64,000 nucleotides of DNA from Verrucomicrobiales bacterium (lineage in GTDB: Bacteria > Verrucomicrobiota > Verrucomicrobiia > Methylacidiphilales > JAAUTS01): NCBI GenBank assembly GCA_031256975.1, contig JAIRPN010000018.1, forward strand, positions 807-64,806. Reading direction: 5' to 3'. The translations under genes and the position numbers were made by a program. Below are positions 1-64,000 of the stretch, piece after piece (positions within the stretch are counted from its first letter, which is position 1; every line of letters begins with the position of its first letter). The notes under the pieces are model-generated. The model made no database searches and was not told where the DNA came from. It saw nothing but the letters and a program-made list of their open reading frames with translations.

Positions 1-363
1 CAGGGGAGACCATTGCAGGGGCAGCCAGCCGATTTCCTTGTGCAGATTCTGGTAAACCCGCGCGCCGAGACGGTCGGCAATCAGTTGCGCTCCCAGGCAA
101 ACGCCGATGACTTTCTTTTTCAGCCGGATGGCCTCGGAGATGAAGCCCTTTTCCTCGATCAGCCAGGGATAAACGCGATGTTCGTAAATGTTCATCGGCC
201 CGCCCATGATGACCAGCCAGTCGATGTCGTCGACCGACGGGGCATGCTCCCCGGCGAACCAGCGGGTGACGCTGATGGTGAAGCCCTGCCGTTCCGCCCA
301 CACGGCGATGTGTTCCGCGTTTTCGAACGGAACGTGTTGGAAAATATGCAACCGTTTTCTCAT
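1..363 (-). CDS. class I glutamine amidotransferase-like protein (N-terminal part; gene runs off the window start)
   Basis: Own translation of the minus strand from ATG at 363: MRKRLHIFQHVPFENAEHIAVWAERQGF..WLVIMGGPMNIYE..KKVIGVCLGAQLIADRLG. This has the GATase1-type nucleophile elbow G-x-C-x-G. It is absent from the ORF track because it is truncated by the window edge. Confidence 0.7.
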   Translation of the reverse strand, partial: MRKRLHIFQHVPFENAEHIAVWAERQGFTISVTRWFAGEHAPSVDDIDWLVIMGGPMNIYEHRVYPWLIEEKGFISEAIRLKKKVIGVCLGAQLIADRLGARVYQNLHKEIGWLPLQWSPL

Positions 364-490
364 GCACCCCTTATTCAAGCAACTGGCGAGCCAGATTTAA
401 GAGAAGTGAAGGGTGAAAAGTGAGATGAAGGCTGCAAATACACGCCACCGGTGCTTATTTCACTTTTCACTCTTCAGAATTCACCCTTCT

Positions 491-2146
491 TTAGCGTTTG
501 GTCACATGGGTCAGGATGCGGATCAGCGCCGGCAGCAGTTGCTTCTTGCGGGACACCACGCCGCGCAGTTCGAACAGGTTGGGTTCGAGGCCGGGATAGT
601 CGATGGCCTCGAGCAATTGGTTGTTGCCGACCGCCAGCAACAAACTGTTGTGGGTGTTGATGTCGGTGACCAGCAGGCAGGCGAAATCGAGTTTCTCCTG
701 CGCGACCAGTTCGTTGAGCGATTTTTTCAGGTCGGCCTTGCGGCTTTCGAAGTGGATGAAGTCCAGTTCCTCGACCTGCGAGACGGCGATCTTCCAGCCG
801 TTTTCCATGTACTCCTTGCAGTCGGCGTTGAGCGCGTCGGCGGAGCTGAGAGTCTGCAACGGCGAACCGACCGAGAACATTTTCTCGGCGAACTGGTTGA
901 TGCTGACCTTGGCCAGCTGGCCGAGCCATTGCAGGATGTCGCGGTCGACCACGGTGCTGGTGGGCGAGCTCAGATTGAGCGTGTCGGAAATAATTCCCGC
1001 CGCGAGGCACAGGGCGGTGCCGGGTTCCGGTTGCAAATTGTGCTGGCGGAAGGCGCGGGCGACCAGCGTCGAGGTGGAGCCAACCGTGTCGTTGGTGAAG
1101 CGGATTGGCTCGCGGGTGACCAGGTCGCCGCCGAGGCGGTGGTGGTCGATGACCTCGAGGATTTCGGCTTCCTCGACGCCGGTGACCGCCTGCGAGAATT
1201 CGTTGTGGTCGACCAGGATCAGCTTGGTGCGCGGCGGGTTGACCAGGTCGGACTTGGAGAACACGCCGACCAGTTTGCCCTCGTCGCTGATCACCGGGAA
1301 CAGGTCCTGGTGGATGGCCTGCACGGCCTCGCGGATTTCGTCGACCAGCGCATGCTCGGAGAAGCGCACGCAGTCGCGGTTGATGACGTGGCTGACCTGC
1401 TGTGCGCACTTGATCAGCAGCGTGGTCGAGGCGGTGTCGAGCGGCGAGGAAATGACCGTGACTTTTTTCTCTCGTGCCAATGCCAGCAGCGAAGCGTCGA
1501 GCTCGTAAGAGCCGGTCACCACGATGCAGCGCGCGCCGTAGTTGATGGCGGGCTTTTGCGCGGTCGGTCGGTTGCCGACCACGATCAGCAGCTGTTCCGG
1601 CGGGTAATCGTGCAGCCGTTCCTCGAACGAGCGGGCACTCATGGCGGCGACCGACATCAGCAGGGTCTCCTCGCTGTCGATATTCACCGCGTTGAGGAAA
1701 TGCCCGCCGAGCACCTGGCGGATGTGTTCCAGCGTGGTGGTGACGGCGCGGGCCTCGTCGCCGGTGCGGTTGCCCGGCAGCAGCAGGCCGAGCGCCTTTT
1801 GGAAGGAAAGCAGGCCGACCATCTCGCGGTTGCCGTTCAGCACCGGCATGCTGCGGAGTCCCTGCTCGCGCATGCGGTCGAACACCTGCAGCAGGGATTC
1901 GCTTTCGTTGGCGCTGATGACGTGGCGGTGGCAGATGTATTCGGCGGTGGGACGCACGTCCAGCAGCAGCCTGGGGGCCTCGACCTTGGCCTCGTTCAGG
2001 GCGAACAGGGTGCGGGCGTTGGGTTCGCCGCAGCAGGCGGCGACGGCATCGGGATGATAGGTGTTTTTCAGGAATTCCGCGTAGCCGATGGCGGAGCAAA
2101 TGGCGTCAGTGTCGGGATTTTTGTGACCGATAACGTAAGTGGGCAT
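491..2146 (-). CDS. CBS-domain-containing family II (DHH/DHHA2) inorganic pyrophosphatase
   Basis: ORF 491..2206. The likely start is the internal ATG at 2146 (MPTYVIGHKNPDTDAICSAIGYAEF, DHH N-terminus). The middle region is CBS/DRTGG-like. C-terminal motifs ILVDHNE and VIDHHRLG are present. Confidence 0.85.
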   Translation of the reverse strand: MPTYVIGHKNPDTDAICSAIGYAEFLKNTYHPDAVAACCGEPNARTLFALNEAKVEAPRLLLDVRPTAEYICHRHVISANESESLLQVFDRMREQGLRSMPVLNGNREMVGLLSFQKALGLLLPGNRTGDEARAVTTTLEHIRQVLGGHFLNAVNIDSEETLLMSVAAMSARSFEERLHDYPPEQLLIVVGNRPTAQKPAINYGARCIVVTGSYELDASLLALAREKKVTVISSPLDTASTTLLIKCAQQVSHVINRDCVRFSEHALVDEIREAVQAIHQDLFPVISDEGKLVGVFSKSDLVNPPRTKLILVDHNEFSQAVTGVEEAEILEVIDHHRLGGDLVTREPIRFTNDTVGSTSTLVARAFRQHNLQPEPGTALCLAAGIISDTLNLSSPTSTVVDRDILQWLGQLAKVSINQFAEKMFSVGSPLQTLSSADALNADCKEYMENGWKIAVSQVEELDFIHFESRKADLKKSLNELVAQEKLDFACLLVTDINTHNSLLLAVGNNQLLEAIDYPGLEPNLFELRGVVSRKKQLLPALIRILTHVTKR

Positions 2147-2201
2147 AATTAGTTGGGGAAAATTAGCACAAAACGGCGCTAATGGTGAAGTTTTAAAGTG
2201 G

Positions 2202-2324
2202 TTCACCGCAGAGACGCGGAGGACGCGGAGAAATGCATTTTATTTGGTTTAAATAGAGCTAACGCGGAACGCGAACCCTTCAAACTGAATCCAAACTCCG
2301 CGTCCTCTGCGCCTCCGCGGTGAA
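2202..2324. repeat. long inverted repeat (about 29-nt arms, about 65-nt loop) between two minus-strand genes
   Basis: Arm 2202..2230 (ttcaccgcagagacgcggaggacgcggag) is the near-perfect reverse complement of arm 2296..2324 (ctccgcgtcctctgcgcctccgcggtgaa). The arm ends exactly at the stop codon of the upstream gene (2325). Confidence 0.6.
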
Positions 2325-2843
2325 TTAATTCTGCTGATTGGCTGGCTCGCTGCTGGCGGCGGGGCCGCCCAGCAACATCTGCTGCATGGCGGGGGAGGAG
2401 GTGCCGCCGGTGAGGTAAAAGCCTGACGAGGCTTTGTGCGGCATCAGCAGCATGGACAGGGCGTCTTTCCACGCGCCCTCGACCCAGAACGGTTCGCCGA
2501 GGAAGCCGCCGTTCTCGGAAAATTCGCAGTAGAACCAGATGTAGTTCTCGGTGCCGTCGGCGAAGCCGCCGTACTGGGCGACCACCAGCGACAGCTTCTG
2601 GCCGCGGATTTGCTCGACCTGGCAGACCAGTTCGCCGCTTTCCTGCAATTCCCAGCGGATGTCCCAAAAATCGGTGCCGTTGACTTCCCAGGTTTTGCCG
2701 TAACGGCGGACGACCTGGGCGAGGACGCGGGCGAATTCGTTCCATTCCTGCTCGGACCAGACCGGCGGCTGCAAAATGTCGTGAATCCGCTGCACGCGGA
2801 CACGCCACTCCGAAAACATGCGTTTGAGCTCAATCAGCGACAT
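2325..2843 (-). CDS. hypothetical protein (172 aa)
   Basis: ORF track. Third-position GC is high. It lies 5 nt downstream of the preceding minus-strand ORF, so it is probably co-transcribed. I recognise no family. Confidence 0.55.
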   Translation of the reverse strand: MSLIELKRMFSEWRVRVQRIHDILQPPVWSEQEWNEFARVLAQVVRRYGKTWEVNGTDFWDIRWELQESGELVCQVEQIRGQKLSLVVAQYGGFADGTENYIWFYCEFSENGGFLGEPFWVEGAWKDALSMLLMPHKASSGFYLTGGTSSPAMQQMLLGGPAASSEPANQQN

Positions 2844-2848
2844 GGCTG

Positions 2849-3616
2849 TCAGCGGACGGTTTGGCGGCTGCGGATGGTGGCAATGGTCGCGTCCTGGCTG
2901 TCGAGGCGTCGCTGCATCTGGGCCTGGCCCTGGCGCAGCGCGTTGATGGTCTTTTGCGCGTCGGCCAGCTGGCGGTTCAGATCGAGTATTTGCTCGTTAG
3001 TCATGGCCAGCGCGTCGGCCAGTTTCTTGTTCTGGTCGGCCAGTGATTGCTGCAGGTCGTCGAAGCGCGAGTTGGTCTTGGATTCCAGCAGCGCGATGGT
3101 CGCGCTCTGGCCCTGGATCTGTTTCCACAGCACGTAGCTGCCGGTGCCGGCCAGCACGGTGATGACCAGGATGGCGCAGATGATGGAGATGACCACGCCG
3201 TTGAGCATGGTGTTGACGGCCGACTGTTCCTTCTTCTGGCGGCGGATGCTTTCGGTGGGACGGATCGGGGCGGGTTCGCTAAAGGGTGAGGTCATACGCG
3301 GTGGCTCCTGTTTGGGGGGTTGGGTTTCGCGGACAGGCTCGCTGTCGGCTTCGCTAAAATGGGTTTCCTCGGGTTCCGTCACGTCAGGTGACGGTTGTGT
3401 GACAGGTTCCGCCTTGGCGGAAAAAGTCGGTGCTGGTTTTTCGACGAAAGGCTCCTCGGGTTCGCGCTCGATCTTGGGTTCCGCGGTCAGCGGCGGGGCC
3501 TTTTTGACCGAGGCCGGGCGGGACGACGGCGCGGGACCGGTGATGAAGTCGAACTCCAGGTTCGAGCGCTTTTTCTTCCGTTTGCCGGGCGCAGGATCTT
3601 TGGAAAAACCGAACAT
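2849..3616 (-). CDS. hypothetical single-pass membrane protein with C-terminal coiled coil
   Basis: ORF 2849..3646; start chosen at ATG 3616 (MFGFSKDPAPGKRKKKR). One TM helix (VVISIICAILVITVLAGTGSYVLW) is followed by a heptad-like Q/L/A-rich tail. Confidence 0.55.
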   Translation of the reverse strand: MFGFSKDPAPGKRKKKRSNLEFDFITGPAPSSRPASVKKAPPLTAEPKIEREPEEPFVEKPAPTFSAKAEPVTQPSPDVTEPEETHFSEADSEPVRETQPPKQEPPRMTSPFSEPAPIRPTESIRRQKKEQSAVNTMLNGVVISIICAILVITVLAGTGSYVLWKQIQGQSATIALLESKTNSRFDDLQQSLADQNKKLADALAMTNEQILDLNRQLADAQKTINALRQGQAQMQRRLDSQDATIATIRSRQTVR

Positions 3617-3794
3617 AGTAACTGTCTTGGAATTTAACCAAAGCACCGGCTTTGTAAACCGTTAAATCAAGGGACTTTGGAAGAGCGAGGGGTGAATCGT
3701 GAAGCGTGAAACGAGCGCCCCTGACTTTGTTGTTCGGCAGGCATTTTCTGTTCTTTTTTCCCTCTTCCTTGACAAATCGCGATTGGCGGCTATT

Positions 3795-3974
3795 GGTTTC
3801 CTTGTGAATTTAATTAACCGCACAGTCAAACATGTTACCGCCAAAGGCATGGCCTTTTGGTGCATGGACTGTTCCGCCCGAAAACACACGGGCCGACGCC
3901 AGTGGTGAAGATTAAATCATAAGAAAACCAAGAAAGATTTGAAACCCACCGCTGGAACCAACGGTGGGTTTTTT
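3795..3974 (+). ncRNA. candidate structured small RNA (rod-like, 6S-like size; identity unproven)
   Basis: A possible TTGACA -35 lies at 3769..3774. Long-range helix: 3795..3814 (ggtttccttgtgaatttaat) pairs with 3911..3929 (attaaatcataagaaaacc). Internal hairpins sit at 3842..3859 and 3876..3893. The region ends in the intrinsic terminator at 3942..3974. There is no credible ORF. Confidence 0.3.
3942..3974 (+). terminator. rho-independent terminator
   Basis: The sequence aaacccaccg-ctggaaccaa-cggtgggtttttt gives a GC-rich 7-10 bp stem followed by a T6 tract on the plus strand. Confidence 0.7.
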
Positions 3975-4031
3975 GTTTCCCTTTTGTTTGTTCCAGCCCC
4001 GGGTTTCGAGAATAGAAACAAGAGGTGTAAA

Positions 4032-4313
4032 ATGTTCATAGGACAGGATGAGGTGGCGGAGCGGAAGGCTCCGCGGAGACAAAGGCAGAGACGGGGCCGT
4101 TACCGGCGGCCGGAATTGATCGCCCGGGGCGCGGTCGACCGTCTCAATTACGTGTTGCAGGCGGCCAGCGTGTTGTACCGGCACTACCGGGAATTCGGGC
4201 TGAACGAAGAGAAGGCCTGGCAGTCGGCGGTGGCCGATTTCTCGCTCGATTACGGGCGCGAGGTCGAGGCCCTGCGGCGGGAGAGGAGGCTGGCGCAACA
4301 GGATCGTGAATAA
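4032..4313 (+). CDS. small arginine-rich hypothetical protein (93 aa)
   Basis: This is the internal ATG of ORF 3939..4313; the upstream part of that ORF would read through the terminator hairpin. Third-position GC is high. The N-terminus is RRQRQRRGRYRR, followed by a helical region. Confidence 0.4.
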   Translation: MFIGQDEVAERKAPRRQRQRRGRYRRPELIARGAVDRLNYVLQAASVLYRHYREFGLNEEKAWQSAVADFSLDYGREVEALRRERRLAQQDRE

Positions 4314-4366
4314 GCATTCCCAGTTCATCGGCACCGTCCGGTGTCATCCACCGGGCGGCTGTCGGC

Positions 4367-5806
4367 TCATTGTTCCATGCTGGAAAGATGGGCGAGCTTG
4401 ACGCGCAGACGGAACCACAGGTTGGATTCCTCGTACAAATTCATGTTTTCCAGGCGGGAACCGGCGAAATCCCGTTCCAGCATCCGTGCGGTCTCGGCGG
4501 CGAAGTCCCCGTCGTTGATCGCGGCTGACAATTCGAAGTTCAGCATAAACGAACGGTAGTCGGCGTTCACCGAACCGACAATCGCGAAGTCATCGTCCAC
4601 CAGCAGCACTTTCTGGTGCATAAATCCGGGCAGATAACGGTAAATCTTCACACCCGCGTCACGCATCGCCGGGTAATACGAAAACGACGACCACCACGGC
4701 AGCAAATGGTCGGGCCGCGACGGCAATAAAATCCTCACGTCCACCCCGCGCAATGCCGCCTGCATCAGGGATTGCCGCAGGGCGAAATCCGGCACGAAGT
4801 AGGGGCTGGCCAGCCACACTCTTTCCCGCGCGGCGAAAATGGCGGTGCCATAGACCGCCTCGCAAAGGTTGCACTTGTCGGCGGGGCCGGTGGCGAAGGC
4901 CGCCAGCCGCATGTTGCCGGAGTCGCAGGACATCGGCGCGCTGCATTCCACCTGCGGCAGTTCGTCGGCGGAGTACCACCAGTCCTCGGCGAAGTTCACG
5001 CGCATGGTGCTGATGGCGGGGCCGCGGATTTCCAGGTGCGTGTCGCGCCAAGAATCGAATTTGGCGCCGCCGGTCAGGTATTCGTCCGCCGCGTTCAGGC
5101 CGCCGATGAAGGCCGTGTCGTTGTCGACCAGCACCAGCTTGCGATGGTTGCGGAAGTTGATCTGGAAACGCATGCCGAGCTGGCGGTTGGTGACGAATCC
5201 GTGGACATAGATGCCGGCGTTGCGCAACGCGTCGAGGTAGGACAGGGAGATGTCCTTGGAGCCGATGCTGTCGAACAGCACATGGATTTTCACCCCGCGT
5301 TTGGCGGCGGCGATTAGCGCGTCCTTCAGCTTGTTGCCCAGGCTGTCGTCGCGGATGATGAAGAATTGCACCATGATCGACTGCTGCGCCCGTTCGATGG
5401 CGCGGAAAATGGCGTCGAAGGTCTGCTCGCCGTCGACCAGCAGACGGGCGGAGTTGCGGCCGGTGACGGGCAGGCCGCGCAGTCTTTCGATCAGCAGGGC
5501 CACGTCGGCGTATTTCTCCGAGAAGGTTCCGCGGACCGGGGTCATGGCTGCCCTGGCGTTGGCGAGGATTTTATCCAGCCGGTCATTGGCACCGTTGCCG
5601 GCTCTGGTATAGCCGGAGAAGCTCGACTCGCCGAACACCAGGAACAGCGGGATGGAGATGAGCGGCAGGAAAAACAAGGCGATGCCCCAGCCCAGGGCGG
5701 CCTGCGGGGTGCGGGCGATGAACAGCGCCTTGGGGATTAACAGCCAGCCGGTGATCTGGACGACCGTGAGGAAAAAGGTGAGGATCCAATGCCAGTGTAT
5801 TTGCAC
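4367..5806 (-). CDS. cls: cardiolipin synthase
   Basis: Two N-terminal TM helices plus two HKD motifs (HRKLVLVDNDTAFIGGLN and HQKVLLVDDDFAIVGSVN). Confidence 0.9.
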   Translation of the reverse strand: MQIHWHWILTFFLTVVQITGWLLIPKALFIARTPQAALGWGIALFFLPLISIPLFLVFGESSFSGYTRAGNGANDRLDKILANARAAMTPVRGTFSEKYADVALLIERLRGLPVTGRNSARLLVDGEQTFDAIFRAIERAQQSIMVQFFIIRDDSLGNKLKDALIAAAKRGVKIHVLFDSIGSKDISLSYLDALRNAGIYVHGFVTNRQLGMRFQINFRNHRKLVLVDNDTAFIGGLNAADEYLTGGAKFDSWRDTHLEIRGPAISTMRVNFAEDWWYSADELPQVECSAPMSCDSGNMRLAAFATGPADKCNLCEAVYGTAIFAARERVWLASPYFVPDFALRQSLMQAALRGVDVRILLPSRPDHLLPWWSSFSYYPAMRDAGVKIYRYLPGFMHQKVLLVDDDFAIVGSVNADYRSFMLNFELSAAINDGDFAAETARMLERDFAGSRLENMNLYEESNLWFRLRVKLAHLSSMEQ

Positions 5807-5969
5807 AATTGGATTGAATTAAACCATGGAACACATGGAATACACGGAAAAAGATCGCCGTTGGCGTTCAAAATTTTCCGTGTGTTTTGCTTCGCTTCCC
5901 GCTCGGAGTTGGAAACGGCGTGTAATTGCCGTTTTACTTTAACCGGTTCCGTGGTCTAATTTGTCTTGA

Positions 5970-8324
5970 ATGACCTCACGATTAGCGGCCCTATTGTTGG
6001 CGATGGCGGTTGGCGCCTCGGCGCAGACGCAGCCCGCGCCGACGGTCGTTAGCGGTTCCACGGTCGATTTGTCGCAGTTCCAGCCGAGCGATCAGGAGAT
6101 GTTCAGCGAGGCGGCGGCGTTCATCAAGCAGAAGAATCCCGGTCGTGCGATCATGATCCTGAGCGATTTGCTGCGTTATTATCCCGACTCGAAATACCAA
6201 GAGGAGACGTTGTACCGCATCGGCGCCTGTTACAAGGACTTGGGACGTTTCGACGAGGCACGGCAAACCCTGGACCTGCTGGAAAAAAAGTTTCCGAAAA
6301 GTTCGTGGTTAGCGTCGGCGAATCTGTTGCGCGGCGAGATGTTGGCCGCCGACAAGAAATGGTCTGACGCGCTGCCCTACCTGCAACAGGCGGCGCTAAC
6401 GGCGGGTTCGCCGGAGGCCAAATTGCGCGCCAATTACCTGGTGGTGTTGACCTGCGACAATCTGGGCAAGATGACCGACGCGCGCAATGCACTGGAATTT
6501 TTAGTCAAGCAGGACAAGAACAATCCCTGGCTCGATTATGCCCGCGTGCGTCTGGCGGTGTTGGAAATCGATGCCGGGAACGGCGACCGGGGCGCGGGAT
6601 TGTTGAAATCGGTATTGGCGTCGTCGAATGACCCGAACTTGCGCGGCGAAGCGGGAGTGCGCGCTGGCAACCAAGCCTACGCCAAGGGCAATCACCAAGA
6701 TGCGGTGGGTTACTACGACATCGTGCGCCGCACCAATTCGCCGGATTTCTGGAAGCGGCTGGCGAATCTCGGGTTGGTGCAGGCGAACTTCGCCGGGAAG
6801 AATTACGCGGCGGCGATCCAGGTGTACAATGAGACCAAGCCGAATTTCCCCGACAGCATGCGGGCGCAGGTGTTGTTTTTGGTGGCGGAATCCTATCGCC
6901 TGACCAAACAAAATGCCGCGGCGCTGGATTTGTACAAATTCCTGCTCGACCAGTTTCCCGACGACGCCAACGCCGAGGGCGCTTCGTGGGCGCGGATTTT
7001 GCTGTTGAAGGACGGCGCTAACGACGAGGCGTTTTTTGCCGAGACCGCGCGCTTCATCGCCAAGTTTCCGAATTCCCCGCGCCTGCCGCTGGTGCAGGCG
7101 TTGCGCGCCGACGCCTATTACGCCAAGGGCGATTACAAGACCGCGGCGCCGATGTACGCGACGGTGTTGCAGCAGCCGGACAAGTTGCAACTGGCCGACG
7201 ACGCGTTGTCGGGTTTGTATTTCCGCGCGGGTTATGTGTTTTTTAATTTGCAGGATTACAAGACCGCATTGCTGTGGCTGACCGCTTACCTCGCCAAGTT
7301 CAAGGACGGGGCGCTAACGGCGAACGCGCTGTGGCTGAAGGGGCAGGCGGAGTTTCAGCTGAAGGACGCCAGTGATGCGCTGCTGAGCTGGGGACGGCTG
7401 ATTGACCAATTCCCGCAGTTCCCGCAGCGCGAGACCGTGCTGTGGCAGGCCTCGCTGTTAGCGGGTAACCAGAAGGATTTCGCCAGGATGGCGGGCTGGC
7501 TCGACAAGCTGGTCGCCGGGTTTCCGCAAAGCACGCACCAGGCCGAGGCGCATTACTGGCTGGCGATCTGTCGCGAGGACGCCAATGACGACAACGGCGC
7601 GCTGTCGCAATGGATCACCGCGCGCAATCTTGACGCCACCCGCTATTACGCCGTGGCCACCCAGCACATCATCCGCATCCTGTTGAAGAAGCAGGACGTA
7701 TTGCAATTGCGCGCAGAGGTCGACAAATACGACCAGTGGCGGTTGAAGAACCCGCAGGACCCGGCGATCAATCTGGATGTTTACGAATGGCTGGGCCAGC
7801 AGTTGATCGACGGCGCCAAGCCGGCGGACAGCGAGGGATACCTGCGCCGGGTACTGGCGGGCAGCAAAAACAACGACCAGCGCAAGCGGGTGCAGTTGCG
7901 AGTGGCGATGCTGATGAGCAAGTTGCAGAACTGGCAGGGCGCGGTGCGCGAGTGGACCGCCTACCGCGCCAATTTCCCCGAGGAAACCAACCGCAGCGCG
8001 GTGCTGGAGCCGCTGGCGCAGGCGCAAATTGGCGTCGCTAACTACGACCTGGCGCAAAAGCTGGCCGAGCAGATTTTGCAGCAGAATCCCGAGGGCGAAT
8101 ACAACGCGCGGGGCCGCATCCTGCTGGGCGACATTGCCCTGGCGAAAAAACAATATGAAGAAGCGGCGAAGATGTACTCGGCGGTGGCGCTGCTGATCGA
8201 CAATCCGCAGTTAACCCCGCTGGCGCTGGCCAAGGCCAACGCAGCCTGGCGATTGGCAGGCAACGGGGCCAAGGCTGACGAGGCCCTGCTGCGCCTGAAA
8301 AAGGAATACCCGGACTATAAATGA
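5970..8324 (+). CDS. secreted tetratricopeptide-repeat protein (784 aa)
   Basis: Signal peptide MTSRLAALLLAMAVGASAQ. Repeated TPR-like A/Y/L helix pairs run throughout the protein. Confidence 0.8.
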   Translation: MTSRLAALLLAMAVGASAQTQPAPTVVSGSTVDLSQFQPSDQEMFSEAAAFIKQKNPGRAIMILSDLLRYYPDSKYQEETLYRIGACYKDLGRFDEARQTLDLLEKKFPKSSWLASANLLRGEMLAADKKWSDALPYLQQAALTAGSPEAKLRANYLVVLTCDNLGKMTDARNALEFLVKQDKNNPWLDYARVRLAVLEIDAGNGDRGAGLLKSVLASSNDPNLRGEAGVRAGNQAYAKGNHQDAVGYYDIVRRTNSPDFWKRLANLGLVQANFAGKNYAAAIQVYNETKPNFPDSMRAQVLFLVAESYRLTKQNAAALDLYKFLLDQFPDDANAEGASWARILLLKDGANDEAFFAETARFIAKFPNSPRLPLVQALRADAYYAKGDYKTAAPMYATVLQQPDKLQLADDALSGLYFRAGYVFFNLQDYKTALLWLTAYLAKFKDGALTANALWLKGQAEFQLKDASDALLSWGRLIDQFPQFPQRETVLWQASLLAGNQKDFARMAGWLDKLVAGFPQSTHQAEAHYWLAICREDANDDNGALSQWITARNLDATRYYAVATQHIIRILLKKQDVLQLRAEVDKYDQWRLKNPQDPAINLDVYEWLGQQLIDGAKPADSEGYLRRVLAGSKNNDQRKRVQLRVAMLMSKLQNWQGAVREWTAYRANFPEETNRSAVLEPLAQAQIGVANYDLAQKLAEQILQQNPEGEYNARGRILLGDIALAKKQYEEAAKMYSAVALLIDNPQLTPLALAKANAAWRLAGNGAKADEALLRLKKEYPDYK

Positions 8325-8441
8325 TTTAAGATTCTTACAATTAGCGCCTCTGGCGAATCTGCTTCAAATACGCCGGAGACGCAAATACTGGAAATCTTAA
8401 ATCTTAATTCTAAAATCTTAAATTCCAGCTACAATGCCTTT

Positions 8442-9422
8442 ATGAACGAGATGGAAACAACCGATCTGCGCTTCTCGCCCGGCAAGTGGTTATTAGCGGC
8501 GGTCTTGCTGTCGCTGGTGATCCATCTGACCTTGTTCTTTTATTTTCGCGGCGTGGACATCGGCTTCGGCAAGCCGGTGGTCGACCCGATGCAACCGGCG
8601 CGTTTTCATGTCGAACGCGCGACCATCAACCCGAAGGATTTGGAGCCCGAGCCCCTGCCGAAGCCCGCGACGGTCGGGGTTGTCAACAGCAGCCAAAAAC
8701 CGCTGGAAATCTCTCCTGACAAAATCGCCGCCTTTGACGGCCCGCTCAAGGTGCCCAGCATCCCGGTGCCGCGCCTGACCGACCAGCCTGCCGCTTCATT
8801 GAGCGCCAGCAGCGCGGCGATCCCGGTGGAGTCCTTCTCCGCCCTGTCCCTGGCGGCGGACGGCAAGGTGCCGCAGGTGGCGCAGGCCCTGGCCAACGAA
8901 GCCAGCACCGCCGCGTTGAAGGAGGCCAACTCGGCGTTGGCGCAAAGCAATCTGGCGGGGGGCAGCGATGGTTCGGTGTCGCCGCAGGGCGTGCCCGGTT
9001 TCAATGAAATCTCGTCATTGGCGGATTTGCGCGCGCCCGACGCCGTGCCGCGCCCGGCGGCGCAGCCGATCCTGATTCGTTTGTCCAGCGACGTGTTGTT
9101 CGAATTCGACTCCGCCCAGCTCAAGCCGACCGCGCAGACCGCACTTGCCCAGATTGCCGCCGAACTGGCCCGCGCCACCCAGGCGAAAATCACTGTCGAA
9201 GGGCATACCGACACCTTCGGGGCCGACGCCTACAACCAGCAACTCAGCGAGGCTCGTGCCAAGGCCGTGGCAGATTTCCTGATCCGGCAAACCGGCCTCG
9301 ATCCCTCGCACATCAGCAGCCGCGGCTTTGGCAAAACCCGCCCCATCGTCAACCCGCAAGGCAGCGTCGAAGAACAAGCCCGCAACCGCCGGGTGGAGAT
9401 TCGGGTTGAGGGGGAAAGATAA
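8442..9422 (+). CDS. membrane-anchored OmpA/MotB-family peptidoglycan-binding protein
   Basis: N-terminal TM helix. The C-terminal OmpA-like domain reads FEFDSAQLKP..VEGHTDTFGADAYNQQLSEARAKAV..NRRVEI. Confidence 0.85.
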   Translation: MNEMETTDLRFSPGKWLLAAVLLSLVIHLTLFFYFRGVDIGFGKPVVDPMQPARFHVERATINPKDLEPEPLPKPATVGVVNSSQKPLEISPDKIAAFDGPLKVPSIPVPRLTDQPAASLSASSAAIPVESFSALSLAADGKVPQVAQALANEASTAALKEANSALAQSNLAGGSDGSVSPQGVPGFNEISSLADLRAPDAVPRPAAQPILIRLSSDVLFEFDSAQLKPTAQTALAQIAAELARATQAKITVEGHTDTFGADAYNQQLSEARAKAVADFLIRQTGLDPSHISSRGFGKTRPIVNPQGSVEEQARNRRVEIRVEGER

Positions 9423-9937
9423 TGGCGACAAATTGGTGCGATTTTGAACGTCTCGCCAATGTTGTTATGGAGCAATTTCATGCCGATGCTTATTCGGTGC
9501 ATGGCCCTGCTCATTGGCGTCGGGTTGAGCAAAATGCGTTATGGCTTTCGACCAAAACCGGTGCCGATGTGTTAGTGGTTCGATTGTTTGCCTGGTTTCA
9601 TGATTCGCGGAGAGAAAATGACTTTACCGATCCGTATCATGGACGCAGGGGTGCTGACTACGCGACAAAACTCCGGGGTGAATTGTTTCAATTGGAAGAC
9701 GCTGCGTTTGATCTCTTGTATTATGCCTGTGAATGGCACACGGACAGGGATCATTCGCAAAATGTGACAGTTGGTACTTGCTGGGATGCTGACCGTTTGG
9801 ATTTGGGCAGGGTAGGGATGATACCTTCCGAAGAGTTCATGAGCACCGACTTTGGCAAGGAGGTGGCCAAGGTTGGCTCTTTTTATCCTTTCTTGAACGA
9901 GATAACAGACAGCCTTCGAAAAATAGATGACCGGTAG
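9422..9937 (+). CDS. HD-domain-like phosphohydrolase family protein
   Basis: H..RV and FHDSRR (H-D) motifs are present. The start overlaps the preceding stop (TAATG). GC is visibly lower than in the neighbours. Confidence 0.55.
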   Translation: MATNWCDFERLANVVMEQFHADAYSVHGPAHWRRVEQNALWLSTKTGADVLVVRLFAWFHDSRRENDFTDPYHGRRGADYATKLRGELFQLEDAAFDLLYYACEWHTDRDHSQNVTVGTCWDADRLDLGRVGMIPSEEFMSTDFGKEVAKVGSFYPFLNEITDSLRKIDDR

Positions 9938-10031
9938 AAATTGATTGCCTGGGATTTGATTTTCAGTTCAAACCAAAGGTTAGAACGATTGCTTAATTTT
10001 TTTCGTTTGTAGATAAATCCATAGTGCGGAT

Positions 10032-11006
10032 TTAAGTGAAAAACGGGCGGTCTTTCACCTGTTCAAATTCCTTGTCCAGCAAAGCGGTGTCTTTCGCGGT
10101 TAGCGGGTTGTTCAGGACTTCGCGGATGTTTTCAACGGCGAAGGAGAAGCTTTTGAAATCGCCGTGGGGGATGATGAGGTCGGCACCCATGTTAAAGGTG
10201 TGTTTGAGGGCGCTAATGGCGAGGTCGCGGTTGGTGCTGCTGTCGATGGGTTTGCACCAAGCCTTGGGGTAGGCGGAGTTTTTGCGTTCGTCCTCGTTCA
10301 ACCAGGCGCGGTGGGTGAGCGGTTTGATGGCGAGGATGCCCATGCCGCGTTTCCCGGCTTCGGCGCTAATGGCGACGCCCATTCGGTTGTGACGGGTCAT
10401 CATCCAGTTGAGCGGAAACATGACGGTGTCGAAATCGTACAAGGCGAGCGCCTTGAGGGCGATTTCCTCGTTGTGGGCGCTAAAGCCGAGCTTGCGGACG
10501 CGGCCGTCCTGTTTGAGTTTGGTCATGAGCGTCATCACGCCGCCGGGCCCGAAGGCTTGGTCGAGATCGCTTTGCTGGTGGAGATTGTGCAACTGGTAGA
10601 CGTCGAAATGGCCGGTGTGCAGGAGTTCGAGCGACTTGGTGAATTCGGTTTCGGCTTTGTCGGCAAGCCGTTGTCCGGTTTTGCAGGCGAGGAAGATTTT
10701 GTCGCGGTGGGGCTTCAGCGAGTTGCCGAGTTTTTCCTGCGCGTCGCCGTAGCTGGGGGCGACGTCGAAATAATTGATGCCGTGATCGACGGCCCACGAG
10801 ACGTAGTGGTCGGAGGCCGGCTGGCCGTCGTTCATCGAGACGATGCCGCCGTAGACGACGGGGAAAATCTCAAAGCCGGTTTTGCCGAGCGTGCGTTTGG
10901 GTTTGACTACAGGTTCACTGTTAGCGTCGAGGGCGCGGGCGATTGGATTGACAGCGCCAATGGCGGCGATGGTTGCGGTTTTTTGGATGAAATTCCGGCG
11001 GTTCAT
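10032..11006 (-). CDS. aldo/keto reductase with twin-arginine (Tat) signal
   Basis: The N-terminus MNRRNFIQKTATIAAIGAV is Tat-like. The body is AKR-like (GINYFDVAPSYGD, LGFSAHN). Confidence 0.85.
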   Translation of the reverse strand: MNRRNFIQKTATIAAIGAVNPIARALDANSEPVVKPKRTLGKTGFEIFPVVYGGIVSMNDGQPASDHYVSWAVDHGINYFDVAPSYGDAQEKLGNSLKPHRDKIFLACKTGQRLADKAETEFTKSLELLHTGHFDVYQLHNLHQQSDLDQAFGPGGVMTLMTKLKQDGRVRKLGFSAHNEEIALKALALYDFDTVMFPLNWMMTRHNRMGVAISAEAGKRGMGILAIKPLTHRAWLNEDERKNSAYPKAWCKPIDSSTNRDLAISALKHTFNMGADLIIPHGDFKSFSFAVENIREVLNNPLTAKDTALLDKEFEQVKDRPFFT

Positions 11007-12784
11007 GGTTCCAGTTTAATCCCGTTGTCAAAGCCGCTGCCGTTGACCGTGGCGGTCGCGGTTAGCGGGGATTTGAAGTAGGGGCCGGGGTTGGAGTAGG
11101 TGTTGCCGCTAATGGTGAGCTTGATGCAGAAGTCGAACCAGAACAGGGAGCCGGGGTCGATGCCAATGCCGCTGCCGTTGGTGCTTGGGTGGGTCATGGG
11201 TTGCAGGAAACGGTTGTTGCGAATGGTGACATCGGAGGCACTGGTGATGACGATATTGGGGCCGTCGTTGTTGATGAAGGTGTTGTCCTTGATGAGGATG
11301 TTGCGATGTCCGCCCGTGGACGAGGGGACAAAACGGCCGTATTCGTAGGCGTTGACGGTTAGCGCCCCGGCCTGGCTGTTGCCGGGATGCGACCAATAGT
11401 TGCAACGCTCGATAGTGTTGCGGCGGATGATCAAATTGCGCGCGTAGTCGGATTCGTTCCACACGCCCATTTCCGGTGCGACGACAATGCCGCCCATGGA
11501 GCTGCCCTGGATGGTGCAATCCTCAATCAAACCGTCGCCCGCCTTGATCAGCATGCCGCGGGCGCGGTTGTTGCGGATGGTGCAATGACGGATGACAAAA
11601 CCGTTGCCCAGCATGTCACCATTAGCGACCAGCCAGCCGGACTTGGCGGGTACGGATTGGTCAAGGGTGAGGCGGAAGAATTTCGGGTGGGCGAAATCCT
11701 GGAACAGGCGCAGAGCCTTTGGCGGCGGCGTGGTTAGTTGGTAATCGGGCAGGGGTTCGATATTGGTGACTTTGGCCTCGGCCACGGAGATGCCGCGTTC
11801 GTCGTTGAAGCGCATGCGGTCGCCGGTCTGGCAAAAGGGCGGGTAACGAACCTCGACAATGATTTGGTTGCTAGCGGATTCCATCGTTAGCGCGTAACTG
11901 CCGTGGATCGGCACGCCGTCGTCATTCATGCCCTCAAAATGACAATCCTCCAAAGTAGGTCCCTGCCGGACGCCGCTGCTGTGGAAGGCGTCGGCATTGC
12001 TGGCTATCAGCGGTTGTTCGGTTGCGCCTGTTGGTTTGCCGCCGTAGGTGACGGTATAGCGGTAAGTGTTGCCGCCAAGGCCGCCGTGTTCGTGCACGCA
12101 GAATCCGGCGCCGCCGCTAATGGTGAGGTCGGTGATCTTCATGTTGTGACAGTCGTTAATGTCGATGTCGGTACGGACCAGGCCCCGCCAGGCGACTGCG
12201 GCGCCGACAATCCATCCGACCTGACTGTTGACGGCGCGGGCTTGATGCACGCGGAAGGTGTCGGGGCCAAGTCGTTCAACCGAGCTTGCTTCGCCTTTGT
12301 CATCGAGCCATTGGCGGTTCTGCGGGTTGAATAAATTCAGGACGATCTTGGGGAAAAATTGCGGGTTGTCGAAGTCGGCGGGATAACCGCGATCTACTTG
12401 CACGTCGATGGTTTTGCCGTCGGCGCTAATGGCGAGGATTTTTCCCTGCGAAAACGGCGCGGTTTCGCGGAGCAGCGTCACGCCGTGCAAGGTGACATTG
12501 TCGCATTGTTTAAAACCGATCGAGCTTTTGTCGCGAGAGACAAATACCAAGGTAACGTTAGCGGCCTCGATGCTGAAATTTTTCAGGCCGCTAAAGTTGA
12601 GGTGATGACCGGATTTGCCGTCGGCGCTGAGGTGGTAGGTGCCGGGCGGGATGGTAACGCCTGACTGGTGTTTTTGCCAGGCTTGGTCAATGAGTTGCTG
12701 GAGAGAAGGTTGGTCATTGGCATCGGCTCCGCGCAAGGTGACGGTTAGCGTCAGCAGGATGATTATGACCGTGTTGCGGATCAT
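11003..12784 (-). CDS. secreted right-handed parallel beta-helix repeat protein
   Basis: Signal peptide is present. Repeated N/G/I-rich beta-helix turns occur (IRHCTIRNNRARGMLI, IIRRNTIERC, ILIKDNTFINNDGPNIVI). It overlaps both neighbours by 4 nt, which suggests an operon. Confidence 0.75.
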   Translation of the reverse strand: MIRNTVIIILLTLTVTLRGADANDQPSLQQLIDQAWQKHQSGVTIPPGTYHLSADGKSGHHLNFSGLKNFSIEAANVTLVFVSRDKSSIGFKQCDNVTLHGVTLLRETAPFSQGKILAISADGKTIDVQVDRGYPADFDNPQFFPKIVLNLFNPQNRQWLDDKGEASSVERLGPDTFRVHQARAVNSQVGWIVGAAVAWRGLVRTDIDINDCHNMKITDLTISGGAGFCVHEHGGLGGNTYRYTVTYGGKPTGATEQPLIASNADAFHSSGVRQGPTLEDCHFEGMNDDGVPIHGSYALTMESASNQIIVEVRYPPFCQTGDRMRFNDERGISVAEAKVTNIEPLPDYQLTTPPPKALRLFQDFAHPKFFRLTLDQSVPAKSGWLVANGDMLGNGFVIRHCTIRNNRARGMLIKAGDGLIEDCTIQGSSMGGIVVAPEMGVWNESDYARNLIIRRNTIERCNYWSHPGNSQAGALTVNAYEYGRFVPSSTGGHRNILIKDNTFINNDGPNIVITSASDVTIRNNRFLQPMTHPSTNGSGIGIDPGSLFWFDFCIKLTISGNTYSNPGPYFKSPLTATATVNGSGFDNGIKLEP

Positions 12785-13770
12785 GCGGTTTTGCTGAACA
12801 GCGCCTTGATGGTATCGAAATACGGGCGGTGGTTTTTGGCGAAACGGAGGTGATAGTTCTTCTCGCTGCCTGCGTCGTGGAAGCTGAGCTGGTCGTAGAG
12901 CATGCGGGTTTCGGCGCTAACGGTGAGCCCGGTGCTGTCGAGCAGCAAGGGGGTTTTGCCGGGGACGCTAATGGCGAGCCTGTTGGGGTTGACCTGCACG
13001 AGGTAGGCGCGGCGGTTGCGCGGCAGCTTGGGGATTTTTCCGGTGACCACCGGCACCGACCATTCGATGTTTTCGTTGTTGGCGAGCAGTTGTTCCAGCT
13101 TGTGCTTGATGTCGGGCTTGATGATGAGCGGCAGGGCGATGATATGGTCGGGTTCGACCACCACGGTTTTCAATTTCAGCACGATGAAGCGCGCGCTGTG
13201 GTAGATGTGGCGGAAAATTTTCGGCGCCAGCCACAGGAACAGCGCCAGGAAAATAACCAGGATTACCAGCATCAGCACCGGGTTGACGCAGAGCAGCCAG
13301 ACGCCGGCGACCACCAGCACGTTCTCGATCAGGCTGACGATGGAGTTGGAGACGGGTTCCGGCGAGGTGTTGACCAGCAGCCGCGTGCCGGCTTTGGCGC
13401 TGTGGGTGGTGAGGGAAAAAGCGCCGCAGAGCAAGCCGCTAATGACCAGGGTGGTGGTGGAGAAGTTGCCAACCCCGAGCGCGGCGATGCCGAGGAAGGC
13501 GGCGCCGACCGGGCGGATCACGGTGTGTACCGCGTCCCAAAGGGAGTCGAACCACGGGCATTTGTCGGCGATGAACTCGACCAGCGCCAGCACGCCGCTA
13601 ATGACCAGCACCGCGGGATGGGCGAGGACTTGCAGGTGTTCGAGGCCCGGCGCGGTGTGCAGCCAGCCGGTGTTGAGGATGACGCTAACGGCGAAGACCG
13701 TGAGGTAAAGGCTGAGGCCGGAGAGGGCGGAGAGTCCGAGCGCGGCGGAAATCAGGGCGAGTTCGGTCAT
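12781..13770 (-). CDS. DUF4126-like integral membrane protein with C-terminal soluble extension
   Basis: Start chosen at MTELALISAALGLSALSGL. There are multiple TM helices, the motif FIADKCPWFDSLWD, and a roughly 140-aa non-membrane tail. Confidence 0.65.
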   Translation of the reverse strand: MTELALISAALGLSALSGLSLYLTVFAVSVILNTGWLHTAPGLEHLQVLAHPAVLVISGVLALVEFIADKCPWFDSLWDAVHTVIRPVGAAFLGIAALGVGNFSTTTLVISGLLCGAFSLTTHSAKAGTRLLVNTSPEPVSNSIVSLIENVLVVAGVWLLCVNPVLMLVILVIFLALFLWLAPKIFRHIYHSARFIVLKLKTVVVEPDHIIALPLIIKPDIKHKLEQLLANNENIEWSVPVVTGKIPKLPRNRRAYLVQVNPNRLAISVPGKTPLLLDSTGLTVSAETRMLYDQLSFHDAGSEKNYHLRFAKNHRPYFDTIKALFSKTA

Positions 13771-13961
13771 GGAGGGAATTGTGAAGAGTGAATGGTGAAA
13801 AGTGAAGTCGCAATTACACGCGGCGGCAAATGGCCTGAACAACGGCGAAGGGAAAAGTAAGCCCGGTTCCCGCGAAAACGGTGTCTTGGTTCACGTTTCA
13901 CCATGCACTGTCCAAATATCTGCTTTGCCTTTCACCCCAATTACTTCATAGTGAACGTCTC

Positions 13962-14819
13962 ATGCGTAATTTACTTCCGGTTTTGCTGTTGGTCGGCTTG
14001 GCAGTGGCCTTGCCGGGCTTTGCGGCGCCGGCCGACATGATGCGGTCCGGTTCCAATGCCGTGCAACCGCGCCCGGATGACCAGTCGCCGCCGCCCGCCA
14101 AGGAGCAAAAGGCCCCGGCAGCCGACACGGCTCCCGTGGAGCAGGACGGCACCGATATCCGCTTTTACGGCCACGCCTTCTTGTACCTGACCACCTCGAG
14201 CGGCATCCGCATCGCGTTGAATCCTTTTCCCAACGACCCGAACATGGGCTATACGTTCCCCTCCGGCCTGCCTGCCGACGTGGTGTTGATCAGCGCGGAA
14301 GCCGCCGACCTGTCCGCCAATGACGGGTTTTCCGGTTTGCCGCAGGTGTTTCGCAGCCTGACCGGGTTGGGCGTGAACAATGCCAACGGCCTCCAGTTCC
14401 GCGGCGTGGCGACTTATCGCGACAACGCCGAGCAGCGCAACCCGCGCGGCAATACCGCCTATGTGCTGGAGCTTGACCGGCTGGTGTTTTGCGACTTGGG
14501 CGCCATCGGCCAGGTGCTGGACAAGCGCCAGATCAAGGAAATCGGCCATGTCGACGTGTTGTTCCTGCCGGTGGGCAACCCGCAGTTGAGCGTGGCGGAC
14601 CTGTGGAAACTTGTCGACCAGACCGGCGCCAAGTGGATTGTTCCGGTGATGTACCGCACGCCGAAGTCGCCGTTCCGCGATTTCCGCACGCTGGATGATT
14701 TCCTCAACGCGCCGGAATCGTTGAAGTACGAAAAGACCAGGCTCGACGGCAATGATTACCTGTTTAATTACAAAAAACTCCCGAAGGAACCCACTTTATT
14801 GCTTTATCAATCTCCATGA
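13962..14819 (+). CDS. secreted MBL-fold (metallo-beta-lactamase superfamily) protein
   Basis: The internal ATG at 13962 gives the signal peptide MRNLLPVLLLVGLAVALPGFA. The sequence RFYGHAFLYLTTSSGIRIALNPF is typical of the family. Confidence 0.65.
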   Translation: MRNLLPVLLLVGLAVALPGFAAPADMMRSGSNAVQPRPDDQSPPPAKEQKAPAADTAPVEQDGTDIRFYGHAFLYLTTSSGIRIALNPFPNDPNMGYTFPSGLPADVVLISAEAADLSANDGFSGLPQVFRSLTGLGVNNANGLQFRGVATYRDNAEQRNPRGNTAYVLELDRLVFCDLGAIGQVLDKRQIKEIGHVDVLFLPVGNPQLSVADLWKLVDQTGAKWIVPVMYRTPKSPFRDFRTLDDFLNAPESLKYEKTRLDGNDYLFNYKKLPKEPTLLLYQSP

Positions 14820-16093
14820 AAATTCTAGTAGTCGGCAGTGGCGGCCGTGAACACGCCATCGGTTGGGCCTTGGCCAAGGACGAGCGGGTGACGAAATTAT
14901 GGTTTGCCCCCGGCAACGCCGGAACCGATTCACTGGGCGAAAACCTGCCGCTAAAGGCGACGGATGTCGCCGGAATTAAATCATGGTGCGAAAAGCAGCG
15001 TCCCGAACTGGTGGTGGTGGGGCCGGAAGCACCATTGTGTGCGGGCTTGGTGGACGAATTGTCGGCCCTTGGCATCAAGGCGTTCGGCCCGAATAAGTCC
15101 GGCGCGCGATTGGAAGCGAGCAAGATTTTCACCAAGGATTTGCTGGTCAAGGCGGGGATTCCGACCGCCATTAGCGCCCGTTTCACCGATCTCGCCGAGG
15201 CGCGGGCTTATTGCGCGTCGCAGCCCTATCCGTTGGTCATCAAGGCCGACGGCCTGGCGGCGGGCAAGGGCGTGATCATCGCTTCGTCATTAGCGGAGGC
15301 CGACGAGGCGCTCGACCAGATCATGGCGAAGAAAGTGTTCGGCACCTCGGGCGACAGCGTGTTGATCGAGGAATTTTTGCAAGGCCAGGAAGCGTCGATC
15401 CACGCGGTGACCGACGGCACGGATTATGTGTTGATGCCCAGTTCACAGGATCACAAGCGCATCCGTGACAACGACGAAGGTCCGAACACCGGCGGCATGG
15501 GCGCCTACGCTCCCGCGCCGGTCGTGACCGATTCGCTGTTGGCGACCGTTGAGGAGCAGGTGATCCGCCCGATCATTAGCGTGCTGAAATCCGAGGGCAT
15601 TGATTACCAGGGCGTGTTGTACGCCGGATTGATGCTGACCCCGCAGGGGCCGAAGGTGTTGGAATTCAACTGCCGGTTCGGCGACCCGGAAACCGAAGTG
15701 TTGCTGCCGCTGTTGCAAACGCCGTTGCTGGACTTGCTGTTGGCGACCGTGGATCGCGGCATTGGCAAATTGAATTTTGAATTGAAAAAAGACAGCGCCA
15801 TGACCGTGGTGTTGGCGGCGGAGGGTTATCCCGAGAACCCGATGATGGGGGCGGTAATCCACGGGCTGGTTGCCGCGCCGACGATGTTATTCCATGCCGG
15901 GACCACGCGGCGCGACGACGGCAAGGTCGTGGTTAGCGGCGGCCGGGTGCTGGCGGCGACAGGGGTCGGACACGATTTGTATGATGCGCGGCGCCAGGCT
16001 TACAAGATTGCCGCGGACATCCGTTTCGACGGCAAGCAGTACCGCTTGGACATCGGCAAGAAAGCGCTGGATTTGATCGAGAGCGGCAAATAA
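14816..16093 (+). CDS. purD: phosphoribosylamine--glycine ligase
   Basis: MKILVVGSGGREHAIGWAL.., ATP-grasp core and C-terminal ..VSGGRVLAATG. The full-length match to PurD is recognisable by eye. Confidence 0.95.
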   Translation: MKILVVGSGGREHAIGWALAKDERVTKLWFAPGNAGTDSLGENLPLKATDVAGIKSWCEKQRPELVVVGPEAPLCAGLVDELSALGIKAFGPNKSGARLEASKIFTKDLLVKAGIPTAISARFTDLAEARAYCASQPYPLVIKADGLAAGKGVIIASSLAEADEALDQIMAKKVFGTSGDSVLIEEFLQGQEASIHAVTDGTDYVLMPSSQDHKRIRDNDEGPNTGGMGAYAPAPVVTDSLLATVEEQVIRPIISVLKSEGIDYQGVLYAGLMLTPQGPKVLEFNCRFGDPETEVLLPLLQTPLLDLLLATVDRGIGKLNFELKKDSAMTVVLAAEGYPENPMMGAVIHGLVAAPTMLFHAGTTRRDDGKVVVSGGRVLAATGVGHDLYDARRQAYKIAADIRFDGKQYRLDIGKKALDLIESGK

Positions 16094-16116
16094 GCTTTGG
16101 CAGGTTGACACATCGC

Positions 16117-17298
16117 ATGCGGACGGTTTTGAACGTATTTTTGCTGGTTAGCGTCTCGTTCATTTCGGGAACGATGGTCACCTATTTTTTCTTTGTCGAA
16201 TATCCCAAGCTGAAGCAGGGCGAGGCGATTGTGAAAAGCATCACCGGCAAGCCCGGCAGCGGCGCTAACGGCGCGCCGGTCCTGCCGCCGAAGGTTCCCG
16301 GCACGGTGATGGAACCGGATCCCTACGCGCAGACGCCCGCGGTTAGCGACCCCCAGAAAGTCCTGACGGCGCAGCCGGAGGAGGCGGGTGAGATTATCGA
16401 TCTGCTCAGGACCCAGTTCATCAACGCCTCCGCGCTGATCAGCCAGCAATTGTCGCCGGACACGTTGAACGACCTGCTCGCCAAGTACGGCGACAAGGCC
16501 AAGATCAGCGAGACGGCGTTGATGACGGCCGATCCGAAGGCGAAAACCATCCTGCAGACATTGTCGCAGAACAACGTGGTGTACTGGCGTCCGGCTGATT
16601 TCTCATCGAAGGAACAGGACAATTTTCTCAAGCAATGGGACACGCTAAAGGCGGGCAATCCGAAGGGACTGATCATTGACGTGCGCAATTTCCGCGACGG
16701 CAACAATCTGGCCGGTGCGGCCTGGGTAATCGGCCTGTTCACTTCCCCGCAGGACGTGCTGTTCAGTGTCGAGGGCCTGAATTTCCCGCAGCAGTTGTTC
16801 CGTTCGCAACACCAGCCGCTCGACCTGAAGCAAAATTTCCCGATTCTCGTGCTGGTCAATGGCGACACCCGTGGCGCGGCCGAGGCGCTGGCCTTTGTGC
16901 TGAAACAAAAGGGCACCGCGATCGTGATCGGCAGGCGCACCGCGGGCGAGGGTGGCTTGTTCACGGAGACCCGCCTGAAAAGCGGGCGTTTTATCCGTTT
17001 GGCCACCGCCCAGATCAGCGGCTTTGACGGCAGCAACCTGCTCGGCACCCCGCTGGTGCCGGATATCCAGGTGGAGGTGACCAAGCAGGCCGATAACGAA
17101 GCTTATTACGGGGCGTATCGTTACGGCATCCAGAATGTCGCCTCTGCCAGGGCCATGGACCGCGGGCTGGTCAAGGAGCGCGAGGAGATGGATCTGCCGC
17201 TGGACAACAGCCTGATTGATGACAAAACCCCGCACGACATGATCCTGAATACCGCCAACGACGTGCTGGCCGGAATTGTCCTGAGCCAGGGTAAATGA
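16117..17298 (+). CDS. S41 (C-terminal processing) peptidase-like protein, probably non-catalytic
   Basis: ATG 16117 lies within ORF 16105..17298. There is an N-terminal TM helix. The S41 core block is LIIDVRNFRDGN..ILVLVNGDTRGAAEALAFVLKQKGTAIVIGRRTAGEG. The usual Ser and Lys of the dyad appear to be replaced. Confidence 0.7.
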   Translation: MRTVLNVFLLVSVSFISGTMVTYFFFVEYPKLKQGEAIVKSITGKPGSGANGAPVLPPKVPGTVMEPDPYAQTPAVSDPQKVLTAQPEEAGEIIDLLRTQFINASALISQQLSPDTLNDLLAKYGDKAKISETALMTADPKAKTILQTLSQNNVVYWRPADFSSKEQDNFLKQWDTLKAGNPKGLIIDVRNFRDGNNLAGAAWVIGLFTSPQDVLFSVEGLNFPQQLFRSQHQPLDLKQNFPILVLVNGDTRGAAEALAFVLKQKGTAIVIGRRTAGEGGLFTETRLKSGRFIRLATAQISGFDGSNLLGTPLVPDIQVEVTKQADNEAYYGAYRYGIQNVASARAMDRGLVKEREEMDLPLDNSLIDDKTPHDMILNTANDVLAGIVLSQGK

Positions 17299-17383
17299 GG
17301 TGGTCTTTTCCCTGTAAGGGGAGAATCTTTGAATTTAGCGTTGTCCTTTTGCCCGTTGAATTTTAGTATTTCCTTTCCTCACT

Positions 17384-19552
17384 ATGCACGTTGTTTTTGT
17401 CTGTACCGGAAATGTTTGCCGCAGCCCGATGGCGGAAGGACTGTTCCGTGACATGATGAAATCCAGACCCGGTTTCACCGCCTCGTCCGCCGGCATTGGC
17501 GCCGCTAACGGGCAGCCGCCGAGCACGTTTTCCACCGAGGCGATGCGCGAGCTGAAGATCGACATCAGCGGCCTGCGCAGCAAGATGATCACGCCGGAGA
17601 TGGTGGCCAAGGCCGACCTGATCCTGGCGATGACCTACGGGCATCACGACACGCTCCAATTGTTGTTCCCGGACGCCGCCGACAAGATTTTCCTGCTGCG
17701 GGAATTCGAGGTGAATTCCGCCAACGATTATCTCGAGATTGACGATCCGATTGGCATGCCCTTGCCGGTGTACCGCCGTTGCCGCGACCAGATTCGCAAC
17801 GCGGTGAAGGCGCTGGTGGATGTGTTGCTGGAGGAGCGCCGCGGTGCCGTCAAATCACCGCAGGAGCGGATTCTGATCGGCGGCGACCTGGCGGTGGCGG
17901 AGTTGCGTGAAGCCCTGGCCAAGGAATTGAAGAAAAACGGCCACGAAGTCGCCGACCTGGCGGTTAGCGCCGAGACCGGCACCCAGTCGCCGTCCAGCCA
18001 GACCGCGGCGATGGCCGGGGAGATCGACGCGGGCCGCGCCGGCTTGGCGGTGTGGGTGGGCAAGTCCAAGTCCGCCATCAGCGCCAAGAACTTTCCCGGC
18101 CTGCGCATTGCCACCCTGCATGACGAGGCCGAGGCGCGGGCGATCCGCGAGTACACCAATGCCAACGTGGTGTGCCTGCCGGGCAACGAGTTGAATTTCA
18201 AGCAAGCCTATGCCATCTTGAAAACATGGCTGAACGCGGACGCCGAGGGCGGCCGCAACGGCAAACGCCGCAGAAAACTAGAAAACATCAAAGCACAAAT
18301 CAATATGAGCTCCAACAACCCGTCACTCGAACAAGCCGATCCCGAAATTTTCCACGCGATAGCCGAGGAAAAGGAACGGCAATTCAAGAATATCGAACTG
18401 ATCGCCTCGGAAAACTTTGTCAGCCGCGCGGTGATGGAAGCGCAGGGCTCCTGCCTGACCAACAAGTACGCGGAGGGTTATCCCGGCAAGCGCTGGTACG
18501 GCGGTTGCGAGAATGTCGACGTGGTGGAGCAGCTGGCGATTGACCGCGCCAAGCAGCTGTTCGGCGCGGATCATGTGAACGTGCAGCCGCATTCCGGTTC
18601 GCAGGCCAACACCGCGGTGTATTTCTCGGTGCTGAAGGTCGGCGACCGCATCCTGACCATGGACTTGTCGCACGGCGGCCACCTGACGCACGGTCACAAG
18701 ATGAACTTCTCCGGCAAATTGTTCGAGGTGATGCACTACGGTGTCAGCCCGAAGGACGAGGCGATTGACTACGACGACCTGCAGAAAAAGGCCGAGGAAT
18801 TCAAGCCCAAGATGATCACCGTCGGGGCCTCGGCGTATTCGCGCATCATCGATTTCAAGCGCATGGGCGAGATCGCCAAGTCGGTCGGTGCCTATCTGTT
18901 TGCCGACATCGCCCACATCGCGGGCTTGGTGGCGACCGGCATGCACCCGTCGCCGATCGGTTATGCGGATTTCGTGACCACCACCACGCACAAGACCCTG
19001 CGCGGCCCGCGCGGCGGCTTGATCATGTGCCGTGAGCAGTTTGCCAAGGACGTCGACGCCAATGTGTTCCCCGGCTTCCAGGGCGGACCGTTGATGCATG
19101 TTATCGCGGCGAAGGCGGTTTGTTTCGGCGAGGCGCTGAAGCCCGAGTTCAAGACCTACCAGCAACAGGTGGCGCGCAACGCCAAGGCGCTGTGCGAGGG
19201 CATGAAGAAGAACGGTTACCGCATCGTTAGCGGCACCACCGAGAACCATGTCATGCTGGTCGACGTGCAGCCGCAGGGCATCACCGGCAAGGACGTGCAG
19301 GAAACCCTGGACAAGGCCGGTATCACGGTGAACAAGAACGCCATTCCGTTCGACAAGCAATCGCCGTTCAAGGCGGGCGGTTTCCGCATTGGTTCCCCGG
19401 CGGTGACCAGCCGCGGCATGAAGGAAGACGAAATGTTCGACATCGCCAACTTCATCCATGAAGGCATCCAAAAGCGCGGCGACGAACAGGCGCTGGCTGA
19501 GTTGCAAAAGAAGGTGCACGCCTTCACGGTGAATTACCCGCTGCCGGGTTAA
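17384..19552 (+). CDS. glyA: single ORF fusing LMW phosphatase, degenerate RpiB-like module and serine hydroxymethyltransferase
   Basis: The N-terminus [13 protein letters not shown] (CX5R P-loop) plus DDPIG indicates an LMW phosphatase. The middle resembles RpiB/LacAB (ILIGGDLAV.., [18 protein letters not shown]). From ATG 18305 a full SHMT is present ([37 protein letters not shown]). There is no stop codon anywhere in 17384..19552. Confidence 0.8.
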
Positions 19553-19574
19553 AAATTTTCCATTGTCGGTTTGG

Positions 19575-19614
19575 AAGACGCCAACGGCGAAGTTTGCCGT
19601 TGGCGTCTTTTTTA
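19575..19614 (+). terminator. rho-independent terminator after glyA
   Basis: aagacgccaacggc-gaagtt-gccgttggcgtctt is followed by ttttatt. Confidence 0.8.
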
Positions 19615-19712
19615 TTAATTTGCCAAGACTTCGTGATTAGTGTTCCCGATTTAAAGGGGTTTGGCATTTTTGCGTTTGCCCTTAATTTATGTGTGGGATT
19701 CATCACAAGTCT

Positions 19713-20990
19713 ATGTCACGTAAAAAGCACATTGTTGTATTAGGAGGCGGTTTTGGCGGGTTGAAATTTTGCCGGTCGATCGATTGCGAGGACGCGAAGA
19801 TCACCCTGGTTGACCGCCAGAACCATCACCTGTTCCAGCCACTGTTGTATCAGGTGGCGACCGCGGGTTTGTCCATGCCGGAAATCGCGCAACCGATCCG
19901 GCACATTGTGGTCGATAATGAAAACATCCAGGTCATCATGGACGAGGTGGTGGACATCAGGTTGTCCGAGAAACAGGTGCTGCTGGGCAGCCGCACGCTG
20001 GAATATGATTATCTGGTGATTGCGCTGGGCGCGGTGACGGGTTATTTCGGCAACGACCACTGGTCGAAGTACACACTCGGCTTGAAGTCGCTGGATGAGG
20101 CCTCGCAGATCCGCCGCCAGGTGTTGCTGGCCTTTGAGAAGGCGGAAAATTCGACCAGCACCGAGGAGTGCCGCCGCTTGATGACCATCGTGGTGATCGG
20201 TGGCGGCCCGACCGGCGTGGAAATGGCCGGCGCGCTGGCGGAATTGACGCAGCATGTGTTGAAGGAGGATTTTCGCAACATCAACCCGGAACAAACCCGT
20301 GTGGTGTTGATCGAGGCGGCGCCGAAGGTGCTCGGCAATTTCCCCGATCCGCTGCCGCAGCGTGCGCTGGAGTCCTTGCAAAAAATCGGCGTGGAAGTGA
20401 GGGTTTCCTCGCCGGTGAAGGATATCACCGAAGGCACCGTGGTGCTGGCGAATGAAACCATCCTGGCGGAAAACATCATCTGGGCCGCCGGTGTGCGCGC
20501 CAACCCGCTGACGCAAAAGCTCGGCGTGGAACTTGATCGCGCGGGCCGCATCAAGGTGTTGCCGGATTGCAGTTTGCCGGGGCATCCGGAAGTGTTTGCG
20601 GTTGGTGATATCACAACGTTGACCGACACCAAGGGCAAGGTGGTTCCCGGTGTTTCTCCAGCGGCAATGCAGGAAGGACGTCACGTGGCGAAATTGATTT
20701 TGAATGAAATCAAAAGTGGTCGGGCAGTGTCGCCCGCCGAGCGCGAGCCGTTCAAGTATTTTGACAAGGGCAGCATGGCAACCATCGGGCGCTCCGCGGC
20801 GGTGGCCGCGGTTTCCGGATTCAAGATGACCGGTTTGTTCGCCTGGCTGGCGTGGTTGTTTGTGCACTTGATCTTCCTGATCGGGCTGCGCAACAAGATT
20901 GCGGTGCTGCTGCAATGGTCGTATTCCTACATTCGCTACAAGCGCGGTGCCCGCATTATCACCGGATTGAACAACAATGCACCCAAATAG
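19713..20990 (+). CDS. ndh: type II NADH:quinone oxidoreductase (NDH-2 family FAD/NAD(P)-binding protein)
   Basis: ATG 19713 gives MSRKKHIVVLGGGFGGL. Further motifs are LFQPLLYQVATAGL and a second Rossmann motif, VVIGGGPTGVEMAG. Confidence 0.85.
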   Translation: MSRKKHIVVLGGGFGGLKFCRSIDCEDAKITLVDRQNHHLFQPLLYQVATAGLSMPEIAQPIRHIVVDNENIQVIMDEVVDIRLSEKQVLLGSRTLEYDYLVIALGAVTGYFGNDHWSKYTLGLKSLDEASQIRRQVLLAFEKAENSTSTEECRRLMTIVVIGGGPTGVEMAGALAELTQHVLKEDFRNINPEQTRVVLIEAAPKVLGNFPDPLPQRALESLQKIGVEVRVSSPVKDITEGTVVLANETILAENIIWAAGVRANPLTQKLGVELDRAGRIKVLPDCSLPGHPEVFAVGDITTLTDTKGKVVPGVSPAAMQEGRHVAKLILNEIKSGRAVSPAEREPFKYFDKGSMATIGRSAAVAAVSGFKMTGLFAWLAWLFVHLIFLIGLRNKIAVLLQWSYSYIRYKRGARIITGLNNNAPK

Positions 20991-21054
20991 TCGAGCAAGG
21001 CAATAGCGCTAATTTTTGTGGAATTATTCCGCGGATTTGGCTAAAACTGGGGGC

Positions 21055-21609
21055 ATGTGGAAGCTGATTAAAACCCTCGTAATCGCCGCCATATTGATTG
21101 GTATCGGTTGCTTTGTCTTCGCCAAGTTCACCCAACGTTTGCCCATTGACGCGCCGCCTGACGACAAGTTGAAGGACTTGCTGTTCACCATGTTCGGCAG
21201 CGCGTTCCTGGTGGCGGGCGCGGCGGTGCTGCTGTGGCCGCTGGCCGGTATCATCAGCTATTATTTCGAATCGCTGTTCTGGGCCAAGGGCAGCGCGGCT
21301 GATGCGCCGCCGATGTACAAACTGGCGGCCTGGCTGGCGGAGCAGGGGCGCTACGGCGAATCGCTGGCGGAATACCAGAAAATCACCAAGCGCGACAGGA
21401 AGGCGACGATTGCCTACGAGGGCCAGCTTTATGTGATGATTTACGCCATGGGCATGGGCGACACGCCCGCGGTGAAAAAATTGCTGCAGACCGCGCAAAA
21501 GAGGGTCAAAGAGGAGGATTTGCCGCACCTGAACTGGTTTTATGAGCAGTTGCTGGCGGGCAATCCCGAGGTTTGCACCCATCCGCCGAAGGTGGACGAA
21601 TACGCCTGA
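21055..21609 (+). CDS. hypothetical membrane protein
   Basis: The internal ATG gives MWKLIKTLVIAAILIGIGCFVFA. There are two TM helices and a helical soluble C-terminus. Confidence 0.5.
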   Translation: MWKLIKTLVIAAILIGIGCFVFAKFTQRLPIDAPPDDKLKDLLFTMFGSAFLVAGAAVLLWPLAGIISYYFESLFWAKGSAADAPPMYKLAAWLAEQGRYGESLAEYQKITKRDRKATIAYEGQLYVMIYAMGMGDTPAVKKLLQTAQKRVKEEDLPHLNWFYEQLLAGNPEVCTHPPKVDEYA

Positions 21610-21655
21610 CGCTAACGGTGAAATCCCGGTTTCGTGATTAGCGGACGATTTTTCA
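21610..21655 (+). terminator. terminator-like hairpin built from an inverted pair of the CGCTAA/TTAGCG motif
   Basis: CGCTAAcggtgaaatcccggtttcgtgaTTAGCG (21610..21643) is followed by gacgattttt. It begins right after the stop codon at 21607..21609. Confidence 0.45.
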
Positions 21656-21691
21656 TTTTGCACTTTTTGTGCCGGGCCTTAGTCTTTCCCG

Positions 21692-22915
21692 ATGCGTATC
21701 CGTTCCTTTCAGGGGCTGCGTCCCCAACCCGAGCAGGCCGCCCAGGTGGCCTGCGTTCCCTATGATGTGATCAACAGCCAGGAAGCCGCCAAGCTCGCCG
21801 AGGGCAACCCGGTCAGCCTGTTGCATGTGATCCGTCCGGAAATTGACCTGCCCGAAGGCATTGACCTGCATTCCGAGCCGGTCTACGCCAAGGCGGTGGA
21901 GAATTTCAAGGCCTTTCAGGCCAGGGGCATCCTGAATCGTGAAACCGAACCCTGCATTTTCTTGTACAAACTGCGCATGGGCAGTCACGAGCAGATCGGT
22001 ATCACCGCGGTGTTCCACACCGACGATTACAACAACGACATCATCAAGAAACACGAAAAAACCCGCAAGGACAAGGAAGACGACCGCACCCGCATCACCC
22101 ATGATTTGAGCGCCAATCCCGAGCCGGTGTTTTTGACCTACAAGGATTCGCCGGAAATCGACACGCTGGTCAGTGCTGTGGTGAAGGGAAAACCGCTTTA
22201 TGATTTCACCGCGCCCGATGGCATCCAGCACACGGTCTGGCGCGTCAACGCCGCTAACAGCGAGGCTTACATCAAGGCTTTTGCCAAGGTGCCGTTTGGT
22301 TACGTTGCCGACGGTCATCACCGCAGCGCCAGCGCCGCGCGCGTCGGACTTGAACGCAAGGCCGCTAATAGCCAACATACCGGCAACGAAGATTACAACT
22401 GGTTCCTTGCCACCATTTTCCCGGCCTCGCAATTGCAGGTGCTGCCCTACAACCGCGTGGTGTTTGATTTGAACGGCCTGACCGAGGAACAATTGCTGGC
22501 GAAGGTTCGCACCATTTTTACCGTTACCGAGGGCGCCAATGACAAGCCCGTTGCACCGACACATGTGAACATGTATCTGGGCGGCAAATGGTACGGCTTG
22601 CATTGGGAAACCGACCCGAAGGCCGATCCGGTTTCCAAGCTCGACGTTAGCGTCCTGCAGGAACGGCTGCTGGCGCCGGTGCTGGGCATCGACGACCCGC
22701 GCACCAGCAAGCGCGTCGACTTTGTCGGAGGCATCCGTGGCACTGGCGAATTGGTCAAGCGCGTCAATAGCGGCGAGGCCGCGGTGGCGTTCTCGATGTA
22801 TCCGGTGACCGTGCAACAGTTGATGGACATTGCCGACGCGGGCCAGATCATGCCGCCGAAGAGCACCTGGTTCGAGCCGAAGCTGCGCTCCGGGCTGTTT
22901 GTACATACTTTTTGA
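21692..22915 (+). CDS. DUF1015 family protein
   Basis: The N-terminus MRIRSFQGLRPQPEQAAQVACVPYDVI plus ..VADGHHRSASA.. is characteristic of DUF1015. Confidence 0.8.
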   Translation: MRIRSFQGLRPQPEQAAQVACVPYDVINSQEAAKLAEGNPVSLLHVIRPEIDLPEGIDLHSEPVYAKAVENFKAFQARGILNRETEPCIFLYKLRMGSHEQIGITAVFHTDDYNNDIIKKHEKTRKDKEDDRTRITHDLSANPEPVFLTYKDSPEIDTLVSAVVKGKPLYDFTAPDGIQHTVWRVNAANSEAYIKAFAKVPFGYVADGHHRSASAARVGLERKAANSQHTGNEDYNWFLATIFPASQLQVLPYNRVVFDLNGLTEEQLLAKVRTIFTVTEGANDKPVAPTHVNMYLGGKWYGLHWETDPKADPVSKLDVSVLQERLLAPVLGIDDPRTSKRVDFVGGIRGTGELVKRVNSGEAAVAFSMYPVTVQQLMDIADAGQIMPPKSTWFEPKLRSGLFVHTF

Positions 22916-22945
22916 AAAAGGCGCGAATTGCGCTAAGATGAAGGC

Positions 22946-23431
22946 ATGAGCAAAAATTTTGCGCGGTGGACGTGTGGTGTCGCAACAGTCCTGTTACTGA
23001 ATTCCCCCCTGCTGGCGGGTACGGCTGATTTTCCGCAGTACGGCTTTCAGATCGATACCCTCGACAGCACGGTGGGTTCCAGTCCGACGCAGGCGGTGAT
23101 GATGTTTCTGCCGGTCAGCGACGGTTTCGCGCCGAACGTGAACGTGCAAATCCAGCCGTTCAGCGGTTCATTGAAGGATTATGCCGCGCTGTCGAAAAAA
23201 CAGTTCGACGAGATGAAGTTCAAGCTTGTCAGCGAGCAGCAAAAGAGCGACAGCGAATGGGTGGTTGAATACAGCGGCGCGATGCAAAGCCTGCAATTGC
23301 ACTGGTATGCACGCGCGCTTTTGAGCAACCAAAAGGTTTACTTGGTCACCGCCACGGCCCGCGATTCCCAGTGGGCGAAGATTGCGGATCAATTGAAGAA
23401 AAACGTCGAGAGTTTCAAACTCAAGCCATGA
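22946..23431 (+). CDS. hypothetical secreted protein
   Basis: Signal peptide (ATVLLLNSPLLAGTA). I recognise no family. Its stop overlaps the next start (ATGA). Confidence 0.55.
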   Translation: MSKNFARWTCGVATVLLLNSPLLAGTADFPQYGFQIDTLDSTVGSSPTQAVMMFLPVSDGFAPNVNVQIQPFSGSLKDYAALSKKQFDEMKFKLVSEQQKSDSEWVVEYSGAMQSLQLHWYARALLSNQKVYLVTATARDSQWAKIADQLKKNVESFKLKP

Positions 23432-23724
23432 GCAGGATTCGTCTAAGCGAGGAAGAAGTGACGGCACGCCTGCCGGAACTCCACGGTTGGGAGCTCCGGG
23501 ATGGCAAGCTGCACCGCCTGTTCAAATTCAAGAATTTCACCGAGGCTTTTGCCTTCATGACTGCCAGCGCATTGCAGGCGGAGAAGCTCGGCCATCATCC
23601 CGACTGGCGGAATATTTATGCCACGGTTAGCGTCGACCTGTGGACGCACGATGTGAACGGGATTACCGATCTCGATTTCAAGCTGGCGCTAGCGATGAAC
23701 GCGCTGGCGTTAAAATTAAGTTAA
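23428..23724 (+). CDS. phhB: 4a-hydroxytetrahydrobiopterin (pterin-4a-carbinolamine) dehydratase
   Basis: ATG 23428; the sequence ..FKNFTEAFAFMTASALQAEKLGHHPDW.. is the conserved PCD core. Confidence 0.85.
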   Translation: MSRIRLSEEEVTARLPELHGWELRDGKLHRLFKFKNFTEAFAFMTASALQAEKLGHHPDWRNIYATVSVDLWTHDVNGITDLDFKLALAMNALALKLS

Positions 23725-24765
23725 CGCCGCAGTCCTTTCGCGCAGGGATTTGATTTGCGCGTTGGTTTCCTTGAATTGTGCGCCGTCGAATTTTTCCGGG
23801 ATGCGCACCAGTTTCCGTTTGATGTTGGCCAGTGCGGTCAATGCCGGTTGCAATTCTGCGGCGGACATGGCGTTTAGCGTGTCGCAGGCGATTTCGGCGC
23901 AGGCGGGATTGTGGCAGAACATGACCATGTGTTCACCGGCGCCAAGGGCCAGTTGCGTGGCTTTCTTCGCGCCGTAGCGGATGGCAATGGCGCCCATTTC
24001 CAGGTCGTCGGTCATGATGAGCCCTTGGTAACCCAGTTCGCCAATGAGGAAATCACCGACGATTTTTTTCGAGAGCGACGCGGGGAAGGGTTCGGCATGC
24101 CAGGCGGGGAAGTGGGCGTGGCCGATCATGAAGGAATCGGCGCTAACGAGGAAGTGACGGAAGGCTGACATTTCCCCGGCGTTGATTTGTTCCAGACTGC
24201 GGTCAATGCGCGGGAGTTCGCCGTGCGGGTCGAGGCCGCAATGGGTGTAGCCGGGGAAATGCTTGGCGGTGCCGAGCACGCCCTGGGATTTCATGCCGTC
24301 GAGGAAGGCCGAGGCGTTGCGGATGACTTCCTGCGGATTGGTGCCATAGCAGCGTCCGCGCAGGGAATTGTCGGCGTTCTCGTCTGGCGAATAGTCGACG
24401 ACCGGGGCGAGATCGAGGTTGAAACCGAACTGGGCGAGCAGTTTCCCGGTTAGCGTACCATGTTCACGGATGAGATTGATGTCGCCGGCCTGGCGCAACA
24501 TGAGCGCGGATGGTGGTTCCTCGCCGATCAGCTTGAGCCGCGAGACGCGGCCGCCCTCCTGGTCGATGGTGATGATGGGGGTGATGTCGCTCAGCTGGTA
24601 CAACTCGGTGACCAGGTCGAAGAGTTGCTGCGGGGATTCGATGTTGCGGCCGAACAGGATGAAGCCGCCGGGCTGGATTTTGCGGATCAGGGAGCGCAGT
24701 CCCGCGGTCAGCGTCGGTCCGGGAACGCCCATCAGGATGGGCTGGCCATTGGCGTTGGTGGTCAT
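23716..24765 (-). CDS. nagZ: beta-N-acetylhexosaminidase (glycoside hydrolase family 3, NagZ-like)
   Basis: GFILFGRNI, IITIDQEGGRVSRL and KHFPGYTHCGLDPH are present. ATG 24765 is chosen within ORF 23716..24777, which opens with TTG. Confidence 0.85.
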   Translation of the reverse strand: MTTNANGQPILMGVPGPTLTAGLRSLIRKIQPGGFILFGRNIESPQQLFDLVTELYQLSDITPIITIDQEGGRVSRLKLIGEEPPSALMLRQAGDINLIREHGTLTGKLLAQFGFNLDLAPVVDYSPDENADNSLRGRCYGTNPQEVIRNASAFLDGMKSQGVLGTAKHFPGYTHCGLDPHGELPRIDRSLEQINAGEMSAFRHFLVSADSFMIGHAHFPAWHAEPFPASLSKKIVGDFLIGELGYQGLIMTDDLEMGAIAIRYGAKKATQLALGAGEHMVMFCHNPACAEIACDTLNAMSAAELQPALTALANIKRKLVRIPEKFDGAQFKETNAQIKSLRERTAALT

Positions 24766-24833
24766 GTCGGCGGTCAAGGGTAAGGGAATTTACTCGCTTT
24801 ACAAGCCTCCCGAAAGCGATAGATAATTAACCG

Positions 24834-25193
24834 ATGTTTCAGATTATTTTTACCCCGATCAGTTCGGCGGAAATGAGCGCGTTGCCCAAGGTGCTGCAAC
24901 TGGAAATCCTCAGCGAGTTCCAGGTGCTGACGCCGGATTTTGTGAAAGATAATCCTGAAAAATTCGGCGAAGTGCGCGAGGGGAAGCGCGTGTTGTACCG
25001 TTACCGTACCAGGGATTACCGGATTTATTTTGAAAAAACGGACGAAGGACTGACCATCCAGCGCGTGTTGCACAAGAATTCGCTGAAGGACTTCCTGTTC
25101 CGTTCCAAGCTGCCGGTTTCCGAGGATGAGGAATTGCAAAGCAACCCGGCGTTTTGGGCATTGATCGATTCGTCGAAAAAGAAGTCGGATTAA
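24834..25193 (+). CDS. RelE/ParE-fold toxin-like small protein with C-terminal tail (weak call)
   Basis: The core GKRVLYRYRTRDYRIYFEKTDEGLTIQRVLHK resembles the RelE/ParE beta-sheet signature. There is no adjacent antitoxin-like ORF. Confidence 0.35.
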   Translation: MFQIIFTPISSAEMSALPKVLQLEILSEFQVLTPDFVKDNPEKFGEVREGKRVLYRYRTRDYRIYFEKTDEGLTIQRVLHKNSLKDFLFRSKLPVSEDEELQSNPAFWALIDSSKKKSD

Positions 25194-25209
25194 AAACCGG
25201 ACTCGCTTT

Positions 25210-26175
25210 TTGAAATTAACCCTTCCTCCCAAACTCCAAAAATTCGCCGAACGGCTGCTGGAGGTTGACCTTTCTGACAAGGTGGCAATTACCCCCCGCA
25301 CCTGGCTGATCTGGGGCGGTTCGATTCTCGGGCATGTGATCTTGATCGCGGTGTTGTGCCGCATGGTGGTGTTTTCCGGCGTGCATCTCGGGGGGATTCG
25401 CGGACTGGATTTGGTGAATGCCAGTTTCCAGCCCTATGAGGGCAGTTTCGGCGTGGAGAACAACGGCGGCCAGAAATTGTATCATGTGTCGACCCGGATG
25501 GAGCAGAGTTCGTCATTGGCGGGCAACACGGCGCTAATCACCGCGTCATCGGCCGCCGGCGAGCATGCGGGCAATGTGCCGGAGCGCCCGCGCGGGCCGC
25601 AGTCCAGGGCGACCACCAGCAAGCCGGTCGTGGGCAAGAATTCGTTTTTCGGCCTGCGCGCCGAGGGAAAGGTGATTGTCTTCATCATCGACGTGTCCGG
25701 CAGCATGTATGAAAAAACCGGCACCGCCACACGGATGGCGCGGGTGTTTCACGAACTGGAGCAGACGGTTTGGTCGCTGGCCCCGGACCAGAAATTCAAT
25801 ATCGTGCTGTTTGCCACCAGGGCCGTGCCGCTGGCTTCCACGCCGATCAATGCCACCGAGGACAACAAGCAACGGGCCAGCGACTGGCTGAACAGCGACG
25901 TGGATTGCGGCGGCACCACCAACATGGGCGAGGGATTGGCGCTGGCGCTGGCGATGAAACCGGAGATGATTTTGTTGCTGACCGACGGCGAGGCCGACAG
26001 CGGCCCGGAATCAATCAAGTCGCAGGCGGATTTGCTGCGTAAAAAATTCTGTCCGGCGGTCAGGATTTGTTCGGTCGGATTTTATCTGGAGGCCAACAGC
26101 GTGCCGGAGCAATTATTGCGCGACTTGAGCGGCGGCACCAACGGTGAATACCTGCGCTTGAGAAAAAACAATTGA
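25210..26175 (+). CDS. membrane-anchored von Willebrand factor A (VWA) domain protein
   Basis: TTG start. One TM helix is present. MIDAS motif VFIIDVSGSM (DxSxS), then ..GGTTNMGEGL.. and LLLTDGEAD. It is a paralogue of 56292..57326. Confidence 0.75.
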   Translation: MKLTLPPKLQKFAERLLEVDLSDKVAITPRTWLIWGGSILGHVILIAVLCRMVVFSGVHLGGIRGLDLVNASFQPYEGSFGVENNGGQKLYHVSTRMEQSSSLAGNTALITASSAAGEHAGNVPERPRGPQSRATTSKPVVGKNSFFGLRAEGKVIVFIIDVSGSMYEKTGTATRMARVFHELEQTVWSLAPDQKFNIVLFATRAVPLASTPINATEDNKQRASDWLNSDVDCGGTTNMGEGLALALAMKPEMILLLTDGEADSGPESIKSQADLLRKKFCPAVRICSVGFYLEANSVPEQLLRDLSGGTNGEYLRLRKNN

Positions 26176-26214
26176 AGCCGCTAATGACGAAATCGCCGGA
26201 TGGCGGTTGGCGGC

Positions 26215-27087
26215 TTATTTCTTGCCGAACATTTTGCTGAAAATGCTCTGGCTGGAGGTCTTGGTTTTGTTTTCCTGCACCAGGTTTTTCCAGGAAATCG
26301 GCTTGGTCAGTTTTTCCGTGGTGCGGCGCAAAATTTTCGGGTCGATGCGGTCGGTGTGCTGGGTGGTGGTGACCCCGGAAACGGGTGGCGCCGCGTGGAC
26401 GGCTTTGGGCGGTTCGCTGATCTTGCGCTGCAGTTTCAGCTGCATGTTGAGCGATACGGAGCCGATCAGGAACTTGTCGCCGGGTTGCAATAACTGGTTG
26501 CTGATGAGCTGGCCGTTGATCGAGGTGCCGTTGGTCGAGCCGAGGTCGATGACGCGGATGCAATGTTCGTCGTGGATGATCCGGCAATGATGCCCGGATA
26601 CCGAGCCGTCCGGCAGGATCACATCGCAGTCGTCCTTGCGGCCCACCAGGGTGTCGGTTTTTTTCAGGACAAATTCGAAATTCTTGAAACTGGTGTTCTC
26701 GACGGTGAAGGTGATGTCGTACTGGCTTAAATTGATCAGCTTGATGCCGGAGGTCTGGCGCTTGTTGCCAAACATGCTGACGAGGGTTTCCCTGTCGAGC
26801 TGCTTGTTATCCTCGAGCTGGCCGAACTGGAACAGGAGTTCGTCGATGGTGATATTGTGCTCCGCTTTCGGGGCCACCACCTTGGGTTCCCAACGAACGG
26901 CCGCATTCTGGTCGCTCAGGCTGAGGAACAGGGCCAGCAAACCATGGTGTTCGCCGCTTTCGGCGTAGACAAAATTACCATCCAGCAGGTAGATGCGGGC
27001 GGAAGTTCCATCGGTGCATTCTACGACCAGCCGGCCGGTGTTGCCCGACTGGCTGTGAAATTGCAAATAGTCTGGTAACTGAGACAC
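26215..27087 (-). CDS. DUF4388 (PATAN-like) plus FHA domain protein
   Basis: The N-terminus RLVVECTDGTSARIYLLDGNFVYAE..GLLALF is DUF4388-like. The FHA core is TLVGRKDDCDVILPDGSVSGHHCRI..IDLGSTNGTSINGQ. Confidence 0.8.
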   Translation of the reverse strand: MSQLPDYLQFHSQSGNTGRLVVECTDGTSARIYLLDGNFVYAESGEHHGLLALFLSLSDQNAAVRWEPKVVAPKAEHNITIDELLFQFGQLEDNKQLDRETLVSMFGNKRQTSGIKLINLSQYDITFTVENTSFKNFEFVLKKTDTLVGRKDDCDVILPDGSVSGHHCRIIHDEHCIRVIDLGSTNGTSINGQLISNQLLQPGDKFLIGSVSLNMQLKLQRKISEPPKAVHAAPPVSGVTTTQHTDRIDPKILRRTTEKLTKPISWKNLVQENKTKTSSQSIFSKMFGKK

Positions 27088-27437
27088 GTCTTTCCCCCCA
27101 AATCAAAACTCAAGGTAATAAATAAAGAGCATTTTGCCAGCGGAGCAAAGAGCAATCTTCATTTTTTTCATGTTCATCGTGAATAACCATGCGAGTTTGT
27201 TGGAAGTCAAAAGCACGCATTATCTAATGTATAGAATAAAACACGAAATTAAGAATTTTTTTTTATCCTTTGCCGCGCGCGATAAAGTTTTGTTTTGCGC
27301 CTATACTTGTGTTAATAATCCAAGAGCGACAAACGCTAATCGCGACAATGATTAAGTGCGGTAAAAAATTAAGAAATCTGACGCTGCTGCTATGCCTGGT
27401 GCTTGGCGGCTGCGGCTCGTCTGACAAAGGTGGAAAC

Positions 27438-28220
27438 ATGATTGCGCTGGTGACCGATTTCAGTTCGCAGGATCCCTATGTGGCGCAGATGAAGGGGGCG
27501 ATTCTTACCATCAACCCCGATGCCCGGATTATCGACATCAATCATGAGCTGCGCAATTTTGATTTGTGGCAGGCAAGTTACTTTTTGGCGAAGGCCGCGC
27601 GCTATTATCCCGCCGGCACGATTTTTGTGGTGGTCGATCCGGGCGTGGGAGGTTCGCGCAAGCCGATCGCGCTGAAGACCAACGACGACAAGATTTTTGT
27701 CGGCCCGGACAACGGCGTGTTCAGCCACGTGATGGACAGTGAGGGAGTGGCGGCGGTGTACGAATTGGACAATCCCAAGTATTATCGCTCGCCGGATGTT
27801 TCAAACACGTTTCACGGACGTGACATTTTCGGGCCGGTGGCGGCATATCTCGCGTCAGGCGTCGACTTGGGGAAAATTGGCTCGTCGACCAAGCAGGTGA
27901 CCAAGCTCAAGATCGACCCCGCCTCGCGGATCGCGCGAAAAATCACCGGTGCCGTGGTGTACATTGACCATTACGGCAACGTGATCACCAATATCAAGCC
28001 GGAGAATTTTGACCAGGACGTCAGCGGGAGGCTGGTAAAGATCACGCTGGGCGGCAAAACCATTTCCGTGCCGGTGGTCAAATCCTACGCCGAGGGGCCG
28101 GCCGACCGCTTATTTGTCTTGTTTAACAGTGATGGAGAATTAGAGTTGTCGCTCAATCAAAAATCGGCAGCCGATTTTTTGAAAACCAAGAACGGCGTGC
28201 CGCTAACGATAGTTTATTAA
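27438..28220 (+). CDS. S-adenosyl-L-methionine hydroxide adenosyltransferase family protein (DUF62)
   Basis: MIALVTDFSSQDPYVAQMKGAIL.., VVVDPGVGGSRKP and FHGRDIFGPVAAYL are present. ATG 27438 is preceded by aaggtgga (SD-like). An in-frame upstream ATG at 27348 would add a lipoprotein-type leader. Confidence 0.8.
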   Translation: MIALVTDFSSQDPYVAQMKGAILTINPDARIIDINHELRNFDLWQASYFLAKAARYYPAGTIFVVVDPGVGGSRKPIALKTNDDKIFVGPDNGVFSHVMDSEGVAAVYELDNPKYYRSPDVSNTFHGRDIFGPVAAYLASGVDLGKIGSSTKQVTKLKIDPASRIARKITGAVVYIDHYGNVITNIKPENFDQDVSGRLVKITLGGKTISVPVVKSYAEGPADRLFVLFNSDGELELSLNQKSAADFLKTKNGVPLTIVY

Positions 28221-28239
28221 TTGAAGGGACAGACGGGGG

Positions 28240-29136
28240 ATGAGGGTGGATGATATCGCGGCCGCGGGTCTGAGGCTGCTGCCGATCAAGCGGCGCACGC
28301 TGGTGCAAATCAGGAACCGGCGGGACTTAAAAGGGGCCTTTTTCGGGATCAAAAAGGCCGTTACATTCAACGAAAAGATCGAGTGGATCAAGGCTAACTA
28401 CCGCAAGCCACTCATGGTGCGTTGCGCGGATAAATACCTGGCGCGGGAATATGTCGGTTCCCTTCTGCCGGAAACTTATCTGGTCCCCTTGTATGGCGTT
28501 TATCGCAGGGCTGAGGAAATTAATTACGACCAACTGCCGGAGCAATTCGCGTTGAAAGTAAACCACGGGTCGGGCTGGAATATTTTTTGCCGCTCGAAAA
28601 GCCAGCTTGACCGGCGGCAGGCCAATGCGCAGTTAAACGGCTGGCTGGACCAAAGCTGGTATAATCACCGCAACCGGGAATGGGTGTACAAGGACATCCC
28701 GCGCAGGATTGTCTGTGAAAAATATTTTATTCCCGGGGAAGGAGGCTGGCCGCTGAATTACAAGGTGCATTGTTTTCACGGTGTCGCCCGCTATGTGGAA
28801 CTTGGCAGCAACAACCAATCCGAGGTTTACAGCCGGAACATTTATGACCGGGATTGGAATTTACAGCCGTTCCGTTGGAATTATCCGAATCTGCATTTTG
28901 CGGTGGAGCGGCCGTCCCATCTTGAGGAACTGTTGCGGATTTCCGAGCGCTTGGCCGCCCCTTTCCCATATGTGCGGGCGGATTTCTTTATCGAGGACGG
29001 GCAAATTTACTTCAATGAATTGACTTTTTACCCGAGCAATGCGTTGTCGCGTTTTTACCCGGAAAAATATGATGCCCTGGTCGGCGGTCATCTGGACTTG
29101 GACAGGGTTCGTTGTGAATTAAGCAGGGGGTTGTAA
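28240..29136 (+). CDS. TupA-like ATP-grasp family protein
   Basis: FNEKIEWIK..DKYLAREYV.., FALKVNHGSG, YKVHCFHG and VRADFF are typical of the TupA-like ATP-grasp family. GC is lower than in the flanks. Confidence 0.7.
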   Translation: MRVDDIAAAGLRLLPIKRRTLVQIRNRRDLKGAFFGIKKAVTFNEKIEWIKANYRKPLMVRCADKYLAREYVGSLLPETYLVPLYGVYRRAEEINYDQLPEQFALKVNHGSGWNIFCRSKSQLDRRQANAQLNGWLDQSWYNHRNREWVYKDIPRRIVCEKYFIPGEGGWPLNYKVHCFHGVARYVELGSNNQSEVYSRNIYDRDWNLQPFRWNYPNLHFAVERPSHLEELLRISERLAAPFPYVRADFFIEDGQIYFNELTFYPSNALSRFYPEKYDALVGGHLDLDRVRCELSRGL

Positions 29137-29233
29137 TTAATGGTGAAGCCCATTATCGGCGGTATTTGCATTGACGCCATGATTAATGGTTGCCGAACCG
29201 GCAAGTCCTGCTAATTTTCGTTCCCTTATTGAT

Positions 29234-31060
29234 ATGCAGAACATCCGCAACATCGCGATTATCGCGCACATCGACCACGGCAAAACGACCCTGGTTGACG
29301 CCATCCTCCGTCAGGCCGGCACTTTCCGTTCCAACCAGGTCGTCGCCGAGCGCGTCATGGACTCGATGGACCTTGAAAAGGAAAAGGGCATCACCATCCG
29401 CGCCAAGAACGCCAGCTTCAAGTGGAAGGATTACCACATCAACATCGTCGATACTCCCGGTCACGCCGACTTTGGCGGCGAGGTTGAGCGCATCATGAAG
29501 ATGATCGACTGCGTGTTTCTGGTGGTGGACGCGTTCGACGGCCCGCAGGCGCAGACCAAGTTTGTGTTGAAGAAGGCGCTGGAATCCGGTTTGCGGCCGA
29601 TGGTGTTCATCAACAAAGTCGACCGTGAAAATTCCCGTCCGCACAAGGTGCTGGACATGGTGTTCGAATTGTTCCTGGAATTGAATGCCACCGACGAGCA
29701 ACTGGATTTCCCGGTGTTGTATGGTTCCGCCAAGGAAGGCTTTGCCGCGCGCGAATGGGGAGGTTCGATCACCGACGAGATGCGTGCCAACGGCATGCAG
29801 CCGGTTTACGAAACCATTGTCAAACACGTCCCGCCGCCGGATGCCGACTTGAACGCGCCGTTCCGCATGTCAGTCGCCAACTTGGATTACAGCGATTACG
29901 TCGGCCGTATCGCCTACGGCAAGATTTACGGCGGCAAAGTCAGGGTCGGCGATTCCGTAGTCTGTTTTCACGTCAATGGCGGCAAGGAAAAGGGCAAGGT
30001 CACCAAGATTTTTTCCTACAACGGCCTGCAACAAATTGAAGTTGAGGAAGCCGAGGCCGGAACAATTATTGGTTTGTCAGGATTGGAAAGCGTATTTATC
30101 GGTGAAACAATTGCCGAGAATGAAAATTGCGAACCGCTGCCGGTCATGACCATTGACCCGCCGACCATTCAAATGTCGTTCGTGGTGAACGATTCGCCAT
30201 TAGCGGGTCAGGAAGGCAAATTCCTCACCGCCCGGCACATCCTGGAACGTTTGGTGCGTGAAACCCGCACGAACGTTAGCTTGAGCGTGAAGGAAACCGA
30301 AGCGGCGGGAAACTTCCTCGTTAGCGCCCGCGGTGAAATGCAGGTGGCCATCCTGGTCGAGCAAATGCGCCGGGAAGGCTTTGAATTGATGGTGTCGCGT
30401 CCCGAAGTGATTTTCCAGAAGGACGACAACGGTAATCTGTTGGAACCGTATGAGACCATGTATATCGATCTGCCGAGCGAAAACCTGGGCGATGTGCTGC
30501 AAAACCTCGCCGAACGCAAGGGTGAGACGGTGAACATGGAGCACCAGGCCAAGACCATTTTATTGGAAGTGGTGATTCCGACCCGCGGCTTGATCGGTTT
30601 TGAAACCGACCTGCTCAACCTGAGCAAGGGCATGGGCATCATGAGTCATTTGTTCAAGGAATACGGGCCGCATAAGGGCGACATCCGCAGCCGTGCGAAC
30701 GGCGTGGCCATCGCCATGGAAGCGGGCGAAACCACTTCTTATTCACTGGCCCAATTGCAAGAGCGCATCCGCATGTTTGTCGGCCCGGCCGAACAGGTTT
30801 ACGAGGGCATGGTGTTCGGGGAAAACTCCCGCCCAGACGACATGCTGGCGAATCCTTGCAAAGCGAAGGCGTTGACCAATATGCGTTCCACAGGTGACGG
30901 CAAGGCGACCCAATTGACTCCTCCGCTCAAGATGAGCTTGGAGCGTTGTTTGGAATACATTGGTCCCGATGAATTCCTGGAAATCACCCCGACCAACCTG
31001 CGCATGCGCAAGAAATTGCTGGGCACCACCGCGCGCCGCCGTGCGGGTTCGAAGGTATAA
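29234..31060 (+). CDS. typA: translational GTPase TypA/BipA
   Basis: ATG 29234 gives MQNIRNIAIIAHIDHGKTTLVD, followed by DTPGHADFGGEVER and NKVDR. The match is full length. Confidence 0.95.
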   Translation: MQNIRNIAIIAHIDHGKTTLVDAILRQAGTFRSNQVVAERVMDSMDLEKEKGITIRAKNASFKWKDYHINIVDTPGHADFGGEVERIMKMIDCVFLVVDAFDGPQAQTKFVLKKALESGLRPMVFINKVDRENSRPHKVLDMVFELFLELNATDEQLDFPVLYGSAKEGFAAREWGGSITDEMRANGMQPVYETIVKHVPPPDADLNAPFRMSVANLDYSDYVGRIAYGKIYGGKVRVGDSVVCFHVNGGKEKGKVTKIFSYNGLQQIEVEEAEAGTIIGLSGLESVFIGETIAENENCEPLPVMTIDPPTIQMSFVVNDSPLAGQEGKFLTARHILERLVRETRTNVSLSVKETEAAGNFLVSARGEMQVAILVEQMRREGFELMVSRPEVIFQKDDNGNLLEPYETMYIDLPSENLGDVLQNLAERKGETVNMEHQAKTILLEVVIPTRGLIGFETDLLNLSKGMGIMSHLFKEYGPHKGDIRSRANGVAIAMEAGETTSYSLAQLQERIRMFVGPAEQVYEGMVFGENSRPDDMLANPCKAKALTNMRSTGDGKATQLTPPLKMSLERCLEYIGPDEFLEITPTNLRMRKKLLGTTARRRAGSKV

Positions 31061-31091
31061 TTTGGCTATTAGCGTTGCAAAGCCGTCGCCA

Positions 31092-31460
31092 TTAATCCTG
31101 GAACGGCTTCATCAACGCCAGCCATGAGCCGACGATTGCCAGCAGTCCGAGCCAGATGATGATCAGCGCCGCAAGGTTGCTGAAGCGCTTGACCAGCGCG
31201 AACGAGGCGCCGAGCAGGATCCAGACAATCACCAGGCCGATCACCCAAAAGGGCAGGCCGCTGGTATAACCCAGCTTGGCCGCCAGCCCGAAGCCGCTGA
31301 TCAAGGCGAGCAACATGCCCAACCCGTGGGTCAGGGCGAACAACAGTCGCTTGCCGGTTTCCTCGTTTTTTCCCCAGCGCAACGCGAGTACGCCTGCCAG
31401 GCCCATGAACGCCAAAACCAAACCGGTGAAGTGCAACATCTTGTACAACTGAATGCTCAT
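31092..31460 (-). CDS. small four-TM membrane protein
   Basis: ORF track. There are four hydrophobic helices. I recognise no family confidently. Confidence 0.55.
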   Translation of the reverse strand: MSIQLYKMLHFTGLVLAFMGLAGVLALRWGKNEETGKRLLFALTHGLGMLLALISGFGLAAKLGYTSGLPFWVIGLVIVWILLGASFALVKRFSNLAALIIIWLGLLAIVGSWLALMKPFQD

Positions 31461-31622
31461 AATTAAGGGCAGCTTAGGTTGCCGTGACAGGCTGGCAAGC
31501 CGCTAATGACGAAATCGCCGTTAGCGTCTAGTAATTTTGATTATCCAAAACAAGCTCTTGCTTTAGATAAAGTGATTGCGCTAATACTGTTCCCGAATTT
31601 TAACCCCCGATCCGAGAAAATT

Positions 31623-32921
31623 ATGACACGCCGTGTAATCGATATTCAGGAAAAACTGCCGATTTTGCAAACCCTGCCGCTAAGTTTGCAGCATCTGTTC
31701 GCCATGTTCGGGGCAACGGTGCTGGTGCCGGTGTTGTTTCGCGTGAACCCGGCGACGATTCTTTTATTCAACGGTCTTGGCACCTTGTTGTATATCCTGA
31801 TTTGTCGTGGCAAAATCCCCGCGTATCTCGGTTCCAGCTTCGCGTTTATTTCGCCGGTGTTTGCCGTTTACGCGATGAGAGGGGTGCCGGAAGGCGCGCC
31901 TCCCGGCGCGGCATACCAGGCGGCGCTCGGCGGGTTCATCGCCTGCGGTGTGGTGTTTTGCGTGGTGGCGCTCATTATCGGCAGGGTGGGCACGCGCTGG
32001 CTCGACGTGGTGATGCCGCCCGCCGCGATGGGGGCGATTGTCGCGGTAATCGGTTTGGAATTGGCGGGCGTGGCTGCGCAAATGGCAGGATTGGCGCCGG
32101 GGTTGAATTTTGGCATGAGTTCGCAGCAGGCGATTGCCATTTCGCTGGCGACGCTAACCGTGACCGTGCTGGGTTCGGTGTTGTTCCGCGGTTTCTTCGC
32201 CATCATCCCGATCCTGATCGGTGTGTTGTTCGGTTACGGGCTGTCCTTCGTGATGGGCGTGGTCAACATGGGGCCGCTCAACACCGCGCATTGGTTTGCC
32301 CTGCCGGAGTTTTATCATCCGGTGTTCGACTGGAAAGTCATGCTGGTGATTCTGCCCGCGGCCCTGGTGGTGATCGTTGAACATACCGGGCACTTGGTGG
32401 TCACTTCCAATATCGTTGGCCGTGACTTGGTCAAGGATCCCGGCCTGCATCGTTCATTGTTGTCGAACGGCCTGTCGACCATCCTCTCCGGTTTCTTTGG
32501 TTCGACCCCCAACACCACCTACGGTGAAAACATCGGTGTCCTGGCCATTACCAAGGTATTCAGCACCTGGGTGATTGGCGGCGCGGCGCTAATCGCCATC
32601 ATCCTGTCCTGCGTCGGCAAGCTCGCCGCCGCCATTGCGGCGGTTCCCACCCCGGTGATGGGCGGTGTCTGCCTGCTGCTGTTCGGCGTCATTGGCGCCT
32701 CCGGCGTGCGCGTGCTGGTGGACTCGAAAGTGGATTACAACAAACCGCAGAACCTGATTCTTACCTCCGTGATTTTGATCATCGGCATTAGCGGCGCGAA
32801 ACTCCCGCTTGGCGCGGTTGAGCTCAAGGGCATGGCCTTGGCGACCGTGATTGGCATCGTCCTGAGTCTGGTGTTCAAACTGATTGAGATCGTCTTCGGC
32901 AGCGAGAAAATCGAACGCTAA
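31623..32921 (+). CDS. NCS2-family nucleobase (uracil/xanthine-type) permease
   Basis: ATG 31623. LSLQHLFAMFGATVLVPVL, multiple TM helices and ..TTYGENIGVLAITKV.. are present. Confidence 0.85.
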   Translation: MTRRVIDIQEKLPILQTLPLSLQHLFAMFGATVLVPVLFRVNPATILLFNGLGTLLYILICRGKIPAYLGSSFAFISPVFAVYAMRGVPEGAPPGAAYQAALGGFIACGVVFCVVALIIGRVGTRWLDVVMPPAAMGAIVAVIGLELAGVAAQMAGLAPGLNFGMSSQQAIAISLATLTVTVLGSVLFRGFFAIIPILIGVLFGYGLSFVMGVVNMGPLNTAHWFALPEFYHPVFDWKVMLVILPAALVVIVEHTGHLVVTSNIVGRDLVKDPGLHRSLLSNGLSTILSGFFGSTPNTTYGENIGVLAITKVFSTWVIGGAALIAIILSCVGKLAAAIAAVPTPVMGGVCLLLFGVIGASGVRVLVDSKVDYNKPQNLILTSVILIIGISGAKLPLGAVELKGMALATVIGIVLSLVFKLIEIVFGSEKIER

Positions 32922-32930
32922 CGGTGAAAA

Positions 32931-34442
32931 TTATTGCGGTTGCACGACGCGGTACAGTTCGGGTTTGGAAGCCCAAACCCAGTCCAATTCGTCTGACCTG
33001 ATGGTGGAATACCCGTTAGCAGTTTGGCGTTTGCCGCCGCTAATGACGCCTCCATCATCCCTCATATTCCAGCCAATGGAATATAGGATATAATCTTGGT
33101 CGTTAACCCGCTTGTAAATCATCGGGGCGCTAATGACGCCTTGGTTGGGGATTTTATTCAAATATTCAGGCATCAATTCGTTTAATGTCAGTGGTAGTTT
33201 TTTGTTGTGAATTTTATATCGTTCCAGTCCGCAAGCGAGGATGGCTTGGTGGTTAAAGACTTCTGTAAGAGCAGTACCGGACGATGCTTTTGAGATGGCA
33301 GGTAAAGCCAATAATGTGAACGGGTATAAAATTTTGTTAATTTGGTTATGATCGAAATTATTTTTTTCACGGTCAAGCGCATCGATTTTCCCACAAGCAA
33401 TGACTAAGTTTTGTTCATCAATGGTATTGTTGTAATCAGTGATAAAGGTTGCATATCGCAAAAAATCCAATTGATCCCAACCAGTCGGGCGCAAGCTAAG
33501 AAAAAGAGCCTGACTTCTGCTTATCCCTAAAATACTCATGTAATTGTTAAGAATTCTTAAATCACGAAATTCTTTGTTTAGTTGGGGGGTCATAACGTAA
33601 AAAAACGTTAACTCAGCTTGTAAGCTTTGTTTGAAGGCCGAAATATTTTCCATTTTAACGAAGATATTTTGTAATCGTGACAGATCTTTTTCCTGCCATT
33701 GGTTTTTGGCGCAGCCAGCCCAAAATGGATTGATAATCAGCCGTTGTTCGGTGATGGATACCAATACGGAAATTAAAGCCGGACTTTGTTCGGTGGCCCA
33801 AGCTAGGCGATAGCCGCTAATGATGTCGTCCGCCGCTTTTTCGCTTTGTCCCAATTCCAAGTAAATTGCAGCGCGCAAGGCGAACATTTTACTTAGATTC
33901 AAACTGGAATTCATGAATGGAAAGGTCATACCCAATCCCTTTTCATAAGCTAATGGCCAGCGGCAATTTGGAAGTTTCAATGCTTCAGAGGCCTCTTCCA
34001 TGAGTGGACTCCATGTCTGATCCATTTGAGATAACAGTTGCTGTGCCGCTTCCTTCGTAGTTAGCGTCGTTGACGCGTCTTTGATGAACGCACGAAGATC
34101 ACCTAATTCGCCCTTGGCTTGGTTGGAATAAGCGCTTTTGAAATATTTTGAGTTTGCCGCCGGATAAATAACGGGGATTTTCTTCAGCCGCGCGTTTGGA
34201 TTTTCGTTGCCGCCAGACAAAAATATTTCCGCGAAAATTGGCGCAGCGGCGATGTTGTCTTCGTCGGGAATTGGTGGCGGCATGAGTTCGGCGATGCTTA
34301 GCGGATATTTTTCGGCTTTTAATCTGGCAACGGTTTCGTTGTACTCCCGCGCGCCGCGCCAGTTTTCCTCGGCATAGAATAAGACAATTAAGGTGATGAG
34401 GAACGTCAAGGACCAGAGGGTGATTTTTAGGAATTTTTTCAT
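32931..34442 (-). CDS. membrane-anchored hypothetical protein (503 aa), markedly AT-richer than surroundings
   Basis: N-terminal TM anchor MKKFLKITLWSLTFLITLIVLFY. It is the last gene of the ECF sigma / anti-sigma-like operon. I recognise no family. Confidence 0.6.
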   Translation of the reverse strand: MKKFLKITLWSLTFLITLIVLFYAEENWRGAREYNETVARLKAEKYPLSIAELMPPPIPDEDNIAAAPIFAEIFLSGGNENPNARLKKIPVIYPAANSKYFKSAYSNQAKGELGDLRAFIKDASTTLTTKEAAQQLLSQMDQTWSPLMEEASEALKLPNCRWPLAYEKGLGMTFPFMNSSLNLSKMFALRAAIYLELGQSEKAADDIISGYRLAWATEQSPALISVLVSITEQRLIINPFWAGCAKNQWQEKDLSRLQNIFVKMENISAFKQSLQAELTFFYVMTPQLNKEFRDLRILNNYMSILGISRSQALFLSLRPTGWDQLDFLRYATFITDYNNTIDEQNLVIACGKIDALDREKNNFDHNQINKILYPFTLLALPAISKASSGTALTEVFNHQAILACGLERYKIHNKKLPLTLNELMPEYLNKIPNQGVISAPMIYKRVNDQDYILYSIGWNMRDDGGVISGGKRQTANGYSTIRSDELDWVWASKPELYRVVQPQ

Positions 34443-34454
34443 GGGATATGGATT

Positions 34455-34793
34455 TTAAAAATGTTTCGGTGCGGAAAAACTCGGGCCGTCGCAATCGGGC
34501 AGACGGTTTTCGTTTTGCAGCATGGCGATTTGCAACTGGGTCATTAGCGTGATTTGCCGGAATTCGGTGTAGCTGACCGGAGGGCCGGAAGGAGCGGGAA
34601 TATCAGGGGTGTTGCAGTAAAGGGCGAGAATGGCCAGCCAAAGTGTGACAAGGGGGGCGGTAAGCCATGGATTAAACGAAAATCTGCGGGCGCTAATGTC
34701 GGGTTGGTCGTTAGCGGGCAGAATACGATTTTTCCATTCCGCAGGTAGCGGGCGGAACTTCAGATCGCGCAGTTGTTGTTCGAGATCAAGCAT
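34455..34793 (-). CDS. putative anti-sigma factor-like single-pass membrane protein
   Basis: It overlaps the stop of the ECF sigma gene by 8 nt. One TM helix is present (WLTAPLVTLWLAILALY). The call rests on position only. Confidence 0.45.
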   Translation of the reverse strand: MLDLEQQLRDLKFRPLPAEWKNRILPANDQPDISARRFSFNPWLTAPLVTLWLAILALYCNTPDIPAPSGPPVSYTEFRQITLMTQLQIAMLQNENRLPDCDGPSFSAPKHF

Positions 34794-35292
34794 GGTCTTT
34801 AGTGGATTGACGTTGCATGGCGCGTAATTTGTCTAAGGCATAGCGGTAACGGCTGGCCGCGGTGTCGGGCGGAATATCGAGCAATTTGGCGATTTCCCGG
34901 AAAGTAAGCTCCTCCCAAATCTTCAGGTGCACGATGCTACGCTGGTCGGCTGGCAATTTGCCGAGCCATTCGGTGACCAGTTCGCCATTAGCGTCGTTTG
35001 CGGGTGTCGACTCGAACAGGTGGGAGTGGTTGCCGAAGTCGTCCAGTGTCTGTGCCCGGAGTTTTTCCCGGCGACAGTGGTCGATGAACAGGCAGTAAGC
35101 GGAACGCAGCAGATAACGGCGTTTGTGTCGCACGAGTCTCCACGCTAACGACGAGCGTTGGGAAAGCTTCAGGAACAGTTCATGCAACAGATCCTGGCTG
35201 ACTGATTCGGAGCGGGACAGGTTCAGCAGGTAGGCGAAAACAGCGTTGCCGTGTTCCGTGTAAACCTGTTCCAAGTCGCGAGCCGAAATCAT
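34786..35292 (-). CDS. ECF-type RNA polymerase sigma-70 family factor
   Basis: Region 2 (DLLHELFLKL) and region 4 (LPADQRSIVHLKIWEELTFREIAKLLDIPPDTAASRYRYAL) are recognisable. Confidence 0.85.
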   Translation of the reverse strand: MISARDLEQVYTEHGNAVFAYLLNLSRSESVSQDLLHELFLKLSQRSSLAWRLVRHKRRYLLRSAYCLFIDHCRREKLRAQTLDDFGNHSHLFESTPANDANGELVTEWLGKLPADQRSIVHLKIWEELTFREIAKLLDIPPDTAASRYRYALDKLRAMQRQSTKDHA

Positions 35293-35337
35293 CCGTTATG
35301 AATTAGACGCTAACGGTGAGGTTTTTGTCTAACTAAA

Positions 35338-37113
35338 TTATTTTGCCGACAAAGTCAGCAGTAAATCTGTCTTGGAGACGAAGCCGAGCAGGGTGCGGTC
35401 CAGGTCGTTATTGATCACGGGGATGCGCTCGCCATCGAATTTGGCGAAGCCTTGCAGGGCTTGCGTCAGGTCCTGGTCGACTTTCAACGTCGGGAAGTCG
35501 TCGCGCATGATGTCGGCGACAATGACAGCCTGTGAGATGTTGGGGTCGTTGAGGAAGGGTTTCATCTCGTGCAGCGAGACAATGCCGAGGAATTTCTTGT
35601 CCTTGTCGACCACGTACAAGTTGTTGAGCCGGTAGCCGACGAACATTTGCGCGGTTTGCCCGAACGACGCGGTTTCCGGCACGCAGGGCGGGTCGCGGCG
35701 CAGCAAGTCCTTCACCGTTAGCGCCCGTTTATTGAGCAATTCGTTGGCGTCCTGTTTGTTTTGCAGGTGCTTGGCATAGATGGATTGCTGGCCCAGGCTC
35801 TTGGAGACAAAATAGGCCGTCACGCAGCCCAGCATTAGCGGCAGCACCACTTCATATTGCAACGACATTTCGAAAATCATGATGATCGACATCAATACCG
35901 CCTGGGTGCTGGCCGCCAGCACGCAACCCATGCCGACCAAGGCGAACCCCGCCGGAGTGATCGCCAAGGACGGGAAGATCGCGTTCATCCCGTAACCGAA
36001 CAGCCAGCCAATGGCGGCGCCCATGAACAGCGTTGGGGTGAACACGCCGCCGACCGCCCCGGAACCGACACTGGCGCTGGTGGCGAAAATCTTGCAGAGG
36101 AATATCGTCAGTACCCACGTCCACACCAGCGAGTCGCTGCGCAGGAAGTCGCCCACCACGCCATAGCCGTTGCCCCAGACTTCGGGCGCGTAAATGGAAA
36201 CCAAGCCAACAATCAATCCGCCGATTCCCAGCTTCACGGTTAGCGGCAGGTTGAGCTTGTGAAACAGTTCCTCGCCGTCGTGCAGCATCTTGAGGAACAT
36301 GGGCGAAAAGACCCCGGCAAGGATTCCCAACAACAAAAACAACAGGTAATCCCAGTTGGAGCCGACATGAAAAACGGTCGGCATCAAATAGGTCGGGGTG
36401 GTGCCGATCAGTTGATACACCACCAAAGTCGAAATAAACGAACTGAACACCAGCGGGCCGAAGGTTTCCATCGCGATGGAGCCCAGAATGATTTCCGCCA
36501 CGAACAAGGCCCCGGCTACCGGGGTTTTATAGGCCGCCGCGATGCCCGCCGCGGCGCCGCAGGCAACCATCAAGCGGAGCCGGGGGGTCGAGACTTGGCG
36601 GGCGCGACCCAGCCAGGAGGCGAAAGTTGCCGACAGGGTCACCATCGCGCCTTCGCGCCCGATGGAACTGCCGGAGGCGATGGAAAACAACGAGGACAAA
36701 CTCTTGATCGCGGTGTCGCGCAGCCGGATAATGCCGTTGCCGACCAATACTGCCTCCATGTAATCGGTGGTTTTTTTGTCGCGGGTCAGCAACCGGCCGC
36801 CGAGGTATAAAATGCCGCCGGCCAGCAGGCCGCCCAGGGTCGGGATCAAGACCCGTTCCCAGTAATTCAAATCGTTGGCGATCACGATCAAATTGGTTTC
36901 CGAATGGTCGGTCAGCACCCGTTGCAGGGCATAGACGCAGTTCAGGAACCCGACCGAGAGCAGGCCGCCGCACAATCCGACAATGCCCGCCCAGAACAGC
37001 GTGATACTGGTTTCACCGAGCCGGAACCGCTCCATCAGCCAGAGGCGCAGGCGCAGGATTCTCTCAATTTTCGACGCGAGCATGTCTGAAGTAAAGATGG
37101 ACCGATTAAGCAT
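35338..37113 (-). CDS. ClC-family chloride channel/antiporter with C-terminal CBS pair
   Basis: GSSIGREGA, GGVFTPTL and the C-terminal CBS-like region (YVVDKDKKFLGIVSLHE.. IPVINNDLDRTLLGFVS) are present. ATG 37113 is chosen within the TTG-initiated ORF. Confidence 0.85.
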   Translation of the reverse strand: MLNRSIFTSDMLASKIERILRLRLWLMERFRLGETSITLFWAGIVGLCGGLLSVGFLNCVYALQRVLTDHSETNLIVIANDLNYWERVLIPTLGGLLAGGILYLGGRLLTRDKKTTDYMEAVLVGNGIIRLRDTAIKSLSSLFSIASGSSIGREGAMVTLSATFASWLGRARQVSTPRLRLMVACGAAAGIAAAYKTPVAGALFVAEIILGSIAMETFGPLVFSSFISTLVVYQLIGTTPTYLMPTVFHVGSNWDYLLFLLLGILAGVFSPMFLKMLHDGEELFHKLNLPLTVKLGIGGLIVGLVSIYAPEVWGNGYGVVGDFLRSDSLVWTWVLTIFLCKIFATSASVGSGAVGGVFTPTLFMGAAIGWLFGYGMNAIFPSLAITPAGFALVGMGCVLAASTQAVLMSIIMIFEMSLQYEVVLPLMLGCVTAYFVSKSLGQQSIYAKHLQNKQDANELLNKRALTVKDLLRRDPPCVPETASFGQTAQMFVGYRLNNLYVVDKDKKFLGIVSLHEMKPFLNDPNISQAVIVADIMRDDFPTLKVDQDLTQALQGFAKFDGERIPVINNDLDRTLLGFVSKTDLLLTLSAK

Positions 37114-37221
37114 TGAATCCAACCAAAAACCGCGGTTGGCGGTACTCCAAAGGCGGTAAAATTGAAATTCGGGGTTGAAAAATCAAAAAAATCAGGGAGT
37201 ATCTTAATTCCGTTTTTTGAT

Positions 37222-37297
<76 letters not shown>

Positions 37298-37334
37298 GCT
37301 TGGCAATTTAATTTGGAATCTTAACGAATTCACA

Positions 37335-37363
37335 TTGACGGAACCGCCAAGGATGGGCATAAT
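37335..37363 (+). promoter_or_regulatory. sigma-70-like promoter for the initiator tRNA
   Basis: TTGACG (37335..37340), a 17-nt spacer, then CATAAT (37358..37363). The tRNA 5' end lies 17 nt downstream. Confidence 0.45.
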
Positions 37364-37379
37364 ATTTATCCCTTTCAAT

Positions 37380-37460
<81 letters not shown>

Positions 37461-37482
37461 TCAACTATTTTTCTGCCCGCAC

Positions 37483-37503
37483 GGGCAAAATTTGCCCGAT
37501 TTT
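37483..37503 (+). terminator. small hairpin plus T-run after the tRNA pair
   Basis: The palindrome gggcaaaatttgccc is followed by gatttta. Confidence 0.35.
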
Positions 37504-37549
37504 AGAGGATTGTCCCCGGTTGTTTTTTCTGCATAAGTTATGACAAAAC

Positions 37550-39610
37550 ATGACGGAGCGGAAAAATCACAAAATTTTTGGCGTTAGCTGGGGGCTGGTT
37601 GGCTGGGTCTTAATCGGGTTGATCGGCATAAGCTGCCTGATGGTGCTGGCTTTCCAGCGCGGCGAGCCTGTCAACGCGTTGTGGATGGTGGTGGCATCCG
37701 TATGTGTGTTTGCCATTGCTTATCGTTTTCATTCGGCCTGGCTAATGGCGAAGGTATTAACCCTGAACGAAATGCGGGCGACGCCGGCCATCGTACATGA
37801 GGATGGCCGGGATTATGTGCCGACCAACCGCTGGGTGGTGTTCGGGCATCATTTCGCGGCAATCGCCGGGCCCGGTCCGCTGGTGGGACCGGTGTTGGCG
37901 GCGCAATTCGGTTTCTTGCCGGGCATGTTGTGGATTCTGGTCGGTGCCACGCTGGGCGGTGCGGTGCATGATTGCATTATTCTGTTTTGCTCGGTGCGTC
38001 GCGGCGGCAAATCCCTCGGGCAAATGGTACGGGAGGAAGTCGGGCCGTTTGCCGGATTGATTTCCCTGATCAGCATGACGGCGATCCTGGTGATTCTGCT
38101 GGCGGTGCTGGCCTTGGTGGTGGTGAAGGCGCTGGCGGAAAGTTCATGGGGATTTTTTACCATCGCGGCGACTATTCCGCTGGCTCTGGCAATGGGCATG
38201 GGCATGCGCTTGGGCTGGTCGGGCATGAAAACGATCAGTATTTTTGGCGTGGCAGGCCTGTTGCTGGCGGTTCTTGGCGGGCATTGGATTCAGGGAACTT
38301 TTCTGGAACCGTGGTTCCGTTTGCAGGGAACGACCCTGGCTTGGATGATCATGGGTTACGGCTTGCTAGCCTCGGTGCTGCCGGTGTGGCTGTTATTGGC
38401 GCCGAGGGATTACCTCAGCTCGTTTTTAAAAATCGGCGCGGTGGGTTTTCTGGCCGTGGCGATTGTGTTTCTTGCCCCGTCCCTGCAGATGCCGGCGTTG
38501 ACCAAATTCATCGATGGCTCGGGTCCGGTGTTCGCGGGTCCGGTGTTTCCGTTCTGTTTCATCACCATTGCCTGTGCGGCGGTATCGGGGTTCCATGCGA
38601 TCATTTCCTCGGGAACCACGCCGAAGCTGCTGGCACATGAACGGGATATCCGCTTGGTGGGGTACGGGGCGATGATTGTGGAAATGCTGGTGGGCATCAT
38701 GGCGCTGATCGCGGCCTGTGTGATGTTGCCGGGTGAATATTTCGCCATCAACATGAAAGGTTCCGCGCACGAGGTGGTGGCGCAGGTGACGGCGCTTGGT
38801 TTCCCGGTGACCGAGCAGCAGATGTCGCAACTGGCGGCGCAGGTGGGCGAACAATCGATGATTGGCCGCACCGGCGGGGCGCCGACTTTCGCGGTGGGCA
38901 TGGCGCAAATGTTTTCGCGTCTGGTGAACAGTCCGCTGGCGGTGGCGATCTGGTATCACTTTGCCATCATGTTCGAAGCCCTGTTCATCCTGACCACCAT
39001 TGACGCGGGCACGCGGGTGGGACGCTTCCTGGTGCAGGATTTGCTGGGCTATGCCTGGAAACCGTTGGGGAATACCGAGTCGTCGCTCGGCAACTGGGCG
39101 GGCAGCGTGTTGTTTGTCGCCGCATGGGGCTGGTTCTTGTACCAGGGCGTGGTTGACCCGTTGGGCGGCATTAATTCCTTCTGGCCGATTTTCGGCGTGG
39201 CCAACCAATTGCTGGCGGTGATTGCGCTGTCGCTGGGAACCACGGTGTTGCTGAAAATGGGCAGATTGCGCTACCTGTGGGTTCCGGTGTTGCCCTTGTG
39301 CTGGTTGTTAGCGGTGACTATGAGCGCGGGCTGGATGAAGATTTTTGCCGACAGTCCGCGATTGGGCTTTTTGAGCGCGGCGCGGGATTTGGCGGCCAAG
39401 GTCGCCAACGGTGGAACCGTGGAACAACTGGAGACCTGGCGACACCTGATGATCAATAATTATGTGAATGCCGCGGTGACCGGATTGTTTCTGGTATTGG
39501 TGCTGCTGGTGGTCGGGGCGAACCTGCGGGTATGGTGGCAAGTGCTGGTCGGCAAGAAACAACTGCCTTTGCGGGAAAGCCCTGCCGTGCCGCTGGCCGT
39601 GACAGATTAG
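37550..39610 (+). CDS. cstA: carbon starvation protein A (peptide/pyruvate transporter family)
   Basis: HFAAIAGPGPLVGPVLAAQFG, more than 16 TM helices and a length of 686 aa are typical of CstA. Confidence 0.9.
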   Translation: MTERKNHKIFGVSWGLVGWVLIGLIGISCLMVLAFQRGEPVNALWMVVASVCVFAIAYRFHSAWLMAKVLTLNEMRATPAIVHEDGRDYVPTNRWVVFGHHFAAIAGPGPLVGPVLAAQFGFLPGMLWILVGATLGGAVHDCIILFCSVRRGGKSLGQMVREEVGPFAGLISLISMTAILVILLAVLALVVVKALAESSWGFFTIAATIPLALAMGMGMRLGWSGMKTISIFGVAGLLLAVLGGHWIQGTFLEPWFRLQGTTLAWMIMGYGLLASVLPVWLLLAPRDYLSSFLKIGAVGFLAVAIVFLAPSLQMPALTKFIDGSGPVFAGPVFPFCFITIACAAVSGFHAIISSGTTPKLLAHERDIRLVGYGAMIVEMLVGIMALIAACVMLPGEYFAINMKGSAHEVVAQVTALGFPVTEQQMSQLAAQVGEQSMIGRTGGAPTFAVGMAQMFSRLVNSPLAVAIWYHFAIMFEALFILTTIDAGTRVGRFLVQDLLGYAWKPLGNTESSLGNWAGSVLFVAAWGWFLYQGVVDPLGGINSFWPIFGVANQLLAVIALSLGTTVLLKMGRLRYLWVPVLPLCWLLAVTMSAGWMKIFADSPRLGFLSAARDLAAKVANGGTVEQLETWRHLMINNYVNAAVTGLFLVLVLLVVGANLRVWWQVLVGKKQLPLRESPAVPLAVTD

Positions 39611-39839
39611 CGCGGGAGTTTGGGCCTGTTGCCGCCTGATTGTCACGACAAAGGCGGTTGAAGTCCCCAATGCGCAGCAATCCGGGATTATTTTTGCCCT
39701 TGAAGCACCGGGTCATTGACCAATCGCGCGTGTTTTGTTGATTTAACAGGCATACAGCGGGAGGGTATCCAACGTTTTCTCTGTGTCCATCGTATGAATA
39801 GAGAATTCGCACGGTATGAACAAATGGCTGCTGTGCGAA

Positions 39840-39874
39840 GGGGCAGACACCGGGTGTCTGCCCCGCTTATTTTA
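39840..39874. terminator. strong GC hairpin, possibly a bidirectional terminator
   Basis: ggggcagaca-ccgg-tgtctgcccc (10-bp stem) is followed on the plus strand by gcttatttta. It abuts the stop codon of the minus-strand AraC gene. Confidence 0.5.
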
Positions 39875-40870
39875 GAGGTTCAAGAAGGCGTATTGCCGGA
39901 TCTTGTGCAGGGCCTCGTGGCGGGTCTTTTCGGTAAAATTCAACAGTTGGTATTCCTTGGGCGTGATGCCGACGGCTTCACGAAACGCGGCGGAAAAATT
40001 GCTCCAGCTTTTGTAGTGCAGCAATTGACAGATTTCCTTGACCGAGAACTGGCGGCTGGTCAGGAGCAGGCGGGCGATGTCCAATTTGCGCGCCAGGCAG
40101 TAACGGGCCGGGGAGGTCTTGAATCGCGCCTTGAACAAGCGCAGATAATGGAAGCGCGACAATCCGACCGCCTTGGCGCGCTGGTCCAGGCTTTGCGGGG
40201 TTACCGGGTCGAGTTCGATCTGCAGGCGCGAAAGTTCCAGTCGTTTGACCACTTCCGCGTGGTCGGCCTGTTCCTGGACTGCGCTGTTGAGGTACCAGAA
40301 CAATGAAGGGTTTAAATCCTCGGCCAGCGACTCAAACATCTCGGTATGAATTTCCTCAATGGTTTCGTCGGTGATATTCGGATTGGCCAGGGTTTTGCGG
40401 AAACGGACAATCTTTTGCCGCAAGGCGCCTTCCAGCGGGTAATTACCGTCGCGCAGCAGGGGGATGGCGGAATGGTCCTGATGGTCGAGCAATCCGTAAG
40501 GATAGGTTTCCTTGCCGTCCTCGATGAAAATACCGGTTGGCGACAGCATACGCGCGATGAACTTGTGTGCGTAGAAGAACGCCAGTTGCGAGGAGCGGCG
40601 CGAGGTTAGCGTGCGGACAATTGTCGGATTGTTGCGGTTGGTGATGCAAAAGGAACCGGAATCGGCCAGATATTCATGCCCTTTTGATTGAATGGACATT
40701 ACCCCGCTGAAACAAAAATTCACCGAGAAGGGGCCAAGATGCTCTGGATATTTGTATTCCTGCAACGAACCGTATAATACCGCCGGCCAGCCGAAATTAT
40801 CAAAGGGGTGGCTGGGTTTCGGGACCTGCGGCGGAATGGTGTTTTGCAACAGGTAGGCGGAAATGCTCAT
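39872..40870 (-). CDS. AraC-family transcriptional regulator
   Basis: The C-terminal double HTH reads LSRFHYLRLFKARFKTSPARY.. VKEICQLLHYKSWSNFSAAFREAVGITPKEY. Confidence 0.8.
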   Translation of the reverse strand: MSISAYLLQNTIPPQVPKPSHPFDNFGWPAVLYGSLQEYKYPEHLGPFSVNFCFSGVMSIQSKGHEYLADSGSFCITNRNNPTIVRTLTSRRSSQLAFFYAHKFIARMLSPTGIFIEDGKETYPYGLLDHQDHSAIPLLRDGNYPLEGALRQKIVRFRKTLANPNITDETIEEIHTEMFESLAEDLNPSLFWYLNSAVQEQADHAEVVKRLELSRLQIELDPVTPQSLDQRAKAVGLSRFHYLRLFKARFKTSPARYCLARKLDIARLLLTSRQFSVKEICQLLHYKSWSNFSAAFREAVGITPKEYQLLNFTEKTRHEALHKIRQYAFLNL

Positions 40871-40876
40871 GGCGGT

Positions 40877-41203
40877 TCAGGCGGCGCGGGATTCCAGGTT
40901 GAGGATGGGTTTTCCCAAGGACTTCGCGTAGGAAATTTCCGCCTGCGCGCCCTTGCTGTCATGGGCGTTGGCCAGCGCCAGCACCACGTCGGCGCGGCGC
41001 ACCAGGATCATGCAGTGTTCCATGTAATGGTCGTACTGCCAGCCGAGCGGGAAATCCGCCGGGTTGAAGACCTGTCGCGCGCCGAGTTTAAGGGCCTCCT
41101 CGCGTGCCTGTTCAAAATAGCGCAGGTATTCCGCGCAATCGGTAATTTTGCCGCTGAGGTAAACAATTTTTTCTGCCAGGGTTGGCGAGGCGTTTGCTGT
41201 CAT
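40877..41203 (-). CDS. DUF4406 / nucleoside 2-deoxyribosyltransferase-like small protein
   Basis: IVYLSGKIT.., VFNPADF.. and ..ADVVLALANAHDSKGAQAEISYAKSLGKPI match the family pattern. Confidence 0.6.
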   Translation of the reverse strand: MTANASPTLAEKIVYLSGKITDCAEYLRYFEQAREEALKLGARQVFNPADFPLGWQYDHYMEHCMILVRRADVVLALANAHDSKGAQAEISYAKSLGKPILNLESRAA

Positions 41204-41222
41204 GATGCGTTGATCGGGTTGG

Positions 41223-41942
41223 TCATTGAGCCAATGATAGTTTGCCGGGATGTGCCGCGGCGACCTCGCGCTGGGCGGCGGCCAGGTCGGTTTGGAATTC
41301 TGGCGACTTTTGCATCAGCTCGAATAATTCCTGCGCCGCCAATCGGCCTGCCGCCACGTCGCTCGGGTAGTGCACGCCCGCCAACACCCGGTCGTCACCC
41401 ACCTGCCAGGCACGGGCGAGGATTTGCTGCCGCTCGTCAGGAACCAGTTCCGCCAACACCAGGCCCCAGGTCACCGCCAGTTCGGAATGTCCGCTCGGAT
41501 AGGACGCATTGTCTGGCTTTTCCACGCAGGGGTGAAGCCGGGGTTCCAATGCAAACGGACGCGGGCGGTTCCAGTAATTCTTTTGCAGCTCGGAAGAGAG
41601 TTTGCAGTCTTCTTTCACTTGGGTGAGTAACTTCGCCGTTAGCGGCAGTTTCTTTTCATCAAACCAAGTGCCCAGGGTTGACGCAAAGGCGCCAATGGCC
41701 AGATGCTCTTCCGATTTTGCCCGCATGATTTCCGCATCGGTACGCAGGCGCTGGAGTTCCAGCATGCCGATCAATTCCGATTTGGTGATCGAGGAATCAT
41801 TGGCCGGAGGCTGAACCAGGAATTGTTCAAAATGCAGTGCCGCCGGGTCGGCATAATGGTATTTGCCATCAGCCCAGGCATGCGGGGCGAGGCAGGCGGT
41901 GAACAGCAACAGGGCCAGGCAACGGATGATTTTTGCAGTCAT
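41223..41942 (-). CDS. secreted PAP2-family (class A) acid phosphatase
   Basis: Signal peptide is present. The PAP2 motifs are KNYWNRPRPF, YPSGHS and DRVLAGVHYPSDV. Confidence 0.8.
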   Translation of the reverse strand: MTAKIIRCLALLLFTACLAPHAWADGKYHYADPAALHFEQFLVQPPANDSSITKSELIGMLELQRLRTDAEIMRAKSEEHLAIGAFASTLGTWFDEKKLPLTAKLLTQVKEDCKLSSELQKNYWNRPRPFALEPRLHPCVEKPDNASYPSGHSELAVTWGLVLAELVPDERQQILARAWQVGDDRVLAGVHYPSDVAAGRLAAQELFELMQKSPEFQTDLAAAQREVAAAHPGKLSLAQ

Positions 41943-42018
41943 AAGATTTGATGGGAATCAACTAAAACGGTAGCCCGTGTCGATTTGCAGGCAGCCGGGT
42001 GACATTTCAACGGCAACA

Positions 42019-42051
42019 GGCCGCCAACTGTGAAGTTCACGGTTAGCGGCC
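42019..42051 (-). terminator. hairpin downstream of PEP-CTERM gene 1 (conserved with 43000..43032)
   Basis: On the minus strand, ggccgctaac-cgtgaacttcac-agttggcggcc is preceded by the conserved tttcccttgg. The U-tract is weak. Confidence 0.45.
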
Positions 42052-42109
42052 CAAGGGAAACCGATTTACAATTTAAACGATTGCTTGATTACGCTTTCTT
42101 GCGGCGCAA

Positions 42110-42766
42110 CTATGCCAAGACCAGAATACCTGCCCCCAAGCCCATCAAGGCATAGGTGGAGGGTTCCGGAATGGTGGCGATAACCGTGTAGCCAAGCACA
42201 ATATCATCAAGACGCCAGTTGGCTGACGAAGAGGTATTTCCTGACGTGCGGAGGCCGTCGATTTTGAAATACAGTGTGTTGCCAGTGCTAGTAAAGGACT
42301 GATCCAGTCCACTAAAAGCAGCCCAAACACCATCAGTGTTCGCAGCATACGAACCTATTGTCACGAAATTGAGGTTATCATTACTAACTTGCAGAGTGAT
42401 AGCAGTTGGTCCCGTAGCAGTACTCCTGCTATAGAAGCTGAGACTATCCAGTTGCAATTGAGCCGTGGGATCGCTCAGCGTCAGGCTGAAGCTGAAACCC
42501 ACATTTGTGCCGGCAGGTGACACCGCCGCGCCATAGTTATTGCCGCCGCTACCACCAATATTATTCGTGCTATTGGTGTAAATAATACTACCTGCATTAG
42601 TTATTGTACTTCCATAAAGGGCCAACGCGCCTCCACTTGAAATATCGGCTGGTGACGACAAGGTGCCATTTATGGACGAACCATCCCATGTAATAGTTGC
42701 CGCGTTCAACTCTCCCGCGAACACCATCGCAGCCGTGAGCATTACACCCATAATTATTTTCTTCAT
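42110..42766 (-). CDS. PEP-CTERM sorting-domain protein (C-terminal basic tail cut off by an in-frame TAG)
   Basis: ATG 42766 gives the signal peptide MKKIIMGVMLTAAMVFA. The C-terminus IPEPSTYALMGLGAGILVLA is followed by TAG, then by in-frame LRRKKA-TAA. Confidence 0.8.
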   Translation of the reverse strand: MKKIIMGVMLTAAMVFAGELNAATITWDGSSINGTLSSPADISSGGALALYGSTITNAGSIIYTNSTNNIGGSGGNNYGAAVSPAGTNVGFSFSLTLSDPTAQLQLDSLSFYSRSTATGPTAITLQVSNDNLNFVTIGSYAANTDGVWAAFSGLDQSFTSTGNTLYFKIDGLRTSGNTSSSANWRLDDIVLGYTVIATIPEPSTYALMGLGAGILVLA

Positions 42767-42853
42767 ACCTATTTTCTCCCTTGTTTTCTTAAATGGCGGG
42801 ATAAGTAGAACATGATGCGACAACAATCAGATGACTGCTGTGTTACATTTTTA
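42767..42853 (-). promoter_or_regulatory. conserved leader/promoter of PEP-CTERM gene 1
   Basis: By eye about 90% identical over about 85 nt to 43775..43861. It contains AGTCATCTGATTGT, CGCCATTTAA and the RBS AAGGGAG. Confidence 0.5.
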
Positions 42854-42999
42854 TGGTTTGTTGGAGTTGGAATTTTCCCTTTGGCCTGAGATTGATGGTT
42901 CCCAAAGATTTCCCATGACGGACTGGGCACAAAGCAAATAATCAGGCACCCAGAGAACGTTTCGTATTGCGATACGTATTTTAACATTCAACAAAAGCA

Positions 43000-43032
43000 G
43001 GCCGTCAACAGTGAATTTCACAGCTGACGGCC
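43000..43032 (-). terminator. rho-independent terminator of PEP-CTERM gene 2
   Basis: On the minus strand, ggccgtcagc-tgtgaaattcac-tgttgacggcc is followed by tgcttttgttg. Confidence 0.6.
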
Positions 43033-43054
43033 CAAGGGAAATTAAATGGGAGTT

Positions 43055-43774
43055 TTATGCTTTCTTGCGACGAAGTTGCGCTAGAACAAGAATGCCAGCT
43101 CCCATGCCGATCAAGGTGTAGGTAGAGGGTTCAGGAATGGCGAGAGTACTATAAGTTAGGACAACGTCATCAAGACCAACCATGGACCGAGATCCAGAAC
43201 CTCCCGCACCATCTCCAGAGTATGACCAAGTAAATGAAAAGGAATCACCAACTTGAAGGTCTAACCCTGTAAAAGTGATGCTATAACTCTGTGATGCAGC
43301 CATGGAGCCACCAGTGGTGCTGCCCACAGGAGAGGTGAAAGTATAGCTTGAATAATTACCCGGGATGCTGGAATTAAAGCTGAGCGTGGATTGCCTGCCT
43401 TGGACTCTCCAATCTTCGGCGGTCCAGCTAAGAGTAATACTGTCAAGAACCCCTCCGGTATTATTTGCAAAACTGATTGAAGCTGAAGCAACCAAACCGG
43501 CGGCACCACCGCTACCTAAGAATCCGAGTGCGTAGTCCGATCCGGTTCCCATGGCGTAAATACCGCCTGTGGAGGAAGAACCAGTAGTTCTGCCATTATA
43601 TAAAGACATACTGCCAATGCTCCAATCTGTTGGAGCACTAGTGCCCAAGTAACTATTAAAATCATAAGTGACGGTTCCACCAGTTCCCGTCAATGCAACT
43701 TGGGCTTGCGCCCCGAAAGAAGCTAATCCGATCAATACTGCCCCTAATGCAGCACCCTTCACCCAATTTTTCAT
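43055..43774 (-). CDS. PEP-CTERM sorting-domain protein
   Basis: ATG 43774 gives the signal peptide MKNWVKGAALGAVLIGLASFGAQA. The C-terminus is IPEPSTYTLIGMGAGILVLAQLRRKKA. Confidence 0.85.
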   Translation of the reverse strand: MKNWVKGAALGAVLIGLASFGAQAQVALTGTGGTVTYDFNSYLGTSAPTDWSIGSMSLYNGRTTGSSSTGGIYAMGTGSDYALGFLGSGGAAGLVASASISFANNTGGVLDSITLSWTAEDWRVQGRQSTLSFNSSIPGNYSSYTFTSPVGSTTGGSMAASQSYSITFTGLDLQVGDSFSFTWSYSGDGAGGSGSRSMVGLDDVVLTYSTLAIPEPSTYTLIGMGAGILVLAQLRRKKA

Positions 43775-43861
43775 AACTATTTTCCCTTGTTTTCTTAAAT
43801 GGCGGGATAAATAAAACATGGTGCAACAACAATCAGATGACCGCCGTGTTACATTTTCATG
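43775..43861 (-). promoter_or_regulatory. conserved leader/promoter of PEP-CTERM gene 2
   Basis: The minus strand reads aaaatgtaacacggcGGTCATCTGATTGTtgttgcacc..atcCCGCCATTTAAgaaaacaAGGGAaaatagttATG. GG-N8-TTG has sigma-54-like spacing. Confidence 0.5.
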
Positions 43862-43908
43862 TTTGGTTCAGATTTTGTGTGAAATATTCAAAAATCTGCT
43901 CCTTAAAT

Positions 43909-43941
43909 AAAAACTCCCTCGCGAAGCGTGAGGGAGTTTTT
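43909..43941. terminator. bidirectional rho-independent terminator
   Basis: The sequence is aaaaactccctc-gcgaagcgt-gagggagttttt. An A-run and a T-run flank a 7-bp GC-rich stem. Confidence 0.7.
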
Positions 43942-43961
43942 ATTGCAATGTAGATTTGTGT

Positions 43962-44744
43962 TTAAAGAATGACTGACTTTCTGCGATATCGTGCAAGGAA
44001 AATCAGTCCGGCGATGCCGGATGCCAGCAAGGCATAAGTCGAGGGTTCGGGAATATCAAGCAACTGGTAGTCCAGCATCAGGGTTTCCGCATTAAAGGTA
44101 TAGCCTGACCAGGTGGCGGACGAATAAGAGGCGGCGGCCGTGGCCACGATACGCAGGGTACCGTTGCTGTCGATCAAGTCATTCAGCAGGGCTTGTGTCG
44201 CGGGATCGGTCAGGTTGAAGGTGTAGGTATCCACCGTGCCGTTGGAGATCGGCGAGAAGTTGCCTTGTCCGAGGAAATATAATGTGCCCAGCTGTCCCCC
44301 GCTGCTGATGCCTTCCATGGTTCCATCGTTGCGCAGTGGTGATGAACCGTCGTTTAGGATGCTGGTGCTGGTATCACTTGCCAGGTAAAAGTTGATCGGT
44401 CCGGCGGCGCTGAAGCTGCTGTTGGCTTCGGTAAAGTTCAGCGTGATTTGGTTGAACAAATAATTCTGGCTGGAATCCAATCCAAGTTGCGGCGCGGAAA
44501 AGTCCACGACGCCAAAACTGTTGAAGGTGCCGCCGCCCTTGTCCGGGCCCTCGACGTTGAAATAGTTGAGTCCGTTGGCGCCAGTGCGCGGGCCGCTGGG
44601 CTGAACTGTGGCGTTGCTGTAGGCATAGGCCACGGCCGTGGTCGCCGCCGACAAGGTTGTTGTTCCCGATCCCCATAATGACATCGCCAAGGCCACACCC
44701 AAGAGCGATGTTTTTACCAAGGCTTGCGCCGTTGATTTTTTCAT
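43962..44744 (-). CDS. PEP-CTERM sorting-domain protein
   Basis: ATG 44744 gives the signal peptide MKKSTAQALVKTSLLGVALAMSLWG. The C-terminus is DIPEPSTYALLASGIAGLIFLARYRRKSVIL. Confidence 0.85.
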   Translation of the reverse strand: MKKSTAQALVKTSLLGVALAMSLWGSGTTTLSAATTAVAYAYSNATVQPSGPRTGANGLNYFNVEGPDKGGGTFNSFGVVDFSAPQLGLDSSQNYLFNQITLNFTEANSSFSAAGPINFYLASDTSTSILNDGSSPLRNDGTMEGISSGGQLGTLYFLGQGNFSPISNGTVDTYTFNLTDPATQALLNDLIDSNGTLRIVATAAASYSSATWSGYTFNAETLMLDYQLLDIPEPSTYALLASGIAGLIFLARYRRKSVIL

Positions 44745-44830
44745 GACTACTCTCCCAGTTAGTTTAAATGGCGAAACGGAGTACAACACCATTCAGGTAC
44801 AATTCAGTGACCGGCAAGTGACAATTTATG
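44745..44830 (-). promoter_or_regulatory. leader of PEP-CTERM gene 3 sharing the same spaced elements
   Basis: The minus strand reads attgtcacttgccGGTCACTGAATTGTacc..tttCGCCATTTAAactaactGGGAGagtagtcATG. GGTCA lies 68 nt from the ATG, exactly as in gene 2. Confidence 0.4.
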
Positions 44831-44855
44831 CGGCGGTGAATAAGTCCGGATAAGG

Positions 44856-45608
44856 TTATTCTTCCCTGACATAAGTGGTTTCCTTGCCGGTTTCGGTGAT
44901 ATACATTTGCGCGGCGGAAATAGGACCGGGACGAAAGACGAAAATCAGGAAATGGGTGCTGATCGGGGTGGTCATTGAAGATGGCGCGACCAGTTTGGTG
45001 GGGTCGGTCTGGCTTTCAGCGCGAAAGGTATCCAGCTTGAAAACCGGGGCATCTGCCGATGGGATAAAATCATCGATGGTTTTTTGCGCACCCGGTTGGA
45101 GGGTTTCATTGATAAAGCTGTCTTTGCTGGCCATGGTCAATGCCACCGGACCTTGGAGATCGAAGTTGAAAAACGCAAAGGTGCTGGGCGGAATTTTGTC
45201 GCCTTGCTTGGCTGCGGTCTTGGCGGTCAGTGTTTCGGCATGGCTGGGATTGGGAATTTTGACCCAGCGCGGGGGGAAGTCCTTGCTTCCCGGACTGCCG
45301 TAGATGGCGATGGTAACGGTTTCTCCGGAACTGACCGGGATGTTATCATGATAGACCGGCTTGCCGCTGAATCTTTCCTTGATGTCAATGGCCAACGGGC
45401 CTGCCTTTGCCGGACAAAAACCGCTGACATTGCCTGGAACGGAGCTTTTGATGGTACCCAGGTCACCAACCGTAATGCTGACTTCCTGGTCATAAACAAG
45501 AAAATAAGCGATGCGGATATTGGTGGGGCTTGGATTATTGCTGGGGACATTTTGCGCGGGCAATAAGGAGGTCAGTCCGAAGAAAAGAAGAAACAACGGG
45601 TATTTCAT
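44856..45608 (-). CDS. secreted hypothetical protein, last gene of the pseudopilin operon
   Basis: Signal peptide MKYPLFLLFFGLTSLLPAQ. The gene starts 5 nt after the stop of the 973-aa gene. Confidence 0.55.
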   Translation of the reverse strand: MKYPLFLLFFGLTSLLPAQNVPSNNPSPTNIRIAYFLVYDQEVSITVGDLGTIKSSVPGNVSGFCPAKAGPLAIDIKERFSGKPVYHDNIPVSSGETVTIAIYGSPGSKDFPPRWVKIPNPSHAETLTAKTAAKQGDKIPPSTFAFFNFDLQGPVALTMASKDSFINETLQPGAQKTIDDFIPSADAPVFKLDTFRAESQTDPTKLVAPSSMTTPISTHFLIFVFRPGPISAAQMYITETGKETTYVREE

Positions 45609-45613
45609 GATAT

Positions 45614-48535
45614 TTAGGGTTGTGAGGTAATCTTGATGCTATAGGTGATTTGGTTGGGACTGGTTGGGGTCCCGCTGCTGCCGCTGACCTGAACATTGGG
45701 AATCAAGTCGACAATGCAATTTTTGGCAGTGCGGGCCAGCACCCGGCCATTTTGGTCAAGGGCTTGTCCCTGGCTGTAAATGCGATAGCGGTAGGAACGG
45801 AAGGTGATGAGATGAGCCACCCGCCCAAAAGCCTCTTCACGGACGCGATCATTGCCGTCCAGTCGTTGAGTGACGGCGGCGCCGGTACCGCCGGCAAGTG
45901 AGACATTGGCCAGCCCGGAGACATTGTTATAAAGGCTGCCGGTCTTGCCCCAGATGGAGGGGGAGGGATTGTCGATCAACACACTGCTGTTAAGCTGGGA
46001 GGGAGTGTAACCGAGCAGGATGAAATCATTGAAATTGCGGAAGGGTTTGGCGTCGGTCCAAGCACCGGCAACCAGACGTTTGGCAATTTCAGGATTGATC
46101 GGGTTATCTGTCATTTTTAACTTGCTGCCGGTGAGGACAGGCTGGCCGGCGGGAGGCGTGCTGGCATAGGCGACGGGATAAAATTGTAAAAATTGGTTGC
46201 GCAGGTAGGACCAGAATGTTTGCAAGGGATTTAATGAGCTGTAGGTGGTATCCGTGAGGGTGCCGGGGCGCGGGACATTGACGTTGAGCCGGAGACGGTC
46301 GTTATTATTGTCGATGGTGAAAATTTCCAGCAAGGCCGCATCGGCTTTTTTCAGGTAGTTGGTATAATTGCTTCTGACGAAGGAATCAAATTGCCCGATG
46401 ACCAGGGTTTTAGTGCCGCGCGGCCGGCTGTCACCGGTTACCGTATCGAAAGTCGGATCAAAAATATTGCCAAGTTCGACAATATTTTGCATTGGCGCAT
46501 GAGCAATGTGTGTCGGGGCTGAATAGGGCGACTTGACATAACCACCGCCCGCACCGACGAGCGGCCGGTCAAACCAAGTGGTCATGTCTTGATAGGGAGA
46601 ACCGCCGCTGCCGCCGGTGGTATTGTTGGGAACACCGGGGGTGTGGCGTTCTTTGGCCATGGTTGCCCAACTGGAAAGGTAACGTCCCAAGGTTTCGCGG
46701 AGATCTTCGCTATTGCCACTCGAACCATAACCGGGTGAGCATCCTGATTTTCCGGTGGAATAAGAACCGCCCAGATTACAGGGCCAATAGGCATCAAGAA
46801 TCCGTGGCGTGCCGTTCATGGACTGGATAGTGGTGGAGCCATCATCATTAGTGATAATGGTGGGTGCGGCACCCTCGATGTAGAACAGTATAAAGCCCAT
46901 GGCTGTGCCACTGCCACTTTGGTTGGCTGCATTAAAGGAGGTGTTCTGCGAAGAATATACCGTATAGACCCTGGAAAGAGAAAAAGCGCGAAATTCGTTC
47001 GGGCTAAGGGTGATGGGCGTGGAAGAAATGGCGATATCTTCAGAGGATAGTTGTGGCACATAACCGTTAAGTGGCACACCCGAAACGGTGGAATGTTGTT
47101 GTGCAATGAAATGAATATAAAGATTGGGTACTGTGGATGGCGTATCGGCGGAATTCCAAAGCTCAATGATACGAGTCAAGCCAACCTGGGTTTTATAGGG
47201 ATTTGCTCCGCCAACATTGGTGACCAAATATTGTGGTGAGGCAGAGCTGGCGGTGCCGAAGTAGTAAAGAATTTCATTCACACGGGGCGTTGCGGCTATG
47301 CCGTACCAGAGATTGGGATTGCTGTAATTTCCCCAAATGGTGCTGCCCATGGTCTGGATGTTGTTGAAATAAGTTTGCAGGGAAGGTGAGAGCATTGGGT
47401 AGCGTTCGCTGCGGATATAATTGACAATCGAAGCGGCCAAGCGATTGGTTGTGCCCGGCACGCCGCCGCTGGCGGCACCGATAGTGGTTTCTTTGCGATT
47501 GTAAAAGTCAGGCAAACCATTCTGGATAAATTGGCTGATCGACGGTACTGCGGTGGTTGCGGCATCGGCAAGGGTTGCGGGGGTGGTGGCTACCACATTC
47601 ACATTCATCCTGGCTTCGCCGACCTTGGGGCCGTAGGCGATGAGGTTTTGCGGGTCGGGATAGGTACCGGTGCTTTGCACGGTTTCCTCGCGGGTGACGT
47701 CGACGGTGTAGAGGTTTTGGTTGGTGCCGCCACTTAGGGCGGCGACCGTTTGGGCCGGGGAACTGGGCGAAGGCCATATGGTGCTGCTGCGATAAGTAAC
47801 CAGAGTTTTTACATCTTCGGTAGAGAGCCCCTCAATTTTTAGATTGGTGGCATCGAGCGGAGCGTTGGGATCGTTGGGTTGCGCGACGGTCGGCGTGTAG
47901 GTGGTGGAAGTGGTGATGGTGCCGCTGACGTTGCCGACACGGCTGACATCGAGTTTGGAGGATTCGTCATCGACCCAGTAGGCGTAGCGGCCGTAAGTGC
48001 CGCTGGTATTGGGGGCGTTGCTGCCGAGGTAAATCCAGCCGGCCGGGTAGGAGCCGCCACCGGGGTCGATTTGTTTATTGGCATTCATGTCCACACTGGC
48101 GGTGGAGGAGAGGGCCATGATTTCGTTGGGACCGAGGTTGGCGGGCAGGGAGTTGGAACTGGAGGAAACCAGCCAGTAGGTGTTGGGAGCGGTGCCGCTG
48201 GTGTTGGTGAAGTCGCCGTTGAGCACGTCCTGGGAAATTGCGACGTAGAAGGGGCGGAAGTCGTTGTTGTTGGAATATCCCCAGGTGACGAAACCCTTGG
48301 CGGCGTTGGTGCCGGTGGGTACGGCCTGCAGGATTTTGGAAATGGCGGATTGCTGTGCGGCCTCGGCCATGGCGTCTGCCTTCAGTTTGTTGAGGTAGGC
48401 GCGCGAGGTCAGGCGGTCGGTGCGCATGGACTGCAGGAACACCACCACCATGACGGTGAGGATGGTGAGGACCAACAGGGTGCTGATGAGGGCGAAGGCG
48501 CGCGCGTGAGGATGACGATGGATGGCAGGCATCAT
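45614..48535 (-). CDS. giant GspK/PilX-like minor pseudopilin-position protein (973 aa)
   Basis: The N-terminus HARAFALISTLLVLTILTVMVVVFLQS is a pseudopilin-like hydrophobic helix without Glu+5, as in GspK/PilX. The gene sits in the K position after the H-I-J-like genes. The remainder is T/S/N/G/P-rich. Confidence 0.6.
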   Translation of the reverse strand: MMPAIHRHPHARAFALISTLLVLTILTVMVVVFLQSMRTDRLTSRAYLNKLKADAMAEAAQQSAISKILQAVPTGTNAAKGFVTWGYSNNNDFRPFYVAISQDVLNGDFTNTSGTAPNTYWLVSSSSNSLPANLGPNEIMALSSTASVDMNANKQIDPGGGSYPAGWIYLGSNAPNTSGTYGRYAYWVDDESSKLDVSRVGNVSGTITTSTTYTPTVAQPNDPNAPLDATNLKIEGLSTEDVKTLVTYRSSTIWPSPSSPAQTVAALSGGTNQNLYTVDVTREETVQSTGTYPDPQNLIAYGPKVGEARMNVNVVATTPATLADAATTAVPSISQFIQNGLPDFYNRKETTIGAASGGVPGTTNRLAASIVNYIRSERYPMLSPSLQTYFNNIQTMGSTIWGNYSNPNLWYGIAATPRVNEILYYFGTASSASPQYLVTNVGGANPYKTQVGLTRIIELWNSADTPSTVPNLYIHFIAQQHSTVSGVPLNGYVPQLSSEDIAISSTPITLSPNEFRAFSLSRVYTVYSSQNTSFNAANQSGSGTAMGFILFYIEGAAPTIITNDDGSTTIQSMNGTPRILDAYWPCNLGGSYSTGKSGCSPGYGSSGNSEDLRETLGRYLSSWATMAKERHTPGVPNNTTGGSGGSPYQDMTTWFDRPLVGAGGGYVKSPYSAPTHIAHAPMQNIVELGNIFDPTFDTVTGDSRPRGTKTLVIGQFDSFVRSNYTNYLKKADAALLEIFTIDNNNDRLRLNVNVPRPGTLTDTTYSSLNPLQTFWSYLRNQFLQFYPVAYASTPPAGQPVLTGSKLKMTDNPINPEIAKRLVAGAWTDAKPFRNFNDFILLGYTPSQLNSSVLIDNPSPSIWGKTGSLYNNVSGLANVSLAGGTGAAVTQRLDGNDRVREEAFGRVAHLITFRSYRYRIYSQGQALDQNGRVLARTAKNCIVDLIPNVQVSGSSGTPTSPNQITYSIKITSQP

Positions 48536-49314
48536 GGGTTGAGGTTGACGCGCAGGCGGAACAGCTGCGCGTTTTGTGATTTTACGGTTTCCATCGTATT
48601 GGAATTGGTCCAGTCCTGGGCGCTGGTGAATTTCTGCGCGGTGTCGTAGTTGTAGGCGCGCAGGCTGATGTCAAAGAAGGCGGGCTGGGTGTGGTAATCG
48701 CCGTCGTCGAGCTGGATCGGGTCAGCGTCGCCCGTGTAGCGCTGGATGAAGAAGTCGATGACGTTGCGGGCGATGATTTCGTCGCCGCCGGTGCTGCGGG
48801 TGGCGTTGGCGGATGGGAACAGCAGGGCGTTGGGGTCGCTCATCAGCGCGAGCAGTCCCCCGGTGGCGTTGCTCCAGGTGGTGTTGCTGCTCTTGAAGTA
48901 GCGGTGCAGGTTGTAGGCGCCGCGGTTGATGCCGTTGCTGGGACTGGTGTAGGCGATGTAGTAGCCCACGGCGCAAAGGTCGCTGTTGCTGAGCGTGGGA
49001 TCCTGGGCGTCGCTGCCGGAAGTGGTGATGAAGAAGATTTTATCACCATGTTCCGGCGGGGCGAAGCTGCCGTCTCCGTTATTGTCGATTGCCGGGTTTT
49101 TGTAGAAGGGAATGCGCGAGGTGATCCTGGCGTTTTGCAGGTCGTGGCTGAGGTAATACAGCGCAGCCCGCGCCTCGCTGTAGGCGTTGACTTTGCTTTC
49201 GCTGCTTTTCCAGGTGTGGGTGGCTTGCGAAAAAAAGGAGAACAACAGCAGGATCAGGATGGCCAGGACGCTGGTGGCAACCAGCAGTTCGATCAGGGTG
49301 AAACCGGTTTGCAT
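48532..49314 (-). CDS. prepilin-type N-terminal cleavage/methylation domain protein (GspJ-position pseudopilin)
   Basis: ATG 49314 gives MQTGFTLIELLVATSVLAILILLLF (G/FTLIE). Confidence 0.75.
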   Translation of the reverse strand: MQTGFTLIELLVATSVLAILILLLFSFFSQATHTWKSSESKVNAYSEARAALYYLSHDLQNARITSRIPFYKNPAIDNNGDGSFAPPEHGDKIFFITTSGSDAQDPTLSNSDLCAVGYYIAYTSPSNGINRGAYNLHRYFKSSNTTWSNATGGLLALMSDPNALLFPSANATRSTGGDEIIARNVIDFFIQRYTGDADPIQLDDGDYHTQPAFFDISLRAYNYDTAQKFTSAQDWTNSNTMETVKSQNAQLFRLRVNLNP

Positions 49315-49333
49315 GGCGGAAGACTGTGTTTCT

Positions 49334-49412
49334 GGTGATGGGAATATGGGGTTCCCGTGAGGGGAACAACATGTTTTGGTGACGGGAATGCGGGGTTCCC
49401 GTGAGGGGAACA
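49334..49412 (-). repeat. tandem 44-nt-period repeat, each unit carrying a hairpin, within the pseudopilin operon
   Basis: ggtgatgggaatatggggttcccgtgaggggaaca (49334..49368) is repeated as ggtgacgggaatgcggggttcccgtgaggggaaca (49378..49412). Each unit contains GTTCCC-N5-GGGAAC. Confidence 0.8.
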
Positions 49413-49474
49413 CGTGCTTCCAAGGACGGGATTCCAGCCTGGTGAAATGATTGTACGAAAGAAAATGACCGGAT

Positions 49475-50056
49475 TCATAACTCGGGAACGATCAGGGTGA
49501 CGAACACTTGTTTTTTGCGGTCGACAGGTTTGGCGGCGGCGGGCCATTCGACGGTGAGGGTGACGCGGGAGTAGTTGTAGGCGGTGGCGGGGTTGTTGTC
49601 GGGGTTGTAAGCGGCGCTGAGGCGGCTGATATAAAAGGCGGTGGCGACGCTGGTGCCGTTGTTGTAATCGGCGGCGCCGTTGAGGGTGCGCAGGGGGGTG
49701 CCGTTGTTGTCAAAGACGATATACAAGGGGTTCGCGTCATTGGTGTCGGCAAGGTTGAATTGGGTGGAGCGGGAGCTGGTGACCAGGGCGGTGTTGGCTT
49801 GCTCGGAGGTGACCTGCGAGAGGATTTCACGGTTGTTGCGGTTGCCGGTGTCGGCACGGGACTGGATTTCCGCCAGCAGGGACTGGGCGATGAAGGTGGC
49901 GCGGGTGTCGCTCTTGCTGTCGCTGGCGGTATTGAGCGCCAAGGGGAACAGCATCAGGATGGCCACCAGGGCATAGGTCAGGATGGAGAGGGCGAGAACG
50001 ACTTCGATCAGACTGAATCCATGACGGCCGGTGGGTGCGGAACTGCGGGCGGTCAT
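49475..50056 (-). CDS. prepilin-type N-terminal cleavage/methylation domain protein (GspI-position pseudopilin)
   Basis: MTARSSAPTGRHGFSLIEVVLALSILTYALVAIL (G/FSLIE). Confidence 0.75.
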   Translation of the reverse strand: MTARSSAPTGRHGFSLIEVVLALSILTYALVAILMLFPLALNTASDSKSDTRATFIAQSLLAEIQSRADTGNRNNREILSQVTSEQANTALVTSSRSTQFNLADTNDANPLYIVFDNNGTPLRTLNGAADYNNGTSVATAFYISRLSAAYNPDNNPATAYNYSRVTLTVEWPAAAKPVDRKKQVFVTLIVPEL

Positions 50057-50058
50057 AA

Positions 50059-50697
50059 TTACTGTAGCGTGGCGAGGTCCATTTCCGCGCGCCCGGTGAA
50101 GCGCTGGAAGGTGATGCGGTCGAAGTAGGTGGAGTTCTTGGTCATCAGCGTGTCGCGGTTGTTGGCGAACACGCCTTCATAAAGATACAGGCAGAGGTTT
50201 GCGGGATTCGACGGGGTCCTGATGGCGCCGGTGGGGGTATAGACGATGGACGGCAGGGAGGCGCCGGAATTGAGCTGCGGCAGGTTGCCGGAGGGAATCG
50301 AAAGCACGGCGGTGCCGTCCTGGAACAGCGAGGTGCAGTCGCGCTTGAAGGAAATATTCTTGGGCAGGAACATCCACTTGGTCACGGCGACGTATTGCAC
50401 CCCGGCGGGGTCGCTGTCCACGCGGTCGCGGAAGATAATATAGGCGTGATAGGGGAAGTCGGTGCCGAGCTGGCTGAGCGACTGGTCGGCAAAGCCGACG
50501 TAGGCATTGACGCCGTTGGTGAGGGCGGCGATGCGCGCCTGCTCGAAGGCGTTGAGCAAGGTGTTGACCGCGCCCTGGCGGCCGGTGGAGTTCGACATGG
50601 AATTGATGGCGGGCAGGGCGGTGGCCATCAGGATGGCCATGACCGACACGACAGTCAGCGTTTCCAGCAGAGTGAAACCTTGTTTGTTTTTATTCAT
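50059..50697 (-). CDS. prepilin-type N-terminal cleavage/methylation domain protein (GspH/FimT-position pseudopilin)
   Basis: ATG 50697 gives MNKNKQGFTLLETLTVVSVMAILMA (G/FTLLE). Confidence 0.75.
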   Translation of the reverse strand: MNKNKQGFTLLETLTVVSVMAILMATALPAINSMSNSTGRQGAVNTLLNAFEQARIAALTNGVNAYVGFADQSLSQLGTDFPYHAYIIFRDRVDSDPAGVQYVAVTKWMFLPKNISFKRDCTSLFQDGTAVLSIPSGNLPQLNSGASLPSIVYTPTGAIRTPSNPANLCLYLYEGVFANNRDTLMTKNSTYFDRITFQRFTGRAEMDLATLQ

Positions 50698-50885
50698 GGG
50701 CAGCAATGTGACACGCCCGTGTTCCGTTCGTATCAACGTCGTGTAACAAGTCGGTGTCATTTTCGCCGCCAATATGAGAATAGCGGCAATGCTTTCGTGT
50801 GCTTTTCCCTTTCGCGGATTTCGCTTTGCAGAATCGTGACGGAATGGACACGGGGCTGTCGCAATCGGCCGGCAGATTTTCCAGA

Positions 50886-53648
50886 ATGAAGGGAGGTTGT
50901 TGCAAAGGAGCGCTGGGGCTCGTCGTGTTGTCAGGTCTGCTGGCGATGGCGACGTGTTGCCGGGCGCAACAGCAGCCCGCGGCGATGACCGCCCACGACA
51001 CTCTGGAAGCCGGTTTCATGGCGTTCCGGACTGCCGATTACAAGAAGGCGGAGTCGGTGCTCAATGATTTCCTGCGCGATTACGGCAAGAGCGCCGAGGC
51101 CAAGCAGTATTTGTCGAAGGTGCTGGAACTGCTGTCTTTTTCGCAAATCCGGCTGGGCAAATATGACGACGCCTTGGAAACCATTGCCCGTTATCTGCAG
51201 GAATACCCGGAAGGTGACGAGGCGGAGTCGCTGTCCTTCTGGCAGGGCATCTCCCTGCTGCGGGTGGAGAAATTTGACGAATCGAAAAGCGCGCTGGAAG
51301 CCTTCCTGAAGAAATATCCGCGCAGCAGCAAGGCGGACGATGCGCGTTACGCGATCGGCCTCGACCTGTTGAAGAACGGCAAGTATCGCGAGGGAGCGGA
51401 TTATTTCGTGAACCTGGCGCCGCAACTGAAACCGGACATGGCTTATGAGGCATTGGTGCTCGCGTTGTACGGTTACGTGGAAGGCGACGACCGCGACCGC
51501 GCGCTGGAACTGGTCCTGAAGATCGACCCGCTCAGCCCGCAGGCCAACAAATTGGCGGTGTATCATTTGCTGGCGTTGAACCTGGGCAGCCGCCTGTTGC
51601 AGAAGGGCGAGGACCGCAAGTCGCTGCTGGCCTTGCAACGGGTCTGGGGCAAGGACAAGATTTTGTCGCGGCAGCAACAGAAGCTGGCCGAGTTGCAGGC
51701 CAGGCAGCAGCAACAGGCCAATGACAAGAACGCCGATCTTTACCAGCAAAGCCGCCTGGCGGAGGTGATCGGGGAAATCCAGGGCGAGATCAAGCAGCTG
51801 AACAAGATTCCCGATTATGACACCGCGCTGCAATTTCGCATCGCCCAAGCCTATATCCATCTCAATCGCTACCGCGAGTCCTATCTGGTGTTGCGGCAGA
51901 TGGCCAATAAGTTGCCGGACAGCGAGATGCTGATGCAGGCGGAATACACCATGGTCTATTGCCTGGTGTACATGGAGCGCTGGGACGAAGTGGTGAAAGC
52001 GGCGGCGGAATTTGAAAAGCGGTTCCCGAAATCCTCGCAACTGGCGCTGGTGTTGTACCTGCGCGGCGAATCCTGCCGCCAGATGGAGGACTACGCGGGC
52101 GCCTATGAAGTGTTCTCACGCATCGGCAAGGATTTTCCCGACAGCCAGTATGCCGAGCGTTGCGCCTTTCTGGCGGGTTATGTGTTGCTGATGCAGGACA
52201 GGAATCCCGAGGCGACCGCGCAATTCCAGGATTACATCAAGAAATACCCGCAGGGGGTGTTGCTGGAGAAGGCTTATTACTGGCTGGCGATGTCGTACCA
52301 TTATAACAAGGATTACGAGCAGAGCCGCGCGGCGCAGAAAAGTTACCTCGATCATTACCCCAAGGGCCAATATGTGGCGGACAGCAATTTCCGCCGCGCG
52401 CAGGCCCTCTTCAACCAGAAGAATTTTGTCGACGCCTACAAGGAGCTGGAAAACTGCCTGAAGCAGTTTCCGAAATACGAGCGGCTGGACGAGTTGAAAA
52501 CGCAACTGGGCGACTGTTATTTTGCGCTGGGGGAAATCGACCGCGGGCTGGCGGTGTATCAAAGCACCTCGCTGAAGGATCCGGGCCTGTACGATTACGC
52601 GGTGTTCCGCGAGGGACAGGCCTACAAGACCCGCGAGGAGTACGACAAGCTGCTGGCGCTGTTCCAGAAGTTTCTCACCGATAGGCCCAATAGCCCGCGC
52701 CTGACCGAGGCTTTGTCGCAGATCGCGTGGTATTACCGTTCCAAGGGTGATGCCGGCAAGGCGGCGGAGATTTACTGGCAGGCGGTCCGCGACCACGGTG
52801 ATGATCCGGAAGCTGCTGGCGTGGAGGATATGCTGCGCACGCTGGCGAAGTATTACCGCCAGCCGGATGAAAAACAGAAGTTTGTCATCCGCCTGCAGTC
52901 GATGGCGGAGCAGGAGGCGGCCAAGCGCCCAACCCTGACGGCGCGAGTGCACTGGATGCTGGCGCAACTGGCACAGAAGGAAAACCCGGCCTCGGCGGAC
53001 CAGCAGTTGCTGGCGATCAAGCAAAACCTTGATTTGCGCAAGCTGAGTCCCTTGCTGCTGGTTGATGTTGGCGATGCGGCGTTGCGCCTTGGCAGGACGG
53101 ATGACGCGAAGGAATGTTACCGGACGCTGATTTCGTGGTATCCGACCTCGATGTTGAAGGATCGCGGCTACGTGGGCATGGGCTTGGTGGCCAGGGCGGC
53201 GGGTAACAACGACGAGGCCTTGTCGTACTTCGCGTTGTTCGACAAGAATGATTTCCAGTCGATGGAGAAGCCGCGGGTGCTGCGCGCCAAGGCGGATATT
53301 TATCTGGACCAGAACAAGCCGGAGCTGGCCTTGGAACAATTGGAGACTTTGCTGGCCATGCCGATCACCAAGGGCCGCAATGCGGTGGAAGCCTTGTACC
53401 AGATCGGCAGCATCCGCCTGTCGCTGGGCGATGCGAAGAAGGCGATACCTTATTTCCAGCGCATCTATGTGATGTATTCGCGCTGGAGCGATTACACCGC
53501 CAAGGCTTACTGGAGCAGCGGGCAGGCCTTTGAAAAATTGAACATGACCGAGGAAGCGCGCAAGACCTACCAGGAATTCATCGGCCAGGACAATCTGAAA
53601 CAAACGGCGGAATACGCCAGGGCACAGGAGCGCTTGAAGGCTTTATGA
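50886..53648 (+). CDS. secreted giant TPR-repeat protein (920 aa from ATG 50886)
   Basis: The internal ATG gives the signal peptide MKGGCCKGALGLVVLSGLLAMATCCRA. TPR-like repeats run throughout (YPKG.., YAERCAFLAGY.., AYYWLAMSYH..). Confidence 0.8.
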   Translation: MKGGCCKGALGLVVLSGLLAMATCCRAQQQPAAMTAHDTLEAGFMAFRTADYKKAESVLNDFLRDYGKSAEAKQYLSKVLELLSFSQIRLGKYDDALETIARYLQEYPEGDEAESLSFWQGISLLRVEKFDESKSALEAFLKKYPRSSKADDARYAIGLDLLKNGKYREGADYFVNLAPQLKPDMAYEALVLALYGYVEGDDRDRALELVLKIDPLSPQANKLAVYHLLALNLGSRLLQKGEDRKSLLALQRVWGKDKILSRQQQKLAELQARQQQQANDKNADLYQQSRLAEVIGEIQGEIKQLNKIPDYDTALQFRIAQAYIHLNRYRESYLVLRQMANKLPDSEMLMQAEYTMVYCLVYMERWDEVVKAAAEFEKRFPKSSQLALVLYLRGESCRQMEDYAGAYEVFSRIGKDFPDSQYAERCAFLAGYVLLMQDRNPEATAQFQDYIKKYPQGVLLEKAYYWLAMSYHYNKDYEQSRAAQKSYLDHYPKGQYVADSNFRRAQALFNQKNFVDAYKELENCLKQFPKYERLDELKTQLGDCYFALGEIDRGLAVYQSTSLKDPGLYDYAVFREGQAYKTREEYDKLLALFQKFLTDRPNSPRLTEALSQIAWYYRSKGDAGKAAEIYWQAVRDHGDDPEAAGVEDMLRTLAKYYRQPDEKQKFVIRLQSMAEQEAAKRPTLTARVHWMLAQLAQKENPASADQQLLAIKQNLDLRKLSPLLLVDVGDAALRLGRTDDAKECYRTLISWYPTSMLKDRGYVGMGLVARAAGNNDEALSYFALFDKNDFQSMEKPRVLRAKADIYLDQNKPELALEQLETLLAMPITKGRNAVEALYQIGSIRLSLGDAKKAIPYFQRIYVMYSRWSDYTAKAYWSSGQAFEKLNMTEEARKTYQEFIGQDNLKQTAEYARAQERLKAL

Positions 53649-54580
53649 ACGCGCGTTGTCTGGTCATTGGCGGATTGTTGCTGGGTGGCTGCCTGTCATT
53701 GCGGGCGGATGTGATCACGCTCAAGAGCGGACAGAATGTGGAGGGCAAAATTGCCGGGACCGATGGCAAGACGCTGACGGTGGAGTCGGACGTGGCGGGA
53801 CAGCGTGCGCAGGTGAAGTATCCGCTGGCATTGGTCGACAAGCTGGTGTTTGTCGATGATGACGCCACCAAAACCCTGCTTGCCAGCAATGACCCGAAAG
53901 ATCTTCCGGAGCTGGCGAAATTATGGGAGTCGCGGCAGGTCTTTCTCGGCCAGCCGGAAAGCAACGCCGGTGCGGTGGCATTGGCCTACGCAAGGTTGCT
54001 GCTGAAGAGCGGCGGTGACTTGAACCAGGTGCTGGCCCTTAGCGCCGAGGTGGAATCGGGGGACTGGCAGGTTGCGAGAAAACCCGAGGCGACCCGCCTG
54101 CGACTGGCGGTCTTGGTGAAGAGCGGCAAATCCGACCAGGCTTTGGCCGAGGCGGAGAAGATCGGCAGTGCAGCCGGTGCGGACGATGACACCCTGCTGC
54201 AAGCGCAGGTGCAGGCGCGTTTTACCGGTGCGGAAGTGGCCTGGGCCAAATTGCAACAACTGGAACGCGATTGGCCGAAGTGGGCGCTCATGCCCGACAA
54301 GCGGGTCGAGCGTCAGCATTTGCTGGACAAAACCCTGGATGGATTTTTGTATCCGGTGGTGTTCCAGAGCCAGCTCAGGAACCTTTGCGCCGAGGGATTG
54401 TATCGCAGCGCCGAGATCGAGTGCCTGACCGGCAGCCTGGCGAACGCGGCGGTCCACGTGCAGGAAATCATCACTTATTACGCCAACGACGAGTTCAAGG
54501 CCAAGGCGGAAAATTTAATCAAACAATACCAACTCACCCTCCCGGCAAAGGGCGGGGACAACAAGGGGAAGAACTCATGA
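53645..54580 (+). CDS. putative lipoprotein, hypothetical
   Basis: MNARCLVIGGLLLGGCLS has a lipobox LGGC. It overlaps both neighbours by 4 nt. Confidence 0.55.
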   Translation: MNARCLVIGGLLLGGCLSLRADVITLKSGQNVEGKIAGTDGKTLTVESDVAGQRAQVKYPLALVDKLVFVDDDATKTLLASNDPKDLPELAKLWESRQVFLGQPESNAGAVALAYARLLLKSGGDLNQVLALSAEVESGDWQVARKPEATRLRLAVLVKSGKSDQALAEAEKIGSAAGADDDTLLQAQVQARFTGAEVAWAKLQQLERDWPKWALMPDKRVERQHLLDKTLDGFLYPVVFQSQLRNLCAEGLYRSAEIECLTGSLANAAVHVQEIITYYANDEFKAKAENLIKQYQLTLPAKGGDNKGKNS

Positions 54581-55389
54581 ACAAGTGGAAAGTAATCGTA
54601 ATGTGCCTGGCGCTGGCGGCGCTGGGCTGGTCGGGAAACGTCTGGTCGCAGTCAACGCCGCCGCCAACCACCGCGGAAACCGTGGCGGCCAAGGAAAAGG
54701 CGCACAACAAGGACAAGAGCCTGCTGGATATCTACCGTTCCGGCGGACCGGTGATGCACCTGATCGCCTTGTGCTCGGTGGGCATGATCGCCCTGAGCGC
54801 CTATTGCGGGCTAAGCTACCGCAAAAGCAAGCTGATGCCCGAGCATTTGGTCAATTCGCTGAACCAGTTGATGAGCCAGCGTGATGTGCCCGGCGCGTTC
54901 CAATTGTGCCAGCAGCATCGCGGGGTGCTGACCAATGCGCTGATGTCGGCGCTGGTGAAGGCCAATTTTGAGCGTGACATGTACAACAAGACCGCGATGG
55001 AGAACGCCGTTGCCGACGAGTGCTTCCGCGAGGAGACCAAGATGATGGTGGTGATCAACTACCTGAACACCCTGGCGGTGATGGCGCCGATGATCGGGCT
55101 GCTCGGCACGGTGATCGGCATGATTTCCAGTTTCTCTGCGCTGACGGCGGGCAGGACCGAGGCGATGGAACTGGCGGGCGGCATTGGCGAGGCGCTAACC
55201 GCGACCGCCGGCGGCTTGCTGCTGGCGATTCCGTCGATGTTCCTGTACTTCTATTTCCGCGGCATGGCGCAGGCGCAGATGGCGGATATGCACAAGACCT
55301 TGTCCAACATGCTCGACATGTTCACCGGTGAAATCTCGGTGGGCAACGAGGGCGCCAACAACCGCGTTGGCGAACGGGTGAACGGTTGA
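54577..55389 (+). CDS. exbB: MotA/TolQ/ExbB proton-channel family protein
   Basis: ATG 54577 (ATGA overlap). APMIGLLGTVIGMISSF and GGIGEALTATAGGLLLAIPSMFLYFYF are present. Confidence 0.85.
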   Translation: MNKWKVIVMCLALAALGWSGNVWSQSTPPPTTAETVAAKEKAHNKDKSLLDIYRSGGPVMHLIALCSVGMIALSAYCGLSYRKSKLMPEHLVNSLNQLMSQRDVPGAFQLCQQHRGVLTNALMSALVKANFERDMYNKTAMENAVADECFREETKMMVVINYLNTLAVMAPMIGLLGTVIGMISSFSALTAGRTEAMELAGGIGEALTATAGGLLLAIPSMFLYFYFRGMAQAQMADMHKTLSNMLDMFTGEISVGNEGANNRVGERVNG

Positions 55390-55408
55390 CCGTTAGCGGA
55401 TTGCAATC

Positions 55409-55831
55409 ATGAGTGAAACACGCCGCAGGTTGAAACGGACCCACGTGGACGAGGTCGGGCTGCAAATCGCGCCGATGATCGACGTGGTCATGCTGTTGCT
55501 GTTTTTCTTCATGCTGACCGGCAAGTTGATGCAGAACAACAAGGTGCGTTCCATCGCCCTGCCGCATGCCACCTCGGCGGTGATCCCGGGTGATGTGAGC
55601 GGACGCGACATCATCAATATCGACGAGCATGGCAAGATCAGCGCGGGCGACCAGCCGATGACCACTAAGGAATTGCAGGTTTACCTGAAAAAACGGCTGC
55701 AGGAATATCCGCCCCTGCGTATTTATGTGCGCGCTGACGCCAAGACCCCGGCCAGTGAAATCAAGCAGATCATGCGCATTGCCGCCGGAGCGGGCGCGGT
55801 GGAAGTGATCTTCGGCAGCTACCAGAGGTAA
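55409..55831 (+). CDS. exbD: ExbD/TolR family biopolymer transport protein
   Basis: LQIAPMIDVVMLLLFFFMLT plus a C-terminal periplasmic domain. Confidence 0.85.
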   Translation: MSETRRRLKRTHVDEVGLQIAPMIDVVMLLLFFFMLTGKLMQNNKVRSIALPHATSAVIPGDVSGRDIINIDEHGKISAGDQPMTTKELQVYLKKRLQEYPPLRIYVRADAKTPASEIKQIMRIAAGAGAVEVIFGSYQR

Positions 55832-55833
55832 AC

Positions 55834-56295
55834 ATGGCCACGCCCCGCAAGATAGAACACCCGGCAATTGAGTTGCAGATCGCGCCGATGATCGACGTCT
55901 GCTTTCTGCTGCTGTTCTTTTACATCATCACTTCCAAGCCGATCAAGCCCGAGGCCGACCTGAGCATGACCCTGCCCGGCACGGTGCAGCAGGAAGAGGC
56001 GTTGAACCTGCCGGACGAGCAGCGGATTGAGATCCAGGGCGACAGCAAGATCGTGATCAACGACATGCCGGTCGGCGAGCCGGGGGATTCGGCGTTGCCG
56101 CAATTGGTCACGATCCTGAAGCGTTTCAAGGAAACCTGCGACGCCAACAAGACCGAGGCGCTGATCACGCTGGCGGCGGAGGATTCCGTGCCGCACCAGC
56201 GCATTGCCGACGTGTTGAACGCCTGCGCCAGGGCCGAGATTCACGGCGTGAGTTTCGCCGTGACCGGTGATGATGAGGAAGGGGTTGCACCATGA
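55834..56295 (+). CDS. exbD: ExbD/TolR family biopolymer transport protein (second copy)
   Basis: LQIAPMIDVCFLLLFFYIIT plus a C-terminal periplasmic domain. Confidence 0.85.
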   Translation: MATPRKIEHPAIELQIAPMIDVCFLLLFFYIITSKPIKPEADLSMTLPGTVQQEEALNLPDEQRIEIQGDSKIVINDMPVGEPGDSALPQLVTILKRFKETCDANKTEALITLAAEDSVPHQRIADVLNACARAEIHGVSFAVTGDDEEGVAP

Positions 56296-57326
56296 ACAGC
56301 GGGTTGATGGTGGCGCCCGACAAGCCGACGCGCGGCAGGAAGCGCAAGCTGGTCGTTAGTGTGTTGCTGGTCAGCCTGGCGGTTCATGGCTTGGCCGGAT
56401 TGGGCGCGGCGGTGTGGGTGGTGGTGAAATATTTCCAGCCGCCGGAAGCGGTGTTTAGCGCCAAGAAAATCGTCACGATTCCGCCGAAGATCATCGACCC
56501 GAAGATGGCCTCCGGCGAACTGGAGGCGTCGTCACCCAGGCCGGCGCTAAACGAGAAAATCGCCAGCATCCGGCCCACGGATTTCGCACTGCCGGATCTG
56601 CCGACCATCCCGACCGACCAGGTCATGCAGTTCGACCCGACCGCGTCGATGATGTCGGCGAATGGTTTTGGCGGCCAGGGCAATGGTCGCGGCGGCGGTG
56701 GCGGCAACGGCGCCGAGAAAATCGACTTGGCGCTCAACGCGATCAGTTTTTTCGGACTGGAGACCAAGGGCAAGAGCGTGGTGATCCTGTTCGATATTTC
56801 ACAGAGCGTGCTGACCAAGGCGCAGAAATCCGGCGTGCCGATCGAGAAAATCCGCGACGAGACTTCCAAGCTGATCAACGCGATCAGCATCAACACCTCG
56901 TTCGGTTTGATCCAGTTCTCGCGCAATTACCAGCCCTTCAAGAAGGAACTGGTGGCGCCGACCGATGAGAACAAGCAGGCGGCCCAGCAGTGGTTGCAGA
57001 CCGAATTTCGCACCACCGGTTCGCTCGGCGGCAGCGGGGTGGTTTACACCCGGCCGAACGGCATCGAATTGGTGATGGAGCAGGCGTTCAAGATGCAGCC
57101 GGACGTGATCTATGTGGTGTCGGACTGCGACTTTCAACGCACCTTGCAAAGTGGCGAGGGGGAAAATGTTTCGCTGGAGAACCTGGACAAGGAAATCAAG
57201 CAGTGGCAGTCCGCACGCGAGGAGCCGGCGAAGATTTATTTCATTACCTTCCAGATGAAAAGCGCGCAGGCGACGATGATCCGCCAGATCGCGTCGCACA
57301 ATCACGGGCGGGTGAAAGAGCTGTAG
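56292..57326 (+). CDS. membrane-anchored VWA-domain protein occupying the TonB/TolA position of the ExbBD operon
   Basis: The order is a basic N-terminus, a TM helix (LVVSVLLVSLAVHGLAGLGAAVWVVV), a P-rich spacer, a Gly-rich linker (GGQGNGRGGGGGNG), then a VWA-like domain with MIDAS VVILFDISQS. It is a paralogue of 25210..26175 (shared FFGL..GK.V.I..D.S.S). Confidence 0.7.
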   Translation: MNSGLMVAPDKPTRGRKRKLVVSVLLVSLAVHGLAGLGAAVWVVVKYFQPPEAVFSAKKIVTIPPKIIDPKMASGELEASSPRPALNEKIASIRPTDFALPDLPTIPTDQVMQFDPTASMMSANGFGGQGNGRGGGGGNGAEKIDLALNAISFFGLETKGKSVVILFDISQSVLTKAQKSGVPIEKIRDETSKLINAISINTSFGLIQFSRNYQPFKKELVAPTDENKQAAQQWLQTEFRTTGSLGGSGVVYTRPNGIELVMEQAFKMQPDVIYVVSDCDFQRTLQSGEGENVSLENLDKEIKQWQSAREEPAKIYFITFQMKSAQATMIRQIASHNHGRVKEL

Positions 57327-57330
57327 TTTT

Positions 57331-58290
57331 ATGAATATCAAAAGAAGAATCCTGGTCTTAACTTGGTTGTCACTGGCCTTGCCGGCCTTCGCGCTGGTGC
57401 CGCCGAAAATTTCCGCGCCGGAAACATCGGTGCCGCAGGATGCGGCGGCGGTGGAAAGCGGGTCATCGTTCGTGCTGGGTTCGTGGAACATGGAATGGTT
57501 TCCCGGTCACAGCCCGAAAGTGGAGAAGAGCCAGAAACAGATCGACGCGGTGGAGAAGGTGTTGGACGAAGAAAAACCTGCCATTTTCATGTGCTGTGAG
57601 ATACGCGGCCTTGGGGCCTTGAAGTTGTTGCAACTGGATTATCCCTACATGGCCTGTACCAATATTCCGCGCGTTGCCGAAGCCGCGCAGCAAAGTGCGG
57701 GAACTTTGCCGATGCAGGGGATTGGTTTGCTCAGCAAGGTGCCGTGGAAGGAAGTCTGGACGCTGGATTTCAGCGAATTGCCCGAGGCGCCGGAACGTCC
57801 GCCGCGCGGGGTGTTGGGCGCTTTGTTCGTATTGCCCAACGGACGGCAGCTGACGGTTTACGGGGTGCACTTGAAAAGCAACCGCGGTGACGCGGAAACT
57901 GACCGGATGGAGCGGGAAAGCGCGATTGATTACATTGAATGGGACTGGCAACGCCGCCAGCTCGACCCGGCCAAGGACAACATTGTGATCATGGGCGATT
58001 TCAATACTTCACCGAACGACCCGAAATTCGCCGAGGAAAAAACCATCCGCCGTTTGCTGTCAGCGGGTTTTGTCAGCGCGGCGCAGGGATTGCCGGCGGA
58101 GCAGCGGACCACCCTGCCGGGCAAGGGCAAATATCCCGACAATGATTTTGACCATATCCTGATTTCCTCGTCCTTGCGGGCGCTAATGGCGGGCGATCCG
58201 CCGTGGCTCAAGATTGTCAAGGTTCCCGAGGCGGCCAGCGATCACAATGCGCTGTTCCTGGATGTCACGAATTGGGTTGCGCCGAAGTAA
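57331..58290 (+). CDS. secreted endonuclease/exonuclease/phosphatase (EEP) family protein
   Basis: Signal peptide is present. SWNMEWF, CCEIR, VYGVHLKS, IMGDFN, DHILIS and SDHNALFLDV are present. Confidence 0.8.
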   Translation: MNIKRRILVLTWLSLALPAFALVPPKISAPETSVPQDAAAVESGSSFVLGSWNMEWFPGHSPKVEKSQKQIDAVEKVLDEEKPAIFMCCEIRGLGALKLLQLDYPYMACTNIPRVAEAAQQSAGTLPMQGIGLLSKVPWKEVWTLDFSELPEAPERPPRGVLGALFVLPNGRQLTVYGVHLKSNRGDAETDRMERESAIDYIEWDWQRRQLDPAKDNIVIMGDFNTSPNDPKFAEEKTIRRLLSAGFVSAAQGLPAEQRTTLPGKGKYPDNDFDHILISSSLRALMAGDPPWLKIVKVPEAASDHNALFLDVTNWVAPK

Positions 58291-59290
58291 CCGGCGCGGC
58301 GTGTTCCGGATCGAGCAGCTGGTTCAACAAATTCGCCAGTCGCAATCCGGCCAGCACGATTTGTTGCCGGGCAAGTTCCTGTGAGCTGTGAACATATTCC
58401 GCCGACAGCGAAGTATTCTTGTGGGTCGGATCGAACGGCAGGGTGCCGTAGATTTTTTCACGGGCCAGCTTGTTGGTTTCCATGGCCCAAGCGGCGAAAT
58501 CAGCCTGCTGGGCGACCGGCGAAGCGGGCAGGTAATCGTTGATGCCAAACAGGTACGGTTTCACGTCATCGAGCAAGTGCGGGGAATCGTAATCCTTGGG
58601 CGGATCGATGACCACGTTGCTGTCCTTGAATCGCGCCTTATAGGCGGCGTCCCAGAAATAATGCAACACATAATGCGTCGGGTAATTGCGCGGCTTCTGG
58701 CCCGGGGCCGGTTCCTTGATCGAATTGGTGATGATGACCAGGTTTCCTCCCTGGTCAGTTGACTTTTCTTTGGATGAGGGGTCGGGGAAATAGTAACTGG
58801 CGCAGTGCAGCGGTTGATGGATGTCGCCGACCAAGTGTTCGATCATTGCCAAGGCCATGGCGGGGCTTTTGATCAAGGGATCCGTGCCGCCCCGCAGGAC
58901 TGCCACGGCGCGGTTCAGGGCCTGCACCACGTTGCCTTCCTTCGGATTGCCCAAGTCCTTGGCAGTGAACTCGGCGGGCGGATCGTCATTGGCGACGCCC
59001 ATGTCGATGTAGTGCCAGTTGGTGAACTGACCATGAAAGGGAACGTCTTCCCTCTTGGTGCGGATGTCATCCATCCAGCAGGCCAGCGTGATGAAATCGT
59101 AGCTGCGGCCCGGAAAATCAATTTGTTGTGCCAGCGCATCGGCCTTTTGCCGGGCCAATGGCGTGAGGTGTTCGGCGGCGACATTGGTGACCAGCATGTG
59201 GCCGATCGCGTCCCAAGCTTTCGCGGTTAGCGGCGGAAAAATGAATTGAACGAGCGAGGCGGTGACAAACAAACGGGCAAAATGATTCAT
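58265..59290 (-). CDS. secreted S1/P1-family nuclease
   Basis: ATG 59290 gives a signal peptide ending ..LTAKAWDAIGH (the mature protein would start with W). WMDDIR, WHYID, LVGDIHQPLH and GGN are present. Its 3' end overlaps the EEP gene by 26 nt. Confidence 0.85.
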   Translation of the reverse strand: MNHFARLFVTASLVQFIFPPLTAKAWDAIGHMLVTNVAAEHLTPLARQKADALAQQIDFPGRSYDFITLACWMDDIRTKREDVPFHGQFTNWHYIDMGVANDDPPAEFTAKDLGNPKEGNVVQALNRAVAVLRGGTDPLIKSPAMALAMIEHLVGDIHQPLHCASYYFPDPSSKEKSTDQGGNLVIITNSIKEPAPGQKPRNYPTHYVLHYFWDAAYKARFKDSNVVIDPPKDYDSPHLLDDVKPYLFGINDYLPASPVAQQADFAAWAMETNKLAREKIYGTLPFDPTHKNTSLSAEYVHSSQELARQQIVLAGLRLANLLNQLLDPEHAAPVTSAQPNS

Positions 59291-59409
59291 AGGCTGTTGC
59301 TTAGCTTGGCAGGCGGCTTCAACCGCCAATTGTCAAACAAGTAACATTTCTGTGCCATCGGGCCAGCAAAATCGGTCCGACGGCAGTGAAATGAATCAAT
59401 AAGGCCGTT

Positions 59410-60783
59410 TCAGCGCAATGGCGTGACGGTGATGTAATCGACGTTGATGCCGTTACCCTTTTCGCCAGCGAGTTTGACGGTGTTGGTCTTGCCGGGTTTC
59501 AGCGGGACGGTCAGGAAGGTGCAGCCGGTGTAGTTGTTCCAGCCGCCGGTGGCAATCGCATTGATGAAGGACCAATCCTCGTCGTTGACAATCAGGCGCA
59601 GCTTGGTGGTTTTTTCCGCGGCGAAGTAAACGCTAATGGTGGCCATGCCGCCGTCCTTGCCGTCGACTTTGTTGAATTGCAGGGAGGCATCGGCGAGGTG
59701 CAGGTTCTGCACGCTCTTGCCACCGGATGCGCCGGGGGCTTCGTTGACCGTGGCACTGCCGCTGAGGGTGGCGGTTTCGGCCTCGTACTTGACGGTCTCG
59801 GCGGTTGCCTTGGGCGCGGGTGTCGCGGTTAGCGTCGCCGGACGGGTTTGCGCGATTGGCTTGATAGTGCCGTCGTCGTTGAATTCGACTTTGTCGACAC
59901 AGACCGAGCGCAGATTGCCGCGACCGCTAATGTCGGCACAGTGATAGAACTGGTACCACTGGCCTTTGAATTCAACCAGGGAGCCGTGGCTGGTGTCGCT
60001 GCTTTGCGGGTCGAGATAGACGCCCTTGTATTCCCAGGGGCCGAGCGGGTTTTTGCTGATGGCGTAACGCATGCGGTTGGCGCCTTTTTTCTTTTCGTTT
60101 TGGTGGTTGTCGGCGTAGGTGAGATAATAGAGACCATTGCGTTTGAACACCCAGGTGGCTTCGTGGAAATCCTCCAGTCCGGTCATCAGTTGTACCTCGC
60201 CGTCGAGTTCGGTCATGTTCGGCTTGAGCTTGGCACCGACGCATTTACTGCCGCCACCGATGTAGATGTAGGCTTGGCCGTCGTCGTCGACGAAGATGCA
60301 GGGATCGATCAGCGCGAAACCGCCGAGTCCCTGAATGTAGCCCTGCGACTTGAAACCACTGGCGGGATTCTTGCTGGTGGCGACGCCGATTTTCCACGAG
60401 TCGTTCCATTTGGTTTCGCTGGGATGCGGGAAATAAAAATAGTAGGTGCCGTTCTTGTAGGCGCAGTCGGGCGCCCACATGAAGCCGCCTTCCTTGCGGC
60501 CCCATTCCACGTCGCTGGAGCGCAGGATTTCGCCGTGATCGGTCCAATGCACCAGGTCGTCGGTGGAGAACACATGATAGCGGTCCATCAAATCGCAACC
60601 GCGAGGCGGGTCCATGTCGTGCGAGGCATAGACATACAGGCGGCCGTCCGCCCACACGTGTGCCGAGGGGTCGGCGGTGTAGATGGCGGTGATGATCGGG
60701 TTGGTGAAGGTGGCGTTGTCGGCTTGCACACGGCAACCGAGGGCGCCAATGGCGATAATGGCAAGGCAGCAAAGGTGTTTCAT
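59410..60783 (-). CDS. glycoside hydrolase family 43 enzyme with C-terminal CBM6/35-like module
   Basis: Signal peptide is present. YTADPSAHVW, MWAPDCAYKNGTYYFYF and EATWVFKRNGLYYL are present. The C-terminus YEAETATLSG..GGWNNY..VDYITV is CBM6-like. Confidence 0.85.
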   Translation of the reverse strand: MKHLCCLAIIAIGALGCRVQADNATFTNPIITAIYTADPSAHVWADGRLYVYASHDMDPPRGCDLMDRYHVFSTDDLVHWTDHGEILRSSDVEWGRKEGGFMWAPDCAYKNGTYYFYFPHPSETKWNDSWKIGVATSKNPASGFKSQGYIQGLGGFALIDPCIFVDDDGQAYIYIGGGSKCVGAKLKPNMTELDGEVQLMTGLEDFHEATWVFKRNGLYYLTYADNHQNEKKKGANRMRYAISKNPLGPWEYKGVYLDPQSSDTSHGSLVEFKGQWYQFYHCADISGRGNLRSVCVDKVEFNDDGTIKPIAQTRPATLTATPAPKATAETVKYEAETATLSGSATVNEAPGASGGKSVQNLHLADASLQFNKVDGKDGGMATISVYFAAEKTTKLRLIVNDEDWSFINAIATGGWNNYTGCTFLTVPLKPGKTNTVKLAGEKGNGINVDYITVTPLR

Positions 60784-60836
60784 AGCGGTGTTAGATTAAA
60801 CGTATTATCTTCATGTTAAATAAGCAACGATTTTAT

Positions 60837-61997
60837 TTATGATAATTGTGGTGAACCGGGATTTCGGGGGCTTGTGGGAGGAAAATCTAACGCATCGGAG
60901 GGGATGCGGGTCAGGGCGGCGGTTTGCCGCAGCAGCACGGGAAATAGCCTCGCCCCAAGGGCCAACCATGGTTGCGCCAGCGGCGAGGTCATGGCATGGG
61001 AAAGCAGGGCGGCGGTTTTGATCCGGTGCGACAGGGAACGGTTGAACAAGGATTGAAATTGTGCCGGCGATTTTCCGGCCAGGTGACAACCGGCCGCCAG
61101 CCGTGCGCTGTGCAGTGCGATGGAAATGCCGTCGCCAGAAAAGGAGGGAATCACGGCGGCCTGGTCGCCCAGACGCCAGAGTTGTTCTGCACGGCGGTTC
61201 ACGTAACCATAGGGAATCGAGGAAGCCGCCAAGGGCCGCGTCCAAAGCGGTTCGGCCTGCTGCAAACGGCGGGATAAATGCGGGGACGAACTGGTCAAGT
61301 GCCGCAACAGTTTGTCCCAGGACGATCCGATTCGCTGGTAGGTGTCCTGCCGGATCAGCAAACAAAGATTGGCGATGCCGGTTTCCACCGGTTCGAGACC
61401 GCAATAACCGCCGGGAAACAGGATTAACTCAACCTGTCGTGTCAATTCCGCCTGCTGCCGCGGGGACAAGCGCCAGTGCATTTTGAAGGCAATCAGGTCA
61501 TTCTGCAATCCGCCCCGGCGTTTCCAGCCGCGCAGGTCATGCTTGCCAGTGGCGAGAAACACGCTATCCGCACGGAGCGTTTCCCCGTTGGCGAGTTGCG
61601 CCTGCCAGAGCTTTTCAGGCTGTGCGAGATTTTGCACCCTTTGCCCGCGCAGGATTTTGACGCCGTTTTGTTGTGCGCGGGTCAACAGGGCCTCGTCCAA
61701 CACACGCCGGGTCAGTGACAGGGCGCTAAACGGCAGGCGGTTTTCCGCGACGGTGCTTTTCCGGATCACGCGCACTTGGCCGATGGCCACGGCCCCCAAG
61801 TGCAGGGGATCAAGGCCGAGTTCGCGCAGGCAGCCGATCGCTTCCGTGCTCAGGAATTCACCACAGACCTTGTCGTGGGCGGCCGGTTCTTTTTCCACCA
61901 GCAACACTTCACGTCCGGCGCGTGCGAGGTGGATTGCCAGTGCTGCACCGGCAGGCCCGCCGCCAATCACCAGAACTTCATGCTGCCTTGCACTCAT
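60837..61997 (-). CDS. FAD-dependent oxidoreductase/monooxygenase (geranylgeranyl-reductase-like fold; SrsC position)
   Basis: VLVIGGGPAGAALAIHLARAG..VLLVEKE and CGEFLS are present. It overlaps the methyltransferase gene by 4 nt. Confidence 0.8.
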   Translation of the reverse strand: MSARQHEVLVIGGGPAGAALAIHLARAGREVLLVEKEPAAHDKVCGEFLSTEAIGCLRELGLDPLHLGAVAIGQVRVIRKSTVAENRLPFSALSLTRRVLDEALLTRAQQNGVKILRGQRVQNLAQPEKLWQAQLANGETLRADSVFLATGKHDLRGWKRRGGLQNDLIAFKMHWRLSPRQQAELTRQVELILFPGGYCGLEPVETGIANLCLLIRQDTYQRIGSSWDKLLRHLTSSSPHLSRRLQQAEPLWTRPLAASSIPYGYVNRRAEQLWRLGDQAAVIPSFSGDGISIALHSARLAAGCHLAGKSPAQFQSLFNRSLSHRIKTAALLSHAMTSPLAQPWLALGARLFPVLLRQTAALTRIPSDALDFPPTSPRNPGSPQLS

Positions 61998-62728
61998 GGT
62001 AGTTTTGTTTTGCTACGGCTAACGCAAAGTCGTCCGGGAAAAAAGGAGCGGAGCTGGATTTTTTCCGGCGCTAATCCTGCCTGCGCCGCGTAAGTGAGCC
62101 AGTCGGCACGGCGAAACCCGCGGCGGATGGAAACCGGGCCGTCGTGTTGTACAAAGCGGTGCCAGCGCGCGCATTTTGCCAGCAGCTTGAAGGAGTAATA
62201 GGGAATTGCCGCGCGGTGCAAATCGTTGATGAGCCAGCCAAGGCGGGCGTTTTGTTCCATCCAGCGCAGGAAGCGGACAATGTTGTCATCGTCGAGGTGA
62301 TGCGTGAACAGGGCGCTAATGACCAGATCGATATTTTGTTCGGGATGATAGGAAAACACATCGCCGCTGATCCATTCGATATTGCCGGGTTTGTCGTTAG
62401 CGGCTTTACGTGCCGCTTGTGCGGCGTGGGGATTGAGGTCGATGCCGGTCAGTTTGACGGCGATGTTGCGCCTAGCCGCCCACGTTGCGATGCGGCGCAA
62501 CCAATCTCCATACCCGCAGCCGACGTCGACGATGTGCAAAGGTTTCTCTGCGTGATAAGCGGCGGTGATTTGTTCCAGCCAGTGGAAGGTCGGCCGATAG
62601 GCGAAGGTGCTGCGGTTGACTTTGGACAAATCGCGCAGGCAGTCACGAAATTCCTGATAACTGCAGGGCTGGTCCATCAACTCGGTGAGTTGGGCACGCT
62701 TGGAGAAGTCTGGAAAATCAAACGGCAT
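61994..62728 (-). CDS. class I SAM-dependent methyltransferase (SrsB position)
   Basis: Motif I is HIVDVGCGYGDW. It overlaps the PKS gene by 11 nt. Confidence 0.8.
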   Translation of the reverse strand: MPFDFPDFSKRAQLTELMDQPCSYQEFRDCLRDLSKVNRSTFAYRPTFHWLEQITAAYHAEKPLHIVDVGCGYGDWLRRIATWAARRNIAVKLTGIDLNPHAAQAARKAANDKPGNIEWISGDVFSYHPEQNIDLVISALFTHHLDDDNIVRFLRWMEQNARLGWLINDLHRAAIPYYSFKLLAKCARWHRFVQHDGPVSIRRGFRRADWLTYAAQAGLAPEKIQLRSFFPGRLCVSRSKTKLP

Positions 62729-63788
62729 GGAACAGCAGGGTTTCGGCGGTCAGGCCGGGGCCGAAGGACATGGCGCAACCGGACTGTCCGGCGCGGGCGT
62801 TAGCGAGCAGTTGTTGCAGGACAAACATCACGGTGGCGGAGGACATGTTGCCGAATTGTCGCAGCACGGAGCGCGAGGCAGCCAGGTTTTCCGGCGCTAA
62901 TGACAGGCCTTGTTCCACCGCGTCGAGAATGGAGCGTCCGCCCGGATGCACCGCCCACAGGTCGATGGCGGTTGCGGCTTGCCCGCCGGTGATTTCACGC
63001 TTCTTGCTTTTCAGTGAACGGTTGATCACGCCGGGCACTTGTCCGGACAGCAGCATGTCAAAGCCGAGTCCGCCGATTTTCCAGGTGATCAACTCGCGGG
63101 TGCCTGGAATTTGCACGGCGTGAAAGTTATCGAGCGCAAAACCGCTTGGCTGTGCACTGACCAGACTGGCCGAGCAACCGTCGCCGAAAATCAGGAACGA
63201 CAGCATTTGTTCAAGATCCTGCGTTTCCTGCAAATGCAGGGTGCAAAGTTCGAGGTTCAGCACCAGCACACAGGCGTCGGGTTGCGAACGCACCACATGG
63301 CGGGCGAATTTCAGCGCGTTGATCGCGGCATAACAACCCATGAAGCCGATCATGGTGCGTTCCACTGCGGGGTTGAGTCCGAGGTGGTCCACGATTTCAA
63401 AGTCCAGCCCCGGTGCGTAGAGTCCGGTGCAGGTGGTGACGACCACATGGCTGATGCGACGGAGCTCATCCGCGCTGAGGGCCAGTCTTTCCAAAGTGCG
63501 GTGGGCCAGCGGCGGAGCCAGCTGCTCGAATTTTTTCATCCGCCAGGCGGTGTCGGGAAAATTGCCGCGCAGGTAGAACGGCCCGGCATCCACCCAGAAG
63601 CCTTCGGCGGTGGTGACGGCCTGCAGGCAGGAGAAGCGGTGCCGGATTTCCGCCTTGCGGGCCATGCGGTGGAAGAGTTTGCGCGCGGTTTCGTTTTCCA
63701 GTGAACGTGCGGCATACTCAATGAAGGAGTTGTGCACGTCATGATCGGGAACGGCGGTGGCGATGCGGTTAAGGTGCGCGACAGTCAT
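62718..63788 (-). CDS. type III polyketide synthase (chalcone/stilbene synthase family; SrsA position)
   Basis: The catalytic triad context is present: VVTTCTGLYAPG (Cys), WAVHPGGRSILD (His) and FGNMSSATV (Asn). Confidence 0.9.
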   Translation of the reverse strand: MTVAHLNRIATAVPDHDVHNSFIEYAARSLENETARKLFHRMARKAEIRHRFSCLQAVTTAEGFWVDAGPFYLRGNFPDTAWRMKKFEQLAPPLAHRTLERLALSADELRRISHVVVTTCTGLYAPGLDFEIVDHLGLNPAVERTMIGFMGCYAAINALKFARHVVRSQPDACVLVLNLELCTLHLQETQDLEQMLSFLIFGDGCSASLVSAQPSGFALDNFHAVQIPGTRELITWKIGGLGFDMLLSGQVPGVINRSLKSKKREITGGQAATAIDLWAVHPGGRSILDAVEQGLSLAPENLAASRSVLRQFGNMSSATVMFVLQQLLANARAGQSGCAMSFGPGLTAETLLFHAV

Positions 63789-63859
63789 GGGACTCCGGCC
63801 GTTAGTGCGGGCATGTGTTCAAAATATAAACAAGCTGTGCCGCTTTGCAAAATGCAGGG

Positions 63860-64000
63860 TTATAGTTTGCAGATTGCCAGGGTGGCGAGGACGAAGGGCA
63901 GATAAAAAATCGAGGCCAGGAACAATTTCCGCGCGCTTGCGGGCGAGGGGTTGAAGGCGAAGCCAAGGGAGGCAAGCAGATAGAGTGCGTTGCCGATGAG
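63860..64000 (-). CDS. C-terminal fragment of a polytopic membrane protein (possibly UbiA-family prenyltransferase / heme O synthase-like)
   Basis: Own translation: ..LIGNALYLLASLGFAFNPSPASARKLFLASIFYLPFVLATLAICKL-stop (TAA at 63860..63862). The gene continues past the window end. The family guess is weak. Confidence 0.3.
   Translation of the reverse strand, partial: LIGNALYLLASLGFAFNPSPASARKLFLASIFYLPFVLATLAICKL

Follow-up and report, generated by a model that had tools for sequence, protein, structure and literature searches.

The hexamer CGCTAA/TTAGCG and its flanks form a lineage-specific, DNA-level signal of about 12-14 bp in a clade of Verrucomicrobiales: a strong heptamer core, CGCT(A/G)A(C/Y), preceded by a G at -2 and followed by a weaker tail, GGYGA. 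The stretch analysed here (the window) is 64,000 nt of the forward strand of an uncultured Verrucomicrobiales bacterium (GCA_031256975.1, contig JAIRPN010000018.1, positions 807-64,806). A two-dialect, both-strand, multi-frame 12-base word is a pattern known so far only from the uptake sequences of Neisseria and Haemophilus relatives, and such a word has not previously been reported in Verrucomicrobiota.

A word that acts at the DNA level

The core hexamer occurs 109 times in the window (CGCTAA 55 times, TTAGCG 54 times; 1.7/kb), in line with the roughly 100 copies, split 50:50, that a sequence-only reading of this DNA had logged. Base composition predicts 29.5 copies and Markov models of order 1-3 predict 17-25, and at Markov orders 2 and 3 the core has the highest z-score of all hexamers in the window. 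With codon-aware nulls, for which we used our own 56-gene model of the window, the 95 genic copies compare with 26.0 ± 4.7 (maximum 39) when synonymous codons are shuffled and every protein sequence is kept, and with 16.8 ± 4.2 when codon order is shuffled. Under the synonymous null the core ranks first among canonical hexamers (z = 13.4), the overlapping GCTAAC being second, and its observed/expected ratio in the window's genes, a check proposed by the sequence-only reading itself, is 3.7; the same null is surpassed 3-7-fold in four relatives. Orientation is balanced although GC skew is uniformly positive across the window, and relative to genes 47 copies are sense and 48 antisense.

The consensus extends beyond the hexamer, as first described: the 109 window copies share G-N-CGCTAA-Y-S-R-Y-G-A, with G at position -2 in 75 copies, C (50) or T (43) at +7, G (62) or C (31) at +8, G (57) or A (34) at +9, C (64) or T (33) at +10, G at +11 in 73 and A at +12 in 73, and their flanks outside -2 to +12 hold no information. 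The tail [CT][GC][GA][CT]G[AG] follows 44 of the 109 copies (40%, versus a background of 1.7%) and finishes in GA on 37. The earlier estimate that about half of the copies are extended was slightly generous, but the extension is real and every extended copy then listed is present (10211, 12424, 12966, 11107, 12115, 12915, 21610, 32916, 35308, 7312, 13683, 41639-41644 and 35718-35723). The degenerate 12-mer occurs 44 times in the window, versus 0.43 in order-3 and 6.55 in order-5 simulations, and 36 times within genes, versus 1.65 ± 1.23. Examples of full 12-mers are:

10211..10222, plus strand: the commonest full 12-mer, CGCTAATGGCGA, with 6 exact copies in the window
12915..12926, plus strand: the 12-mer CGCTAACGGTGA, with 5 exact copies, which departs from CGCTGACGGTGA of the relatives at core position 5 alone
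41633..41644, minus strand: a full 12-mer; the plus strand reads TTCGCCGTTAGCG

Within genes the core is read as xTT AGC G (36 copies), xCG CTA A (32), xxC GCT AA (13) or TTA GCG (12), and the remaining copies are CGC TAA stop codons (2), intergenic (12) or at a gene edge (2). All four open frames and the intergenic copies carry the identical flanking consensus, and the encoded peptides differ by frame (SPLA, LxISx, xLTAx and xANGx). The word contains 32 of the window's 60 CTA codons; copies are few in the highly conserved proteins SHMT, BipA, CstA and NDH-2 and many in less constrained proteins. As had been claimed, the word also supplies stop codons:

491..496, minus strand: CGC TAA as stop codon of the pyrophosphatase gene 491-2206
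32916-32921, plus strand: CGC TAA as stop codon
39607-39612: the TAG within TTAGCG is the stop of gene 37550-39610

Because the synonymous-shuffle null is surpassed, the same consensus recurs in all frames, the peptides differ and orientation is balanced, the word is a signal at the DNA level, strand-symmetric and independent of frame and peptide, which bears out the earlier claim of an orientation-independent, genome-wide signal. An artefact of codon usage, dipeptides or a dispersed repeat is extremely improbable. Amino-acid sequence does lift the expectation slightly (26.0 with proteins kept, 16.8 with codon order shuffled), but the excess over a null that preserves both proteins and codon usage refutes a codon or dipeptide origin. 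Nor do the single peptide or dispersed repeat that the sequence-only reading had raised account for the copies: four frames, both orientations and diverse peptides are used, the outer flanks are uninformative, and no longer repeat family was found behind the core copies in the window. CCAGCA, by comparison, is a genuine codon artefact in the window, with 68% of copies in one frame and an observed/expected ratio of 1.5.

Two dialects in sister subclades

For the relatives L082, L083, L085, L089, L093 (a strain 97% identical to the window) and L216 and the outgroup L090, we compared fragments of 5-16 kb, all around one locus, and a further 80 unrelated genomes (1.27 Mb) were included. The search of related genomes that had been suggested finds the word confined to a monophyletic Verrucomicrobiales clade, in two dialects that are each their own subclade and sister to one another: an A dialect (core CGCTAA; CGCTAAYGGCGA) in the window, L093 and L082, and a G dialect (core CGCTGA; CGCTGACGGTGA) in L083, L085 and L089. 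Neither dialect is present in sister lineages at 64-73% PurD identity and the word is absent from the 1.27 Mb examined of the unrelated genomes; the clade has 0.7-2.0 degenerate 12-mers per kb and those 80 genomes 0.002-0.011 per kb. In the G-dialect relatives the core reaches 4-7.6 per kb, and up to 14.6 per kb in one gene, with 9-10 exact copies of CGCTGACGGTGA per 13-16 kb in each locus.

Positions 5, 7 and 10 distinguish the dialects (p = 8e-9 and 3e-18). At orthologous sites CGCTAA of the A subclade stands opposite CGCTGA of the G subclade, and the dialects exchange at orthologous codons both synonymously and non-synonymously:

14949..14954, plus strand: dialect swap in PurD, column 133; window and L082 GCC GCT AAA GGC, L083 GCC GCT GAC GGT GA
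15933..15938, minus strand: synonymous swap in PurD, column 1117; window and L082 GTT AGC, L083, L085 and L089 GTC AGC, outgroup L090 no word
16643..16648, plus strand: S41 peptidase site, column 559; window and L082 CGCTAA, L083 CGCTGACGG
10364..10369, plus strand: within-species polymorphism at the dialect position; window CGCTAATGGCGA, L093 CGCTGATGGCGA

Further A/G differences between the window and L093 lie at 17565 and 17964. Lineage-specific gains postdate the dialect split, L082 having TTAGCG where all other lineages have TTGGCG. G-form 12-mers are left in A-dialect genomes (7 in the window, 3 in L093), and the G-dialect loci hold 0 A-forms versus 73 G-forms. The A form could in principle be a fossil with no current reader, an ancestral CGCTGAC word that deamination of C to T is eroding at its sites in the window lineage, TCAGCG becoming TTAGCG. 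This would suit a transition (G:C to A:T) as the dialect switch, the confinement of leftover G-form 12-mers to A-dialect genomes, and the position of three of the five core polymorphisms between the window and L093, which fall at the dialect base. We nonetheless consider it very improbable: L082 gained A-forms where every other lineage, G-dialect lineages included, lacks the word, the A dialect shifted at positions 7 and 10 too, the window shows no shortage of generic CGCTGA hexamers, and simple decay would not halt at one precise substitution over about 100 sites.

Distribution along the window and candidate origins

We tentatively favour a DUS/USS-like self-DNA signal sustained by molecular drive. 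A sequence-specific drive would have spread the word through the entire chromosome in one clade of Verrucomicrobiales and would maintain it still, most likely by the mechanism known for the DUS of Neisseriaceae and the USS of Pasteurellaceae: the transformation machinery would have a DNA receptor at the cell surface that favours word-bearing fragments, homologous recombination of the preferentially imported conspecific DNA would spread mutations that improve the match, and copies would accumulate wherever protein function allows. A shift in receptor preference (G to A at core position 5, C to Y at 7 and T to C at 10), followed by the genome of the window, L093 and L082, would have produced the second dialect. 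We infer that the word's reader is a DNA-uptake receptor, that the bacteria of this clade are naturally transformable, and that the word spreads by recombination and not through repair in situ or selection for binding. In the window the only one-mismatch forms sharing the tail are CGCCAA and CGCTGA, both transition neighbours, which fits a gradual drive. Counting against uptake, natural competence has, to our knowledge, not been reported for Verrucomicrobiota; a full-text literature search yielded no paper that by its title or abstract dealt with a DNA uptake sequence in Verrucomicrobia, and searches with the motif strings nothing relevant. The window yielded neither a ComP-like receptor nor a competence gene, and its pilin-like cassette, which sits where the word is missing, resembles known families only at the N-terminal methylation motif.

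The spacing of core copies (median 266 bp) is uneven and clustered (variance/mean 2.7 in the window), with two extremes:

10032..13842: densest stretch, 20 copies across three genes
42049..54038: motif desert, neither dialect in 12 kb; about 20 copies expected at the window mean

In the dense stretch the word reaches 5.1/kb in an aldo-keto reductase gene, 5.6/kb in a beta-helix gene (11003-12784, absent from the 97%-identical strain) and 4.7/kb in a DUF4126 gene. The desert contains PEP-CTERM genes, a Verru_Chthon-type pilin-like cassette and a 949-aa TPR gene; its codon usage is atypical at 42.1-48.5 kb and typical at 48.5-53.6 kb. In a second species, too, the word is scarce over at least 5 kb of the desert, the L216 ortholog of 49475-54558 having 1 copy in 5.2 kb. 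DUS are depleted in acquired and diversifying regions (bioRxiv 10.1101/2025.10.24.684340), and we count in favour of the uptake reading that the desert holds a diversifying multi-copy cassette region, motif-poor in the second species. Close inverted pairs also occur:

21610..21643 (cores 21610/21638): inverted pair just after the stop codon of gene 21016-21609, then a T-run; hairpin -10.8 kcal/mol, no more stable than shuffled sequence
31501..31526 (cores 31501/31521): tail-to-tail pair of 12-mers in a divergent intergenic region, core-to-core spacing 20; hairpin -14.2 kcal/mol, z = -1.8
34691..34716 (cores 34691/34711): second tail-to-tail pair, spacing again 20; hairpin -18.5 kcal/mol, z = -3.0
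42006..42060: hairpin resembling a terminator, downstream of a PEP-CTERM gene, its arms an exact TTAGCG (42043) and a one-mismatch CGCCAA; the paralogous hairpin 42987-43041 is without the word

Terminators hold about half of all DUS/USS copies (bioRxiv 10.1101/2025.10.24.684340). The pair after a stop codon and the two tail-to-tail pairs with identical spacing speak for uptake, but terminator-like pairs cannot serve as the hallmark that the sequence-only reading had made of them: the window has only 3-4 close pairs, their hairpins are modest, and only 12-14 of the 109 copies are intergenic (87% being intragenic). Also counting against uptake are the clustering, a core density in the G-dialect relatives above any described for DUS/USS, and the lack of visible extra conservation of core columns between two 97%-identical strains (3.6% changed in window versus L093, against 3.35% for the average column). 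Clade restriction and dialects, on the other hand, add a new and strong parallel to DUS/USS. The original observation is confirmed, and is stronger than first seen, and its interpretation is partly supported.

It is possible, though unlikely, that the word is instead made in the cell, like HIP1, by a lineage-specific methyltransferase or very-short-patch-type mismatch endonuclease reading about 6-7 bp plus context; repair biased to the recognition sequence would steadily turn near-matches into matches, and a change in the target-recognition domain would give the second dialect. The information is indeed concentrated in a 6-7-mer core that is not a palindrome, as is usual for the sites of Type IIG, Type III and BREX-class methyltransferases, the tail on its own shows no enrichment, and target-recognition domains of this sort undergo specificity switches at one base, like that from G to A. 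Moreover, 4-15 cores per kb in relatives would be easier to reach by in-situ drive, gains come by transitions from CGCCAA and CGCTGA, and G-forms lingering only in A-dialect genomes fit ongoing G to A conversion. Yet HIP1 and Dcm/Vsr words are palindromic, enrichment by very-short-patch repair is modest, and we know of no precedent for a roughly 100-fold enrichment of an asymmetric 12-mer by modification or repair. No specific near-miss word is depleted in the window, where CGCTGA stands at expectation (67 versus 55-63) and without the flanking consensus; no methyltransferase or Vsr gene lies within the window; and a uniform in-situ process leaves unexplained why the desert extends over 48.5-53.6 kb, where codon usage is normal and the second species is motif-poor as well.

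The desert and the dense zones could also mark domains of excluded and wanted binding, the TPR/pilin-like part being motif-poor in the second species. The word would then form a dense array of sites bound by some abundant protein of the chromosome (nucleoid-associated, or a factor for segregation or condensin loading), or a "self" marker that a defence system reads, kept by selection rather than drive, with the protein's specificity co-evolving with its sites in two subclades. An asymmetric motif of about 12-14 bp with graded information and strand-symmetric copies would suit such a protein. We regard this as improbable. Known families of such sites (parS, matS, SlmA, Noc) have tens of members in a genome rather than one every 130-600 bp; selection could hardly maintain thousands of sites that are each weak; the core columns are no better conserved than others between close strains; and site-by-site selection would struggle to bring about a coordinated dialect switch across the genome.

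Comparison with known systems

Like the DUS of Neisseriaceae (Frye et al., 2013, PMC3630211; bioRxiv 10.1101/2025.10.24.684340), the word is non-palindromic, about 12 nt long and present at roughly one or more per kb, on both strands, in genes in several frames and between genes, in one clade only, with dialects that differ at 1-3 positions and follow phylogeny, some inverted pairs after genes and at least one atypical or diversifying region from which it is missing. It differs in sequence (against DUS ATGCCGTCTGAA the best register in our own comparison matches 6/12 bases, not significant), in host phylum (Verrucomicrobiota rather than Betaproteobacteria), in its largely intragenic position with rare and weak terminator pairs, in a core density several-fold higher in some relatives, and in that no ComP receptor was identified in the window. 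With the USS of Pasteurellaceae (Hin type AAGTGCGGT, Apl type ACAAGCGGT) it shares a strong 7-9 nt core with weaker flanking preferences, two dialects in sister subclades, enriched one-mismatch forms and a location mostly in genes, where it shapes codon and amino-acid choice; however, the core is unrelated, AT-rich flanking tracts are missing from the window word, and its copies are clustered where USS are evenly spaced. HIP1 (GCGATCGC) and related cyanobacterial palindromes, for which a link to methylation or repair is suspected, are likewise short words that occur about once per kb or more often, lie within genes in every frame, override codon usage and vary between lineages, but HIP words are perfect palindromes, whereas the window word is asymmetric with an extended one-sided tail. 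Chi and KOPS/AIMS, which are skewed octamers, are also over-represented chromosomal words read by a DNA-processing machine; unlike these strongly replication-co-oriented words, the window word is split 55:54 under a uniformly positive GC skew, and its fold-enrichment and density are far higher.

A word that drives codon choice

The core CGCTAA occurs 55 times in the window and TTAGCG 54 times, making 109 cores in 64 kb. Base composition alone would give 29.5, Markov models (orders 1-3) 17-25, and no hexamer deviates more strongly when order 2 or 3 is used. The sequence-only reading had logged about 100 copies split about 50:50, close to this count, and every coordinate that it listed is correct. 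Its claim of over-representation holds under these Markov models and also under codon-aware nulls: the genes (a 56-gene model built in this analysis from frame-specific GC content) hold 95 cores, against 26.0 ± 4.7 when synonymous codons are shuffled within each gene, a procedure that preserves all proteins and each gene's codon usage, and against 16.8 ± 4.2 after codon-order shuffling. Ranked among all canonical hexamers under the synonymous null, CGCTAA comes first (z = 13.4) and the overlapping GCTAAC second, and observed/expected ratios of the remaining hexamers are below about 2.4. CCAGCA/TGCTGG served as an internal control. Simple models place it second for over-representation (138 vs 54), yet one frame, xTG CTG G, accounts for 93 of its 137 genic copies, and the observed/expected ratio is only 1.5 once codons are taken into account. 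The CCAGCA excess is a codon-context effect, and the hexamer is also high in the related loci L083, L085, and L093.

Genic copies of the word fall in all four frames that lack an in-frame stop (36, 32, 13, and 12 copies), two further copies form the stop codon of a gene (CGC TAA), and sense and antisense orientations are equally used (47 and 48). The flanking DNA consensus is identical across frames and in 12 intergenic copies, the peptides encoded are unrelated (SPLA, WLLA; LAISA, LTISG; PLTAK, TLTVT; GANDE, AANGQ), and of the window's 60 CTA and 98 TTA codons the word captures 32 and 12, respectively. Taken together, the multi-frame use, constant DNA flanks, unrelated peptides, and capture of CTA and TTA codons indicate that the word drives codon choice and not the reverse; codon usage is measurably distorted by it, with more than half of all CTA codons lying within copies. 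A codon or peptide artefact, against which the sequence-only reading had argued, is ruled out by the codon-aware nulls and by the diversity of peptides across frames and both orientations.

Alignment of the 109 copies places G at position -2 in 75 of them and Y, S, R, Y, G, and A at +7 to +12; beyond -2 to +12 the copies share nothing. The consensus reads CGCTAAYGGCGA or CGCTGACGGTGA. In the window there are 44 degenerate 12-mers, compared with 0.43 in order-3 simulations and 6.55 in order-5 simulations, which preserve hexamer counts; within genes there are 36, compared with 1.65 ± 1.23 under synonymous shuffling. The extended consensus proposed from the sequence alone thus exists. The tail [CT][GC][GA][CT]G[AG] follows 40% of cores versus 1.7% of all positions and, across the 18 one-mismatch cores, is shared only by the transition neighbours CGCCAA (13/144) and CGCTGA (7/67). 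On its own the tail is not enriched, so the heptamer core is the strong part of the word and the extension the weaker one. An EM-style PWM refinement drifted to the codon-favoured CGCCAA background (48 null hits at threshold), and explicit core-variant tests were used instead.

Three other explanations can be set aside within the window. A dispersed repeat is ruled out, given no conservation beyond -2 to +12 and no longer repeat family holding the word in the window; REP- and MITE-type repeats are extragenic, have conserved flanks, and are usually palindromic, unlike the word, 87% of whose copies are intragenic. Motifs of the Chi/KOPS type have a strong orientation bias with replication direction, whereas the word is split 55:54 in DNA (57% GC) whose GC skew is positive in all 2-kb bins but one, and are rejected because strand skew is absent. 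Methylation and deamination at the level of the hexamer is likewise rejected: generic CGCTGA shows neither depletion nor context bias here, its count in the window matching expectation and its flanks having no consensus.

Two dialects in one clade

The closest named relatives of the window's PurD belong to MAGs labelled Verrucomicrobiales bacterium (78-82% identity). DNA identical to the window is found only among metagenome assemblies, which makes the organism an uncultured verrucomicrobiote. Relatives were obtained via contigs encoding PurD homologues, and their data are 5-16 kb fragments, mostly of one syntenic locus. S41 peptidase scans of metagenome contigs found no close relatives, and a PurD-alignment scan of genome contigs gave only loci at <=52% identity because back-translated patterns were universal; these were kept as 80 negative controls. 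In these 80 unrelated species (1.27 Mb, including Akkermansia and other Verrucomicrobiota), CGCTAA is not enriched (272 vs 285 expected) and the degenerate 12-mer occurs three times.

The word is abundant in the two nearest loci: L093 (PurD 98%, nucleotide 97% identity) has 19 cores in 7.5 kb, and L082 (PurD 89%) has 50 in 12.2 kb versus 6 expected, with the same logo as in the window. In L083 (PurD 82%), L085 (79%), and L089 (78%), CGCTAA is nearly absent and CGCTGA is the top or a near-top hexamer, with 109 copies in 14.4 kb, 60 in 15.7 kb, and 77 in 13.0 kb, respectively (expected 23-29), and up to 14.6 per kb in one gene. The logo of this G dialect is G-N-CGCTGA-C-G-R-T-G-A, and exact CGCTGACGGTGA occurs 9-10 times per locus. 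Degenerate 12-mers in the relatives run at 1.2-2.0 per kb, and codon-aware nulls are exceeded 3-7-fold in four of these loci, with the same preferred frames as in the window. Neither the CGCTAA nor the CGCTGA form of the word is found in five sister lineages with PurD identities of 64-73% (L094, L095, L090, L091, L092). In a neighbour-joining tree of two proteins (PurD and S41), the motif-bearing genomes are monophyletic and each dialect forms a subclade. Three positions separate the dialects: 5 of the core (A vs G), 7 (Y in the A dialect, C in the G dialect; p = 8e-9), and 10 (C vs T, p = 3e-18).

Some arrangements are peculiar to the G dialect. The direct tandem CGCTGACGCTGA is frequent in L083, L085, and L089 (seven copies in L083), and a 15-nt near-palindrome, CGCTGACGGTCAGCG, with inverted cores 9 nt apart, occurs in seven cases; both arrangements keep the preferred reading frames, and none was seen in the A dialect. 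In an examination of spacing and helical phasing only multiples of 3 stood out (tandem 6, inverted 9, G dialect), and these peaks arise because of the preferred reading frames. Core columns show no extra conservation between the window and L093 (3.6% vs 3.35% average change). Viral contigs searched for CGCTGACGGTGA and then CGCTGAC included none near host density among the matches listed, a result with no bearing on the clade's own phages. Unrelated local repeats in the relatives are a GGGATT hexamer tandem array in the L092 locus, GGAGAAGGCTTC repeated 8-9 times in L089, and the AT-rich TATTGA(A/T)TATTG in L085.

Codon-threaded alignments of orthologous sites reveal identical codon positions at which the window and L082 have the A form but L083, L085, or L089 the G form. 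Some swaps are synonymous (CTA/CTG, GTT/GTC, ATT/ATC), and others change the protein (GCT AAC vs GCT GAC, Asn vs Asp). At a Leu-Ala-(Glu/Asp) site the A lineage has TTA GCG GAG and the G lineage CTC GCT GAC, so that the two lineages write their respective words in opposite orientations. Numerous sites are specific to one lineage, and L082 has A-form copies where all other genomes read TTGGCG, from which it follows that the A form was still being created after the dialect split. The window and L093 have 18 sites in common, four only in the window, and one only in L093; in three of these five the core differs by A/G at position 5. The new A-form gains and the shifts at positions 7 and 10 lead us to reject plain decay of an ancestral word. 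The tree cannot polarise the switch because each dialect is monophyletic, but residual G-form 12-mers occur only in A-dialect genomes (7, 3, and 0, compared with A-forms at 0/73 in G-dialect loci), which weakly suggests that the G form is ancestral.

Distribution in the window and the motif-free stretch

The window is about 93% coding and carries ordinary chromosomal genes, among them those for a CBS/DRTGG-type pyrophosphatase, a cardiolipin synthase-like PLD, PurD, an S41 peptidase, a LMWPc-RpiB-SHMT fusion, NDH-2, BipA, CstA, ExbBD, PEP-CTERM proteins, a prepilin-like cassette, and two tRNA-Met genes. Four features recur in what follows:

11003-12784, right-handed beta-helix gene (593 aa), the most motif-dense gene of the window, with 10 copies
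17384-19552, triple fusion of LMW phosphotyrosine phosphatase, RpiB, and serine hydroxymethyltransferase, adjoining PurD and the S41 peptidase
42006-42060, fourth terminator-like hairpin, an exact copy paired with a CGCCAA variant
44856-50772, minus strand, prepilin-like cluster: three genes with an N_methyl motif, a 973-aa ORF, and a 250-aa ORF

Copies are clustered (variance/mean 2.7 in 2-kb bins). They are few in highly conserved proteins (SHMT 1.4/kb, BipA 1.1/kb, CstA 0.5/kb, NDH-2 0/kb) and number 3-6 per kb in less constrained ones. Intergenic copies (12-14 of 109) lie mostly just 3' of stop codons, at about twice the genic density, a difference that is not significant (p ~0.07). Three close inverted pairs are present, two sharing a tail-to-tail spacing of 20 and one with a stop codon immediately before it and a T-run after it, and their hairpins are modest (-10.8 to -18.5 kcal/mol), one being no better than shuffled sequence. 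With only three or four pairs, modest hairpins, and so few intergenic copies, the terminator-like inverted pairs that the sequence-only reading had counted as a hallmark of uptake sequences do not bear that weight.

The beta-helix gene is precisely missing in the 97%-identical strain L093. There the two flanking genes, for aldo-keto reductase and DUF4126, share a 4-nt overlap, just as each of them does with the beta-helix gene in the window. Being absent from so close a strain and yet the densest gene, with its 10 copies, it must have resided for a long time in an A-dialect genome. The fusion next to PurD and S41 is kept in L082, L090, L091, L092, L094, and L095, and is called as separate short genes in L093, which may be a frameshift or assembly error.

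Between 42049 and 54038 the window has no copy of either dialect, and between 36.3 and 54.0 kb only five copies of the word. Codon usage in the desert is atypical over 42.1-48.5 kb and typical over 48.5-53.6 kb (one window). A 949-aa TPR gene in it has an 88%-identical ortholog on L216, a 5.2-kb contig from another sample whose DNA is 83.5% identical to window positions 49475-54558, closer than L082 over the PurD region (78.3%). L216 contains one CGCTAA and six CGCTGA/TCAGCG cores (~1.2/kb, the background level). The desert, or at least its TPR and pilin-like part, where codon usage is typical, is therefore motif-poor in two species, and recent import into the window lineage alone cannot explain it. 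A uniform in-situ mutational process explains it poorly.

The prepilin-like cluster lies entirely within the motif-free stretch, and its matches to the NCBIfam Verru_Chthon cassette proteins A-D are weak and confined to the N terminus; the only pilin-like proteins of the window (48532-50772) match Verru_Chthon cassette or pseudopilin models solely at the N-terminal methylation motif. A tandem array of hairpin-forming units, GGTTCCCGTGAGGGGAACA (49330-49434; 22-nt register, 44-nt unit), covers the 5' end of the pilin-like gene 48532-49413 and reaches upstream of it. Three tandem PEP-CTERM genes (42110-44792) have low GC3 (0.40-0.67) and strongly atypical codon usage, and duplicate copies of their 5' leaders and 3' hairpins are 80-89% identical (42774-42862/43780-43868 and 42006-42060/42987-43041), pointing to recent local duplication. 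Two tandem tRNA-Met (CAT) genes (37222-37456) stand at the left edge of the motif-sparse region and may be an island boundary. Elsewhere, a purine-rich element of about 23-30 nt, GAAGAGTGAAnGGTGAAAAGTGA, occurs at 401-423, 459-489, and 13783-13805 (two direct copies and one inverted, where none is expected by chance), with a weaker copy at 3673-3702; the copies are intergenic or near the 5' ends of minus-strand genes, and the two at 401-489 together make up a long inverted repeat. At 2202-2324, between the gene for the pyrophosphatase and the minus-strand gene that follows, lies an inverted repeat of 29 nt (90% complementarity, 65-nt spacer).

Possible origins and likeness to known systems

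The account that remains has two parts: a reader that recognises a specific sequence and came to prefer different forms in two sister lineages, and a process that spreads matches to it. The word may be an uptake or self-recognition signal of the DUS/USS kind, a reading that we favour tentatively. An origin like that of HIP1, driven by modification or repair, is less likely, and a selected array of protein-binding sites somewhat less likely still. We consider it unlikely that the word is instead the footprint of a new kind of lineage-specific, sequence-directed conversion or "self-marking" machinery. Such machinery would write an asymmetric 12-mer into genes, up to 4-15 cores per kb, overriding codon usage and even altering amino acids, and its target would shift by one to three bases between sister lineages, with the whole genome following. 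Decay of the ancestral word, other explanations, and unknowns take up the probability left over.

New here is a word in an uncultured Verrucomicrobiales lineage with the population-genetic signature of DUS and USS: ~100-fold 12-mer enrichment, frame independence, clade restriction, and dialect swaps at orthologous codons. Should the word prove to be an uptake signal, such specificity would have evolved no fewer than three times, here in a distant phylum; lineages known only from MAGs could be screened by k-mer statistics alone, and dialects would mark gene-flow barriers in environmental populations. If it is not, another process can push an asymmetric word above DUS densities, which bears directly on the origin of HIP1-type words. 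Either way, the word alters protein sequence in this clade besides codon usage and is a simple marker for binning the clade's genomes and flagging foreign DNA within them.

Among well-understood systems, to our knowledge, only the uptake sequences of Neisseriaceae and Pasteurellaceae show this signature. HIP1, the cyanobacterial iterated palindrome, is a perfect palindromic octamer, and a word of its type would coincide with the site of a resident methyltransferase; the word is asymmetric, with CGCTAA and TTAGCG distinguishing the strands and a tail on one side only. The Pasteurellacean USS has a 9-nt core, AAGTGCGGT or ACAAGCGGT, and AT-rich flanking segments, whereas the core of the word is unlike either and its flanks beyond +12 hold no information. 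The neisserial DUS, GCCGTCTGAA, is a non-palindromic word of 10-12 nt present in hundreds to thousands of copies, about one per kb on both strands; it is bound by a ComP-type minor pilin and enhances DNA uptake and transformation, and its described dialects retain a CTG core. The word, CGCTAAYGGCGA/CGCTGACGGTGA, is unrelated to all of these dialects and belongs to a different phylum; no receptor or competence genes for it were identified in the window, and the literature returned nothing relevant on the motif strings or on Verrucomicrobia uptake sequences.

About half of DUS/USS copies lie in terminators and inverted-repeat pairs are common, DUS is depleted from recently acquired or diversifying DNA, and a 2025 survey of 177 genomes describes DUS/USS self-DNA recognition in only two proteobacterial families (bioRxiv 10.1101/2025.10.24.684340). 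Unlike these, the word has few and weak terminator pairs, is clustered instead of evenly spaced, reaches a core density several-fold higher in the G-dialect relatives, and shows no visible extra conservation of its core columns. It resembles DUS in length, density, and strand symmetry (109 cores and 44 degenerate 12-mers, 55:54) and in having dialects that follow phylogeny, with outgroups that carry neither. As with DUS and USS, the word is found within genes in multiple frames and is sparser in constrained proteins, and its one-mismatch transition neighbours are enriched; its absence from the desert, a region that may be atypical or diversifying, could be a further parallel.

Follow-up and report, generated by a model that had tools for sequence, protein, structure and literature searches.

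In type II secretion systems (T2SS), the minor pseudopilins GspH, GspI, GspJ and GspK (ETEC GspIJK, PDB 3CI0; P. aeruginosa XcpUVWX) follow one another in gene order. The first three carry G/F..E signals, whereas GspK, the apical subunit, lacks Glu+5 and has an N-terminus of the RG/A-AL-I-L type and NxN motifs followed by helical modules; all these features recur in the locus described here. In the PilK family of pilins, Glu+5 is invariably missing and the position is apical (PMC13533445). Several H-I-J-K-like sets may also serve few machines, as in M. xanthus (three sets with PilY1) and Synechocystis (EPS and Com sets): in these precedents, separate minor-pilin sets prime different filaments on a single machine, Synechocystis PilX is enlarged by a beta-solenoid, and a K/PilX subunit with an extra domain has been proposed to replace PilY1 in capping (PMC13759059, PMC7541494). 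In CpaL of the Caulobacter Tad pilus, a pilin-like domain at the N-terminus is followed by a large middle region, and conserved strands at the C-terminus could complete the pilin sheet (PMC13533445). ComZ of Thermus, an enlarged DNA-binding pilin, is a tip-associated DNA receptor (PMC6561018). The Verru_Chthon cassette (TIGR02596, TIGR02598, TIGR02599 and TIGR02600) was curated from genomes, without a published function. Like the set analyzed here, it comprises three prepilin-type proteins and a giant protein with a pilin-like N-terminus, is confined to Verrucomicrobiota and occurs in many copies per genome. Our literature search found no experimental work on any member of the whole superfamily.

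A five-gene set with minor-pseudopilin signatures

The window, the 64,000-nucleotide stretch of DNA that was analyzed, carries at 44856-50697 five genes in the same orientation on the minus strand, and the ORF map showed that all five frames are intact. They encode a D/H-like minor pseudopilin similar to GspH (50059-50697, 212 aa, MNKNKQG/FTLLE), a B/I-like one similar to GspI-PilV (49475-50056, 193 aa, GRHG/FSLIE), a C/J-like one similar to GspJ (48532-49314, 260 aa, MQTG/FTLIE), an A/K-like giant cap protein similar to GspK-PilX (45614-48535, 973 aa, HARA/FALIS), and X, a secreted DUF4397-like partner with a Sec-type signal peptide (44856-45608, 250 aa); coordinates and lengths are those of the most likely start codons. 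The junctions are 2 nt, a 4-nt ATGA overlap that joins the C and A genes, and 5 nt, the exception being a spacer of 160 nt between B and C (49315-49474). The initial annotation had described a five-gene set with three prepilin motifs, and both Pfam N_methyl and TIGR02532 matched all three proteins. Its account of the fourth protein as one without Glu+5, rich in T/S/N/G/P and followed by a 250-aa secreted protein was also borne out: A has Ser at +5 and Ala at -1, the five residues make up 42.9% of it versus 24% in five ordinary window proteins, and X, whose signal peptide was read from the sequence, starts 5 nt on.

The H-I-J-K-like order proposed for the set agrees with the profile matches (GspH; GspI/XpsI/PilV; GspJ/HpsC), but all of these are weak and below cut-off. 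In the profile search, D matched N_methyl with 28 bits, Pfam GspH with 18.8 bits over residues 68-192 (cut-off 21) and TIGR02596, the Verru_Chthon D model, with 29.8 bits (cut-off 70). B matched XpsI (31.1 bits), GspI (27.7), TIGR02598 (27.5, cut-off 51.4) and PilV (27.1), all under their cut-offs and mainly in the N-terminal part. C matched TIGR02599, the Verru_Chthon C model, with 61.1 bits (cut-off 256.5), HpsC with 32.2 bits and, with residues 37-152 of the listed 293-aa ORF, GspJ with 24.6 bits.

Three metagenome contigs carry the same five genes in the same order, with large proteins that are 65, 53 and 50% identical to A, and the set is more than a chance arrangement. The order D-B-C-A-X persists in four lineages, even where identity has fallen to 50%, and in different families of the phylum. 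Of the 30 related loci scanned, most have pilin genes upstream of A, and of the 12 with a full-length relative, most have a DUF4397-like gene downstream of it. The B-C spacer contains two copies of a 44-nt unit (Tandem Repeats Finder: 44-nt period, 1.9 copies, 90% match) that carries the hairpin GTTCCC-CTCAC-GGGAAC. This hairpin has no other occurrence in the genome and the spacer has no Rfam match; over its first ~100 nt, the spacer shares ~93% identity with that of L025, the closest relative and our comparison reference.

The giant protein and its superfamily

A Verru_Chthon counterpart was the best or near-best match for each of the four proteins, although all four curated cut-offs were missed widely; A scored 43 bits against TIGR02600 (cut-off 332.3) over residues 15-75. 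Over its first ~400 residues, A is homologous to the canonical cassette protein A (hhalign probability 100%, E 1.5e-45, 377 columns), whereas its C-terminal ~570 residues are unrelated to that protein. The order D-B-C-A differs from B-C-A-D in the genome's three fully canonical sets and from B-C-D-A in a fourth (family identity of these sets was checked on one of them), and the conserved DUF4397-like fifth gene is an addition. A DUF4397 match, mostly under cut-off, was found in 9 of the 15 genes at the position of X in relatives, and X is 38-42% identical to every orthologue regardless of how close the organism is. The set is related to the curated cassette only remotely and below cut-off, and it has a conserved DUF4397-like partner as its fifth gene, which is new here; the set is best explained as a third, remote class (class 3) of the Verrucomicrobial Verru_Chthon cassette. 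The 2.76-Mb genome has ten A-like giant genes, whose flanking pilin genes form at least nine sets, so the locus belongs to a superfamily and is not the singular stand-alone oddity it had been taken for. Nor is the size of A special: 800-1450 aa is normal in the superfamily, making the "oversized K" a family trait.

The similarity of A to GspK (hhalign probability 96.7%, E 4.6e-10) is significant only for the N-terminal helix and weak beyond it. The A block RMNVNV...IAASIVNYIRSERYP aligned with FNLNAL...DWIDxD of GspK (E 5e-5), and a match between the C-terminal motifs was collinear but not significant (probability 2-7%). PilX_N was found in 10 of the 45 members of the family of A, and a sister protein on contig C12 of the same genome passes the Pfam T2SSK cut-off. 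The description of A as K/PilX-like thus holds for its N-terminus, with no Glu+5, PilX_N in its family and the GspK alignment, but not for its fold: in a test set beforehand, Foldseek found no structural similarity to GspK, PilX or PilY1 with the full model or with residues 1-415, and no fold match to ComZ. The models are of medium confidence (pLDDT 70.7 and 67.5), the AF2 model of A having pLDDT 70.7 and pTM 0.78. The predicted layout is a pilin-like N-terminal module (residues 1-~200), a helical module (312-391) and a beta-sandwich (417-599), and the C-terminal strands (916-971) may rejoin the N-terminal sheet. This predicted layout agrees with that of CpaL, including the C-terminal strands, yet A shares no detectable sequence or fold similarity with CpaL or ComZ. 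Compared with GspK, A is three times larger, with a beta-sandwich inserted and with long loops modelled at low confidence.

Variability and neighboring genes

Compared with L025, the DNA is 80-97% identical at 50720-47571; at 47570-42171 identity falls to 45-70% or the sequences cannot be aligned, and at 42170-40800 it is back at 75-84%. The drop, from ~87% to 45-65%, lies inside the A gene and the recovery comes 5.4 kb later, so that the minus-strand segment 42170-47570, comprising codons ~322-973 of A (the distal cap), X and three PEP-CTERM genes, is hypervariable. The orthologues of D, B and C are 82, 91 and 90% identical; taken together, D, B, C, A residues 1-350 and 901-950 and the flanking PAP2 protein fall at 80-92%, whereas A residues 351-700 are only 34-66% and X 40% identical. 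Hypervariability of X and of the presumably displayed part of A fits an exposed binding surface.

The cassette sits in a 12-kb block without any copy of the genome motif TTAGCG/CGCTAA and is patchy within the genus. Because these features point to recent acquisition, and because A has Ala rather than Gly at -1 and no fold match to a pilin, one could suppose that the locus is a decaying acquired island, or that A stays outside any filament, at the surface or in the periplasm by way of an uncut N-terminal membrane helix, with the pilins independent of it. We regard this as highly improbable: the five frames are intact, the gene order persists at 50% identity and in different families, and the ATGA overlap suggests translational coupling of A and C. 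Moreover, A is conserved in its N-terminal module to the same degree as D, B and C (80-92%), as expected if they are assembled together.

Three PEP-CTERM surface proteins (42110-44792, minus strand; Pfam/NCBIfam matches) follow X, and PEP-CTERM genes also follow A-X in L025, L026, L027, L029 and L033; they are possibly co-varying partners of A-X. Beyond them lie a secreted PAP2 acid phosphatase and a DUF4406 protein (40877-41942, minus strand; PhoC-like and PAP2 matches), and L025, L026 and L050 also have PAP2 after the cassette. On the other side, a TPR/ExbB/ExbD/ExbD/VWA/EEP operon starts divergently 100-190 nt upstream of the cassette. The initial annotation had noted this pairing with an ExbBD-VWA-nuclease operon, which is present here but not conserved in relatives, and no sigma-70-like site was found in the divergent intergenic region (50698-50885). 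Secreted nucleases of the EEP family (plus strand) and S1/P1 type (minus strand) are encoded at 57331-59290 (Pfam matches), and signal peptides were read from sequence in the S1/P1, EEP and PAP2 neighbors.

The genome has one other class-3 cassette, and the only paralogue of the EEP gene lies 37 nt upstream of it. Genes for secreted nucleases or phosphatases are repeatedly found next to cassettes of this class, an association new here: S1/P1, EEP and PAP2 in the window, EEP on C12, S1/P1 and PAP2 in L026, SNase and Endonuclease_1 in L027, SNase and PAP2 in L050, and SNase in L106. Seven more distant subfamily members have unrelated housekeeping neighbors, so the link, which was noticed post hoc, is partial. 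The EEP and S1/P1 nucleases are possible functional partners of the cassette, and because nucleases recur next to the class, the idea of a DNA receptor or cargo remains a lead.

Assembly machinery and a proposed filament tip

As the initial annotation had stated for the window, no assembly machinery lies alongside: the 102.9-kb contig C18, which contains the cassette, gave no match to T2SSE, T2SSF, secretin or peptidase A24, and its sole match to the GspG model, that of a major pseudopilin, was the cassette's own D-like gene. Elsewhere in the genome, contig C4 encodes two PilB/GspE proteins and one GspF/PilC, C12 encodes PilT-like ATPases and C8 a prepilin peptidase, and ComEC is also present. 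With this machinery on other contigs, the objection that a tip set would lack an assembly apparatus fails. A GspC, L, M and D set was not found in the genome, the sole secretin found is in a Tad-type locus, and PilM/N/O had no clear match in this 87% complete assembly. No PilY1 homologue was found, although the control search was silent too.

PilT-like ATPases and ComEC, together with the four different nuclease families beside class-3 cassettes, a density of 1.75 per kb of the uptake-signal-like motif TTAGCG/CGCTAA and the precedent of ComZ (PMC6561018), would be in keeping with a retractile type IV pilus whose tip set captures DNA, for transformation or extracellular-DNA foraging, with A as the receptor. 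The receptors likened to A in that proposal are ComZ in Thermus and ComP in Neisseria. We consider it rather unlikely, since A matches ComZ, ComP or FimT in neither fold nor sequence and is not basic (66 Lys+Arg versus 64 Asp+Glu), the motif-free 12-kb block and the patchiness within the genus fit a core species-specific uptake receptor poorly, and the seven more distant members have no nucleases beside them.

A cargo-selecting T2SS pseudopilus tip, fitted to the exported nucleases, PAP2 phosphatase and PEP-CTERM proteins encoded nearby, also seems unlikely to us. PEP-CTERM proteins are normally sorted by exosortase and not by T2SS, which counts against it, as do the missing GspC, L, M or D set and the location of the only secretin; GspK, too, is not known to have a direct role in cargo choice. 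On the other hand, the best matches of the small proteins are T2SS GspH, I and J and the cyanobacterial Hps secretion pseudopilins, the S1/P1, EEP and PAP2 neighbors have signal peptides, and T2SS substrates are often encoded beside gsp genes, for example chiA in E. coli K-12. In an Opitutales isolate with 67 PulG-like copies, moreover, a pseudopilin was induced with an alginate-degradation locus (PMC13274419).

We favor, with a probability of about 0.6, the explanation that the cassette is a satellite tip (initiation) set of a type IV filament, either a T2S pseudopilus or a type IV pilus, that uses a shared machine. D, B and C would be cut by the genome's prepilin peptidase and assemble like GspH, GspI and GspJ. 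A would sit at the apex only, like GspK or PilX, because without Glu+5 no other position would be possible. Its conserved N-terminal pilin-like module, and probably the conserved C-terminal strands too, would dock on the trimer. The helical and beta-sandwich modules of A would be exposed at the tip of the fibre, with X, the secreted DUF4397-like protein, as a partner. The complex would be loaded on the PilB/GspE-PilC/GspF machine encoded on another contig, which would be common to about nine other cassettes. This differs from GspH-I-J-K systems, since gspC, D, E, F, G, L or M are not alongside and there are ten sets per genome instead of one. M. xanthus and Synechocystis likewise have several sets for few machines and, in Synechocystis, an enlarged K/PilX subunit, but their sets number two or three and not ten, and the extra domains differ. 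The most likely ligand or cargo, to go by the neighboring genes, is extracellular nucleic acid or a phosphoester, or the nucleases or phosphatases that degrade them. Because the machine would be shared, the fibre would receive a different tip from each cassette.

A five-gene pilin cassette and its superfamily

The initial annotation had described a stand-alone minor-pseudopilin operon at 44856-50697, and the ORF map, the prepilin motifs and the T/S/N/G/P composition showed this operon to be correct to its coordinates. Five genes lie on the reverse strand, taken here from their most plausible starts: a D-like (H-like) pilin of 212 aa (50059-50697, N-terminus MNKNKQG/FTLLE), a B-like (I-like) pilin of 193 aa (49475-50056, G/FSLIE), a C-like (J-like) pilin of 260 aa (48532-49314, MQTG/FTLIE), the giant K-like protein A of 973 aa (45614-48535, N-terminus ...HARA/FALISTLLVL), and X (44856-45608), a protein of 250 aa that carries a Sec signal peptide. 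D and B are 2 nt apart, B and C are separated by a 160-nt spacer, C and A overlap by ATGA, and 5 nt lie between A and X. Pfam and NCBIfam confirmed the prepilin methylation motifs of D, B and C, and the class III signal (G/A-1, F+1, E+5) is present in the H-, I- and J-like proteins as GFTLLE, GFSLIE and GFTLIE, respectively. T, S, N, G and P account for 42.9% of A, whereas they make up 24% of the ordinary proteins of the window.

The spacer between the I-like and J-like genes (49315-49474, reverse strand) contains a 44-nt unit twice; the unit includes the hairpin GTTCCC-CTCAC-GGGAAC, which is found nowhere else in the genome. Over its first ~100 nt the spacer shares ~93% identity with that of L025 (L025:1249-1382), the closest relative, where one degenerate copy remains, and a 53%-identical relative has merely a 10-nt gap at this place. 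No Rfam family matched the 160-nt spacer; it could be an attenuator or a processing site inside the operon. A promoter and terminator scan was uninformative, because promoter-like sites were fewer than in shuffled sequence.

According to the ORF map, the set combines three prepilin-type genes with one giant gene, as do the Verru_Chthon cassettes, the curated "canonical" D, B, C, A set (TIGR02596, TIGR02598, TIGR02599 and TIGR02600), and both are confined to Verrucomicrobiota. However, all four scores lie below the curated cut-offs: D reached 29.8 bits on TIGR02596 (cut-off 70), B 27.5 bits on TIGR02598 (51.4), C 61.1 bits on TIGR02599 (256.5), and A 43 bits on TIGR02600 (332.3), the last over residues 15-75 only. 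By curated thresholds the set falls outside Verru_Chthon membership. The four canonical A copies of the same genome scored 891-1087 bits on TIGR02600, and in the canonical set on contig C15, C (349.7 bits), B (59.2) and D (138) all exceeded their cut-offs.

Profile-profile comparison gave a closer relation. A aligned with canonical A over 377 columns (query 5-396 vs 14-586; hhalign probability 100%, E 1.5e-45), and the first ~400 residues of its family aligned with a second class of giant proteins at a probability of 99.8% (E 8e-30), whereas the last ~570 residues had no relation to either that was detectable in this way. The first ~400 residues are thus homologous to canonical A, and the set is a remote branch of a superfamily that has been curated but not characterised. 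Among the papers searched, none names the Verru_Chthon families.

The genome (2.76 Mb in 19 contigs, 87% complete) contains ten giant A-like genes, which fall into three classes. The canonical class comprises genes on C15, C9 (two) and C5 that encode 1253-1448 aa, and in three of these sets pilin-like genes surround A as B-C-A-D, the arrangement on C5 being B-C-D-A; the B, C and D family assignments were confirmed for the C15 set only. Class 2, on C14 (two), C8 and C1, encodes proteins of 1223-1281 aa that are ~30% identical among themselves. Class 3 consists of the window gene on C18 and one on C12, whose A proteins match each other in the N-terminal part (E 3e-13) and in the C-terminal part (E 1e-10). 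The C12 cassette (C12:54994-60412) is a reduced sister that comprises an EEP-family gene, a single I-like pilin, a giant protein of K-like type and a secreted protein of 260 aa; a TatC-like gene comes after it. An orphan D-B-C prepilin-type trio without a giant A-like gene was also seen at C15:90819-92942, where an unrelated 273-aa ORF comes next. X showed no homology to the fifth genes of class 2 (probability 2%), so "A plus X" denotes a common position across the classes and not a common family.

Likeness of A to GspK and PilX

We examined A against the proteins that occupy the corresponding place in known systems. The absence of Glu+5 is a hallmark of the apical PilK/GspK subunit (PMC13533445); A has no E+5 and carries Ser at the pilin Glu+5 position (AFALIS). 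The A-family consensus RG-ALI-TL resembles the GspK motif QRGVAL--VL, and PilX_N matched 10 of 45 family members. None of these 45 matched T2SSK or T2SSK_1st in Pfam; the C12 sister protein passed the Pfam T2SSK cut-off with 26.2 bits. The pilins missed the curated scores for GspH (22.9 vs 80), GspI (27.7 vs 44.35) and GspJ (24.6 vs 64.85), and the weak matches to GspH, GspI/XpsI/PilV, GspJ/HpsC and ComG fall in the same H-I-J-K order.

Using hhalign, the A family aligned with a 37-sequence GspK alignment over 218 columns (probability 96.7%, E 4.6e-10). Most of this signal came from the N-terminal helix (97%, E 5e-11); a single GspK sequence against the A-family profile aligned in this helix alone, with a probability of 11%. 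Further along, the first NxN/helical block of A, RMNVNV...IAASIVNYIRSERYP, aligned with GspK FNLNAL...DWIDxD (67%, E 5e-5), and the C-terminal LITFRSYRYRIY was collinear with the GspK v-S-yF strand at a non-significant 2-7%. Residues 410-600 had no GspK counterpart in these alignments.

An AF2 model of A from 45 sequences was of medium confidence (pLDDT 70.7, pTM 0.78), as was a model of residues 1-415 (pLDDT 67.5, pTM 0.46); removing the C-terminal part thus lowered pTM from 0.78 to 0.46. The model predicts a long helix at residues 11-71, followed by a small sheet at 82-190 that closes with the invariant WVDDES motif. Next come a helical module (312-391) and a beta-sandwich (417-599), then loops of low confidence, another module of NVN plus helices and, at the C-terminus, three conserved strands (916-971). 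In CpaL and GspK, a strand from the C-terminus joins the N-terminal pilin sheet and completes it (PMC13533445), and the predicted order of secondary structure in A, with strands at 82-190 and then at 916-971, would be similar. Foldseek matched the full model to generic Ig/FN3-like sandwiches only, through residues ~417-599; GspK, XcpX and PilX were absent from the best 50 PDB matches listed and from the eight matches of residues 1-415, and PDB sequence-profile searches with A returned matches at chance level only. Pfam found no PilY1 C-terminal beta-propeller (PF05567) in A, and no propeller was among its listed fold matches; a genome-wide PF05567 search was also silent, as it was in control genomes.

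The description of the fourth protein as GspK/PilX-like therefore stands for position, N-terminus and motifs, and found no counterpart in the fold matches: A is K-like by the first three, with the fold left unconfirmed.

Distribution and a hypervariable module

Word-seeded protein searches gave merely six matches, both with A itself and with a 34-sequence profile, so a full HMMER scan of public data was required. With a profile built from the four closest proteins, A matched 987 clusters (50% identity) at E <= 1e-3, 310 at 1e-10 and 36 at 1e-30, mostly of 800-1200 aa. For related loci, we searched 185,579 species genomes, one per species, with the motif R[YF]A[YF]WVDD taken from a 4-sequence alignment, the 34-sequence alignment having no sufficiently conserved stretch. 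All 67 confirmed loci belong to Verrucomicrobiota (Verrucomicrobiales, Chthoniobacterales, Terrimicrobiaceae and Methylacidiphilales), and 13 of them hold full-length relatives. Most of the 30 related loci scanned have two to five prepilin-type genes upstream of the big gene, and a same-strand gene of 130-300 aa follows A in 11 of the 12 full-length-relative loci whose gene maps were read. This fifth gene matched DUF4397 in nine of 15 cases, mostly below cut-off. The exact D-B-C-A-X order is kept in the closest relatives. One relative has two consecutive A-X pairs (L027:4242-11725), whose A proteins share 30% and 50% identity with that of the window, and another has A-X and then a second A (L029:7908-14956). 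These tandem copies suggest that the cassettes diversify by duplicating the cap module.

Within the genus, an orthologue of the window cassette was found in one of four genomes (G002; 59% amino acid identity), whereas the C12 sister cassette was found in all four at 57-63%; the comparison genomes are fragmentary and 77-92% complete. The G002 cassette is 65-66% identical at the DNA level, lower than the flanking ClC and CstA genes, which are 75-78% identical in all four genomes. The hexamer TTAGCG/CGCTAA has a genome-wide density of 1.75 per kb but is absent from 42043-54039 (11,996 bp; ~21 copies expected), a stretch that spans the PEP-CTERM genes, the cassette, a TPR gene and a 311-aa gene; the second-largest gap in the window measures 3 kb. 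In the other cassettes of the genome, the hexamer occurs at 0.16 to 3.8 copies per kb. The window cassette is thus accessory and probably mobile.

We compared the window with L025, the closest relative. As proteins, D, B and C are 82%, 91% and 90% identical, and the flanking PAP2 and DUF4406 proteins 87% and 83%, with A at 65% overall and X at 40%. In 50-residue windows, identity within A is 64-92% over residues 1-350 (80-92% in six of the seven), 34-66% over 351-700, 82% over 701-750, 48-56% over 751-900, and 88% over 901-950. DNA identity is 80-97% from 50720 down to ~47571 and 45-70% from about codon 322 of A, stays low through X, and returns to 75-84% at ~42170; the three PEP-CTERM genes are essentially unalignable. 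L025 has one PEP-CTERM gene versus three in the window, and G+C is 46% at 42001-44000, where these genes lie, versus 53-61% elsewhere in the window. The X proteins of the window, L025, L026 (the G002 locus) and the second L027 copy share 31-42% identity, regardless of relatedness, and 22-28% with the first L027 copy. In the beta-sandwich block, A is closer to a protein from a more distant relative (P0003, 62%) than to P0002 (49%), which is the closest elsewhere; this block has a different history.

The simplest reading is that D, B, C, the N-terminal module of A, its SIGELG/NVN block and its C-terminal strands form a kept assembly core, and that the middle of A, X and the PEP-CTERM genes form a displayed module subject to recombination exchange or very fast evolution. 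A conserved core with a variable module is the pattern expected of an exposed tip. The same pattern suggests that X acts together with the variable portion of A.

Assembly machinery, neighbours and possible function

No filament assembly machinery was found on the 102.9-kb contig that holds the window; the search was extended to the rest of the genome. C4:97469-102114 encodes two adjacent PilB/GspE ATPases (635 and 620 bits) and a GspF/PilC platform protein (424.9 bits), with no secretin beside them. A second GspF-like gene lies with a pilin at C8:70203-71936, the one prepilin peptidase (Peptidase_A24) at C8:459488-460306, two PilT-like ATPases on C12, GspG-like pilins on C2 and C9, and ComEC on C9. 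A Tad-type locus at C10:28000-35215 has a secretin, a TadA/CpaF-like ATPase and two TadB/C-like genes; its secretin is the sole one detected in this 87%-complete genome. Since prepilin peptidase, PilB/GspE and GspF/PilC are encoded on other contigs, the objection that the genome lacks such machinery fails. The filament could be either a secretion pseudopilus or a pilus that retracts.

Several minor-pilin sets are known to share one machine. They prime distinct filaments in Myxococcus (PMC7541494) and in cyanobacteria, whose PilX has an added beta-solenoid (PMC13759059). CpaL (PMC13533445) and ComZ (PMC6561018) are enlarged K-like tip proteins, and an Opitutales isolate is reported to show a massive pseudopilin expansion as well as co-induction with a polysaccharide locus (PMC13274419). 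The cassette is no surprise in principle. Here we infer assembly, location and ligand of the cassette proteins.

We then considered the neighbouring genes. The divergently paired ExbBD/TPR/VWA operon, pointed out in the initial annotation, was rejected as part of the system because the pairing is not conserved in relatives. The window also encodes three proteins of the PEP-CTERM type, a DUF4406 protein and several secreted enzymes, namely a PAP2 acid phosphatase and nucleases of the EEP family and of the S1/P1 type. The convergent EEP (+) and S1/P1 (-) genes overlap by 26 nt at their 3' ends (58265-58290). Beside the class-3 cassettes of relatives lie PAP2 and DUF4406 (L025), S1/P1 and PAP2 (L026), SNase upstream and Endonuclease_1 downstream (L027), SNase and PAP2 directly after X (L050, a Terrimicrobiaceae MAG), and, in L106 from another family of the order, SNase immediately behind two X-like genes. 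The sole paralogue of the window's EEP gene (57331-58290), 50% identical and encoding a secreted nuclease/phosphatase, precedes the C12 cassette at a distance of 37 nt. By BLAST, the genome holds two EEP, one S1/P1 and one PAP2 gene of these types, all within 10 kb of the two class-3 cassettes. Seven more distant members have housekeeping genes downstream, for example fumarase, GlgE and kinases, so the nuclease link is confined to part of the subfamily.

We give a nucleic-acid or phosphoester theme for class-3 cassettes, a pattern spotted after the fact, a chance of roughly one in three; such a theme might reflect either capture of DNA or export of the enzymes themselves. A more specific and improbable version holds that the window and C12 cassettes build a filament dedicated to extracellular nucleic acid. 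At the tip of this fibre, the hypervariable distal part of the cap would bind DNA or RNA jointly with the DUF4397 protein, or the two would accompany nucleases and phosphatases that are secreted; exchange of the cap module among close relatives would then stem from an arms race, perhaps against phages, over an exposed receptor.

Our analysis adds a third cassette class, with the order D-B-C-A and a conserved DUF4397-like partner, and maps a hypervariable module apart from the conserved assembly core, a division that can guide an experimenter in choosing what to preserve and what to alter. It also provides a testable lead to function, namely that secreted nucleases and phosphatases could be partners. 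In soil, water and guts, Verrucomicrobia are major polymer degraders, and this one gives ~2% of a small genome to giant-capped pilin cassettes. Should a single machine indeed accept ten different tips, no known case of one machine with several primed filaments, a principle recently shown in cyanobacteria and Myxococcus, would be as extreme. If the nucleic-acid proposal were true, it would mean pilus-based foraging on extracellular DNA for phosphorus and nucleosides, or DNA uptake, in Verrucomicrobia.

Follow-up and report, generated by a model that had tools for sequence, protein, structure and literature searches.

The window analysed here, a 64,000-nt stretch of contig JAIRPN010000018.1 from assembly GCA_031256975.1 (Verrucomicrobiales bacterium), holds at 50886-59290 a locus in which a six-gene module is followed by genes for two secreted nucleases. 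Its features, together with a related gene found elsewhere in the window, are:

50886..53648, plus strand: giant periplasmic TPR protein, 920 aa from ATG, matching many TPR Pfam models; gene 1 of the six-gene module
53645..54580, plus strand: secreted 311-aa protein, from AF2 model and synteny; 4-nt overlap with the TPR gene
54577..55389, plus strand: ExbB/TolQ-like proton-channel subunit, 270 aa (PF01618, MotA_ExbB, 6.5e-26); ATGA overlap with the 311-aa gene
55409..55831, plus strand: ExbD1, ExbD/TolR paralogue 1, 140 aa (PF02472, 1.3e-18); 19-nt gap after ExbB
55834..56295, plus strand: ExbD2, ExbD/TolR paralogue 2, 153 aa (PF02472, 3.5e-16); 2-nt gap after ExbD1
56292..57326, plus strand: probable vWA-type force transducer, 344 aa (Pfam VWA 4e-7, AF2, Foldseek); 4-nt overlap with ExbD2
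56373..56387, plus strand: S28-x3-H32 motif in the TM helix (SLAVH, then G), from the family alignment
56442..56456, plus strand: P51-x-A53-x-F55, candidate motor (stator) box directly past the TM helix, from conservation and Tichowtungia alignment
56736..57323, plus strand: VWA head, residues 149-344, with incomplete MIDAS (D168-x-S170-x-S172 and D278 present; residue 258, the Thr position, is Ile)
57331..58290, plus strand: secreted EEP-family nuclease/phosphatase (PF03372, Exo_endo_phos, 5.7e-14); 4-nt gap after the VWA gene
58265..59290, minus strand: secreted S1/P1 nuclease (PF02265, 8.4e-42 to 9.6e-42); convergent, 26-nt 3' overlap
25210..26175, plus strand: orphan VWA paralogue, 321 aa (Pfam VWA, VWA_2 and VWA_3, ~1e-9 to 1e-10)

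Rechecking the open reading frames, overlaps and gaps confirmed the gene layout and spacing given in the preliminary description of this DNA, including the overlapping ExbD2 stop and VWA-gene start codons; a GTG at 50799 offers an alternative start for the TPR gene. Every gene assignment is backed by Pfam (the VWA score of the 344-aa protein being above the gathering score), except that of the 311-aa protein, which has no Pfam match. The ExbB-like protein, which bears a signal-peptide-like N-terminal extension, resembles solved structures of ExbB and of TolQ to the same degree, and NCBIfam ranks TolQ and TolR first for the motor proteins, with all scores far under the equivalog cut-offs. The essential motor residues are invariant among homologues, namely T179 and T211 of ExbB (75/75), the TM Asp25 of ExbD1 (79/79) and the TM Asp21 of ExbD2 (80/80); the two ExbD paralogues are 32% identical over 90 aa.

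The 344-aa protein consists of a basic cytoplasmic N-terminus, a single TM helix, a periplasmic segment that is Pro-rich and then Gly-rich, and a C-terminal VWA head. The S28-x3-H32-G of its TM helix repeats the pattern of E. coli TonB, S16-x3-H20-G; H32 is kept in 81/84 family members and S28 in 62/84, and only the S-x3-H half of an SHLS motif is conserved, the 'L' position being A/F and the second 'S' position V/T/I. This architecture was defined, from genomes, in a 2025 Mol Biol Evol paper on "vWA force transducers" (PMC12204202), which met the family when examining species without discernible TolA or TonB and took Tichowtungia aerotolerans as seed. By BLASTP the window transducer is homologous to Tichowtungia transducer 2 (E = 4e-19, with 26% identity across 221 aa). 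Contrary to the initial proposal, the system had therefore been described already.

Within the transducer's candidate box directly past the TM helix, A53 (83/84) and F55 (84/84) are nearly or fully invariant, and the box aligns with residues ~55-60 of the Tichowtungia transducers, named the stator box in PMC12204202; in the AF2 model of the monomer this stretch forms no beta strand. Residues 49-110, past the TM helix, make up the best-conserved part of the protein (0.67 vs 0.62 for the VWA head), a property of the "linker" that goes unmentioned in PMC12204202 and is added here. The ~100-residue periplasmic segment further contains the linear motifs S92-x-R94 and F98-A-L-P-D-L-P104.

For the head itself, AF2 pLDDT exceeds 93 across residues 150-344, all top Foldseek PDB matches are VWA domains, and neither model nor Foldseek reveals a TonB_C/TolA fold in the 344-aa protein, bearing out the earlier claim of a VWA fold in place of a TonB C-terminal domain. 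The accompanying claim of an intact DxSxS MIDAS holds for the triad, with D168 and S170 kept in 84/84 family members and S172 in 83/84, and D278 is likewise kept in 84/84; however, the MIDAS is incomplete, because residue 258, where Thr would be expected, is L/V/I/F throughout (84/84), a point added here. With this threonine missing, metal-dependent ligand binding by the head is uncertain. The equivalent of position 258 lies in a GGT in the orphan paralogue and in two related proteins, P0039 and P0041, the former of which has a complete MIDAS and occupies the same operon slot.

The orphan at 25210-26175 is, as first noted, a real second copy of the TM-linker-VWA architecture: the two copies share 24% identity (E = 2e-12), and the FFGL..GK..D.S.S block is common to both. 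The orphan's TM helix reads S-I-L-G-H (S-x3-H), a 'NASF' motif and then the FFG block follow past the helix, and its VWA head has a complete MIDAS (DVSGS...GGT...TDGE). Its neighbours encode GH3, ParE-like and FHA proteins, with no motor genes nearby, and the N-module HMM does not hit it at E < 1e-3; as a candidate second transducer, it would use the same motor.

A profile search for the transducer family yielded 185 clusters (50%-identity) at E <= 1e-30, and across 83 non-redundant related loci of Verrucomicrobiota the gene order TPR, ~310-aa, ExbB, ExbD, ExbD, VWA is kept. Denominators vary by gene, that for TPR counting loci with enough flank: ExbD2 is present by synteny in 79/80 loci, ExbD1 in 77/78, ExbB in 74/76 and the upstream TPR gene in 60/62, and the 311-aa protein is detected in 65/75, the remainder showing a ~1-kb gap in the same slot. 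VWA/exbBD synteny, set beforehand as a test, thus holds in essentially every related genome examined, upholding the placement of the VWA protein in the TonB/TolA slot of an ExbB-ExbD-ExbD operon. The module is single-copy, phylum-wide and often found amid housekeeping genes. As judged from gene content and order, it is a strongly conserved, real Verrucomicrobial operon that pairs an ExbB/ExbD motor with a predicted VWA-ended TonB-like tether. Two features unmentioned in PMC12204202 are added here, head swapping and PA14 heads: the collinear loci L100 and L103 encode N-modules that are 89% identical and heads that are 30% identical, P0039 with its complete MIDAS fills the same operon slot, and PA14-headed proteins carry the same N-module as the VWA transducers. 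By these comparisons, heads are exchanged as cassettes on a constant N-module, and PA14-headed paralogues exist.

The same loci bear on whether motor and head belong together at all. Bacteroides BatA (4jdu) and BatB (3ibs) are among the Foldseek matches of the head (E ~3e-6 to 6e-6), Bat operons too join TM-anchored VWA and TPR proteins, and in a few loci (L021 and L093) the transducer directly follows the TPR/311-aa genes with no motor genes between; the VWA protein might then be part of a Bat-like VWA/TPR complex that merely sits beside an ExbBD motor whose true transducer lies elsewhere. We consider this improbable given the 79/80 adjacency with overlapping start and stop codons, the TonB-type S-x3-H-G conserved in the TM helix, the lack of MoxR/DUF58 genes in all annotated loci and the lack of another TonB-like gene in the module.

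Two further components are probably periplasmic. The giant TPR protein, whose N-terminal signal peptide is common to its homologues, matches the NCBIfam YbgF/CpoB-type TPR in 7 stretches, a summed repeat score rather than an equivalog call. For the 311-aa protein, AF2 (pLDDT 81) predicts an N-terminal domain of five beta strands at residues 22-68 and, from residue 73 to 295, a helical solenoid of TPR-like type; Foldseek against PDB returned nothing below 1e-3, with weak TPR-like matches only. Originally labelled a lipoprotein, this protein is more aptly called periplasmic, because homologues keep an ordinary signal peptide and the Cys16 lipobox is unconserved. The ~310-aa gene goes unmentioned in PMC12204202, and we add its product here as a conserved sixth component.

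One possible role is that of a Tol-Pal analogue, in which the VWA transducer would stand in for TolA and the giant TPR protein for CpoB, tethering or organising the outer membrane in growth and division. The TolQ/TolR top matches of the motor, the repeated YbgF/CpoB-type matches, the single-copy, phylum-wide occurrence with housekeeping neighbours and the presence of the family in species without discernible TolA or TonB (PMC12204202) are all consistent with such a role. However, the NCBIfam scores fall far short of equivalog level, tolB and pal were not found in or beside any locus with Pfam-annotated genes, and swapped heads are easier to reconcile with a varying ligand than with a constant partner like Pal; we regard this role as credible but less likely than not.

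The nucleases and pseudopilins are a different matter. The preliminary description proposed that motor, VWA head and two secreted nucleases form one energised machine that would capture, degrade or take up nucleic acid from outside the cell; the EEP gene does lie 4 nt past the VWA gene with the S1/P1 gene converging on it, and both proteins have signal peptides. However, EEP and S1/P1 genes occur in only 2 of ~85 loci, the window organism's own contig (L087) and a 98%-identical relative (L005) in which the S1/P1 gene is cut to a 111-aa fragment. Elsewhere the module is followed by an amino-acid permease (in the next-closest relative, 56% identical) or by ThuA, a PHP domain protein or tyrA/aroA. 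Since the nucleases do not co-occur with the module, the proposal is already largely refuted, and we give it very little credence. The EEP gene is probably co-transcribed with the module here, as the 4-nt gap suggests, and by their distribution both nuclease genes are lineage-specific local passengers outside the conserved module. Similarly, pseudopilin genes (N_methyl matches) do diverge from the operon's 5' end here, as described, but neither this adjacency nor a functional link is upheld by the related loci, among which the adjacency is not conserved.

A second possible role comes from Akkermansia muciniphila MUL1 (Amuc_0543-0550). We take Amuc_0544, which is mul1A, to encode a TPR protein and Amuc_0546-0548 to be ExbB/ExbD genes, and the window module may be orthologous to this locus, with a role in importing polymers (glycans, glycoproteins) across the outer membrane. 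In favour, family members turn up in MAGs of an Akkermansia sp. and of Akkermansiaceae (L038, L045, L049, L065, L076), and the carbohydrate-binding PA14 heads that this N-module also carries are in line with a role in glycan import. Furthermore, a mul1A mutant shows no mucin use and ~100-fold lower colonisation (PMC12570417), PMC13174399 likens MUL1 to Sus ('resemble the Sus system'), TonB-dependent transport is said to serve MUL loci (PMC13096917), and nine CAZymes associate with Mul1A (bioRxiv 10.1101/2024.03.27.586211), as would suit a TPR scaffold. Yet MUL1 synteny is reported to be absent from aquatic Akkermansiaceae (PMC13174399), whereas the module is found in environmental Akkermansiaceae MAGs; moreover, neither a TonB-dependent transporter nor a CAZyme is a conserved neighbour. 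We hold this role as a tentative but serious possibility.

Taken together, we put at roughly three in four the probability that the locus belongs, as a Verrucomicrobial representative, to the 'vWA force transducer' systems and works as follows. ExbB (presumably a pentamer) and the two ExbD paralogues (presumably a heterodimer) would form a proton-driven 5:2 motor in the inner membrane, on which the transducer would dock via its single TM helix through S28-x3-H32-G, as in TonB/TolA, with P51-x-A53-x-F55 just outside the membrane as a likely second motor contact. Some 100 residues would then reach into the periplasm, where S92-x-R94 and F98-A-L-P-D-L-P104 may serve as docking sites for the 920-aa TPR and 311-aa scaffolds, and the VWA head, with its altered MIDAS, would be offered to a partner situated at the outer membrane or close to it. 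Proton flow would then exert a pull on what the head has bound, or remodel it. Counter to this reading run the conservation of only half the SHLS motif, the strandless motor box of the monomer model, the missing MIDAS Thr, the finding that no outer-membrane partner gene is conserved beside the module, and the few loci (L021, L093) with no motor genes ahead of the transducer. Because the module is single-copy, phylum-wide and often amid housekeeping genes, we favour a core outer-membrane function, either upkeep of the envelope in the manner of Tol or energy-driven uptake through the outer membrane.

This arrangement shares parts with several known systems. As in the Ton system, an ExbB/ExbD-family motor with essential Asp and Thr residues is joined by a transducer with a basic N-terminus, one TM helix with S-x3-H-G and a Pro-rich periplasmic segment; unlike it, the window transducer has no TonB C-terminal domain, the module has no conserved TonB-dependent transporter neighbour, and it includes two ExbD paralogues and two obligatory TPR-type periplasmic proteins. 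The motor is equally TolQ/TolR-like, and a periplasmic TPR protein with CpoB-type repeats and a housekeeping-like distribution recall Tol-Pal, whereas TolA domain III, TolB and Pal are missing from the locus and the TPR protein measures ~920 aa vs ~260 aa for CpoB. Bat operons of Bacteroides contain MoxR and DUF58 genes and no ExbBD; the module shares with them the co-encoding of a TM-anchored VWA protein and a TPR protein, and a head structurally similar to BatA/BatB, but has ExbBD and neither MoxR nor DUF58. In the Myxococcus Agl-Glt gliding machinery, the VWA adhesin CglB stands apart as an outer-membrane lipoprotein, with TonB-like Glt proteins relaying the force, whereas the window VWA domain is fused to the predicted motor-binding tether itself. 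That machinery nevertheless has a TolQR-type pmf motor functionally linked to CglB, and TPR proteins in the complex, according to PMC12204202 (citing Islam et al. 2023) and PMC11761067, contrary to the earlier statement that no characterised system joins a pmf motor to a VWA module. MUL1 may be the same module and would then comprise a TPR protein (Mul1A) and Ton-like components required for mucin import, the reported absence of MUL1 synteny from aquatic Akkermansiaceae being the difference (PMC13174399). The closest likeness is to the vWA force transducers of PMC12204202, which, like the window transducer, combine a lone TMH bearing a conserved His, a linker, Pro-rich and disordered, that includes a post-TMH box, and a vWA C-terminal domain; unlike the Tichowtungia transducers, which are ~475 aa, form a tandem pair and have D-A-N/D-K rather than DxSxS, members of the Verrucomicrobial family are ~345 aa and single, lack the MIDAS Thr and keep DxSxS and Asp invariant.

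Seven plus-strand genes follow one another closely, with junctions of 4-nt overlaps or of 2-, 4- and 19-nt gaps, and an eighth gene converges on them. An ORF check of the window matched exactly the gene list and spacing of the preliminary description, and Pfam backs the assignments:

Genes of the motor operon and its convergent neighbour
50886-53648, plus strand: TPR protein, 920 aa (Pfam)
53645-54580, plus strand: 311-aa protein, periplasm-type, without informative structural match
54577-55389, plus strand: ExbB (Pfam)
55409-55831, plus strand: ExbD1 paralogue (Pfam)
55834-56295, plus strand: ExbD2 paralogue (Pfam)
56292-57326, plus strand: VWA protein, 344 aa (Pfam VWA)
57331-58290, plus strand: EEP-family protein (Pfam)
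58265-59290, minus strand: S1/P1 nuclease (Pfam), convergent, with a 26-nt overlap

The motor proteins lie nearest TolQ/TolR and ExbB/ExbD in NCBIfam, yet far under the equivalog cut-offs, and solved ExbB and TolQ structures are equally close to the window ExbB. A promoter and terminator scan returned nothing usable.

The 344-aa protein had been proposed to carry a VWA head in place of a TonB/TolA C-terminal domain, and Pfam, AF2 and Foldseek all bear this out. An alignment-based AF2 model places a long TM helix at residues 14-48, a low-confidence stretch at residues 49-148 that is Pro-rich and then Gly-rich (pLDDT mostly <60), and an alpha/beta domain at residues 150-344 (pLDDT >93). The top 50 Foldseek PDB matches are all VWA domains, including those of inter-alpha-inhibitor heavy chains, calcium-channel alpha2-delta, BatA/BatB and anthrax-toxin receptors; these 50 listed matches contain no structure of TonB or TolA, and neither Pfam nor NCBIfam gave a TonB_C match in the protein, so that a TonB/TolA-type fold can be set aside for this domain. 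The TM helix reads S28-L-A-V-H32-G, an S-x3-H-G pattern that we take to be the same as that of E. coli TonB. Across the family alignment H32 is kept in 81/84 members and S28 in 62/84, giving a single N-terminal TM helix with a conserved His.

This architecture has been published. The "vWA force transducers" were defined as having a TM helix with an SHLS motif and conserved His, a motor box in a disordered linker, and a C-terminal domain of vWA fold, with domain II spanning ~100 residues; no phenotype is known for them, and the family was discovered in a species without discernible TolA or TonB (PMC12204202). The window protein aligns with Tichowtungia transducer 2, one of two Tichowtungia seed proteins printed in the supplement of that paper, at 26% identity over 221 residues (BLASTP, E = 4e-19; window residues 27-235), and its residues 49-148 correspond to the disordered, Pro-rich domain II. 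Of the SHLS motif, the L and second S positions are not conserved in the family studied here. Homology and shared architecture place the locus, at the level of sequence comparison, within this published, computationally defined family. The system is thus not undescribed, as it had been called, while the coupling of an ExbBD motor to a VWA protein holds on the evidence of synteny, TM motif, fold and homology. What is added here to the published account is the incomplete MIDAS, a ~310-aa component, a conserved linker, exchangeable heads and a second candidate transducer.

The MIDAS had been described as intact, which is true of its DxSxS part: D168 and S170 occur throughout the family alignment (84/84) and S172 in 83/84, with D278 likewise in 84/84. 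It is not true of the MIDAS as a whole, in that the canonical Thr position is hydrophobic in 84/84 close-family members. Its counterpart is a GGT motif capping the N-terminus of the next helix; we base this assignment on the modelled helix N-cap and on alignment to GGT-bearing relatives, namely the window paralogue and the related proteins P0039 and P0041. A canonical integrin I-domain-type MIDAS (DxSxS, Thr and Asp) is ruled out by the missing Thr, and the close-family MIDAS is, to judge from these alignments, incomplete.

The linker is unusual in its own right. P51-x-A53-x-F55 is nearly invariant (F55 in 84/84), and A53-x-F55 aligns with Tichowtungia residues ~55-60, the region named stator box in PMC12204202; the published box is a predicted beta strand, and the monomer AF2 model has no strand at P51-x-A53-x-F55. 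No segment of the protein is better conserved than residues 49-110 (0.67 vs 0.62 for the VWA head), in which 11 positions are at least 93% conserved. TonB and TolA, in contrast, have low-complexity spacers where this family has a strongly conserved linker. Since TPR proteins typically bind extended peptides, we infer from this conservation that the motifs of residues 49-110 may dock the two co-encoded TPR-type proteins, of 920 and 311 aa.

Relatives of the VWA protein concentrate in one phylum. A search of 5.8 billion proteins returned 41 relatives, every named one from Verrucomicrobiota; with each GTDB species represented by a single genome, a relative turned up in 177 species, and the best 80 come without exception from Verrucomicrobiota-type MAGs (Chthoniobacterales, Terrimicrobiaceae, Verrucomicrobiales, Akkermansiaceae and Methylacidiphilales). 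Searched with a profile, a set of 1.84 billion cluster representatives yielded 185 clusters at E <= 1e-30, and a profile of the N-module (the transducer before its head: TM helix with His, A-x-F box and linker motifs) found only 5 matches in the big protein database. The related loci L012/L001 and L016 come from MAGs labelled Blastochloridaceae/Blastochloris (Alphaproteobacteria) and carry a Verrucomicrobial-type operon at 43-46% identity; the label is probably a propagated taxonomic mislabel.

Gene order was compared in 83 non-redundant loci, counting those with enough flank and genes upstream on the VWA strand. Upstream of the VWA gene we found ExbD2 in 79/80 loci, ExbD1 in 77/78, ExbB in 74/76, the 311-aa protein in 65/75 (the remainder showing a ~1-kb gap in its slot) and the TPR protein in 60/62. 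This conserved order means that homologous VWA genes are syntenic with exbBD in other genomes, as the proposed coupling predicted. The functional residues of the motor are invariant as well: ExbD1 Asp25 (79/79), ExbD2 Asp21 (80/80), and ExbB Thr179 and Thr211 (75/75). The 311-aa protein combines a small beta domain with a TPR-like solenoid, and its signal peptide is conserved; the only Foldseek matches were weak and TPR-like, and none was an informative homologue. It had been called a lipoprotein, which we reject, since homologues do not keep the Cys that forms the lipobox in the window copy. By its conserved sequence and position, the ~310-aa protein qualifies as the sixth conserved component of the module. 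When the flanking ORFs of 82 loci were clustered, no conserved outer-membrane partner emerged past the six genes, bar the lipoprotein gene of one clade. In this clade (22/82 loci, mostly Verrucomicrobiales and Akkermansiaceae by record titles), the VWA gene is immediately followed by one for a Pro-rich lipoprotein (e.g., 10022-10867 in locus L083), and then by tyrA/aroA; the lipoprotein, which matches no Pfam family, has a LATSC lipobox, PGTPG repeats and a small C-terminal domain, and may be an outer-membrane-anchored partner.

The same comparison bears on the genes around the module. The nucleases had been counted as part of the system, and in the window the EEP gene does continue the operon, with which it may be co-transcribed. 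EEP and S1/P1 homologues, however, accompany only 2 of ~85 loci: L087, an identical locus from the same organism, and L005, a 98%-identical relative in which the S1/P1 gene is cut to a 111-aa fragment (7565-7900) while the EEP and GH43 genes are still there. A relative at 56% identity already has an amino-acid permease in the downstream slot, and other loci have ThuA, a PHP-domain gene, or the Pro-rich lipoprotein followed by tyrA/aroA. Co-occurrence in essentially one lineage, together with S1/P1 decay in L005, leads us to reject nuclease coupling to the motor. The pseudopilin genes that had been noted upstream are real, with N_methyl motifs, but the suggested link to the system did not survive: none of the four pseudopilins had a tblastn match beside the module in other loci, and with adjacency not conserved pseudopilus coupling is rejected. 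Absent from other loci, both associations are thus local accidents of gene order. A motor beside a nuclease also recalls Zorya-like or other anti-phage defence, a reading we reject given that PADLOC returned no match at E <= 1e-3 for any of nine proteins. The four-gene pseudopilin operon itself (45614-50772, minus strand) includes one 973-aa member without a Pfam family and adjoins three tandem PEP-CTERM proteins (42110-44792, minus strand). On the other side, 59410-63788 (minus strand) encodes, via the annotation of L087, GH43-CBM35, then an FAD-dependent oxidoreductase, a methyltransferase, a type III polyketide synthase and a UbiA prenyltransferase, and resembles a small cluster for the biosynthesis of lipids or phenolics.

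What varies within the module is the head. Three types occur on the N-module: Thr-less VWA, canonical-MIDAS VWA and PA14. P0039, whose MIDAS is complete, is encoded in the transducer slot of the operon. Two collinear operons in assembly FLOH01 (L100 7995-9053 and L103 7914-8927) differ in their heads, one being a canonical-MIDAS VWA and the other Thr-less; their DNA is 78.5% identical through operon and N-module, has no similarity across a ~800-nt head-coding stretch, and then returns to 90% identity, with N-modules 89% and heads 30% identical. Read from these alignments, the difference is a cassette-like replacement of the head-coding ~800 nt only, and heads of the family are apparently exchangeable. 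PA14/GLEYA-type heads are found on the transducer N-module in P0159, P0176, P0178 and P0182 (loci L088-L099), P0182 having an additional N-terminal SAM and Ser/Thr kinase domain; these relatives are mostly orphans beside unrelated genes such as sulfatase and BipA. In L093 (5-3971) a PA14-type transducer directly follows TPR and 311-aa-like genes, and in L021 (7628-9618) a VWA transducer directly follows a 311-aa-like gene, both with no ExbB/ExbD between.

A second TM-linker-VWA protein in the window, also noted previously, is confirmed at 25210-26175 (plus strand). It has S-x3-H in its TM helix, 'NASF' after the helix, the FFG block common to both proteins and a complete MIDAS (DVSGS...GGT...TDGE). 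No motor genes were found among its neighbours, which are a weak ParE-like ORF (24834-25193) and a convergent FHA/DUF4388 protein (26215-27087). Orphan tonB genes share one motor, and by analogy this paralogue may be a second transducer sharing the motor of the operon.

For the stoichiometry, docking and force direction of the motor-transducer complex, we infer the following arrangement as the best-supported reading: the pmf-driven ExbB/ExbD1/ExbD2 motor would pull on a TonB-like tether, whose VWA head would hold a partner located at the outer membrane or close to it, and to which two periplasmic TPR-type scaffolds would attach. We favour a core envelope function for the module because of its phylum-wide single-copy distribution, its housekeeping neighbours and the discovery of the family in a species where no TolA or TonB is discernible; head swapping and the PA14 heads lead us to favour a variable, possibly glycan, ligand. 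To our knowledge, TonB and TolA were long the sole known means by which Gram-negatives carry proton energy from the inner to the outer membrane, and a third class of transducer, bearing an adhesin-type head, is so far predicted from genomes alone. The window locus is a clean, typical example of a module nearly universal in its phylum, and so a reasonable entry point for experiments. Models of the system should leave out the nucleases and pseudopilins, and include the ~310-aa protein and the conserved linker.

The module was also set against other known systems. Tol-Pal has TolA domain III, tolB and pal, none of which is present among the window genes or annotated related loci, and the TolQ/TolR match of the window motor falls far below equivalog cut-offs. 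Members of the TonB family bind TonB boxes through a C-terminal domain, whereas the window transducer is without such a domain. Bat operons place a MoxR AAA+ ATPase and DUF58 beside BatA/BatB; neither occurs in the window region or in annotated related loci.

MUL1 of Akkermansia muciniphila is a lead of another kind, a candidate relative of the six-gene module: Amuc_0544 is presumably a TPR protein followed by ExbB/ExbD genes, and the module family occurs in Akkermansia and Akkermansiaceae MAGs, the Akkermansia sp. proteins being singletons in an exact-sequence cluster look-up. MUL1 (Amuc_0543-0550; mul1A = Amuc_0544) is reported as required for mucin import and colonisation (PMC12570417), and has been described as Sus-like (PMC13174399) or Ton-dependent (PMC13096917); nine CAZymes are stated to associate with Mul1A (bioRxiv 10.1101/2024.03.27.586211), and MUL1 synteny is reported absent from aquatic Akkermansiaceae (PMC13174399). 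A broader reading, to which we give roughly one chance in five, makes the six-gene module the general outer-membrane energiser of Verrucomicrobiota and the orthologue of MUL1, with swappable adhesin-type heads on a constant chassis. The chassis would comprise ExbB, two ExbD, two TPR-type proteins and the transducer N-module, with heads added by fusion or exchanged as cassettes, and the system would dispense with SusC-type TonB-dependent transporters in powering the 'selfish' import of large glycans or glycoproteins. If the MUL1 link is true, the family already has a phenotype, one that bears on gut colonisation and on mucin foraging.
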